Assembly (NCBI GenBank): GCA_963514005.1
Contig: OY740781.1
Location: 176,700,001-176,764,000 of the forward strand
From: Raja brachyura
Lineage: Eukaryota
Length of the DNA: 64,000 bases
Direction of reading: 5' to 3'
Below are positions 1-64,000 of this stretch, piece by piece. Position numbers and translations under genes: made by a program. Every line of letters begins with the position of its first letter. Position 1 is the first letter of the stretch. The notes below the pieces were generated by a model. That model had not been told where the DNA came from and ran no database searches. It saw only the letters and a list, made by a program, of their open reading frames with translations.

Positions 1-560
1 TCCACTCCTGACCTTACAATGGAAGTAAGGTCACTGATGAAGTAGCAAAAAATGGTAGAGTCCAGACACTGAGTAATTCCAACAGCCACATACTAGGACA
101 AGCATGACTGACCACAACTATCTTCCTTTATGTGGGGTATAATTTCAACCATTGAAGTGTTTTTCCACACTGATTCCAGTTTCCTCAGCGGTCCTTGATG
201 CCACACCTAATCAAGTGTTGCTTTAATATCAACGGCAGTCACTCTTATCTCTAAAATTCAGCTCTTTGGTCCACGTCTAGACCAAGACAGTAATGAGATT
301 TGGAACCAAGTGGCCCTGGCAAAACCCAAACAATGCATCAATGAGCTGTGGTGTCTGACAGCACTGAAAATGATATATTCAATCATTTTTGCTGATGATT
401 GAGAATAGGCTGGTTGAATGATAATTAGCTGGATTGGATTTGTCCTGCTTTGTGTGAACAACACATACTTTGGCAATTTTCCACATACTTGGGCATACTC
501 CATTTATGACCACTGGGCCAGCTTGGTTCTTGGCATGGTGAAAAATAAATAAGAGTTGGC
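1..560 (-). mobile_element. Highly degraded CR1/L2-like LINE RT relic
   Basis: ggaagtaaggtcactgatgaagtagc...tccagacactgagtaattcc resembles the reverse complement of a GVPQGSVLGP..FINDLPS RT segment. Similar relics occur at ~33.3 kb and ~47.3 kb. Confidence 0.5.
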
Positions 561-770
561 CATTTGGTCACTTGTGCTGAATGAGGTCTCCAAATTGTGT
601 TTGGCCGCACACTGACAGTGGAGCAGGCCCGGGACAAAACGGTCAGTTTTGGAATGGGAAGGGGAGTTAATTCATTGACCTGCTCCATAATAATACATTG
701 ACATCAACACTACATTTGTAAAGGTCCCAGAACCTGACTGCTGTTAGACAAAGTTCCCAGGTTTAATATA

Positions 771-1849
771 TTTAAAGCGAGGTTTTCCTCATCTCAGTCC
801 GAAAGGAATTTCCCCTTATCCTTAGACTGTGACCCCTTGTTCTGGACCTCCCCAACATCGGGAACAATCTTCCTGCATCAAGCCTATCCAATCCCTTAAG
901 GATTTTGTAAGTTTCTATAAGATCCCCCCTCAGTCTTCTAAATTCTAGCGAGTACAAGCCACGTCTATCCAGTCTTTCCTCATATGAAAGTCCTGACATC
1001 CCAGGAATCAGTCTGGTGAACCTTCTCTGTACCCCCTCTATGGCAAGAATGTCTTTCCTCAGATTTGGAGACCAAAACTGTACGCAATACTCCAGGTGTG
1101 GTCTCACCAAAACCCTGTACAACTGCAGTAGAACCTCCCTGCTCCTATACTCAAAATCCTTTCGCTATGAATGCTAACATACCATTTGCTTTCTTCACTG
1201 CCTGCTGCACCTGCATGCCTACTTTCAATGATTGGTGTACCATGACACCCAGGCTTTGTTGCATCTCCCCTTTTCCTAATTTGCCACTATTCAGATAATA
1301 GTCTACCCTCCTGTTTTTGCCACCAAAGTGGATAACCTCACATTTATCCACATTATACTGCATCTGCCATGCATTTGCCCACTCACCCAGCCTATCCAAG
1401 TCACCTTGCAGCCTCCTAGCATCCTCCTCACACCTAACACTACCCCCCAGCTTAGTGTCATCCGCAAACTTGGAGATGTTGCATTCAATTCCCTCGTCCA
1501 AATCATTAATATATATTGTAAATAGCTGGGGTCCCAGCACTGAGCCTTGCGGTACCCCACTAGTCACTGCCTGCCATTCTGAAAAGGACCCGTTTACTCC
1601 TACTCTTAGCTTCCTGTCTGCCAGCCAGTTCTCTATCCACATCAATACTGAACCCCCAATACCATGTGCTTTAAGTTTGTATACTAATCTCTTATGTGAG
1701 ACCTTGTCGAAAGCCTTCTGAAAGTCTAGATATAACACATCCACTGGTTCTCCCTTATCCACTCTACTAGTTACATCCTCGAAAAATTCTATAAGATTCG
1801 TCAGACATGATTTACCTTTCGTAAATCCATGCTGACTTTGTCCAATGAT
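771..1849 (-). mobile_element. CR1-clade LINE fragment, RT C-terminal half, frameshifted
   Basis: ORFs 1151..1978 and 772..1122 give QHGF..GKSCLTNL, YLDFQKAFDKV, GVPQGSVLGP, KFADD and VRPHLEYCVQFW. Frameshift near 1151; truncated at both ends. Confidence 0.92.
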
Positions 1850-2039
1850 CTTGCATGTGAAGACTGGACTGACTGACACTCCACTAGGATTGTTGGTCTT
1901 AACTTTGCTGTAAACAATTATATCATTACCAGCATCTTTTTCTTGTCCAAAGTCCATGAATGTTTTGCAGGTTTCCAAGTTAATCCCCGTCTTTCCTAGA
2001 ATTCCTCATTTGAATTTCATCAATCAGGTTTCTACATTG

Positions 2040-2120
2040 CGAAAGTGCTGGAGTAACTCAGCGGGTCAGGCAACATTTCTGGTGCACATGGATAGATGAC
2101 ATTTCGGATCAGAACCCTTC
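2040..2120 (-). mobile_element. Solo Penelope terminal-repeat (pLTR) fragment with 10-bp TSD
   Basis: gctggagtaactcagcgggtcaggc...cccttc matches the end of the Penelope at 42.2 kb. Flanked by ttctacattg at 2030-2039 and 2121-2130. Confidence 0.75.
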
Positions 2121-4423
2121 TTCTACATTGGACACTTTCCTGAAAATGCTTTGATTTAACAATCTAATGACACGCTAAATGATTACAATTTGACAGTTTC
2201 CTCCAGTGCCTCGACCTCTTCAACCATTTGAGTGGGATCACTCTCTCCTTCCATTCATATCCATACAGTTGCAACCGAAGACATGTTCCAGTTGCTTCCC
2301 TCCAGTACCTTTTTTTGTGACGACACACACCAGGAACACCAGCAATTCTAAATGGTTAAAAATGTGCTTGGTATACAGCAGCTAATAGTGCCGCAAGAAC
2401 TGTTATATGCGTACCCACACCTTTTCAGCTACAAATAAAAGCAATGCTCCGGTCCCCTTCTATTTTCATTGTCAGCCATGAGCTATACTTGGAGCCCCTC
2501 CTATTCTCACCTTCATGCTGCCCCTTAGCAACCTCATCCTGGAAATGTAATGCCAGTTTCAGTTTCCACACATAGAATACAAATTTCTACCATTCAAACC
2601 CTTCTATGGCGTCCACACAACCTATAAAAGTCCGTCTAGGCACGCAACGCACACTGTACTATGAGCAGACATTTTCTTGAACTAAATATTGGGAAGACTG
2701 AAGCAACCAACTTCAGTGCCTGGTGCTATCTTTATTTCCTAGTAACTGATATTAAAACAACAACAGCACTAAATACTGCAGTTCTATAGAATGGCTAGGT
2801 ACCTTTGTGATCTCTTGGCACAAGCATAACAATTAATACATTAAAAGCAGTAACCTTTCACTAAGTTATCATCTCTATTAAAAATTAATATTTTTCTATT
2901 GTTAATAGTTTGCCACCAAAGGTATAAACAGTTTCTAGGACAGAGTTTCTAGGTTTATTCTAAACTTTTATCTACCTCTTTTACTTGAAATCCAACCTAT
3001 TTAAAGACCTCTCAATTCTGTTCCATTCATTTAGAACAAACGAACAACCATTTTTAATCTCCAGAACAAAGACTGCAACACTGAATGTATCAGTATGGAC
3101 TTTATGTATTATAAAGCATAATAGAAAATATGCGTATATGTATTGTTACAATTTCTGGCTTAAAGTGGTCAAAAATGTTTCCAATATAAGAAAACCTAGG
3201 GATTTACAAAAGCCTCTGTGTGTGGAAAATTTGCATTTTGAACCTGTCGGTGCCCTTTTGATCTGCTCAACAATAAAGCATCAATACATACTGTGAAGCC
3301 TCTCAAGAGGGTTTGTTAGTGCTAAAAACAAAATGCATGAAGCAAAATATTTTTGCAAATTTGCCTTCTTCAGAGCACTGATCAGATAGTTGGTCAGAAG
3401 GTTAAACAGTATCAGTGCCTGCTGCTTCATTACATGCAACAGCCTTTCACTCATTATGCCACGTTTTTATAAAGTAAAGAGTTCCAGTGTTACAGATCAT
3501 TGGTTGGGTGCCGAAGTAACTGCATCTTTATCTAGTGCCACTGACTGGCCTCCCTATACTCCATATGCATTTCTTTACAATCAGAAATGTCATTTCTCAT
3601 CAGCAAATGAGTTCATCAATTTAATGAGCGTTCACACAAATCTGGCTTTTAATGAGAGCACGTACCACTGTGGCATGGGCTCTGCCCCAGTGCTGCCAAA
3701 ATGCAGTTGATGAAACCATGACATAAATTTGAGAATACATTTCTCTTTGTGTGTCTCCTTCATCCAATTAATTCACCATAAAATGCTCTAACACCCATGT
3801 TATTTTTGTACAATGGTTTAGAAACAGGAATAGAGCAGTGTTCTTACCTAACAACGTCAACAAATTACCTGTGAAGCAAAATAGTATCAACTAAATAAAT
3901 ATAAAATCTAATTTAAGATTCATTTGATTGGCTTATGTTAAAATTTGCCACAAATAAATATGAATGACAAAAATCATATATCTTAAAGGACTGCATTTCC
4001 CTAAATTTTAAATCAGAAGTTGTTTGATTTTCCAGATAGTTTAGCAAGGACTATAGTACTGCCCAAAGCAACACAAACTGTTACCTATATATAAAATGAA
4101 TTTTATTCTACGACCAGAATCATTTGTATGAATATTTGAATTCGTTTTGCTGATTAAAAATGTAATCAACATTTTATGGTGCCATTTCTGCATTTAATGT
4201 TTACTGCAACATATTAGCGATTAAAGCACTGGAGCTGCTACTTTTTAAATGATTTGTTTCACCTTTACATGTATTTTGGAACTGTATTTGGGTTTGAAGT
4301 TTGGTACAAATTTTAGGTCACAGCAAAGTTCCTCAGCTTCCATTGAAATAAAGTCATTCATGAAGACCAGTGAGGAGCACAATGGTTACACAGTCTATAT
4401 TATTACCAACTAGAGGAAAAAAC

Positions 4424-4716
4424 AGTGGCGGCACAGTGGAGCGGTCGTTGAGTTGCTGCCTTACAGCACCAGAGACCCGGGTTCGATCACGTCAACGGGT
4501 GCTGTCTGTACGGAACTTGTACGTTCTCCCCGTGACTGCGTGGTTTTTTCCGAGATTTACAGTTTCCTCCCACACTCCAAAGACATACAGGTTGGTAGGT
4601 TAATTGGCTTGGTATAAATGTAAATTGTCCCTAGTGTGTGTAGGATAGTGTTAATGTGTGGGGATTTCCGGTCGCTGTGGACTCAGTGGGCCGAAGGGCC
4701 TGTATCTCTAAACTAA
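4424..4716 (+). mobile_element. tRNA-derived SINE (HE1/V-SINE-like)
   Basis: A-box-like ggcacagtgg, B-box ggttcgatc, core gtttcctcccacactccaaagac, CR1-type tail gggccgaagggcctgt followed by ctaaactaa. Confidence 0.85.
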
Positions 4717-5619
4717 CCCAAATATTTTAGCTGAAAATATCAGTAAACTACAAAATGTTATATGAAATAAACAACCCACTGTGACAAAATTAACAAAGTA
4801 ATTTACATATAAATATACATAATATACTTGAATAGTATATTTATACATAACTGAAGAGTATTGAATGGAAATTTAAAAAAAGGTTGAGTTGTAAAGGGCT
4901 CTAGCAGTAATATTTTAGTTTTACTAAATTATTTTAGTTTCAAAACTAGTTGAGTTATTTTCTCCTTCCTTCCACTGAGAATCTTCTTCCGTTCTTGGCC
5001 ATTCCACATTTGTAAGCTTGAACATGTGCCAATAGGCACTGTGCAATGAAGGATGACTAAGGCATACCTTTTCTGATATCTTCAAGCACAGTCCAATTTC
5101 TAAGCGTTCAAGGGGTTTCGATCAGCATTGAGAACCATGGATTATTTATTCTTTTAGATGGACCAAAAGCTGTTCCAAATGTGATCATACGGCTCAATAT
5201 GAATGGTGAACAGATGCCACTTAGACTTGTCCAAGTCCAGGTGCCTTTATTCATTGGACTAGTATGATGGGGCAAAAGGAACAAGGAGGACAATTGAAAC
5301 TGAACAGAAAATACAACCCAAGAAATTATGGCTACATTACTTAGAAACGTATGGTTTACAGAGAACTTGCAAAAGAAACAATAGTTGACTTGCAAATATC
5401 AAGTCCAAAGCATCAAAGAATATTAAAAGTTCTTTTCACCCATAGAACATTTCCCCTCTTTCTTTGGAAGTTATGATGTTATTCACAACAGGTCAAGATA
5501 CTAATGATTTCCAATTGGCATTAAAATAAGGTTGAACATAAGGCTCAAAAGTATAAAGAAAATCAAATACTTCTTTCATTGTGAAAGATGTGTCAGTTCA
5601 TTATGATGTACTTTATATA

Positions 5620-7000
5620 CTGTGCCCTCCATAATGTTTGGGACTAAAACCCATCATTTATTTATTTACCTCTGTGCTCCACAATTTGAGATTTTTTTAA
5701 TAGAAAAAAAATCACATGTGGTTAGAGTGCACATTGTCAGATTTTAATAAAGGCAATTTTTATACATTTTAGGATCACCATGGCAAAATGAGAGCAGTGT
5801 TGAAACATAGTCCCCCCATTTCAGGGCACCATAATGTTTGGGACAATGTCATGTGAATGAAAGTAGTCTTGTTTAGTATTTTGTTGCATATCCTTTACTG
5901 TTTGAAGTCTGCAAATCATGGACATCACCAGTTGCGGGGTGTTTTCTCTGGTTATGAACTTGAACAGATAGGATGTGTCTATGCACTTCAGAATTTATTT
6001 TGCTACCACCATCAGCAGTTGTATCATCAATGAAGGTAAGTGAGCCAGTGCCTTCAGTAGCCATACATGCCAAGGCCATAACACCCGCAACACCGTGTTT
6101 CACAGTTGAGGTGGTATGCTTTGGATCTTGGGCAGTTCCTTCTCTCCTCCATACTTTGCTCTTGCAAAGTAAGTTAATCTTCGTCTCATCTGTCCACAAT
6201 ACCTTTTTCCAGAAATGTGTTTGCTCTTTTAAGTACTTCTTTGCAAACTGTAACCTGGCCATCCTATTTTTGCGGCTAACCAGTGGTTTCCATCTTGCAG
6301 TGTAGCCTCTGTATTTCTGTACATTAAGTATTCTGCGGTCAGTCGTCATTGACAAATCCACAACTGACTCCTGAGGGGTGTTTCTGATCTGTCGGACAGG
6401 TGTTTGGGGATTTTTCTGTATTATAGAGAATTATTTTGTCATCAGCTGTGGAGGTCTTCCTTGGCCTGCCAGTCCCTTTGCGATTAGTAAGCTCACCAGT
6501 GCTCTCTTTCTTCTTAATTATGTTCCAAACAGTTGATTTTGGTACGCCTATGGTTTGGCTGATGTCTCTAACAGTTTTATTCTTGTTTCTCAGTCTCATA
6601 ATGGCTTCTTTGACTTCCATTTGCACAACTTTGTTCCTCATGTTGATAAACAGCAATCAAAGTTTCCAAAGGTGATGGAAAGACTGGAGGAAAGACTAGG
6701 TGTTGAGAGCTCTTTTACACCTGCATTAAGGAGGTATTTAAACATACCTGAGCAATTACTGTCATCTGTGAAGCCATGTGTCCCAAACATTATGGTGTCC
6801 TAAAATGGGGGGACGATGTAGAAACACAGCTGTAATTTCTACATGGTGAAACCAAAATATATAAAAATACTCTTTAATAAAATCTGACAATGTGCACTTT
6901 AACCACACGTGATGTTTTCTATTGCAAATCTCAAATTGTGGAGCATAGAGGCAAATAAAGAAATGATGGGTCTTTGTCCAAAACATTATGGAGGACACTG
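5620..7000 (-). mobile_element. Tc1/mariner DNA transposon, IR/DR type, internally deleted
   Basis: ~225-bp terminal inverted repeats (ctgtgccctccataatgtttggga / tccaaaacattatggaggacactg) with inner direct repeats at ~5824-5846 and ~6780-6800. TA on the left flank; the right flank reads TG. Confidence 0.92.
5873..6641 (-). pseudogene. Tc1-family transposase pseudogene
   Basis: ORFs 6339..6656 (paired-like HTH, GRPRKT) and 5873..6361 (RLQFAK, WKKVLWTDETK, TVKHG) are frameshifted, and the rest of the DDE domain is missing. Confidence 0.88.
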
Positions 7001-7228
7001 TGGGCAAATACGTTAAATGCGGACAGGGGAAATTATACAAAGTTCATACAAAAAAAGGGATACTGCCAACAAGAAATATGAAGTTTACTTCATCATAAAC
7101 AGATTTTACCACAATGTCAAAAGCAACAAGCAATGTTGGCAAATTTAATCCTTTTAAGTTAAACTTTCCAGTGCCATAACAGTGTCATTTGTGTTTCAAC
7201 TCGAATGAACAGCCACCGTTGTACACTT

Positions 7229-7415
7229 GTGGAAACAAGGAACGGCAGATGTTGGTTTACACAAAAGGATACAAAGTGCTGAAGTAACTCAGCTGGTCAG
7301 GCAGCATCTCTGGAGAACATGGTTAGTGATGTTTCAGGCCAGGACTCTTCTGACCTATCCAGTTGTCCAGAGATGCTGCCTGACCCACTGAGTTACTTCA
7401 GCACTTTGTGTCCTT
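7229..7415. mobile_element. Fold-back Penelope pLTR element
   Basis: Inverted arms aaggatacaaagtgctgaagtaactcag... / ...ctgagttacttcagcactttgtgtcctt. Weak possible TSD gttgtac (7218-7224, 7419-7425). Confidence 0.8.
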
Positions 7416-7730
7416 ACAGTTGTACTCTTAAATTGTAACAGTGTGAAAGGAGAATTCGAGTTATAATGCTCGTGCAGCACCTCAAGACATTTGCTGTTAA
7501 AAGTACTACACAAAAGTTAGGTACATAAAATACTTCTTTGTTCAAGTTTCTCTTAAACATGTAGAGCATAGATGAGTATGTGCCTGAAAAGAGATAGTAT
7601 GAATTTAAAAAGAGGAATAAACCTTTTTTTGTTTGGGGAAAAATGTACTGGCATTGAAGATAAGATTGCCTCCAGATGTTATCGACATGGGCTTCCAAAG
7701 GCTATTTAATCAAGTTTGCAAAAGTGAATG

Positions 7731-7939
7731 TTAGCAAGCATGAAAGGCCATGGAATTGAAGGTAACTTGGCCACATAATAATTGTTTGGGAGAAAGGACA
7801 GAGAATGAGGACAAGGGAAGATTTTATGATTGGCGGAATATGACAAGTGTAGAACCTCAGGGAACTGTATTGATGCCTTCACTTTTCATCCTCTGCAGTA
7901 ATGAGACAGGTAAAATCTCAGTTCTTTCATACAAGCTTC
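7731..7939 (+). repeat. Old CR1 RT relic, copy 1 of a ~200-bp local direct duplication
   Basis: Colinear with 11959-12163. Encodes a decayed TSxEPQGTVL (GVPQGSVL-like) motif. Confidence 0.8.
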
Positions 7940-8457
7940 CAGTTACAATGTCGAAACAAAGAGCCACAGATGCTGGTTAATACACAAAAGACACATCGTG
8001 CTGGAGTAACTCAGCAGGTCCAGCAGCATACAGGGAGAACATGGATAGGTGATGTTTTGGGTTGTGAGGGGGAGAGGAAAGCTGGAAAAAGGAGGAGCCA
8101 GGACAAAGTGTGGCAGGTAATAGGGCGACACAGGCAAGGGAGATTTTTGGACATACAGATGGTTGCAACTAAGGCCAGAGAAAAGATCAATGGGTGTAAA
8201 AAAAGTTAGAAGAGTTGCAGATTGTGAAACTTCGGATGGAAAGGTGGGGGAGTGGTGTGGGAGGAAAAACAGGGAGGAGTCCAGGTAGGGATCTGGTGAG
8301 GGAAGGTGGGAGAGGAGGGGGGAGAAATAGAGGAGGTGGCTGTGGGGCAGTAAATAGAGGGGGTGGTGTTACTTAGAGGTTGTGTGAAATTGGAGAATTC
8401 AACGTTCATATCGTTGTAAGCTACCCAAGCAGAGGTGTTGTATCATCTGCTACCCAA

Positions 8458-10306
8458 GCAGATGATACAGTGGTCTACACGAAGTCCAGATACGACCTTG
8501 GTAAGGCCATCAAACAGGCCAAAAGGGAGTTCTGCTCCAAGCTGGAGGATGAGACAGATGTTCGGCAGCTGTGGCGGGGACATGAATGCAATCACCTCCT
8601 ACAAGGCGAAACCAGGAGGCAGCTCGGATGTCGGCGATACATCACTCCCTGATCAGCTCAATGCGTTTTACGCACGCTTTGATAGGGAGAACACCGTGTG
8701 CCTTCCCAAGCCCCCATTCGCTGTGATGGTATTTCAGTCTCAGTCACAGAGGCCGACGTCAGGAAATCTTTCAGAGGGGTGAACCCTCGAAAAGCGTCTG
8801 GACCTGATGGTATACCTGGTCGTGTTCTAAAAACCTGTGCGGACCAACTGGCTGGAGTTTTTACGGACATTTTCAACCTGTCACTTCTGAGGTCTGAGGT
8901 GCCCACCTGCTTCAAAAGGGCATCAATAATACCGGTGCCCAAGAAGAGCAAGGTGACATGCCTCAATGACTATCAACCAGTGGCACTAATGCATGTGGTG
9001 ATGAAGTGCTTTGAGAGGTTGATCATGGCGAAAATCAACTCCTACCTCGACAAAAACCTGGACCCACTGCAGTTCGCTTACCGCCACAACAGATCAACGG
9101 TGGATGCGATCTCGCTGGCCCTCCACTCCGTTCTGGACCACTTGGACACCAAAAACTCATATGTCAGGCTGTTATTCATCGACTACAGCTCGGCATTTAA
9201 CACAATCATCCCCTCCAAGCTGGTTACCAAACTCGCAGAACTGGGTCTCTGCGCATCCCTCTGCAATTGGATCCTCGACTTCCTCATTCACAGACCACAG
9301 TCTGTTCGTATTGGTGGAAATGTTGCAGACTCAATAACAATCAGCATGGGAGCACCTCAAGGCTGCGTGCTCAGTCCCCTGCTGTACTCACTCTATACTC
9401 ATGACTGCGTAGCCGGTCATAGTGCAAACTCCATCATCAAGTTCACTGACGACACCACTGTTGTGGGACGTATCACTGATGGGGATGAGTCAGAGTATAG
9501 AATAGAGATCGAGCGACTGTCCATATGGTGCCAGCGCAATAACCTGGTCCTCAACACCAGCAAAACAAAGGAACTGATTGTGGACTTTGGAAGGAGTAGG
9601 ATGGGGACCCACAGTCCTGTTTATATCAACGGGTCGATGGTTGAAAGGGTCAAGAGCTTCAAATTCCTGGGCGTGCACATCTGTGAAGATCTTTCCTGGT
9701 CGGAGAACACAGATGCAATTATTAAGAAAGCTCATCAGCGCCTCTACTTCCTGAGATTACGGAGAGTCGGTCTGTCAAGGAGGACGCTCTCTAACTTCTA
9801 CAGGTGCACAGTAGAGAGCTTGCTGACTGGTTGCATCGTGGCTTGGTTTGGCAACTTGAGCGCCCTGGAGAGGAAAAGACTACAAAAAGTAGTAAACACT
9901 GCCCAGTTCATCATCGGCTCTGACCTTCCTTCCATCGAGGGGATCTATCACTGTCGCTGCCTCAAAAAGGCTGGTAGCATCATCAAGGACCCACACCACC
10001 ATGGCCACACACTCATCTCCCTGCTACCTTCGGGTAGAAGGTACAGGAGCCTGAGGACTGCAGTGACCCGGTTCAGGAATAGCTACTTCCCCACAGCCAT
10101 CAGGCTATTAAACTTGGCTCGGACAAAACTCTGAACATTAATACCCCTCCATCTGTTATTTGCACTTTATCAATTTATTCATTCATGTGTGTATTTACGT
10201 ATATAATTGTAGTCAATGCCTACTATGTTCTGTTGTGCCATGCAAAGAAAGAATTTCATTGTCCTGTCAGGGACACATGACAATAAAGTCTTTTGACTTT
10301 GACTTT
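8458..10306 (+). mobile_element. Rex1/Babar-clade LINE, 5'-truncated, relatively young
   Basis: Motifs [65 protein letters not shown] and LPSGRRYRS. 3' tail gacaataaa plus (ttgact)n. Confidence 0.92.
8698..10134 (+). pseudogene. Rex1/Babar reverse transcriptase ORF (5'-truncated, frameshift near 8700)
   Basis: 478-codon open frame covering the RT domain, with FTDD in place of FADD. The upstream part continues in another frame (8435..8782); no endonuclease domain is present. Confidence 0.88.
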
Positions 10307-11336
10307 GTTCCTCCAGTGTGCGTGTGGCGGCCTCACTCTGGCAATGGAGGGAGGTCCAGGAAAGAAAGGTCAGTGTAGAAATTGAAAAGGGAGTTAAAAT
10401 GGTAAGCAACTGGGAGATCCAGTAACCCTTGGCGAAACAGCGAAACAGTCGCCAAGTCTATGCTAGTCTCGCCTATGTACAGGAGACCACATTGGGAACA
10501 CAAGATACAGTACATGAGGTTAGAGGAGGTGTGCGTCAACCTCTGTCTCACCTGGAAAACCTGCTCGGCTGCCCTCAAATTCACCTAGACTATTTCTGAC
10601 ACCTCTCTCCTTTTTTGATCTCTCATCACAGGGGGCAGAGTATCAACTGACGTCTCGACTCCCACTGTTATCTGGACTATACTTCCTCCTGCCCTGCAAC
10701 AAAAGAGTTCCCCTGGTCCTCACCTTAAACCCCACCAACCTCGGCATCCAACACATCACACTTCAACATTTCCGTCGCCTCCAATGCGATCCCACCACCA
10801 GTCACATCTTTCCATCTCCACCCCTTTCCGCCTTCCACAGAGGCCACTCCCTCCGCAACCCCTTGGTTCACTCATCCCTCCCCACCCAAACCACCCGTTC
10901 CCTGGGTGTTTTACCCTGCAGCCATAGGAGATATAACACATGTCCCTAGACCTCCTCCCTCGCCTTCATCCACGCATCCCAGCTGTTGTTCCAGGTGAGA
11001 CAATGGGTTACGTGCACTTCTTCTAACCGCATCTGCTGTATCCGGTGTTCCTGGTGTAGCTTCCGGTACATCGGCGTGACCAAGTGTAGATTCAGAGGCC
11101 GATTCGCTAAACACTCGCGCTCGGTCTGCCAACACCTGCTGAGTCTCCCAGCTGCTAATCATTTTACTTCTCCTTCCCATTCCCACATTGACCTTTCTGT
11201 CCTGGGTTTCTCCATTGCTAGAGTGAGACCACACATAACCTGGAGGAACAGCGCCTCTTATTCCGCTTGGATAACTTACAACCCATCAGTATGAATGTTG
11301 AATTCTCCAATTTCAGGTAACCTCAAATTAACCACG

Positions 11337-11368
<32 letters not shown>

Positions 11369-11958
11369 CCCCCAAACCACCCATTCCCTTTTCCTTCCCT
11401 CCTGTGGGCCCCACCTCAACCGTCTATTTCTCCCCCCTGCTGCTTTTGTCCCACTAGCTTCACAATCCACAACTCTTCAAACCTGCCTCACATCTATTAT
11501 TCTTATCTCTGCCTGTCCAAAAATCCCCCTTGTCTGTGTCGACCTATTAGCTGCTATGGTCTTTCCTGTCTTTCCCTTTTCCTAGCTTCCTTCTCCCCCC
11601 ATCCGCCCCACAATCAGTCTGAAGAAGGCTCTCGACCCAAAATGTCACCTATCCATGTTCTCCAGGGATGCTGCCCGACCTGCTGAGCTACTCCACCACT
11701 TTGTGTCCTTTTAATCTTGCAGTTATTATGGCCCAGACAAAGTAACACAGACTACGCAGGCACAATCAGGAAAGCAGGTGGAATTCCAATGAGAGGAAAC
11801 GTGGGATGGTCTACATGGATGGCAGAAAACAGAGTAAGATGATTCCTTAATGTCACAAGAATTTACAGGAACAAAGACATTTAGGAATCCATATTCACAT
11901 CTTTGAAAGTTAACATATTGATTTTTTAGAATTCAATGGGCCAATAAATTTGGAAAAC

Positions 11959-12163
11959 TTAGCAAGAATGAAAGCCATGAAATTGGAAGCAACGTTATCA
12001 CATAATAATTGTTTGGAAGAAGGGGCAGAATGTGGATAAGGGAAGATTTTCTGATTAGCAGAATATGACAAGTGTGGAACTTCAGGGAACTGTATTGATG
12101 CCTCCACTTTTCATCTTGGGTAGCAATGAGACAGGTAAAAACTCATTTCTTTCATACAAGCTT
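11959..12163 (+). repeat. Copy 2 of the ~200-bp local duplication
   Basis: Shares e.g. cacataataattgtttgg, cagggaactgtattgatgcct, aatgagacaggtaaaa and tctttcatacaagcttc with 7731-7939. Confidence 0.8.
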
Positions 12164-12476
12164 CAGAGGACATGTAGCCCCTCAGGTCCACTTCAGCCCC
12201 CAAGAAGCTCACAGCTAATTTAATCATTGTCTGTTCTGATCATTGGTATCAACTCTAATTTCAGTCTGTACAACATAACCCACAATTGCCATTTAGTCCA
12301 AAAAACAATCTCAGTTTGAACACTTCTCAATCCATGATCCTGCAAGGATTCACAACTATCAGAGAAAAAAAAAGCATTTGTCTTAAATCTGTCTTTATTC
12401 TATCCCCACTATTCCAGATTTACTCAACATCCTAAATTCCAAGCTCTAACAATTCTCACAACGTAGAGCTAGTCAA

Positions 12477-12646
12477 AGTGTTAAAGAAGGAACTGCAGAT
12501 GCTGGAGAATCGAGGGTTACACAAAAAGCTGGAGAAACTCAGCGGGTGCAGAGTCTGAAGAAGGGTCTCGACCCGAAACGTCGCCTATCTCCTTCGCTCC
12601 TTAGATGCTGCTGCACCCGCTGAGTTTCTCCAGCTTTTTGTGTAAC
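12477..12646. mobile_element. Fold-back Penelope pLTR element with 15-bp TSD
   Basis: Perfect inverted arms ggttacacaaaaagctggagaaactcagcgggtgcag and its reverse complement. TSD cgtagagctagtcaa at 12462-12476 and 12647-12661. Confidence 0.88.
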
Positions 12647-13299
12647 CGTAGAGCTAGTCAAGTTGCCTCAGAATCCTGTGTCTCAGTAAAATTGCCATTA
12701 AAAATATTCAGCAAATTTAGGCACAATTTAGTTAAAATGTCTTTATAAAAAGACAACCCTTTTATTGGAGGATTCAACTAACTGAACCGTCCTGATATCC
12801 CAACCTCCTTACAGTGGTCAATGTTCCATTTGCCTTTCTGATTACTTGCATGCTCTGAAAAAGAACAGCCAGATCTCCCTGAACACCAACATTGATAGAC
12901 ATTGATCTTAACATCTCTAATCACTACATCTGTTGTTCTTTTTGTTTACATGTTCTCTGCTCAACTGTGCTCTTCAGATACTTATTTCCTATTGCTTTTC
13001 ATTCCAAAATTATATTTCTTTTACCTCGTTTTCCTTTTTCATGTTTTAAAATTAAATTTCCATTTGAATGTATTGCTGAAGAAAACAATGAGGAGAAGTA
13101 AAGCCAATATTTGGTTTCTGGGAATGTGTAGCGACATTTTTGTCAGGGCTTCAAAATGCGATTCAGAATGTATGGCTCAGTAAGTAAGTGGAAATTTGAA
13201 ATTACTGTACGATGACACAATATATTAAAGGATTTTAAAACACTCAACAAATCAGGCAGTAACTATGCAGAGTTACCATCTCAAATCGTGGTCGGAAGA

Positions 13300-13655
13300 T
13301 CATAGAAAAATGCAACATGGAAACATGCCCTACAACCCAAGTCCACACTGACCAACCCAAGTCCACACTGACCAACCACCTATCATCAATTTACTCAAAT
13401 TCTACATTCATCCCATGTTGAGTCTCCCTACACTCCCATCGACTCCACCCAGATTCTGCCACTCACTTGCCTACGAGAGGCAATTAACAGTGGCCAACTA
13501 ACCAACCAAAACATGTGTTTGGGATGTGGGAAGAAACCAGGCAACCTAGAGATCCTACACAGTCAAGCTCCACGCAGACAGCACAGGTCAGGATTGAACA
13601 TGGGTCTGTAACACCACGAGGCAGCAGTTCTACCAGCTGCATCACTATGCTCCTC
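13300..13655 (-). mobile_element. Degraded tRNA-derived SINE
   Basis: Reverse-strand similarity to the 4424 SINE (caggattgaac, gcagcagttctaccagctgc). Contains an internal 20-bp tandem duplication near 13333. Confidence 0.65.
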
Positions 13656-16600
13656 TAAATCAACGACCTTTCATCAGAACAGATGTCAGGATGTATCATG
13701 ATATTTACGAATGGGTAAAAGTCAAGATTGCGGAAATGGATGTGAACCATTTATGCTACTTTTAAGTGTTTTATTGTGATAAATTCTACATTGAAGATAT
13801 ATAAAGGTTAATTAGGAAACTGTGCTGAAGCCTGTATCACAGGAACATTTGGTACAATTTATCTTTTATGAACAAGAAACAAAATCTAACATTAGGGGAA
13901 AATGGCTTACATCATGTTGAAAAATAACGATAACAAACCAAAGTAACATATATTCAGAAATCATGATGAAACTAAATATTAAATTTGATGAACAAGAGAG
14001 GCAGAAGAAAATTTAACATTGCATTTGAACAGATAGACACATTTTAAATCCACTAACTTTTTGTATACCCATAGATGTTAGTAATTTTAACATCTTACAC
14101 TGCCCATCTGTATTCTGGCCTTAAGGCTTCACAGATCTGTTTTTTTTTATGGCTGAGTGAGTTTGGGTTTAATTGGAAGAGAAGCAAAGCCTTTAATGGA
14201 TTGACTCATTAAGCATTAAGCCCAGTACACTATTTTGTCATTTAAAGACAGAAAGCTCTGGAGGGACTGAAGCAATAACATGGTAACTAGCATCTTAAAA
14301 AAACTACTATGAATTGTCTTAAAAATGTATTGATCTTTTACTATTTTTTAACATGTTTATAACATTTTTGTAGACAGCTACAAAGTAGCCAAAAAACTGT
14401 TTAGTTACTGCAGCGAAGTAAGTCTTTTATATTGCACGAAGATCCTAAAGAACAGATTTCCCACATATACTGATCATGTTTTATGAGAGGGTTTCCCTTG
14501 AGGTCACCGTATGCATTTTAAACTTTTACATTCAAACAGTTTTAACCTCCTGAGCTGCAGGGCAACATTGGTTAATTATGGATAAATCAGAATAAAAGAG
14601 GGATAAAGGTAACTTAAGTAAGGAGATGACGACCGTGAAATTTGTGAGACATACGCAAATTGGGTTATCTTATCCTGGCCTTAACCTTGTGATCTGTGCA
14701 ATAATCACCACTTTGTAGGACCAAGGAATTCACTCACACCAAGCACCACTACTTCTTGGATAATTGCAGAAGAAATAAATTCATATCGTTGGGAATGCAA
14801 ATATCAAGCACCTTCTTCATTGTGTCCACTTTTTATTTACAGTCACTGTTGTCGTCAACATCCGTTGCCTTTCCTGCCTCCTTGAGTTCCACAATTGCTA
14901 ATAAGTAAACTTGTTCTAATCCTTGTATTATTAAGGCTTTAATTGGATTGGAACCAGGGTGAGGTATAAAATAGACTCGACTCAGTCAATGGGACTGTAG
15001 CCTCAGAGACACAAATCCAAAAAGTATTCTTGAAAGAAAATCCACAGGGATTCAAAGATTAAAAGAGAACTCTGCTGAACCCACCAGATCCTCAACTTGT
15101 AACAAATTGTTTCCTTAAACAGGTAACTTCTGGAAAAAAATACCTTTGCAACCCAACATTAACCTGAGCTGGTGATTTCTAAGTAACCAGAGAGGAAAAA
15201 TTGTTGATTATGCAAAAAATACTCAAACGAAAGCTCAAACAAAAGTGTTTTCTTATTTCACTCATTCAAGTTAATAACATCAATCCCCGTCATATTTGGT
15301 ACCCAAAATAGTTAAACTGGACCTTAACTAATCACAAATATTAGCTGTTGTGGTAAATAATTTCAAGTGATTCTCAGACCGATTGAAGGAAAATTAAATG
15401 CAAGAAAGAGCACACAATTAACTGTGTCATGTGTAAAGCATGAAGGTGAACCATGTTGCAAGATATAGATTTATTAATCTGGTTTCATGGACATTTAAAT
15501 GTAATTGAGAGCTTAACAAGATACATCATTTGGCAACTGATTTACAACATAAACTATAGAGAACTCCTGGATTGGTCCTTTCAGGTAAAGTTCGCAATTC
15601 TTACTTGTCAACCCAAGCAGTGAGCATTACCAACAATGACTGCTCACTACATCAGCACATTGTTGTTCCAGTTACTTCAAGTTCACTATTTTCTGCTTGA
15701 AGACAACAGCGTAGATCAAAGACAAACCACTGGTCTCAAACCAAGGCCGAATTTAAATTATGGTAATAAAAACAATTCACTATGCAATCCGAAGCTGGGG
15801 ACCAGCTTGTACTGGGAAGATACTCCTGTCAGAGGATTAAACTACAAAGTTCTGTTGGAATGAAATCCATACTAAATTCATTTCAAAAGGATCTTTATGC
15901 TGTAAATGAGGTGGCAAATATTTCAGATACTGACGGCTGCTTGACTCTGGAAATGCTGAGTCTGAATGATTTATGAAGTATTTCAGTTTTTAGTCTGTTC
16001 ATCCACTAAAATCTTTATTTGGATAAAGAAACTAATACACGGAAATCATTTTCCAAAATAAATACAACAGTCAGCATAAATGTTGGTAACTCAAATCACT
16101 GATAGTTTATAACCAATATTATCAATTATCTATTACCATTGTCTTCTGTAATTTCAAAAAAAGTTTTAAAGTAATTTGTAATTTTAATCTCTAGATACAC
16201 ACAACATTTAAGACAAAGAGTTAAACAGTATATTTATGACATTTACCTGTAGCTTGAACTGTAATTATGGTCATGTGTGATTACAGGTTAAATGAAAATG
16301 GAAAAATAAACTGGAGATTATGGACTTCAAGAATAAAAACAGAAAATTCTGAACAGTTAGCAGGTCATAGAGAATCTTCCCACAGATGCTGACTGACCTG
16401 TTGAGTGTTTTTTTTTTGTATTTGATTATATTCAACTTATACCCTAGCTCAAGGACATTGACAGAGATAGCAGTAATAAAACGTCAGAAACAATGGTTAA
16501 AATGTAGGGACATCTGCTAGACTGAGCCCACATGATGAGATATACAACCTTAAACGCAATATGTTTACATGTAACATATTAGGCTATGAACCTTTGAATA

Positions 16601-17384
16601 TCATCCTTTCAGGCAGATATAAAGTCAGCCATTACTTCTAATCAATCTGAGACACTTCAGTATGCCTGGAGATTTCCCTGGCATGTTCTTGAATAAACCA
16701 GATATCACTTAAACTCGATGGACTCATGAGTCATCTTTGTCCCACAACAATCCTCAAACTTAACAGCCACAAAACCAATGAAAGACTTTGCTCCCACTGA
16801 GGCTAAACATCGCAATGTAATCAAGCGGCCATTGTGATGCAAAACAAGATGTTGGAGCTTGATTAGGATGCACTATAAAATGCTTTAATCCAAGTATATA
16901 CTGGCAGTCTTCTCCTCCAGTTGATCGCAACACAACTAATGCACTTTTGAGTAACATATATGCAGCAGTTGTGACAAATGTCCTCGCTGTGATATGTGGC
17001 ATTGTGATAAAGACATTAAGAAGGGAAAGTGGAAAATTAATTCAATAACTCAATATGTACTATGCTTTTATAACACAAGACTATGAGGATCATATGAGAA
17101 GACTATGACAAATAGGGCATGTTTCAATAGGATCATGCCCGATGTTTAAGCTCGCTGCCACTTTTGTGCACTGACCCTTATCCAACAAGTTTCTTAGCAT
17201 CTACAAATCTATTGATGTACATCAAGATTATATGCAACAACTTAGCCTGCAGAGCATTCTTTAGTACATCATCAATTGAAAAGATCCACTACTTTCAGAG
17301 TGAAGGATCGCAATCCTTTATGGACAACCCCTTATTTTGATACTTTAACTGCCGGTGCAGACATCAAAAGAAACATTCCTGGAG

Positions 17385-17500
17385 ACACGTGAAACTGTAG
17401 ATCCTGGAATCTTGAGCAAAAAGTAAGGAGATGAGGAACTCAGTGGGTCAAGCAGCATCTGTGAAGGGACATTTTGGATCAGGACCTTCTTCAGATTGAT
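17385..17500 (-). mobile_element. Old solo Penelope pLTR fragment
   Basis: gaactcagtgggtcaagcagcatctgtg...ccttcttcaga. Confidence 0.65.
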
Positions 17501-17749
17501 CATACCTGCGTCTCCTCCACAAACCCTCCAGAATTATCTGTTTCATTGACTTCACTTCATTCTTTGAAACCCAAGAGACTAGAGCCTTTGCCAATGTAGT
17601 AAGATATTTTTACTCTTGTACTCAGATTCTTTTGCAATAAAGATCAACTGCATCATTCCCACAAAACATAATTAATAGACTGTACGAGACATTTGCTGCC
17701 AACTACAAATAACATTTCATAGTTAAGTCCAGACTCATATCCTGCACTG

Positions 17750-18143
17750 TGCACGTTGCAGCAGAGGCTCCCAGGATGTGCCGCGAAGAAAGAATCGTGG
17801 AGAAGGGAGCCACTGGTGACGACGGGCGCAAGGAGTTGACTGGTAGGAGAGGGACCGGGGTACTGCCTCCAGCGCCTTCAAGGTCGGCTGCAGGTGGCGA
17901 TACAAAGGCGTTTGGGTGAGGAGAAAGATGCTGGTTCGCAGGCCAAACCGTTCAAGAGCGATGGAGGAGGTCCTGCTTCAGCCTGAAGCTTAGCTGGATC
18001 GGGAGCCACTCCTGTACATCGAGCATATGGAACGGACTTTTAGGTTTTTTAAATGACATCAAAATAGGGCGATTTGTGCAGGTGTGATCTATGCAAAAAG
18101 AATGTCATTGTGCAGTGCATACATGACAATAACCATTGAACCA
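17750..18143 (+). mobile_element. GC-rich non-coding retroposon with Rex1/Babar-like 3' tail
   Basis: Ends atgcaaaaagaatgtcattgtgcagtgcatacatgacaataaccattgaacc, similar to the Rex1 3' end at 10240-10290. Confidence 0.6.
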
Positions 18144-20515
18144 AATATGACTTCAAGCCTTTTAGCAAATCTTACTTTAAGCAATTTTAGTTTCCTAATA
18201 AAGTAAGAGACATTGTTTTTCAGTGAAGATGCGGAACAAAATCATGATGATTATAGTCACTGTCACTTCAAAATGATAAATGTCAAAGCACTGAAGATAT
18301 TGTTGACAGATTAAGTTAAAAAAAGAATGTTATATGTACCTGATTTTATTTCTAGCAAGATGAACATGCTCCAAGCTTTAAATCAACTTTCACAACAGGA
18401 ATTTATATTTGCTTCCAATATGAATTATTTCCTTGAGCTAAGAAAAATCATGTAATACAAACTCTTGAAACAATGTGTTGGAAGGGGAGTGTCTGCTCAA
18501 CAATGTTGGAGAGCAATCCATTGCAGAAAAATGTATTTCCTTTATAATCATACCACAAATTCACCACCTCGTCATTCTTTCTTACATTGTAATATCTCAC
18601 AATATCAATACAAGCAAATGTTGCATTAATTTTGCTGGTTACATGATTTGTTTTGTCATTCAGTTTGTCCTTATGGATTTTCATTGGTTACATATCAAAA
18701 CAAATGGGTTTGGTGTGTATGGGAGAAAGGGCAAGAGAGCAAAATGACAATTTCTGGAGACATTGTCCCTACACATTTCCAAATGTTCAGCTTAGAATCT
18801 TTAGAAGCAACGATCATCATTTTCAATTTATTGTCCATTGAGATGTTCAATAGAGGTTCTTCTTACAGTTTGATCGTCTCAACATGCATATAACTTCTCC
18901 GACCTAATATCGTGCAAATGCACAAAATGCTATGCTTGGCTTCTTTCTCCTTTTGTAGGGCCCCCGGCAAAACAATTATTTACTTAATACCTCTTCCAAA
19001 TTTATACACTATATTCATTGCTCACAATGTGGTTTTGACTCTGTTGGAAAAGCCAAATACAAGTACACTGGGTGGCACTTCCTTTACCATTGTAATTCTA
19101 TACCACATTCAAATTTACAGAGTTTATCAGTAAAACTTGACGATAGGTTGATTTCATTATATTTTAAATCAGGACGATATAGCCTTCCAACCTCAAGACT
19201 GAGGTCAACAAAAGGTCCCATTTGTTCAGACACTACTTATTCGTGACAATTTAGTTGCTACTATTTAAAACTCCTTTTTATTTATTTGCCCCATTATTAT
19301 CACTTTACCACTATTTTGACTATTTCTTTAGTCATATCATCGCACATCCCTTCCAACCCTTCAATGGTCTTATCCTTGCCTGCCCCACTTTTCCTTTGGC
19401 TTTTCAGTACCTTATTAATCGGTACATCTCTCGTATCTTCTCTAGCTGACATTATTTTTAATTCACAATATGAAACAAAATCCAAAATAATAGAACAAAT
19501 CACAATACAGGATAATACAGATAAATCACAAAACAGGAATTCAAAATGAATCTGCAGCAATATCTTCATGGAAAAATGAAGTACAGGTAACCCAAACATT
19601 TTCAGATTGGAAATACAGCCACCCTGCATTATATTTAAATACAAACATAAACCAACCAAGACCAACATGGAGTTAAGCCAGGGCATTTTACTCAACCCAG
19701 TGGAAAATAGAAAAGCAATAGTAGAGCAGAAAGAACATGGAAATTGTGATTTTAAGATATGGGAAATATGTTAGTTATCTATTTCACAATAGGCTCCAAG
19801 GTCATGCAAAAATAACAGTAACGTGGTCTTTTCGCAAAGTCCAGGGTTACAGTTCTCACCAAACAATAAGATACTGCTGACCGTATGCCATGCAGAAAAA
19901 GAACCAGAATTATTTCCTCGTACCGAATGAAGTAGTTAATGGCCTAGATTTTGAGGTCAGGAGTGAGGCACTGGTATTGCCAGATGACTTTAGAGCGAAA
20001 AAAGCTGCCTACAAAGAGTTCCCAATCTTTGAGCCAAAAGCATCTAATTTTCTTTGTTGTCAAATATCACTTTAGTTAATTCCTGGTGCCTACCAGTCAA
20101 GATGTCATCAAGCCAGATCAGCAGCTAATTAATATAGAGTTCTCACAGAAAGAGTATCGGGAACCAATTGTTAATTACTTTTTGAAACATTATATAATGT
20201 GAAAGAATTGAGTGGCAACTTAGTGCATCTCAACCACCACTGAAGTAGAAACAAAAATAACACAAACATCAAAAAAATATGTTAATTATTTATCAGTAAA
20301 ATTGAAATATACACAATACACTTACATAAATAAAATGTGAGTGCCAATTCGCTTCAAAGTACAGCCTATTAACAACTTACTTACAACTCTTGTACATGTA
20401 AGATTTTCTGGATTCCTTATCATATTATTCCATAATAAATAGCCTAAATTGACATCAGGTCAAGCGATATCAGTTTAATTGCAGAGAAGTCTGCAAGCAA
20501 CACATAGTGTGAAAA

Positions 20516-20668
20516 GGAGTGAAGGAGATAGGCGACGTTTCGGGTCGAGACCCTTCTTCACCCGAAACGTCGCCTATCTCCTTCACTCCTTAGATGCTGC
20601 TGCACCCGCTGAGTTTCTCCAGCTTTTTGTGTAACCCTCGATTCTCCAGCATCTGCAGTTCCTTCTTT
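20516..20668. mobile_element. Fold-back Penelope pLTR element with 17-bp TSD
   Basis: Arms ggagtgaaggagataggcgacgtttcgggt / acccgaaacgtcgcctatctccttcactcc. TSD aacacatagtgtgaaaa at 20499-20515 and 20669-20685. Confidence 0.88.
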
Positions 20669-21464
20669 AACACATAGTGTGAAAACATTGACTCACTGAC
20701 AGCAACATCAGAATTTCTGTATGAAACTACATATATGAAAAACCTAAAGTTAGTGTCAGTTACAGAGAGTAATGATTGCGATATGATGACAGTTTCGCCA
20801 TTGTAACTACCATAAAATAGAGGCAAAGAAACAGCCCAGATTCCTGTCAGCAGCAATGTGACAAAATTTGCCACTGACCTCGAAGAAAGCTGCCCACAAA
20901 GCTCTAGTAATCCCTATGATGTGAATGTCTCTTCTCCCAAGATCTTCTAAGGGAATCGCTGGCTTCCAGCTACAGTTATGTCATCAATTAGGCTGAACTG
21001 CCAATCACAATGGGGAATCAATTTACAAAGTACAAAACAAGGACTTGAACATCAATAAAATTAAGGTAGCTGAAATATCAAACTTCTAACAACAAAATTA
21101 ATTTTTTACATCATTTTAAAATCCACATAAATAAAGAATTCTGAGATAATGGCTGTCTGCATGCATAACATTAGTTGTTTTAAAGACCATAGGGATAATT
21201 ATAATGGCAAGAAACAATGCACAACATCATCAAACTTATGTTTTACAGAATAATTGATTTTGCATATTAATCTGTGCATTTAGCCCAGAACATTATACTA
21301 TAAAACATCAAGAATCACAAGAGGATTATTCATTTATTGGCATTTACTGCCCATCTCAAATGGTCCTTGAACAGATGGTGGTGAATTACCACCTCGAACC
21401 TCTGCAGTCTTTCTGGTGAAAGTACTACCATAATGCTGCTGGGGAGAAAGGTGCAGGGTATAAA

Positions 21465-22415
21465 TTCATGTCATGAGCAGAAATAGGCCATTCAGCCCAT
21501 CAAGTCTACTCTGGCATTCACTCACAGATGATATATTTTTCCCTCTAAACCCCATTCTCCTGCCCTTGCCCTGTAACCTTTGACACCCTGACTAGTCAAT
21601 AACCTATCAATCTTCACTTTAAAAATTCCCAAAGACGGCCTCCACAATCTTCTGTGGCAATATGTTCCACAGATTCACCACCCTGCGGCCAAATATATTT
21701 TTTCCTCATCTCCTTTCTAAAGCTACATACTTTTATTCTGAGACTGCTCCCTCTGGCCCTGACTCTCCCACTAGTAGAAATATCCTTTCCACATTCACTC
21801 TATTCAGACCTTTCATTATTTGGTAAATTTCAATGAGAAATCCCCACATCCTTCTAAACTCAAGTGAGTACAAGACCAGAGCTGTCAAACACTCATCATG
21901 CATTAACCCATCCAAACATTCATCATTCTTGGGTTCATTTTCATAAACCTCCTCTGAACCCTCTCTAACATCAGCACATCCCTCCTCAGTTATGGAGCCC
22001 AAAACTACTCACAATACTCCATATGAGGTCTGAAGAGTCCTATAAAGCCTCAGCATTACACCCCTACTTTTATATTCCAGTCCTCAGAAAATGAATGCTA
22101 ACATTGCTTTTGCCTTCCTTACTACTGATTCAACCCGCAAATTAACTTTTGGAAATCCTGTACCAGCACTCCCAAGTCCCTCTGCACCTCCGATTTCTGA
22201 ATCCTCTCCTCATTTAGAAAAAGGTCTATGCCTTTATTCCTATTACCGAGGTGCATGACCATACATTTTGCTATGTTGTATTCCATCTGCCATTTCTTTG
22301 CCCACTCTCCCAATCTGACCAAGTCCTTCTGCTTCCTCTATATTACCAGCCCCTACACAAGCTTCGTATCATCTGCATACTTGGCCACAAAGCAGTCAAT
22401 TCCATCATCCAAATC
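21465..22415 (-). mobile_element. CR1 LINE 3' fragment, degraded
   Basis: Minus-strand ORFs give VAKYADDTKL, LGEWAKKWQMEYN and LYSLEFRRM. CR1 3' UTR aataggccattcagcccatc at ~21482. Confidence 0.85.
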
Positions 22416-22710
22416 CAACCACCAGAAAGGAAGCAGCCAGAGTGTGCAGGAACCCCTGTGGCCATACTGCACAAACAAATATACCCTCTGGATACTGTTG
22501 GGGGAGGGAGGGGGAGAAGAGTGACCATTTGGAGGAGAGCAGCAGTCAGATCTGTGGTACCAGGCTTGGCTCTGAGGCACATCGGGCTAGTATGAAGTCA
22601 AATAGGACTATATTGATAGTTGACTGATTAGTAAGGAGGACAGGCAAGACATGTTGTAGCTGGAAATGGGACTTCAGGATGGTGTGTTGCCTCCCACGGA
22701 CCAGGGTCCA
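22416..22710 (+). mobile_element. CR1 ORF1 (SGNH/GDSL esterase region) relic
   Basis: aaatataccctctggatactgttgggg (KYTLLDTVG-like) and atggtgtgttgcctcccacggaccagggtc (MVCCLPxxRV). Confidence 0.6.
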
Positions 22711-22855
22711 CTTACTAATATGTATTTCCTTTGATACCCAATATGTTCAGTCTCCACAAACTCAGATGCAGGCTTAACGCCGAGCACTGCCATTCTCAAC
22801 TCAGCTCATCACCCAATTTTGCCTTTTTATATTTCCTTCCTTCAATACTTTCTTA

Positions 22856-23424
22856 TGGGAAAAAAATGATACTTAAATTTTGGAAGGGAACATTATCCCC
22901 AACAATTAAAATGTGGAAAGCAGAGATGTTGGAGACGTTGAATTTGGAAAGAATTAGATTTGTCCTTTTGGACAGGTATAATTCTTTTGAATCGATATGG
23001 TCTCCATATATACAGTATTTAGAGAAGTAGCTATTCTTGGAATCACGGCTCGACGGGCACCCTACGGAATCCGATGCGAATAACTTACTTATATTTGATA
23101 TTATTGCGCATTTATTATAGATATTACTGTATGAAATAGTATTTCGTATAATGTATTTAGTTTTGTTTATATATATGTAATATTTTTGTTTTTTAAATTT
23201 TCTTTTTTTTTTATGGTTGAAGTATGTGGGAATTTTTTTTTTTTTTTTATTCCCTTTTTTTTTTCTCTTTTTTTTTTCTCTTTTATATATCTTTTTCTTT
23301 ATTTCCAAAAAATAGAAGATATTAAGTATTGATATGTTATTTGTAGTAATATTGAATTAAGGTGTTAGTTTATAAAGTAAGCTATACATTGTAAACTGAT
23401 TACTTCAAATAAAAAAATATTACA
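22856..23424 (+). mobile_element. L1/Tx1-like LINE 3' end with 13-bp TSD
   Basis: KKMILKFWK...PTIKMW...LETLNLERIRF...IWSPYI* resembles a fish L1 ORF2 C-terminus. T-rich 3' UTR and aataaa. TSD caatactttctta at 22843-22855 and 23425-23437. Confidence 0.8.
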
Positions 23425-24679
23425 CAATACTTTCTTACGTTTTTCTGCAATCCTGATCACAAAAAGCACCACCTTGGTTTCTTTTTTATTGATCAGATTT
23501 GTGTGCAAAGATCAGTGTTTGAGGAAAGTACAGTTGGATGAAGTAAAGAAAAGATGCACTGCGTTAGTATTCAGAATGCACACCAGCAAAAAGTCAAATC
23601 AAGAGTTAAAAGCTGGTGGGGAAAGTAGAGGGGAGAAATTAAGATGTTATATCAAAAGTAATTGGCTTTTGTGCACTGTATCTGCTATTTTCGATTTCTT
23701 AAATTGGCTCACTCTAAATTACATTTTGGAGCAAAATTGCAACTAAAATTGGTATATTAATCCAGATTATTACTTTAATTAAAAAGCATTAATAGCCTGT
23801 TGAAAAATAATTACTTGTTCAATAAATTATGACTGACATGGTAAGGCAGGCAATGTGTTTGTAGCAAGTGAGAACTTACAGAGGCCACTTTGTTCCTCAG
23901 CAATCATGTTTGGACCAACTTTTTGCAGCTCATGGATCTTTCGTTCATTTCAACTATTCATTATGATCGAGGCCAATCTGCCCCATTATCAAGTCCTCCT
24001 CTGTGCAAGTTCCACTTAGCATTTAAACCACCTTTCAAGAATGTATCTACTTCTTCTATAAATAGTTCCAGAGTTCAAGCCTCCTCTGGGATAGAGATGA
24101 AGAATTCCCGAGATTCGTCATTCTCTGTGAGAGGAAATTTCTGCATACCTCAATATTATATGACTATCCTTTTATCTAGGAAAATATGTCCTCTTGTTTG
24201 AAACTCTTCCACTAGTGAGAACATAACATCTACAGTACCTAGTTATAGTAGATAAAGTAGATAAACACTGCACAATCATTAGCAAACAACTCCACATATT
24301 TGAGTGAAGTTAGGAAACATTACAAAGTCATTGGTGGGAGTTATTTGTAGACCACTAAAAATTAGCTGTATTTAGGGCAGTGTAAAACACACTGCAAAAC
24401 GTTGGGCATATGAGAAAGATTAGGCAGTCATAGAGTCATAGACCATTGGACAGGCCCTTCGGCCCAACTTACGCATGCTGACCAAAATGCCCCATCTGCA
24501 CTCGTGCCACCTGCCTGCATTTGGCCCATATCCACGTAATTGACAGATTGAGGACAGTCATAGATTGACTTGGAGACACTTTTTTCGAATGATATATTGT
24601 GGAACCAACTAAGGAACTGGTTTCTTTAGAACTGGTCGCATCTAATATGAGAGAATTAATGAATAATCACAAATAATTT

Positions 24680-25500
24680 GTGGTGTGGCGGCTCCTAACG
24701 GCAGCGGCTCGACTGCAGTCCGTTTGCCTTTTTTAAATTTTTGTCTCGTTAAATGTATGTTTTGACTCTAGTTTTTATTATTTTTGTGTATATGTGGGGG
24801 GTGGGGCGGGGGGGGGGGGGGGGTGGCTGGTGGAAACCGTTTTATCTCTTCCCTGTACGGGGACCCGACTTTTTCTCTGTCGGGTCTCCGATGTCGTTGG
24901 GCCTAACATCTTGGAGCCGGTGGCGGCCTCCAACCGGAACCAACCTGAGGGCTCCAGTGGCGGAGCCTGTGGACTCGCCATCATGGAGCTGGCCGTCTTC
25001 GGAGCAGGAGGAGCTGTGGTGGCGCGCGGCTGCGACCTGACTTCGGAGCTTCGGAGGCTCCGGCCGCAGGCCCGGTGGACGGTAACATCGGGAGCTCGCA
25101 GGTCCCTGGTGGGAGACCGCTTTTCGGAGCTCCCGCAACGCAACTTCTCCCGCTGGAATCGCGGGGTTTAAAGGACTCGGAGCGGGGCCTAACATCGCCC
25201 CGCGCGGCTAATGGCTGCGGGACTTACCATCGCCCGCCGGGGGCTTTAACATCGGGAGCCTCAGTTGCCTCGATGCTGCAGTTGGACTGCTGGACCGCGG
25301 GTGAAGAATAAAGGGAAGAGATAAGACTTTTGCCTTCCATCACAGTGAGGAGGTGTTGGAGATACACTGTGATGGATGCTTGTGTAAACTGTGTTAAGTG
25401 TGCGTCTTGGGTTTTTTTGTAATGTTAAGACTGTAGAAAATGCATTTCGTTCAAACCAAGCTGTTTGAATGACAATAAAAGGCATTCTATTCCATTCTAT
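24680..25500 (+). mobile_element. CpG-rich ~820-bp non-coding retroposon
   Basis: Sharp GC/CpG-rich block with internal repeats (aacatcgggagc, gcctaacatc). Ends gacaataaaagg plus cattctattccattctat. Confidence 0.65.
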
Positions 25501-37932: not shown

Positions 37933-39849
37933 GCAGAGAAAAGGAAAACGGTTAATATTAGCTTAAATATTAGGAAAATATAAAGATAATGATCGGGACA
38001 CAATACTTGGTGTCTGGATTAACTAATAAGTTGCAGTAAATAAAAGTTACATCATTAAGAGGGTACTACATTACAAATTATTAGCTAAAAATGTAATTAG
38101 TTTGCACTGTAAAAATACAGCAATTGTACTCATAATTCAAATAGTGAAATGCCAATTTTACACTCAGCGGAGCAGCTCAAGTTGCTCCGCAACCTTTGGA
38201 TAATCGTATGTAACCACAAAGCCGCTCTGTACCTGAAGATGCTATACTGGTTACATACTGGCAAACACATTTTACTTCATCACTATTCAAACAGAATGGT
38301 CCAATTCACTCGAAATCAACCAGTTTACAGAATACACCAACATAGCCAAGTTGTCTAGCATGTACTCCAAAGTGGTGATGGCTTCACAGGTAAGCACGAT
38401 GAAACATTTACCAGAAAAGTGTTGGGATGTAGGTGAGGTAACAGAACTCAGAAAGGTGAGGCAGAGTAGTCCCATCATAGTTGAGCAGCTGAACTTCAGT
38501 CTGCAAGAAGTCGCAAATCTCTGTCACAGCTGTCTGACAAAACTCCTCTGTACATATTGTCTCTTGCTCCTCATCAAAGTTTGAGGTAAGATTTAGGATC
38601 TTCAGTGTCTCAGGAAGAAGAGGATCTGCGGACATAAATTTTCCTCGTTCACTTTGCTTCAGGTTCAGAGCCATGTCTCCACAACCAAGCTGGAACGCCA
38701 ATACTAGTCGCATACTCAGTGGGTTTAATCACAGAAGCGTCCACATTACATGATTTTATGTGGTGAAATGGCAGTGAGTCACAGTAAGCTCACTCTGATC
38801 ATTAGGAACAAGGTTCAGAATCACCAGTCAACTGTCAGAGTGCTCTGTGGAAGAATGGAGAAGTCGGTAAAATGAGTTGATACCTCTTTAAGTTAGTCTG
38901 CTGCAGAGAATATTGGAGCCTATTTGTGTATTGTGACCCAATTTCTTCAAACAAACAATGCAACGTATTGACACCATTACACACTTACCTAATATGGAAA
39001 ATAGGTCACTAGCATAAGTATGAATTCTGAGGGGAAATACTCCATTTAATTTCCAAAGTGACACGATTCAATCAGTAATCTATTCCATCACTTTCCACGC
39101 AGTGCTGAAGAAGCCAGTGCAGAGTGACAAAATATACAGACAACAGTGCCTCCGCGAGAAAGTTAATGTAATTGAAGAGTAACATCTTTGCCCATGCTAT
39201 TTTTATTATAATTATGTAAACTTACATTTAGAATACATTGACAAGGAGCGTGTGCAAATGTGAATATTCTACATATTAAATAGTAACAGTACAATTTCAC
39301 AGAATTGGGAGTTGTGATTTTCAGTTCCCTAAATTCCAATATTAACCAGGAATGGTACCATTTAATGGATGATTTTCCACAGCAAAACTCTAGCTGATGT
39401 TTAAAGGCCTGAATTAAAACTTACAAATTCAACCTTCACAATTTTTATCCCTGTTGTCCATTTTCTTTTTTCCTCCTTGTGTTTTTAGGAAGTTGAAAGA
39501 TAAATTTTCCATTGTAACCAATAAGATAATTTCCCAATGCCAAAGCACTGCACAGATGTGCAATCAAAAAGGGACAATATTGATCTGGTAGGAAAGCATG
39601 CAAGAAGTGAAATAACTTGTACAGAACTGGTGAAAGAGATAAAGGGAAAAAAAAGGGAGTGTGAAAATAGTTCCTTAAGAATATCAAAAGGAAACAAATT
39701 AAAAATATTTGGCAAAACAATAATCAGCGGCTGTGTGAACCCTTGAACATGGATAATGGTATAAATAAAAATGGGGGAACAGCAGACGTGTTAAGTAATT
39801 GTAAACAATAACCTGACTGATGAAGGCCAATGAGCCAAATTACTCCTTG

Positions 39850-40210
39850 ACCACTCGATCCACCTGTGACTCAATCTATATAGCACTCCCCTGGTGCCTT
39901 GTCATTCACTGTGAAGGTTTTGCCCTGGTTTGACTTCCCAAAATGCAACACCTCGCACTTATCTGCATTAAACTCATTTGACCTTTCCTCAGCTCACTTG
40001 CCCAACTGATCAAGATCCTGCTGCAATTTTTGATTAACATCAAACACAACTACAAACACAAATGGGTCCAGCACTGATCCCTGGGGCAGACCACTAGTCA
40101 CAGGCCTCCAATGTGAAAAATGAAGTTCCACCATCACCCTCTGCTTCCTTCCATGAACGCAATTCTCTATCCAGTTGCTTAGCTCTCCCTGGATTCCATG
40201 CCATCTAATA
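39850..40210 (-). mobile_element. CR1 RT fragment
   Basis: ggtccagcactgatccctggggcagaccactagtcacagg is the reverse complement of PVTSGLPQGSVLDP. Confidence 0.75.
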
Positions 40211-40852
40211 TCGACTCAGCAATTGCTTTATCTAAATAAAAATATGCTCATATGCCAGATTAGGCATAAAATTGTGACCTATCTAGTCTCATGTTTCTAA
40301 GGTAATGTTCCATCCAAGCCATTAGTCATCATTCGTAGAAGCAATAACTTCATCTAACGGCCTCTCCACAATTACCGTGCGTCAATCATTTTCCCCATCA
40401 TTGTTAGTTAACTCCACAAATGTTCAAATAGGTGACCCAAAATTCCTTAAGCCGTTTCAAAAAAATATCTGGCTTCAAATATTTTCATACGGAAATCCAG
40501 GTAAGTACACGTATTGCACTAAAATTCAGAAAAAATACTGAAAAGTTAATCTAGATATGAATAAAATAATTCAGGAAAATTTAAATCTACAGGGGCATCA
40601 TTTTGAATGCACTATTAAATCGATCTTGAGGTTGCTTTGATTGTGGCTAGATGTTACAATGCCTTAAAAGCTAGTATTATTCTAGAATTGCAAGTAACTT
40701 TCTAAAAAAACGAAAAATATGTATATCTGAACATTTTCTAAGTTTCTGATTATCTATATCACCTTGCATTGTTATGTAGTTTTAACAAGGTAAAGCATTC
40801 TGGCGCATTTGACAGAAATCCATGCCTTCGGTTTCTGCACATCACGCGGATG

Positions 40853-42005
40853 TCATAAGGTCATAAGTGATAGGAGCACAATTAGGCTATTTGGCCCATC
40901 AAGTCTCCTCCACCATTCAATTATGGCTGATCTCTCTCTCTCTCTCCTAACCCCATTCTCCTGTCTTCTCGACATAACACCTGACACCGGTACTAATCAC
41001 GAATCTATCTATTTCTACCTTAAAAATATCCATTGACTTGGCCCCCACAGCATTCTGTGGCAAATAATTCCACATATTCACCATCGTTTGACTAAAGAAA
41101 TTCCTCCTCATCTCCTGCTTAAAGGAACATCCTTTAATTCCGAGGCTATAACCTCTTGTCCTAGACTCTCCCACTGGTGGAAACATCCTCCCCACATCCA
41201 CTATATCCTAGCCTTTCACTATTCTGTACATTTCAATAAGGTCCCCCCTGCATCTAAACAGCGAGTACAGGCCCAGAACCGTCAAATGCTCATCATGGGT
41301 TAACCCACACATTCCTAGGATCATTCTAGTAAACCTCCTCTGGGCCCTCTCCAGGGCCAGTGCATCCTCCTCAGATACAGTGCCCAAAATGGCTCACAAT
41401 GCTCCAAATGCGGCCTGACCAGTAAGGCTTGACCAGAGCCTCAGCATTACATCCCTGTTTTTGTATTCTAGCCCTCTTGAAATTCGACTTGCAAATTAAC
41501 TTTTTGGGAATTCTGCACCAGCACTGCCAAGTCCCTTTGCACCTCCGATTTCTGGATTCTGTCCACATTTAAAAAATAGTCTACGCCTTAATTCCTACTA
41601 CGAAAATGCATGAGTCCACACTTTGCTATACTATATTCTATCTGCTACTTCTCTGCCCACTCTCCCAACCTGTCCAGGACTTTCTGCAGAGTCCTTGTTT
41701 TCTCCACACTACCTGCCCCTCCACCTCTTTTCATATAATTTGCAAACCTGGCCACAAAACCTTCAATCCCCTCATCCAAATGATTAATAGACAATGTGTA
41801 CAGCAGCACCCTCAGCACCGACCCCTGCGGAACTCCACTAGTCACTGGCAGCCAACCAGAAAAAAAACCCTTTATTGCCACTCTGCCTTCTGCCATCCAC
41901 TCAACCTGCTATCCATGCGAGTATATTTGATACCATATTCCTTAACAGCCTCACATGTGGCACCTTATAAAGGTTTCCAGAAAATCTAGGTAAACAACAT
42001 CCAGA
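40853..42005 (-). mobile_element. CR1 LINE 3' fragment with 3' UTR
   Basis: ORFs give WLPVTSGVPQGSVL and MRRNFFSQTMVNMWNYLP. Tail cataaggtcataag at ~40854. Confidence 0.88.
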
Positions 42006-42222
42006 GGCACATTACAAAGGATTAAAGAATGGTATTGCCCATTGAATGTGCTCTTCCTGACGTAGAATATTTTCTAGGTCAACTACATTTTGCATAAGTG
42101 GATAAGACTGCCATGGTGGACAAACAGATTTTTCTTTCTTCTTAACGTGGGTCAGAATTTTTTTCAGCCCCAGACACTGCCAACACCACTCCAATCAATT
42201 CTGAGGAACTGATTAACAGTCT

Positions 42223-43303
42223 GGGGTAGACAAAAATGCTGGAGAAACTCAGAGAGTGAAGCAACATCTATGGAGCGAAGAAATAGGCGACGTTTCGGGT
42301 CGAGACGCTTCTTCAGACTGATGTGGGGGGGGGGTTGCAAGAAAAAGAAAGGAAGAGGCGGAGACAGTAGGCTGTGGGAGAGCTGGGAAGGGGAGGGGAA
42401 GGAGGGAGAAAGCAAGGACTTCCTGAAATTGGAGAAGTCAATGTTCATACCGCTGGGGTGTAAACTACCCAAGCGAAATATAAGGTGCTGCTCCTCCAAT
42501 TTGCGGTGGGACTCACACTGGCCATGGAGGAGGCCCAGGACAGAAAGGTCGGATTTGGAATGGGAGGGGGAGTTGAAGTGCTGAGCCACCGGGAGATCAG
42601 GTTGGTTTTTGCAAACTGAGCGGAGGTGTTGGGCGAAGCGATCGCCAAGCCTGCGCTTGGTCTCACCGACGTAGAACAGTTGACACCTGGAACAACGGAT
42701 GTAATAGATGAGGTTGGATGAGGTGCAGATGAACCTCTGCCTCACCTGGAAAGACTGCTTGGGTCCTTGGATGGAGTCAAGGGGGGAGGTAAAGCGACAA
42801 GTGTAGCATTTCCTGTGGTTGCAAGGGAAAGTCCCAGGAGATGGGGTGGTTTGGGTGGGAAGAGACGAATTGACCAGGGAGTTACGGAGGGAGCGGTCTC
42901 TGAGGAAAGCCGAAAGGGGCGATGGGAAGTTGTGGCCAATGATGGGATCCCATTGGAGGTGGTGAAAATGTCGGAGGATTATATGTTGTATGTGACAGCT
43001 GGTAGGGTGGAAGGTGAGGACAAGGGGGACTTTGTTCTTGTTACGAGCGGGGGGGGGAATGGGGAGTGAGAGCAGAGCTACGGGATTTTGAGAAGACCCA
43101 GGTGAGATCCTCATCTATAGTCGAAGAGGGGAACCCCCGTTCCCTAAAGAATGAGGACATCTTCGATGCCCTGGTTTGGAACGTCTCATCCTGGGTGTAG
43201 ATGCGTCGTGAACGGAGGAATTGGGAGTAGGGGTTAGACCTTACAGGAAGCAGGGTGGGAAGAAGCGTAGTCCAGATAGCCATGGGAGTCAGTGGGTTTG
43301 TAA
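42223..43303 (-). mobile_element. Penelope-like retroelement 3' part (RT thumb, GIY-YIG endonuclease, pLTR)
   Basis: PYSQFLRSRRI and FFRERGFP; then SSNLIYYIRCSRCQLFYVGETKRRLGDRFAQH and EQHLIFRLGSLHPSGMN. pLTR at 42223-42320. Confidence 0.92.
42400..43114 (-). pseudogene. Penelope GIY-YIG endonuclease region (open frame, element 5'-truncated)
   Basis: Part of ORF 42164..43114, with an IY..YVGET motif and Cys/His linker. Frameshifted from the RT part; the frame runs on into the UTR. Confidence 0.8.
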
Positions 43304-44129
43304 AAGTTTGGAAATACTCAACCTCCACATAGGAAACATCTACTTCAATTCAACACTTCTTTGTGACAGTATAGTAATTTACCACGTGCCATCCTACTGC
43401 GTGAAGACTGACTCCTCCAGAAAGTGTAAACCAATTGCTTTTAAGCTTAAATTTAAAGATGCGAAACACAAATTGGTCCAGCTGAAACATTCATCCACGA
43501 AGTGGGAAAATGTCTAGTGCCATATGGACAAAATAATTCAGTGTTAACAGTAATAATTTCTATCAGCAGTTTTACAATAGAAGATCTAACATTGATACAA
43601 TGTTATTTAAATATATAGTAACCATTTTCTATTTGAGATATTATTTCTTTTAAAAATGCATTTTTAAAGCCATTTGAAATAAAGCTTTTTGTAACTTCCT
43701 TATACGCATGTTTGTCAGAGATGCAACAGATAGTCTCTTGCTATAGATGCTCTTCTTAAAAACATACTAGCAGTTAACCTCAAGGAAATGCAACAACGTG
43801 TCAATAGATACTCTTCAAAATTGGATATTCCAACTTTTTGAGTGCGGATATGCGAAGTAGAATGCTCATTAAAATTAAAAATTAGCATTAAGACAAAGAC
43901 TATCATTGGACCACATAAATAGCATGTAGAAACCGATGAGCATTATATTCCATTCCAGCATAAAACTCCATTAATCCAAAATACTCGGACTTTTAGTGAA
44001 TCCAAACCAACAGATTTTCCTGTTAATTTAATGTTATTCCAAAGAATATTCCAATGCACATTTAAGATTCTACTCTGTATCACTTTAAAAAAGGCAATTG
44101 ATTGAAAGGATTCAACAAAAAATGCGGGT

Positions 44130-44560
44130 ACAAAGGGCTCTGATGAGTCGAAAGCGAGTGCAGGAAACATGGCTCCATTGGGTCGAAAGGTAGTACAGGA
44201 AACCACACACCACTATAAGAAAGGAAGTGCAAGTATGAAAGCGAGTGCAGTGCATGAACCAGAGCCTGATGTGTGATGGGAAATTCAAGAACCAGAATCT
44301 GATGTGTGATAGGGAGTGCAGGAACCAGAGTCGGAAGCGTAATAGGATGTGCAGGAATTGGCCCCCCGATGTGTGATAGGAAGTGCAGGAATTAGGCCCG
44401 GATGTGTGATGGGAAGTACAGGAACTGGGCCCCCGGACATGTAAAGAGAAGCACGGGAACTGGGACACCAGTGTGTGAAAGTGACCAAAGGACCAGGGCC
44501 CTAGCATTCGGAAGCAAGAACAGGAACCGTGGCCCGGGTGCATGTATGTGAGCATCCGGT
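44130..44560. repeat. Degenerate ~33-bp minisatellite (roughly a dozen units)
   Basis: Consensus approximately gtgcaggaaccagagcctgatgtgtgatgggaa; units are 33-35 bp. Confidence 0.85.
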
Positions 44561-45429
44561 GAGCATGATGCCAAACCATCAGGATATCTGAACAGATTGA
44601 CTGCAGATTACAGTGTTGTCTTTTAGACAAGGCAGTTGCTATAATTTGAAAAATCAAAAACTGTATTGACTAGAAATCTAAAATAAAAACATACAGCTGG
44701 AAATAATTCATAGACCAGGTAGTATTTACAGAGAGAGAAATAAAGTTTATGTGACTGGTCAACAACCCTTCATCTATATTTATTTTATTCTTCACTATTA
44801 TGGTTTCAATTTTTACTTTAACTGCTACTTTCTATTAATTCAATGATCAACATGGTTACTTGAAAACAACTGCATTAAAGCGTATAATATCTAAACTGCA
44901 AATAAATTCCAAAGTATGGTGAATTTAAAAAAAATGTTAACCAGTGAAAATATTAAATCTCATCTATTTTAGATAAGACCTAATAATTTAAATTATTTTA
45001 CAGAATTAACTTTATTGAGTGCATTTAAGGATTATTGAAAGTGATATCTTGCGATAAATCTGCCAGTTACTCCACTGATCTTTAATTGCTACTTTAGGAT
45101 TTTTATTTTGCTATGAAGTTTGTTTTACGTTTGTAGGATGTGCAATTAGAAAAGGTCCATTTATAATGACTAACAACATAAATGATTAGAAATTGGATCC
45201 ATTAACACCCATTTTTTATGGACAACTAATGCATAAAGGCATTTATTTGCACTAGTGCAAGGAATAGTGCCAAAAATATTTTTAAAATCCACCTGCAAAA
45301 TGAGCCCAGACCCTTTTAAATGCCACTCATTTGCATAGAAAATGATTTCCAGTCATGATTTGTGAATGTAAGAATATTGTCGTGTATGCATTCCTTTTAT
45401 TGTTTTAACATTATAAATTAGGCTTTAGT

Positions 45430-45890
45430 GGCAGACACCAGCATCATGCCAGAAAGTCAGAGGGCAGAAGTGAGTGTAGTTGCTATCACTTTGGAGGTGG
45501 TGGTGAGAAAGCTGAAAGGTCTGAAGGTGGATAAGTCACTTGGACCAGATGGATTGCTAGGGTTCTGAAAGAGGTCGATGTAAAGACGGTGGTGTGATTA
45601 GTAGTAACCTTTCAAAAATCACTAGAGTCGGGAATGGTTCCACAGGACTGGAAAATCGCAAAATGTAATTCCACTGTTTAAGAAGGGAGCGAGGCAAAAG
45701 AAAGGAAATTATAAACTGGTTAGCATAACTTCAGTGGTTGGTATGATTAAGGATGGACCATTTAGGCGCTTGACAAGTAAGGGTGTCAAAGGTTACAGGG
45801 AGAAAACAGGAGAATGAGGTCAAGGAAAAAACAGATCAGCCAGGATCGAATGGCCTAATTCTGCTCCCATGTGTTATGAACCTATTATGA
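45430..45890 (+). mobile_element. CR1 fragment (internal piece joined to 3' UTR)
   Basis: KLKGLKVDKS.GPDGL and GMVPQDWKIA followed directly by the CR1 tail gaatggcctaattctgctcc. Confidence 0.75.
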
Positions 45891-46149
45891 ACCTTTTGGA
45901 TGCAACCTACCACTTGAAATTCCCTCATAGTATAACTATCGGGGGTATATCGCTTAACTTTTGTGATTTAAAAGTGCACTGCTGATAATATCTAAACATC
46001 TTATTGGCTACTTTCAAAATAAGATTTGGTGAAGAAAATACAATTCTTCAATTCAGTGACTGCCAAAATCCAAAGAGTGACTTCTGATGCATTTAACAGC
46101 TGAAATACTCACACCAATGGTTGCAACCCCCTTTTGGTTGAATTGATAC

Positions 46150-46560
46150 ACTGGCCGAGCAGTTGTCTGTTCTGTTCTTGTACTAGCACTGCTCTCTCCA
46201 TGGCAGATGGGAGATCAACTTAACTGTTATCAGAGGATCATTCTATAGATCTTTGCCCCATCTTCGAGTTTTCTGCTCAATGACGCATGTGTCGCAAGGC
46301 ACTTTACTGACAGAGAAATTACTTGATCTACTTTGACTTCAGAATCAATGAGATAACTTCTCACAACAGAATTGCACTCCTGTGTCCATAGGAGCTCTGT
46401 TCAACAAACCTGACCTTTGTATTAACAGAAAAGGCTTCCACTCTGTGAATGTACAGGTTACGATGCATATTCAGAAGCAGTACCTCATTGCTGATGTAAT
46501 GCATCCTGCCAACACCAATGGTGCATTAATCCTCAGGAAGAGAGAGATGTCAGACATGTA
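46150..46560 (+). mobile_element. PIF/Harbinger transposase relic
   Basis: ORF 46382..46609 contains INRKGFHSVNVQ, preceded by a decayed (D)CT.V.I. This is the HARBI1-type NRKGxHSxNVQ motif. Confidence 0.7.
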
Positions 46561-47259
46561 CCAGTGCAGTTACAGTACATGGCTCCAGTACAGTACATGG
46601 CTCCAGTAGATGGTATGGAAAATTACCCAGCTATGTCCTATTCACAAATAACGGGACGTGCAAACATTCTAATCATCAAGGAACTCCGTTATAGAGGCAC
46701 TTCATGTAACCACTCTGCAAAGACTGGTTCCTATTTTGGTGACTCACCACACCAAAACATTCTCCAATAATGTACTTTTCTAACATATATAGCGTGAATA
46801 TTCACCTCCCCTATCTTCCATTGCCAATGCATAGACATAAATCTGTACACATCAATTCAGGGATGTGTGGTTACACTTATTGTATTGGTTTGCTATAGGA
46901 TCTGTGGACCGTTTGAAACACATGATGTCCAGATGCCTCTGTTTTACTCTCCACAGGTCCAATTCTTGTTTTCATCATTTAAACCCTTTGTACTACTGAC
47001 ATTTTTGTCTTGGAAGAACCAGAATTGCCACAGAAACAGAATATTGCACGTAATCTAACAGCCATTCAAAGTTTCTGGAGATGTTCAGAGGAGTTAACAT
47101 TTTTGCAATTCAAGTCACACCTCAGGCATCAGTGAAAAAATGTTATGAGATTCCATTTGGGGACGATCTAAATCCATTTCGCAAATGGAGTATTTGATGG
47201 AGAGACGGAGGCAAATTGGACGATGAACATATGTGCATACAATTGCTGGCAGAAATTTT

Positions 47260-48400
47260 GCTGGGAGGTATGTGAGAAGTAGTTAAACAATCTTGGGATT
47301 AGGACATTACCCTGAGGAACCTCTCTCGAAATGTCTTAAGGCAGATTTGATCAACCATCTAAGACCACATCCATCTTCCTTTGTGCAAAGCACAACTCCA
47401 ACCACAAGAATGTTTTCACTTTTATTTCCTATGATCTATAAAGGATTCTTGAAGCCATATTCAGTTGTGTCTTGGGCAGTTATTCTCACTTCTATACTAG
47501 AAATTTGTTCTTTGGACCAAGGATATAATAAAATCTGAAGCAAATTGATTCAGGCATAACCTAGCAGAGCTTCACTGAGCAGACGATAGACAAGACCTTC
47601 CAACATTTTGTCATTTATATTGTAATTAGGGTAATAGGATGGTTATTAGCCAGATTGTATTTGTCTTGTTTTTAATGGACTAGATATTCCCGCAAAATGT
47701 ATATTCTCTCACAAAACACTGGTGTAGTCATTTTATTAGAATGGTATGCTCAAGCGTAGCTAATCTGAAATGCACCATAGCCTGACATACGCCATAACTT
47801 TTCTACATCCAATTACCTTAATCGTTTTTTAATATTATGTAAAATAAGTCAAATTGGTTGAAAGCCAATAATGGTGGGGATCTGTGTGTAGAGCTAAGAT
47901 GGATCGATACATCTGGTTGAAAATGTCTGACTTGTCCTTGGTACACCGATGATGTGCACTACAAGAGCGAGATTGATCCACCCCCAATAATCAGTAATTG
48001 CTGATTACTGTGCCCATTTGATTGTAGGATCACTTCGTTTTGCATGTGCATGCTGTTTCCCATGCTCCTTGTTGTGCTGCAGTTTTGCCAGGTTAGTACC
48101 TCATTTTCAAATATGTTCCTAACACACAACTCTATCTAGTTTTGAACTGCCAGATATTTCCCAAATCTATGCCATTTAACATGATGGTAGTGCCACACAA
48201 CCTGGATAGGGAGGATGTTCTCAGTGGGAAGATGTCAGTGCAACAACTGACATTTTGTTTTCTTAGGTGTATCTTAAAGCATATCACATGCAGAAAGAAG
48301 ACAACTTTTCATTTTCTTTCTGCACCATTTCATTTTACCTGGAGGATATTTACCTGAAAGTGCCTTCATCAGAAGGAAGACATTCATCAATTCAGCAGCA
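47260..48400 (-). mobile_element. Ancient LINE relic (same family as 1-560)
   Basis: ttgggattaggacattaccctgaggaac is the reverse complement of VPQGNVLIP. ggttattagccagattgtatttgtcttgttttt resembles 420-455. Confidence 0.5.
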
Positions 48401-49749
48401 AGTTCATCAATATCTTTGCAGTTCTTGCAGATTGGCATTAATCACTGGTTTTACCTATGCCTGCTATGTCCCTTTAATAGATAAGACTTGCAGAATATCT
48501 GATTATGCGGAAAATCCTATCTACCTAAAACATTATAACTGCAGGTCCATTCACGCATTATTCTTCCAATAATGTCACAGCAATTGCATTAATAATTTTC
48601 AGAGAAAAACAATCAAGGGCACAGAGCAACAATGAGGGATTATTTGAGTTGCTGTACCACTGAGTTAAGAAAAGGCATGATGGATTAACTATCATCTAAA
48701 ATCAATTACAGGCCAAAAAACATTTTGTTATTTTATACTATTGTAACAAACATTTTGTTTATTATTGACAATTCAGAGGTACATTTGTTTTAAAAGCTGA
48801 AAGCAATAGAAATGAAGAATAATTTTCATTTCATCAGCCATCAGCAAAAGGACAAGGGAAGAAATAGATTGTGTTTTGATTCTATAATACATATAAATAA
48901 TTGGACATCTTGCATCTAGGCAAAATAAGTATATTCAGCTAAAGATATCATCCTACTTACTGCAGGCCACAAGAACCTTCTCCCACCAGTTTTCATCTCA
49001 TCCATCAACTTATTTTTGTATTCAATTCTACCTCAGGCAAGTGCTGCTCGCCTCCACCACTTCACATGATTGCTAGTTCCATATTCTCTTTGTTATCTGA
49101 GGAATTTAAGTTTCTATTGAATGAATTATTAAGTTGAAGAATGACTTTTCTAAAAATATTCACAGTTGTAGTTTTGGACTCACACGCAAGTGAAACTGTC
49201 TTTATTTTCATCCTTAGAATCACTTTATGATTTTAAATATCTCAGTAGAAAAGAGACTCAACTGCCTCAGGATCAAAATAATCATGAGCACAAAGCATTG
49301 ATGAAACTTCACAATGAAATATCTCCTTACCTTGCATAGCAGGGTTTTATAAGACACACATGGTCAAGCAACTTCCGTAAATTAGTCATTTCGAGCTGTA
49401 CAGAAATGATTTTGAACAACACAAGAATAACCTTTCTTACAGACTGACCTCCATGTGAAGAATTCCTCTTTGAATGAGAATACTATCCACTCCAGACCCA
49501 TGCCAGAAAGCGTCTTAACATAGTAGATATAATAAATACAGAATACTCTTTTGAGATCTTGAGATTTTGCAGACTTCAAAAAATATCTTTAAAATGTCCC
49601 AGCTACAATTATTAAAGTAACTTCAATAGCAGATATTTAACGTATAAAATGTATATTATTAAATGGATTTCTTGTTTTTTTCTTGAGCTTCTAACAGTGC
49701 TTTCCCCTGGTTATTACAAACTCAAAATCAATGGGAACCATGCGGAAAA

Positions 49750-50640
49750 AATGGAAGATGTTGGAAATGCTCAGCACATCAAACAGTGTATTTGCAGAGC
49801 AAATAATAGTTGGTAGTTCAGGTTAATGAACTTTATCAGAATTGAGAAAAGTTAGAAATAAAACATACTTTCAAAGGAAAGGAAGACAGGACAGAAGACA
49901 AAAGCGAAGCCGTTAATAGGGTGAAAGCCAGAAGAGATTGAATGATGTGTCATGGTGGCATCAATTGCAAAACTACGTAACAAACAAAGGTGTCATGACT
50001 AGGTAGTAATCAAAGGTATACCTCAGTGAGACATGAATGAATTGAGTAGAGATATCTATACTTACCAGGAGAAACAAACTGTGCTGGAATTGAGATGTGT
50101 GGTGTGAATGGCTAATGATTTGACACTGCTGAATCTGAAGTCCATTACTTGCCAGCTGGATGAGGTGCTATTCCTCAGGATTAATCTTTGTCGAAACAGT
50201 GAAGGAGGCCAGAGACAGATAGATCAGGGCAGGGAGAAACCAATAAAGTGACCTTAAACCACAAGCTCCAGGTTATTCATGTGGGGTGGGGGCTGGGTGA
50301 GCAGAGGTGTGCTATTTTGGGGATTAACAATGTTGAAGTAAATTAGAGTGGGTAGATTGGACGAAATTAGATGTAGAAGCAAATCACTGATTCACCTGGA
50401 AAATGGGTTTAGGCGCCTAAATATACGGCGGGAGGAAATAAAAGTGCATGTGCTGCAACTTCTGCAATTGCATGAAACAATGTCATGATAAGAGGAGAGG
50501 GTTTGGGTGGAGATGCAAGGGTGAAACAGTGCCTTCAGGAATGAATCCTGGGAGGGGAAGAAAGATGTGAAAAGGGAAGATGGACTTGCAATGAGATAAC
50601 AACTGTTAGACGCACGCATGCAGAACATGGAAGAAGAAAA
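49750..50640 (-). mobile_element. Old Penelope relic
   Basis: Decayed pLTR at ~49750-49840. ORF 50392..50739 has CNCRSCSTCTFISS, and gattcacctggaaa matches the FQV motif of the other copies. Confidence 0.6.
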
Positions 50641-51675
50641 CATGTAGCTAGCTGCTGGACAAAGCTTACATAAACTAGTAATCTTGTGGGGAAATCCATT
50701 CACTGAAATATCCAAAAACTGCAGAATTGAGTTATTCAACAGTATTTTGAATGAAATAGCAGTGTGCTCATCAACTAAAAATACTGATTTTTTTTGTGAA
50801 TTTCTTCATGTTAAATTATAGATAAATATCTCATCTAATGTGCAACCAGTTATTTTTACATGGAGAAAATATCCATTTGCCAGATCTGGTAGGAATGTTG
50901 TACATCATTGTACTTTACTAAGATTTCAAGAAAGGAGAGTATTTATCACAAATTTTTACAAGTCATGTATTTTCTTCTTAACAGTAAAGTCGTGACCTAA
51001 TATTAAACTTCTGTTCTGTGTCATATCAAAAAACAAATTTAAACAAGAACCCATAGTGATCGATTATTTCAGGAAGTTTTTCAAAACATTTGCTCTTCTG
51101 TTTCATTTCAATCTGTCTAAGTTTTAATATTGGCAGCACAAACTATGCATACCATCTGGCAGTTGGTGTTAGTTTTGAAATTTATATCCTGTTCTTTCTT
51201 TCCAAACAGCAAATGTTCTAAAAAGATTTCACACCTTATACAAAATAGTATATTTAACAATTAAAGATAGCAGAGTCAGGGGATCTGGTGAGAAGGCAGG
51301 AACGGGTACTGGATGTGGATGATCAGCCATGATCATAGTGAATGTCGGTGCTGGCTCGAGGGGCCTAATGGCCTACTCCTGCACCTATTGTCTATAGCTT
51401 ATAGTTTACCTGAGCATGTTTATCAGCAGTATCCAATTTTCCTGCCCCCTCACAAAATAGTAATGACTCCGATTTTTGGTGGAAAGACTAGTTTCAAAAG
51501 AAATGTCCAGTATTTTCCCACACAAGTGGAACAGAGTCCAGTGTTCTGCGGATGTGTACATTAACACTAACGTCCTGAACTTGCTGGTTGCTGTTTCCAA
51601 CTGCAATCTGACTTTGAACTGAAGACGACCAGCAGCAAAGTTGCAGCACTTAATGGGCAACATTAATGCTGGGGA

Positions 51676-51891
51676 TAGACAAAAATGCTGGAGAAACTCA
51701 GCGGGTGAGGCAGCATTTATGGCGCGAAAGAAATAGGCAACGTTTCGGGTCGAAACCCTTCTTCAGTCTGAAGAAGGGTTTCGACCCGAAACGTTGCCTA
51801 TTTCCTTTGCTCCATAAATGCTGCCTCACCCGCTGAGTTTCTCCAGCGTTTTTGCCTACCTTCGACTTCCAGCATCTGCAGTTCCTTCTTA
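51676..51891. mobile_element. Near-perfect fold-back Penelope pLTR element with 17-bp TSD
   Basis: ~90-bp arms centred on cttcag-t-ctgaag (centre 51767). TSD aacattaatgctgggga at 51659-51675 and 51892-51908. Confidence 0.92.
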
Positions 51892-54800
51892 AACATTAAT
51901 GCTGGGGAATTCACCCACATTATATCTGCCATTTTAGAGGGGCAGGGACAGAGATAATATTCTCATACTGTTGCCAGCAGAGATGCGCCATATTTAAATT
52001 AATTAAACTACTTTGTTTATTTAAATAGTTATTTTAAATGTATATAATTATTATAATGTTATTTTTACAATGTATATAATTATTACAATTGTTATTTTCT
52101 TAAAAATGTTAATAATGTGAATATTTTGTAGGTATAAAATATCTCTGAATGTGTCTGAAAATAAGAAAATTTTAGAACTGTATTTTTATAGCTTTTACAG
52201 GGGCATGGTATAATGTCCTGTCAAATAAATCCCCCCCCCCCCCCCCCCCCCCGAATATTTCTGGATCTCCACCTTGTGTTGTAACTTACTCCCAGAGACT
52301 GTGGTACCACGCCATGCAGTACCATTGAGAAGAGAACTGGATTTGTGCATCGTTGGCCTTGGGTGATCCATCTAGGTAGCTATACCTTGTTTTCATAGGA
52401 CAGCAGTAAGTGCTTGTAGCTTTCTGCTGGGTGGAAAATTAGCCCATTACCTCATTAATAAACACTCGACATTCAAACCTTTCTATTGGTGTTATTAAAG
52501 CACATGCTGACAATTGTGTGAGCCTATGGAGGGTCCTGTTCACAGTCTTGCTCCTCGTTACTATCTCTTCTCAAATAGCTACGTAAAGTATCTTAGTGCT
52601 CGCTGAAAAAAATATGGCGGTAAGAACCTGATGCACTTCGTAATTAAACTAGTGCCCCCTTATATATTGAATTGCAAAACTGTGTGGTTAAAAGACAACT
52701 GTACTGCACATGGAAGTGCAGGGAATGGAGGGATATGGATCATGTACAGGCAAATGATATCAGTTTAACTTGGCATTATGTTCAGCACAAACATTGTGGG
52801 CCAAAAGGCCTGCTCCTACTGTTCTACATTCTACGTACTGGCACTGAAATTGAAGATATGTGACAAAAGATGGGAAGCATTGCTAGAATTGAAAGCATGA
52901 AGAAATTGAAGTATCATAATTACACAAACTCCCCCTATCTAAAACGAGTAAACGACTATTTTATTAGAAAAATATTTTTTTATAATTTGCAGTTATAATA
53001 TTGTAGGATGGAAATATTATTGTTCTGTATAAAAATTACCATTCTTCCACATATTACATTTGTGTATTATTTTCTATTAAAAAAACAGCTTTGTCAAAAC
53101 ATCAACCTTGTACTCTGTACCCCCCATCAGACTTTCAAATAAACTGCATTCGGTATTCTTTTATGTGCTTGTCACAAAAAGGTCAAACAATTTATTGACC
53201 ATCATTGGATGCTCTATGTCAATGTTGAAGGAAATATGAGGTAAGGTTATGGCTACTGTTGAGGAGTTCATTGATAATGACATACCTGCCTTCACCAACC
53301 ATTATCCATAGTACAAACTACTTAGGGATAACTGAAAAATCAATATCCTCCGAGTGCTGGCTCCTGCCTTTATCCTGTTTGATTGTCAGCTGCTGTCTGG
53401 GGTCCAATCTGACAAGAAAGAGGCTGTGACTACATGATGCCTTCAAAATATCCAACAATATGGAACAATTCATCAGAACAGTAAATTTTGTTTCCATTCT
53501 CTCCTTATCAATTTGCCTTGGGTGAAGACTGTCTGCATAGTGCATGCTCTCCATTTGAGAATGAATACATACAAACTAAACATACCGCTGCCCTCAGCTG
53601 TAAACCAGGAAATCCAATGACAGTTTAAACAAAACAGAAAGTTGTAACTGTCATAATCTGCATTACACTTTCACGCCAACAAGGGTCTTATCAGTCAGGG
53701 CAAGCCCTGGAACACATAGCTCAAGCATCCCTGAATCAACCAGTCATAAATTTTCACGCATTGTGTGATAAAACACACAAAATGGTAATGAATTTTCAGG
53801 TCCCTTGCATAACACACTACACTTGGAAACATTAAACGAGGGCAAAGAACCACAAAAGAGCTCAGGATTCTTTTAATAGGCTGAAAAGGCACAGGTTGTG
53901 GCAACACATGGTAACTTGTTGAAGTTACATGGTTGAAATGCATCAGAAAAAATGGCTAAAGGGGGAAATTAAAAGTAATCCAAAAATGATAACAAATAAC
54001 AGAAATTTAAAACAGAAAGGTTTTAATAAGTATAGGTGATGTGAGCTAGCATTTTATAAATATAAGCATTAACTATGAGAAATAAACCAAAATGCTGAAA
54101 TCAAATACCTTAAATAATGGTCGTATTATCAAAAGAGGACTTTCTATGTTTTGTCACTATGTCCTTAAATAAAGCTTTAAGGCAAGAGAACTACATTCAG
54201 AACAATTAAGTTCATACTGATCAGACCTGGAAACCAGCAGTTTTAACTTTGCATCTTTATGGAACATTGCCAGACGGATAGTGCAGTGTTTTTATTTACC
54301 ATTCTAAATGACTATCAGGAACCTAGCTTAGAAAGTCTAGAATTAGCAGCACTTAGCTGGACCAGCAGTTTCATCAGCTTGAATTCCCAGAAATCAGCAT
54401 CCAAAAGAGAAAGAAATCTAACAATATATGAAGCTGATGGGATCTGTAGCAGTTCTCAACTGAAAGGTTCATCCACAAGATACGAAAGGCAAAATTATGA
54501 GTCTCAGGAGCCTGGAAAATAACAGTATTTTTCTTAAACTTACCGTGTCACAAAGTACTCCCCCTTCATTCAACAGCTAAATTGATCAACTGAGCTCAAG
54601 CAGTGAATGGACCGTAACTTTTCATTGTTGTAAAGATTCATTAAACAATCCAAGTTTTACCATAGTTTACTGTAATAAAGCACTCCATGAAAATTATGGG
54701 GTAAAAAGTAACTGTAATTGATAGAGACTTTAAAAAAAATTCTGATCCAATTTTTGCAGTTACAACTTAATGATGACTTATGCTTCTGTTTAAATACCTG

Positions 54801-56059
54801 TCCCGTTGTGTGCACATCTGATAGTCAAAGGAAAGGTTGTGGACAGTGTCCAGCCAGCAGCCAGATCACTCTGAAGCAGTCACAGCCATGGATCAAACAT
54901 TTTACATAATCTCCAGGACAACATAAAACCCACCTTCACCACTGAGCTGACAGGGAGGTGAGTATAAAACTAAAACTTTTAAAGGCTACAGATAGTAAGG
55001 AAAGATCTAAAAAATATATACAAAAGCACTGGTAAACTCTGGAACCCTACACCAAAAATGCAAAGCAACCAACGTAAAAACATATATTGGAAATGGCATC
55101 ATAAAAAAAATTACATAACTTCAGCTGCTAAAGATGTTTTCTCAGGAAAATATTTTAATGATACACAAAAAAACAAACTATTAGCACTGAACTAAACACA
55201 AGACTAAATGATTCAAATCAGCCACACTGCACAATAAAAACATGCTAATGAGGCGTTACATTTGCTAATAGATACTTTTTAAAAGACATTTTTCTCTAAA
55301 GATTTCAAACAAATTAGTAATAGCAATCAATGGCTCCGGAAGAGAATCAAATCTAATTTATGTAGGGATTCTCCATACAACAATAAAATGTTTTAAATTT
55401 GTGTATTTAAAATGATTACATAAAAAGGTTCTTATCCTAAACCTGAAATCAATTATGTGCCAATGACTAACCTCTAACCTATATTTGCATGTCTATGTAT
55501 ATTTGTAACACCTCCGTATAAAATCAAAAACACAAACACCTCCAACTTAATGTAAGATCAAAAGTAATCATTTACCCGCACTGCTGCAAATTTGCCATTA
55601 ATGAGAAAACTAATCTGACGGTAAATTGCTTCTTTTCAACAAAATTACTCATTTATTCCACTGGTATATAAATATTTTATCCAACATGCAAGTACAACTC
55701 AAGTGGTGACTTAGATTGTTAGCAACTCACAGCATAAGACATATAGAGCGTTGTGAATATAACCCACGTTTGCATAAAAAAATGAGTAACTTTGACAATT
55801 CCTTGTGCTATTACAGTCAGAAGCCAGTAAATTTGCAGGAACCAGTTATTTGCAGTATTCTGGCTGAAAAATGGGTGTTGTACAGAATAGCTAAGCATGC
55901 AAAATTGTGATGGATAAGTAGGACTGAAGAGGCAGAACATGGGCAGCATCAGGCTAGATAATATCAAGTTTATATCGGGTGAAAAGGCAGATATTGAAAA
56001 AAAACAACATAGATGAATCAACTAAAGACTTCCCGCAAAAGCACAAGTCAGCCCTGTCA

Positions 56060-56700
56060 ACCCATGAAATCAATGGCAGAAATTGTTTCTCCCACTTACA
56101 CATCCAATCTCAATTTTCTTTGATTCCCATAATCCTAATTATCTACTAGTTTCAGTAAACAACTTGAGCATCCAGAGCCCTCAAGATAGAGGATTTCAAA
56201 AGTTCACAAACTCTTCATGGAAGAAATGTCTCATGACTTTATGATATGCCCCAATTTTCAACTCTCCAGACTGAAGAAACAGCCTCTTAGCATCTACCTT
56301 GTCAAGGCCTTGTTTAATCCTTTATGTTTGAATGATGCTATCTCTAATTCTCCTGAATTTAGTACTAGCTCTCCTTTTAATTCAACCTTCTAGTTCAAGG
56401 CATTAATCCAGTAAATGTATAATTTGCTACCAGGTGCATCTTCGCTAAGGAAAATAAATTAAAACTTCATATGGTACTCCAGAGAGATACCAAAGGTTGG
56501 AGTAACTCAATGGGTCAGGCAGCATCTCTGGAAAAAGGGAATAGGTGATGTTTTGGATTGAGACCCTTCTTAGACAGGGTCCCACCAAAGTGCTGCACAG
56601 CTCTCCTCCTTGCTCCTAAAATTCAAAACCCTGGTAGAAATGGTTAACGTACTTTTTACATTACTAATTGCTTGCTGTACCTGCTTATTAATTTTGCTTT
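56060..56700 (-). mobile_element. Very old CR1 3' relic containing a solo pLTR fragment (~56495-56575)
   Basis: gcatctaccttgtcaag and ctaattgcttgctgtacctgc; insert ggagtaactcaatgggtcaggcagcatctctgg...cccttcttaga. Confidence 0.55.
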
Positions 56701-59000
56701 ATGTTTCAGCATTCCCAGATGCAAACATAGATGTAAATGCTTTGTTGGATTATACTGTGAAGAGGAGAATAGATGGTAGTGATGAAGGTACAATGTAATC
56801 AAACTACATCCCAGGTCTTATATGACATCAAGACTATGACAACTTTGCCACAGTTTAATTCGGTTGCCAGAATGAGGGATTTTGAATTGAATTGAGTCAA
56901 TGGTATCCAAAGCCAATGTAAAATGAGTTGTTGACAAAGAGGAAAGTAATGTTTTAATCCAAAAACGAATAATTCCTCAATAGTCTCTCCACATAGTATT
57001 ATACTATAAATGACAGACATAGTTCACAAGATCCAGATCCACAAGATTTACATGAAAACACAAGTAGTTATATTAGCAGTGTTCAGATGTCTAAATGCTG
57101 CAACATACCCTAAAAGCATGCATGTTAAAACTGTACCTTAAATTAAAAAATCCCATAGCATTTAAAATCAAAATTAAAAATTATTTTCTTTGCCAGATAT
57201 AATGCCTAACAAAAATCTTTTCTAATAACTTAACTGGAAATTCTGCAAATAAATCACTATTATACATTTAAAATTGACATTTTTGCATTTTAAAAGTCTA
57301 AGATATTAAATGAAATTTACAATGAAAAGCTATATGACTAGTTGGCCAAGTCCCCTGCTGTGAAAACAAGTGGTTTTCCCACAGCTTCTTGTCTAGCCTT
57401 CATATAGCGAGAAGTCAGTTTACACAGATTTGATTTGCGATGTTAGCAAATGGAAATTAAAAGCTTAGCCATGAACAACTGCAAACTTAAATTTATCAAT
57501 TATATAGCATTGTTGTATATTCCCACAACCAATATTGATATTGCAACAAATTTTATTTTGTATTTTGCACATTATTCCTGTCGTCATAAAACAGATAATT
57601 TTAAAAAGTACTATGGCATCAGCCACGGCTCCATGAGTTCGACCCATGCTTCTCAATCAAAAAGGCAGAGGTATGAACCCAACTTCAGGGAACTTACATT
57701 AAAAAATATAACCTGGATTCAAGTGCAGTGTGGAGGGAAAATTACATTTATCAGAGATGCTATATTTCGGATGGGTCATAAAAGTGGGGCCTCTTTTGCT
57801 TTTGAAATAGATCTTCATGCAGTCTTCTGAAATTGAGCAGTTATCCCTTATGCTCTGGACACTATTAACCATGAATTCAAAATGTAGATGATCTGGTCAT
57901 TATCACATTGTTGTTTGAGAAAAGTTGTTATGCACAGATTGGAAGCTACACTTTATTGCAATAATAATTATATTTCAAGAAATATATTAATTACATAACA
58001 AGTTAGGACTTCTTAAGGCCTATTTTATATTAATTAAATTCATAATTGGGCACATATTTTGCATCAAATGATAGTATATGGTATCATTTATTGCCACTTC
58101 TGGTTTTATTTAAAAAAACGTTTTATTTGAAATACGTAGGAATGTTTTTCAATGCTCAGAGTTTCTGGCTTTGGCAAAAACGCAATATGCAATATACAAA
58201 TGATTACATGTTCCCATTCTTAAACGTTGTTTTGGAGATTTAAAAAAAGCCAAATGTCTGGCATAAATGAAGTGTGCTAGGTATCTCAGCGTATTGTGAT
58301 GTGAAACAATAAGTTTCTATCAATGTTATTGTTAGCACTGTACAAAAAGTATTTTATACTTGTGGCTTATATCTCTGTCTACCATAGCACAGGAAAAATT
58401 ATACTCAAATTATGCATTTTAGTTAATGTTTTATACTCATAAAATGTTACATTATAAGAGATGTGGTCATATGGTAACCTGATTTTGCATGAATGTATGC
58501 ATCTCTAAGAACCTTAAAAATGCTTTGTGTTTATTTAAATTTACTTTGTAACCTAAAGTTCAGTAGATTTACTTTATCACAACCTAAATACGCAGTAATT
58601 TTTAAACACAAAACTAAGTTCATATGACTGAATAAAATATAATGCATCACAACTTTTAACTAATCCAAATGTACTATATTTATGAAAACGATGAATTTGA
58701 TGCTGCACATGAAATTAATTGTTTTACATTTTACCATTCATTCAATTATTTTAATGTAACTACTGCTGATGTAAACTGGTGCATGAATCATGTAATTGTG
58801 CAAAGATACCATCTTTATGTCAACACGAAAGAGAAAAGTATGATTGACCTTCAGATAATGCACCCACAGTTGCTAAAGATTAAGTAGTGGGTATACTACA
58901 GTACCTATAAAGTATTAGATCAGAAAATAATTTATTTTGAAGAATAGTTTCAAAGGATGGACGTAGATTGCAATAGTATTCACACAAAGGAACCAGCTAT

Positions 59001-59900
59001 ATTTAAAAGTGCTTTCATCCCTGCTATAATACACACCATAACACAGTATAATAAATTTCAAAACCTATAAAGCAGGAAAGAAAAAAAGTTCAGAAATGCA
59101 ACAGCATATCTGCAGAAGCTAATCAGTTAAATTTTGAAGATCAACTTCACCCAAGGAACATAAAAGCAGTTTGACAGACAATAATCCATGCTTCTGGTTT
59201 ACTACTATTCAAAGATGTGTAAAAATGGACAAATGTGCATTTAAACAATAAACTGGAGTAAGAATTGCAAGTTATAGCAATCAAAAACTGCCAACAAAAA
59301 ATTAATTAGGATTGTCCAGAATTCAATAATCATTTAGTTGTTTTGCCTGTGTCCTTATCATTGAAATGTCTGCAAATCAAAACGGTTTTAAGGCGGCAAT
59401 ATAGTCTAAATCAGTTCACCCCTTTAAAAAACACCCCATAGTATTTAATAGCATCCTTTTCTTCTTTTGGAAGCCCAAAAGTAATTGCAATAAAGATAAT
59501 TATATTTCCATACCGACTTTAAACTAGGGTTTAGTCATGTTATTCTTTATTTAAAATAATTGCTAATTAAACAAATAAAGATAAATGTAAGTACGGTATT
59601 CAAATTTCTTTATCTGGATGGTCAAAAACATCTAAATGTATCAGGATTATTACGGTATAATCGTGCCAGTTAAAAGGATATCAATAGGTTAAAATATCGT
59701 AGCAATTCCTGTTCAGCCTAAGTAACTGGAGTGTATGTGTGTGTATGGGACGAGAGTGTATGCGTGCGTGGGTGTTGGGTGGGAGTTTAATGGGACGGTT
59801 GCTTTGTTTACATGTTAGCTTCATCTCACGCTCCTCTGGATTTCTAAGCATTTAAAGGTGCTGCTCGTCCCTGCTATAATACACACCATAACACAGTGTA
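59001..59900 (+). repeat. Pair of dispersed ~50-bp direct repeats, 850 bp apart
   Basis: Identical 30-mer tccctgctataatacacaccataacacagt at 59018-59047 and 59868-59897. Confidence 0.9.
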
Positions 59901-61639
59901 AGCTAAACAAACACATTGTCGAACAACTGGAGAGAAAGTCCAGCCGACCATAATGTATTTACTGCCAGGGAGCAGACCTACTCCTCCCCAGGCTTATTAG
60001 CTGAAGTATGATGAGAGGTGGTAAAGAGTGAATGCAGTTCAATTCATTGAGGGCTTTCAAGTACCTCTCAAGATGGAGAGCTTGTTTCTGCTTCTGTCTT
60101 CCTCACTCATTCTCTGTACACTGAATCCGGTTCTAGCGGCCTGACAATCTCTATTTAATGCACCCTCAAGGAAGTGCTGATGGACTCAAAAACCAACATC
60201 ACGCTAAAGAGTGGCAAAGCTCTTCAATTACAGCTTCTGATAGGGCCGTCTTTAATTATTCATGCTAAGACCGCTTTCATAGGATTTGTGCCGATGATGA
60301 TTTCATGGCAATATGGTAACAGTTCAAAGGCTAGCACACCTTTAAATAAAAAGGGGTTCTCAGTGTCGATTCCTTCAAGTATTTAATATTCTTTTCTACT
60401 TAACCTTACACCAACATAATACCGTGAATTTGGGACTGCTAAATGAAGTGCATTCAGAGGAGCCATTATGTACCGTGAAAATCCGTAATGAAAAGTGCGA
60501 TTAAGGATGGATACTTTGGTTGAAGGGCCCGTCAATTAATTGACGCCCCAATGAAAACGATGGACTAAATCGTTTGGATGTGAGTTGCAGAATCGTGAGG
60601 AACGCCCAAACATCGCTGCGGAAATAAATTACAGGGACTAAAACTAACCAACCGTCGTAAATAATTCGTAGCAGATTTGCTTTCGTGCCCAACATTGTGT
60701 ACACATTTTAAAGGCTGTAATTTCGCCTTTGAGTTATTATTGAGGACCACCTTTAAAATCGAAAAGCACCCTGTGAATTTGTTCCGCACCCGTCATATAG
60801 TCTGTTCATTGGAAGCGTGGGCTCCACGCTCCGCCGACAGTCGTCAGCTGGAAATATTCAGCCGCGCATCAGGCAGTAACAACGTGGCTGGATAATGTAA
60901 GAATCATTTTTATCAGAATACTGATGAAACAAGTCGGTGTAAACGATTTCAGATACATTTATTCAGCGAAAATAAGCTGGCTGGAAAGTGAGGCCGCCGA
61001 CCTGTTCCGGGTTAAGGATATACCCGCAGAAAGCCTAGTGTCGTGATCACGAACTGAAAGCACCAGCCCGTTTTGGAAGGGAACGGGAAAGACCTCTGTC
61101 AGATTAGTAAAGTTTGACCTTGATTGGAACAGCCGCCGCTCTTCGCTCAGTCCAATGCCAGTATTGAATTCTTCAATATACACTGTTGAACCGCAAATAT
61201 AAGTTCGGCCCTAATTTGATACATCACTTATACGCACACCAGCTCCATATTAGGGTCAAACTAAAAAAGGATATTCAAGTTTAATGTCATGTGTACAAGT
61301 AAGTACTTCCAAAGATTGTTCATATCCATTTGTTTCCGTGCCGGAACATTCACGCGAACAGATGAAAACTGCAAGCCCGTCGAACGGAGCTGAATTCATC
61401 TGTTTAATTTTCAAGTCTGTAATCACATACGAAAGGGCATTTCCAATGTACACAATTCCGGATTTATAATGTATTTCATCTTGTTTTCATTTATGGCCGC
61501 GTTCGCGATATTTGTGTACTTTTAACAATAAATTCAGCGTTTAGCTTTGGTATCGATGCTCTCAAATTACTGCAATTATAGATCATTTTGAAATTTCCCT
61601 GATGGTTATGTGCAAAATGAATATAGGTAGGGGACTGGT

Positions 61640-61900
61640 CTAAAGGAGTGAGTGAGTGAGTGAGGCGGCCGCTGGCCCTGCCCGCATTGCAAGATGTGGC
61701 AGCCGCGGCCACTTGCCTTTCTCTACCCCGCTGTGTCCAATCTCCGAGCCCGCAGATACTATTCGTCCCCGGTTTGACAGCTCGCCGCCGATTGGGACAA
61801 AGTAGCAGCACGTGTACGGCGGGTTCAGCCTCCCGGCACCCAGGGCGCATGCCCAGGCCGGCGGGGACCATTCATAAACTAAACTCTTACACACTTCCTG
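61640..61900 (+). promoter_or_regulatory. Putative mab21l2 CpG-rich proximal promoter
   Basis: GC/CpG peak with CCAAT (61737), reverse CCAAT (61791), E-box cacgtg (61809), gggcgcatgccc (61843) and TATA-like cataaa (61873). The TSS is inferred. Confidence 0.65.
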
Positions 61901-61950
61901 AGCGTGGGGAAAAGTGGCCACAGGAATAAAAACAGTCAAACTCGGGTGCT

Positions 61951-61996
61951 GAGAGAGAGAGAGAGTGAGAGAGAGAGCGAGAGAGAGCGAGAGAGA
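61951..61996 (+). repeat. Imperfect (GA)n microsatellite in the putative 5' UTR
   Basis: gagagagaga...gagagcgagagaga. Confidence 0.9.
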
Positions 61997-62275
61997 AATG
62001 AATGTTAACAGACACATTTCTCCACTTTTATCGTTTCACAACAACAGCAATCGCATCTGATTTAAACAAGATATTCTGAAGAAACCAGTTACTGATTTCC
62101 GAGGACTTGGTTGACATCTGTATTTTGTCTCCCTCACTTTTCTCGCACCCTCCAACCCATTACATTCAATGCACTTGTTTCAAATTTGCGCCAGTTAAAA
62201 ACGGAACACCGGTAAGCATTGGATCCATCAACCTATTGCGAGACTCCGGTATATAGCCCGGACCTGAGTCCCAAC

Positions 62276-63355
62276 ATGATCGCGGCTCAAGCCAAGCTGG
62301 TCTATCAGCTGAACAAGTACTACAACGAGCGGTGCCAGGCTAGGAAAGCCGCGATCGCTAAGACCATTCGAGAGGTGTGCAAAGTGGTCTCCGATGTCCT
62401 TAAGGAAGTGGAAGTCCAAGAGCCCCGCTTCATCAGCTCACTTAGCGAGATCGAAACGCGCTTCGAGGGGTTGGAAGTGATCGCTCCAACAGAATTTGAG
62501 GTAGTCCTTTACCTGAATCAAATGGGGGTCTTCAACTTCGTGGACGATGGTTCTCTGCCTGGCTGCGCTGTGCTAAAACTGAGCGATGGGCGCAAGAGGA
62601 GCATGTCGCTTTGGGTCGAATTTATAACAGCTTCGGGCTATCTGTCAGCCCGGAAGATCCGTTCCAGATTTCAAACCCTGGTAGCACAGGCAGTGGACAA
62701 ATGCAGTTATCGAGATGTGGTGAAGATGGTGGCGGATACGAGCGAGGTAAAACTAAGAATCAGGGAGCGTTACGTGGTGCAGATCACGCCAGCTTTCAAA
62801 TGCACGGGCATCTGGCCCAGGAGTGCGGCTCAGTGGCCCATGCCACACATCCCCTGGCCCGGTCCGAATCGGGTGGCCGAAGTTAAGGCTGAAGGCTTCA
62901 ACCTCCTGTCCAAAGAATGCTACTCCCTGACGGGAAAGCAGAGCTCAGCCGAGAGCGACGCTTGGGTTTTACAGTTCGGCGAAGCTGAGAACAGGCTACT
63001 GATGGGAGGCTGCAGGAAAAAGTGCTTATCCGTTTTGAAGACTTTGCGAGATCGACACCTCGAGTTGCCAGGGCAGCCCCTCAATAACTACCATATGAAG
63101 ACACTACTGCTGTACGAATGCGAGAAACACCCCAGAGAAACCGACTGGGACGAGTCATGCCTCGGTGACCGCCTCAACGGCATTCTGCTCCAACTCATCT
63201 CCTGTCTTCAGTGCCGGAGATGTCCTCATTACTTTCTTCCAAACCTAGATCTTTTCCAAGGAAAACCTCATTCCGCTCTGGAAAGCGCGGCTAAACAGAC
63301 ATGGCGATTGGCGAGAGAAATTCTTACCAACGCAAAAAGCCTCGATAAGCTATAG
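62276..63355 (+). CDS. mab21l2: Protein mab-21-like 2 (359 aa, intronless; cGAS/Mab-21 nucleotidyltransferase fold)
   Basis: MIAAQAKLVYQLNKYY...AREILTNAKSLDKL. Residues recalled as L2-type rather than L1-type: VYQLNK, SLSEI, RIRERY, AAQWPMPHIPW, CYSLTGK, QFGEAENRLLMGG, SLDKL. ATG at 62276. Confidence 0.97.
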   Translation: MIAAQAKLVYQLNKYYNERCQARKAAIAKTIREVCKVVSDVLKEVEVQEPRFISSLSEIETRFEGLEVIAPTEFEVVLYLNQMGVFNFVDDGSLPGCAVLKLSDGRKRSMSLWVEFITASGYLSARKIRSRFQTLVAQAVDKCSYRDVVKMVADTSEVKLRIRERYVVQITPAFKCTGIWPRSAAQWPMPHIPWPGPNRVAEVKAEGFNLLSKECYSLTGKQSSAESDAWVLQFGEAENRLLMGGCRKKCLSVLKTLRDRHLELPGQPLNNYHMKTLLLYECEKHPRETDWDESCLGDRLNGILLQLISCLQCRRCPHYFLPNLDLFQGKPHSALESAAKQTWRLAREILTNAKSLDKL

Positions 63356-63893
63356 TAGAACTTGCATTCCCAGCAAACCGATTTTAACAATTATTGCAAG
63401 GCACAGAATTGAACTTACTAGATGATTAAAACAAAATACTTTAAAAGAAGCAAACGGACTTGACGTGAAACAGATTCAAGGTACATTTTAAACTAAATGT
63501 GACTGTTTTGTTTAGATGTTGTCAGCCTGTGAGGAACCTTTATTTAAGTCTGCACCGTCTTTTAAAGGCCAAGAAAATTTCAGTTGTGAAATGTATTTTG
63601 CGTGCCAACCCCGTGCCCCCAAAGGAAACATGTAATAATGGTAATAAAAGTATTTACCTTACCTGCACTTTTTGTCAGTTAATTCACATCTGAATAGATT
63701 TGTTTGGTTATATCATATTTTATCGTGCTTCGGAAATTGCTATTTCGATTACATTTTCCCCACACAGGTAGGAAACAGATATAAAATGGCTTCGCTCAAT
63801 CTTAATGTCTTTTTTAACTACAAGAATTTAGGGAATGTTAATTATTTTATTTCCTGCACATTCATTTCAATGTCATTTATATTTAACAGTATA

Positions 63894-63914
63894 ATTAAAG
63901 CTGTACATAATAAA
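63894..63914 (+). promoter_or_regulatory. Candidate mab21l2 polyadenylation signals
   Basis: attaaa (63894) and aataaa (63909) followed by a T-rich tract. A further aataaa lies at 63643. Confidence 0.55.
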
Positions 63915-64000
63915 CTCTTTTTTATTTTTTTATACGTGGCACTTACTTGTTTAGAAATTGTCCCAACCCCTTACGCTATTATTAAACATTGCAGAACCAC

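Follow-up and report, generated by a model that had tools for sequence, protein, structure and literature searches.

Hairpins, solo arms and longer copies in the window

The window analyzed here is a 64-kb stretch of the Raja brachyura genome. It holds six hairpins, each formed by two inverted copies ("arms") of the pLTR of a Penelope-like element (PLE), along with solo arms and longer PLE copies. Signed numbers below are positions along the pLTR.

7229..7418: hairpin of an older subfamily; tailed arm on the minus strand (about +4/+8 to +134), short arm on the plus strand (+32 to +92); 11-bp TSD with 1 mismatch
12477..12646: hairpin, youngest subfamily; tailed arm minus (+59 to +134), short arm plus (+1 to +95); 15-bp TSD at 12462-12476 and 12647-12661
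12555..12582: plus strand, predicted minimal type I hammerhead core (CUGAAGA, stem II, GAAAC-GUC), from sequence, with features as in PMC4209133
20516..20668: hairpin, youngest subfamily; short arm minus (+5 to +50), tailed arm plus (+20 to +133); 17-bp TSD at 20499-20515 and 20669-20685
28464..28611: sixth, older hairpin; short arm minus (+5 to +100), tailed arm plus (+80 to +129); no TSD detected
29099..29312: hairpin; short arm minus (+1 to +99), tailed arm plus (+16 to +135); 11-bp TSD
51676..51891: hairpin joined at a TCAG-T-CTGA palindrome; short arm minus (to +93), tailed arm plus (to +132); 17-bp TSD
2040..2123: minus strand, solo short arm (+6 to about +90); 10-bp TSD
17382..17499: minus strand, old solo tailed arm (about -1 to +130); no TSD found
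29564..29661: plus strand, old solo short arm (+5 to +99)
56481..56575: minus strand, solo short arm (+2 to +97); no TSD found
42225..43310: minus strand, 5'-truncated PLE copy with GIY-YIG end, pyrimidine-rich 3' UTR and a tail-less pLTR that ends at the short site (+95)
10500..11712: plus strand, older 5'-truncated PLE copy ending at the short site (+97)
7949..8159: minus strand, older PLE remnant, 3' UTR and tailed pLTR

A sequence-only reading of this DNA had described five hairpins, and all five are present (7229-7418, 12477-12646, 20516-20668, 29099-29312 and 51676-51891). It had given four of them exact TSDs of 11-17 bp, which we find at 15, 17, 11 and 17 bp, while the 11 bp at 7229 contain one mismatch; its 10-bp TSD at solo 2040 is also there. 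A search for TSDs at solos 17385 and 56495 found none. Its description of one full-terminus arm and one shorter arm per hairpin is true of every hairpin in the window, and the shorter arm begins at the tctgaaga motif in four of the five (starts +1 to +5), as it had reported. The exception is 7229: there it is the tailed arm that has its start close to the motif, and the short arm begins at +32. The older hairpin at 28464-28611 and further solos, such as that at 29564, had been overlooked. We cannot follow it in deriving every copy from the terminal repeat of the Penelope at 42.2 kb. Several subfamilies are represented among the copies, which match subfamily models built by script at 76-99% identity, and the 42.2-kb copy cannot be the hairpin source because it stops at +95 without a tail.

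We compared hairpins 7229, 12477 and 20516 with a ~1%-diverged relative (organism H). Contigs of organism H skip exactly 12462-12646 in 2 of 3 runs and exactly 20499-20668 in 3 of 3, in each case the element plus one TSD copy. These empty sites with a single target copy show that the TSDs of the two hairpins are true duplications, as had been proposed. Hairpin 7229 is also present in organism H (~1% diverged).

Arm pairing, junctions and 5' boundary

Next, we sampled 158 random 10-kb stretches of the genome (1.58 Mb). Loci biased toward junctions, whose first genome query spanned a junction, were left out of the random-sample statistics; they were kept in the set of 29 young hairpins and in a 17-case TSD/arm comparison, and their flanks in the set of 53 young arms. 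Arm ends were read from BLAST because raw nhmmer ends over-extend. Adjacent arms were head-to-head in 144 pairs, tail-to-tail in 17 and tandem in 36, and in the head-to-head pairs both 3' ends face outward. The hairpin unit measures 150-215 bp, lacks the element body and occurs at roughly 90 per Mb, or about 250,000 in the genome by rough extrapolation. Exact flanking repeats of at least 8 bp bordered 33/141 hairpins against 8/1402 shuffled flank pairs, and TSD length ranged from about 8 to 17 bp. Microhomology between TSD and arm ends followed no consistent pattern in the 17 cases (mixed overlap); annealed priming is thus without support.

The 3' ends of arms fall into two classes, about +97 (short) and about +133 (tailed), and the segment between them is the known PLE "tail." Pairing of the classes is nearly fixed. 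Among 99 classifiable hairpins, 86 were tail+short, 11 short+short and 2 tail+tail, against 49, 29 and 20 expected (P=7e-14), so that 13/99 break the rule; in a further 45 of the 144 hairpins one arm belongs to neither class. The 29 young hairpins comprise 22 mixed, 1 short+short, 0 tail+tail and 6 with an odd end. Solos are divided almost evenly (166 tailed and 155 short, n=365).

Junctions, by comparison, are diverse: 128 of 144 are distinct, which bears out the earlier proposal that they form de novo rather than by copying one master MITE. By type, 56 show overlap, 6 are blunt and 82 contain filler. Non-CpG variants are common to both arms of one hairpin at 6.8% versus 3.5% between hairpins, an excess that weakly favors a common source for both arms.

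Arm ends are also non-random relative to the motif, with 5' ends piling up at about +1/+2, immediately before the predicted hammerhead core described below. When 53 young arms were counted with a natural copy carrying 400 nt of upstream sequence as query, 31 started at -2..+6; density was 0.07-0.16 per nt there, at most 0.01 inside and 0-0.02 upstream. The sequence library used for the random-sample arms begins at -1, and starts in those counts therefore cannot lie further upstream. Non-tandem copies containing the ORF start at 0..+6 in 8 of 24 cases. The sequence-only reading had postulated a short RNA with a defined end and a Penelope-mobilized mini-element system. The boundary is real, but a separate short RNA and a mini-element system are unsupported: copies that run into the ORF share the 5' boundary, and therefore the leader of the ordinary element RNA suffices.

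We looked for traces of a cap among exact copies in the whole genome. Non-native bases precede +1 in 4464/22245, +2 in 7033/29278 and +3 in 2679/31957 copies. G accounts for 2356 of the 4464 bases before +1, only 220 of these being the fold-back form, and a control at internal +16 gave 12 G among the first 100 matches listed. A lone extra G at +1 occurs in 1 of 8 solos anchored by a TSD of at least 8 bp. The extra G before +1 is not clean evidence for a cap. At +2, a cap G was rejected as confounded by realignment and fold-back: 9 of 10 fillers at TSD-anchored starts end in G, several of them copying the element's own +6..+13, and 638 of the 7033 starts carry a realignment signature.

Parent element and hammerhead motif

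Full-length tandem units of 3.9-4.0 kb carry the stub pLTR as their leader. Tandem units forming pLTRs are seen in L261 (3930 bp) and L262 (4043 bp). L262 contains a 774-aa frame with RT followed by C-terminal GIY-YIG motifs, as in EN+ PLEs; its Pfam matches (RVT_1, E=4e-4; GIY-YIG, E=9e-4) are both below the curated cut-offs, and the 42.2-kb copy matches GIY-YIG at E=8e-4. The inverted 5'-truncated copy with an optional 30-40 bp tail, another EN+ PLE feature, is also found. Native 3' UTR precedes 16/40 ORF-start copies, and L189 joins a miniature inverted arm to a pLTR-body-pLTR unit within a 15-bp TSD. The CX2-5CxxC linker described upstream of GIY-YIG (PMC8557442) reads C-x4-C-xx-C in L262. 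We assign the stub parent to several subfamilies of a putative Neptune-type PLE by this linker motif, which is shared with Nematis.

The motif at which the shorter arms begin is the start of a predicted minimal hammerhead ribozyme, a likeness that the sequence-only reading had overlooked. Across 269 copies, the predicted core bases C3-A9 are matched in 92-97% and helix II pairs in 74-87%, with no compensatory changes seen; conserved core, helix II and palindromic helix III are those of a minimal type I hammerhead. An Rfam scan of the 64-kb window gave 8 sub-threshold matches, none a hammerhead, and its miRNA matches were the hairpins only. Like the minimal type I hammerheads of metazoan PLEs, the stub motif has the CUGANGA core, the extra base before G10.1, the G10.1-C11.1 pair, palindromic helix III and mostly solo copies, but its helix I is only 2 bp (PMC4209133). 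Opposite-strand pairs 100-700 bp apart were noted in that work, where the role proposed for the ribozyme is self-cleavage defining the template.

The stubs show no peak of starts at the predicted cut after +31 (12582 in hairpin 12477..12646). Purine-preceded starts number 627 at +32 and 876 at the +34 control, which is inflated by likely 1-base deletions; G-preceded rows at the two positions are similar in number, and 4 purine-preceded starts fall at the cut site among the first 100 matches listed. We thus rule out the ribozyme cut as the end defining the junctions. This lack of a peak bears on templates, not on catalysis.

Both-strand priming and its alternatives

The near-fixed pairing of one long and one short arm suggests that both cut strands prime at two different RNA sites. 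The hairpins are separate, TSD-flanked insertions of two leader copies, and we consider it likely that they were made by both-strand priming at two RNA sites. The RT-GIY-YIG protein, presumably a dimer by analogy with the anole element discussed below, would nick both target strands 8-17 bp apart; one 3'-OH would prime at +133, and the second would use the +97 site. The template would be the 5' leader of the ordinary transcript, and run-off at the RNA 5' end, probably a capped start of transcription at TCAGT, would limit each cDNA to about 135 nt. Both cDNA ends would be trimmed and then joined by microhomology or a short templated filler. Solos would result when one arm is lost, and priming in a downstream pLTR would account both for the canonical inverted-pLTR structure and for long copies truncated at the 5' end. 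The stubs are probably dead-end products and not a separate mini-element system.

In L1 twin priming, both target strands prime, the inversion lies inside the TSD and the join uses microhomology; the internal site of second priming varies, and there is hardly any overlap between the arms. The stubs would share both-strand priming, and they share inversion within the TSD and microhomology joins, but both of their arms are copies of the same leader, begun at two fixed sites. A more specific version, obligatory asymmetric twin priming in PLEs, is plausible and offered tentatively. One protomer would use the tail site and the other the short site, and both cDNAs would run to the capped start immediately upstream of the uncut hammerhead, sometimes with telomerase-like realignment.

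The layout itself is already published as the insertion unit of EN+ PLEs: a pLTR, an adjoining inverted 5'-truncated copy, a one-sided 30-40 bp tail and a TSD (PMC8557442; Adineta Pen2a, PMC3846280). Stubs share with it inverted pLTRs arranged head to head, a tail (about 36 nt) confined to one end, a long TSD and junction palindromes; they differ in lacking the body, in their 150-215 bp size and in their density. The statistics are the new part, as the pairing rule and 5' boundary are quantified here for stubs while those papers describe single examples. A literature search with little coverage of subscription journals and none of Repbase turned up no publication that states either twin priming in PLEs or a rule pairing tailed with short ends. 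PAc (Poseidon of Anolis carolinensis), an anole PLE, cuts and extends both strands in vitro, and its RT starts at two internal sites bounding the tail, on uncut RNA and without need for hammerhead cleavage (PMC11167929). Two internal start sites likewise bound the tail in stubs. PAc belongs to the Poseidon clade and its sites lie inside the ORF, whereas the stub parent has a Neptune-type linker and its two sites are in the leader, ahead of the ORF; inverted junctions are no topic of the PAc study in its accessible text. One point counts against twin priming: the PAc assay saw no difference in start site between the strands (PMC11167929), so that assay does not explain the pairing rule.

Published ideas for the inverted pLTR and one-sided tail of PLEs invoke self-priming, endonuclease resolution or ribozyme-defined circles. 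If true, obligatory asymmetric twin priming would explain with one mechanism why the pLTR is inverted, why the tail is one-sided and where the pLTR boundary falls. It predicts that the in vitro system uses the two start sites one each per target, on uncut RNA beginning just before the hammerhead. The stubs (144 per 1.58 Mb) offer a very large natural record of PLE insertion.

Among the alternatives, twin priming could stop at a boundary other than a transcription start. This could be a 3' splice site that yields a processed end (pyrimidine tract, then YAG with its last base at +2), or the ribozyme fold, where RT would stall. We regard this alternative as unlikely. The sequence upstream of the boundary does fit a branch point, pyrimidine tract and CAG, and thus also reads as a 3' splice site, and four young arms start at -23..-28. 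In D. virilis Penelope, transcription starts 46 nt ahead of a 75-bp intron that runs up to hammerhead helix I (PMC2377424; PMC4209133), which places that start about 120 nt upstream of the equivalent point. However, no constant upstream exon was found in 60 loci. The spliced ORF-end form occurred 30 times, 1 of them exact; a search for spliced upstream sequence among 230 starts gave 2 matches, neither a clean splice; and RNA-like contigs contained 60 joints, of which none of the 15 listed was of the GT-AG type. Splicing from an ORF-end donor to the acceptor-like site was rejected, as no such product was found, although the test is weakened by the retention of introns in genomic PLE copies.

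Self-priming is quite improbable as the general route. In this scheme, a short palindrome close to the motif lets a single cDNA (or an antisense template) fold over and extend on itself, the tail arising by endonuclease resolution of the intermediate (PMC3846280; PMC8557442). A single template would naturally yield a tailed arm plus one without a tail, fillers are often fold-back copies, and junctions do use palindromes: TCAG-T-CTGA is the commonest (10/144), and stem II joins recur. Yet most junctions are asymmetric or carry filler, and at L191/L192 the arms inside one TSD are separated by 147 bp of unrelated sequence. Solos without a partner stop at the same +1/+2 (45/60 loci), the short end is an RT start-site class also found in solos and long copies, and few private variants are common to both arms.

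It is doubtful, more so than self-priming, that a dedicated short non-autonomous RNA, retrozyme- or SINE-like and transcribed from miniature copies, serves as the template of a self-propagating system. Most arms are miniature (only 58 of 620 strong arms have an ORF link or pyrimidine-rich upstream flank), and an internal promoter could allow their transcription. Non-LTR retrozymes, tandem and pLTR-derived, exist in vertebrates and resemble the stubs in being non-coding and hammerhead-bearing; they are head-to-tail arrays, whereas stubs are head-to-head single insertions with TSDs (bioRxiv 10.64898/2026.07.22.740005). The excess of head-to-head over tandem neighbors rejects a retrozyme identity. 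Against a miniature RNA, the boundary is common to ORF-start copies, young miniature copies are 95-100% identical to the pLTR of full-length units, and the anole protein needs RNA about 55 nt past the RT start sites, absent in miniature copies (PMC11167929).

A master MITE-like palindrome moving as a unit, with homogeneous copies, symmetric termini and a fixed TSD, is refuted for the bulk and has hardly any likelihood left: one hairpin pair does recur with the same junctions (L199, L296 and L297), but these copies share outer flanks and thus are passengers in a larger repeat, while elsewhere junctions differ, the commonest join spans six subfamily pairings, ends are asymmetric and TSDs vary. 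For annotation, the hairpins are PLE stubs rather than MITEs or pre-miRNAs, and the youngest provide clean presence/absence markers between close relatives.

Hairpin insertions in the window and their empty sites

We confirmed the positions of the five hairpins, their target-site duplications (TSDs) and the solo arms, as reported by the sequence-only reading, and located an additional, sixth hairpin. Positions in the terminal repeat (pLTR) of the parent Penelope-like element (PLE) are counted from the A of TCAGTCTGAAGA, taken as +1.

Hairpins, solo arms and a coding feature of the window
2040: solo arm, TSD of 10 bp
7229: hairpin, TSD of 11 bp with one mismatch
12477: hairpin, exact TSD of 15 bp
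17385: solo arm, no TSD found in its flanks
20516: hairpin, exact TSD of 17 bp
28464-28611: additional hairpin
29099: hairpin, exact TSD of 11 bp
51676: hairpin, exact TSD of 17 bp
56495: solo arm, no TSD found in its flanks
62216-63355, + strand: intronless ORF with Mab-21 and Mab-21_C domains, presumably MAB21L2-like

The arms are joined at their 5' ends and point their 3' ends toward the target, and the window copies represent several subfamilies. The Penelope copy at 42.2 kb ends at +95 without the tail and is therefore a relative, not the origin proposed for the hairpins.

Contigs of organism H, a relative diverged by ~1% (three runs, two samples, one study), lack exactly 12462-12646, with a bridging contig in two of the three runs, and exactly 20499-20668 in all three. 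Both gaps equal the element plus one TSD copy, with zero additional letters. Both insertions are present in a run of another organism. Copies 2040, 7229 and 17385, which are older, are shared. The TSDs are true target duplications, as had been claimed, borne out by the empty sites at 12477 and 20516. Exact flanking repeats of at least 8 bp bound 33 of 141 sampled hairpins with usable flanks, versus 8 of 1402 shuffled pairs. Organism H contigs also lack 76 bp at 19506-19581, a stretch outside the hairpin family. Other mobile-element remnants lie at 772-2005, 8686-10134 and 5873-6430, namely two RT-bearing LINE fragments (Pfam RVT_1) and one transposon fragment with inverted ends, which we take to be Tc1-like.

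Pairing of tailed and short 3' ends

A random sample of 158 evenly spaced 10-kb stretches of the skate genome (1.58 Mb) held 620 strong arms, with adjacent pairs 144 times head-to-head, 17 times tail-to-tail and 36 times in tandem; rough extrapolation gives ~250,000 hairpins in 2.7 Gb. The 3' ends of young arms (n = 53) fall into two classes, at +91..+100 (short; 31 arms) and +129..+136 (tailed; 20 arms). What separates them is the PLE tail of 30-40 bp; in the anole PLE this tail runs from one internal RT start site to a second (PMC11167929, available excerpt). Both ends could be classified in 99 hairpins: 86 were tailed plus short, 11 short plus short and 2 tail plus tail, against 49, 29 and 20 expected under independence (P = 7e-14). 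The remaining 45 have an arm outside both classes. Solo arms were tailed in 166 cases, short in 155 and other in 44. A set of 29 young hairpins, obtained in part through biased searches, contained 22 mixed pairs and no tail plus tail, and 17 of the set had TSDs of 8-17 bp.

Twin priming is the simplest account of the hairpins. A staggered target cut, presumably involving a protein dimer, would leave two 3' ends; the tail site would prime one of them and the short site its partner. On the leader, both cDNAs would run off at ~+1/+2 and be joined after trimming. Of this account, the DNA-level steps are shown. Several points count against this account. Private variants common to both arms of one hairpin are few (77/1134 versus 203/5787 between hairpins). 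The in vitro work on the anole enzyme detected no difference between strands in where it starts, in the part of PMC11167929 available. The sequence at the 5' boundary also resembles a 3' splice site, although a search for spliced copies found none. In D. virilis, the transcription start lies 46 nt upstream of a 75-bp intron ending at the hammerhead (excerpts of PMC2377424 and PMC4209133), also a point against. Literature searches with thin coverage of subscription journals found no statement of twin priming or of a pairing rule for PLEs.

The 5' boundary and its extra bases

In 102 of the 144 sampled hairpins, one or both arms begin no later than +7. For young arms, measured against a natural copy, 31 of 53 starts fall at -2..+6. 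Their per-base stop rate is 0.07-0.16 at -2..+6, no more than 0.01 deeper in the element and 0-0.02 on the upstream side. Across whole-genome exact copies, the preceding base is non-native for 2679 of 31957 copies at +3, for 7033 of 29278 at +2 and for 4464 of 22245 at +1; a comparable pattern at internal +16 gave a raw count of 512. In the young subfamily, 4 of 53 arms begin at -23 to -28, an AT-rich TATA-like or branch-point-like spot.

Self-priming at junction palindromes, as proposed in the accessible portion of PMC3846280, remains a rival to twin priming. The commonest junction is a palindrome join (TCAG-T-CTGA; 10 occurrences over six subfamily pairings), and the 144 junctions comprise 56 overlaps, 6 blunt joins and 82 with filler. 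The 5' boundary, however, is also kept by solos whose flanks are unrelated (45 of 60 loci) and is therefore not made by arm-to-arm annealing.

Reverse transcriptases copy the cap or add a terminal C at a template end. The G excess before +1 (2356 of the 4464 non-native bases, 220 of fold-back form) fits either activity; among the first 100 matches listed, G:A was 54:35 at +1 and 12:30 at +16. A lone G preceded only one of eight TSD-anchored solos starting at +1, a weak check. At TSD-anchored +2 starts, 9 of 10 fillers end in G, and several repeat the element's own +6..+13. This realignment form accounts for 638 of the 7033 starts at +2, against ~36 by a base-composition estimate. Thus, run-off at the end of the template has good support, and a cap at the RNA 5' end is only suggested; the identity of that end we infer. 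Individual loci (L228, L232, L236, L240, L249-L260) start at +2 preceded by a copy of +10..+13 or longer, a form that points to the cDNA realigning at a direct repeat of 4 nt and that resembles telomerase translocation.

Template RNA, hammerhead motif and known systems

Full-length tandem units of the parent (3930 and 4043 bp) encode RT, a C-x4-C-xx-C linker and GIY-YIG; such a linker marks Neptune and Nematis (PMC8557442, as far as its available text goes). One such unit, L262 (- strand), carries a long proline- and GC-rich repetitive region at ~700-2000 in element orientation, between ORF start and RT. The ORF starts ~33 nt beyond the tail, making +1..+134 the leader. The ORF start is present in 40 copies: 16 are preceded by native 3' UTR, 16 start further inside and 8 start at 0..+6, one of these 8 resembling mutated native sequence. 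Locus L189 has the canonical layout in miniature: an inverted short arm, a pLTR, 110 nt of body, a second pLTR with tail and a 15-bp TSD. Because ORF-start copies share the boundary and L189 has the whole layout, the dedicated short RNA previously proposed as template is not needed. In layout, the hairpins match the published PLE insertion unit with only its ends left.

The motif at the arm starts appears to be a hammerhead of minimal type I layout, with its core from +4 and a predicted cut after +31. It has the core, extra base, helix II and palindromic helix III described for PLEs in the available part of PMC4209133. These features are conserved over 269 copies, with no compensatory changes, and an Rfam scan of the window did not detect the motif. 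In one subfamily model, the loop of helix II is UUCG and the base at the cleavage position is U. Only 3 of 288 hairpin arms start at the predicted cut, with no insertion peak; genome-wide, 627 copies start there, against 876 for a control position two bases off, and 4 of the first 100 matches listed are purine-preceded. This agrees with the anole PLE in vitro, whose substrate is uncut RNA (PMC11167929, same excerpt). Identity with tandem retrozymes was rejected on comparison with the available part of bioRxiv 10.64898/2026.07.22.740005.

Distinct junctions in 128 of the 144 sampled hairpins exclude a master MITE for the bulk, as the sequence-only reading held, and MITE identity was rejected. 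One two-hairpin composite recurs along with its flanks, as a passenger. Its carrier is a dispersed, GC-rich repeat no shorter than 1.7 kb (L199, L227, L296, L297), which holds two hairpins and further PLE pieces, with shared junctions. At L191/L192 and L197, ~150-250 bp of unrelated captured sequence lies between the two arms; L191/L192 has an additional G at the start of both arms and a 14-bp TSD.
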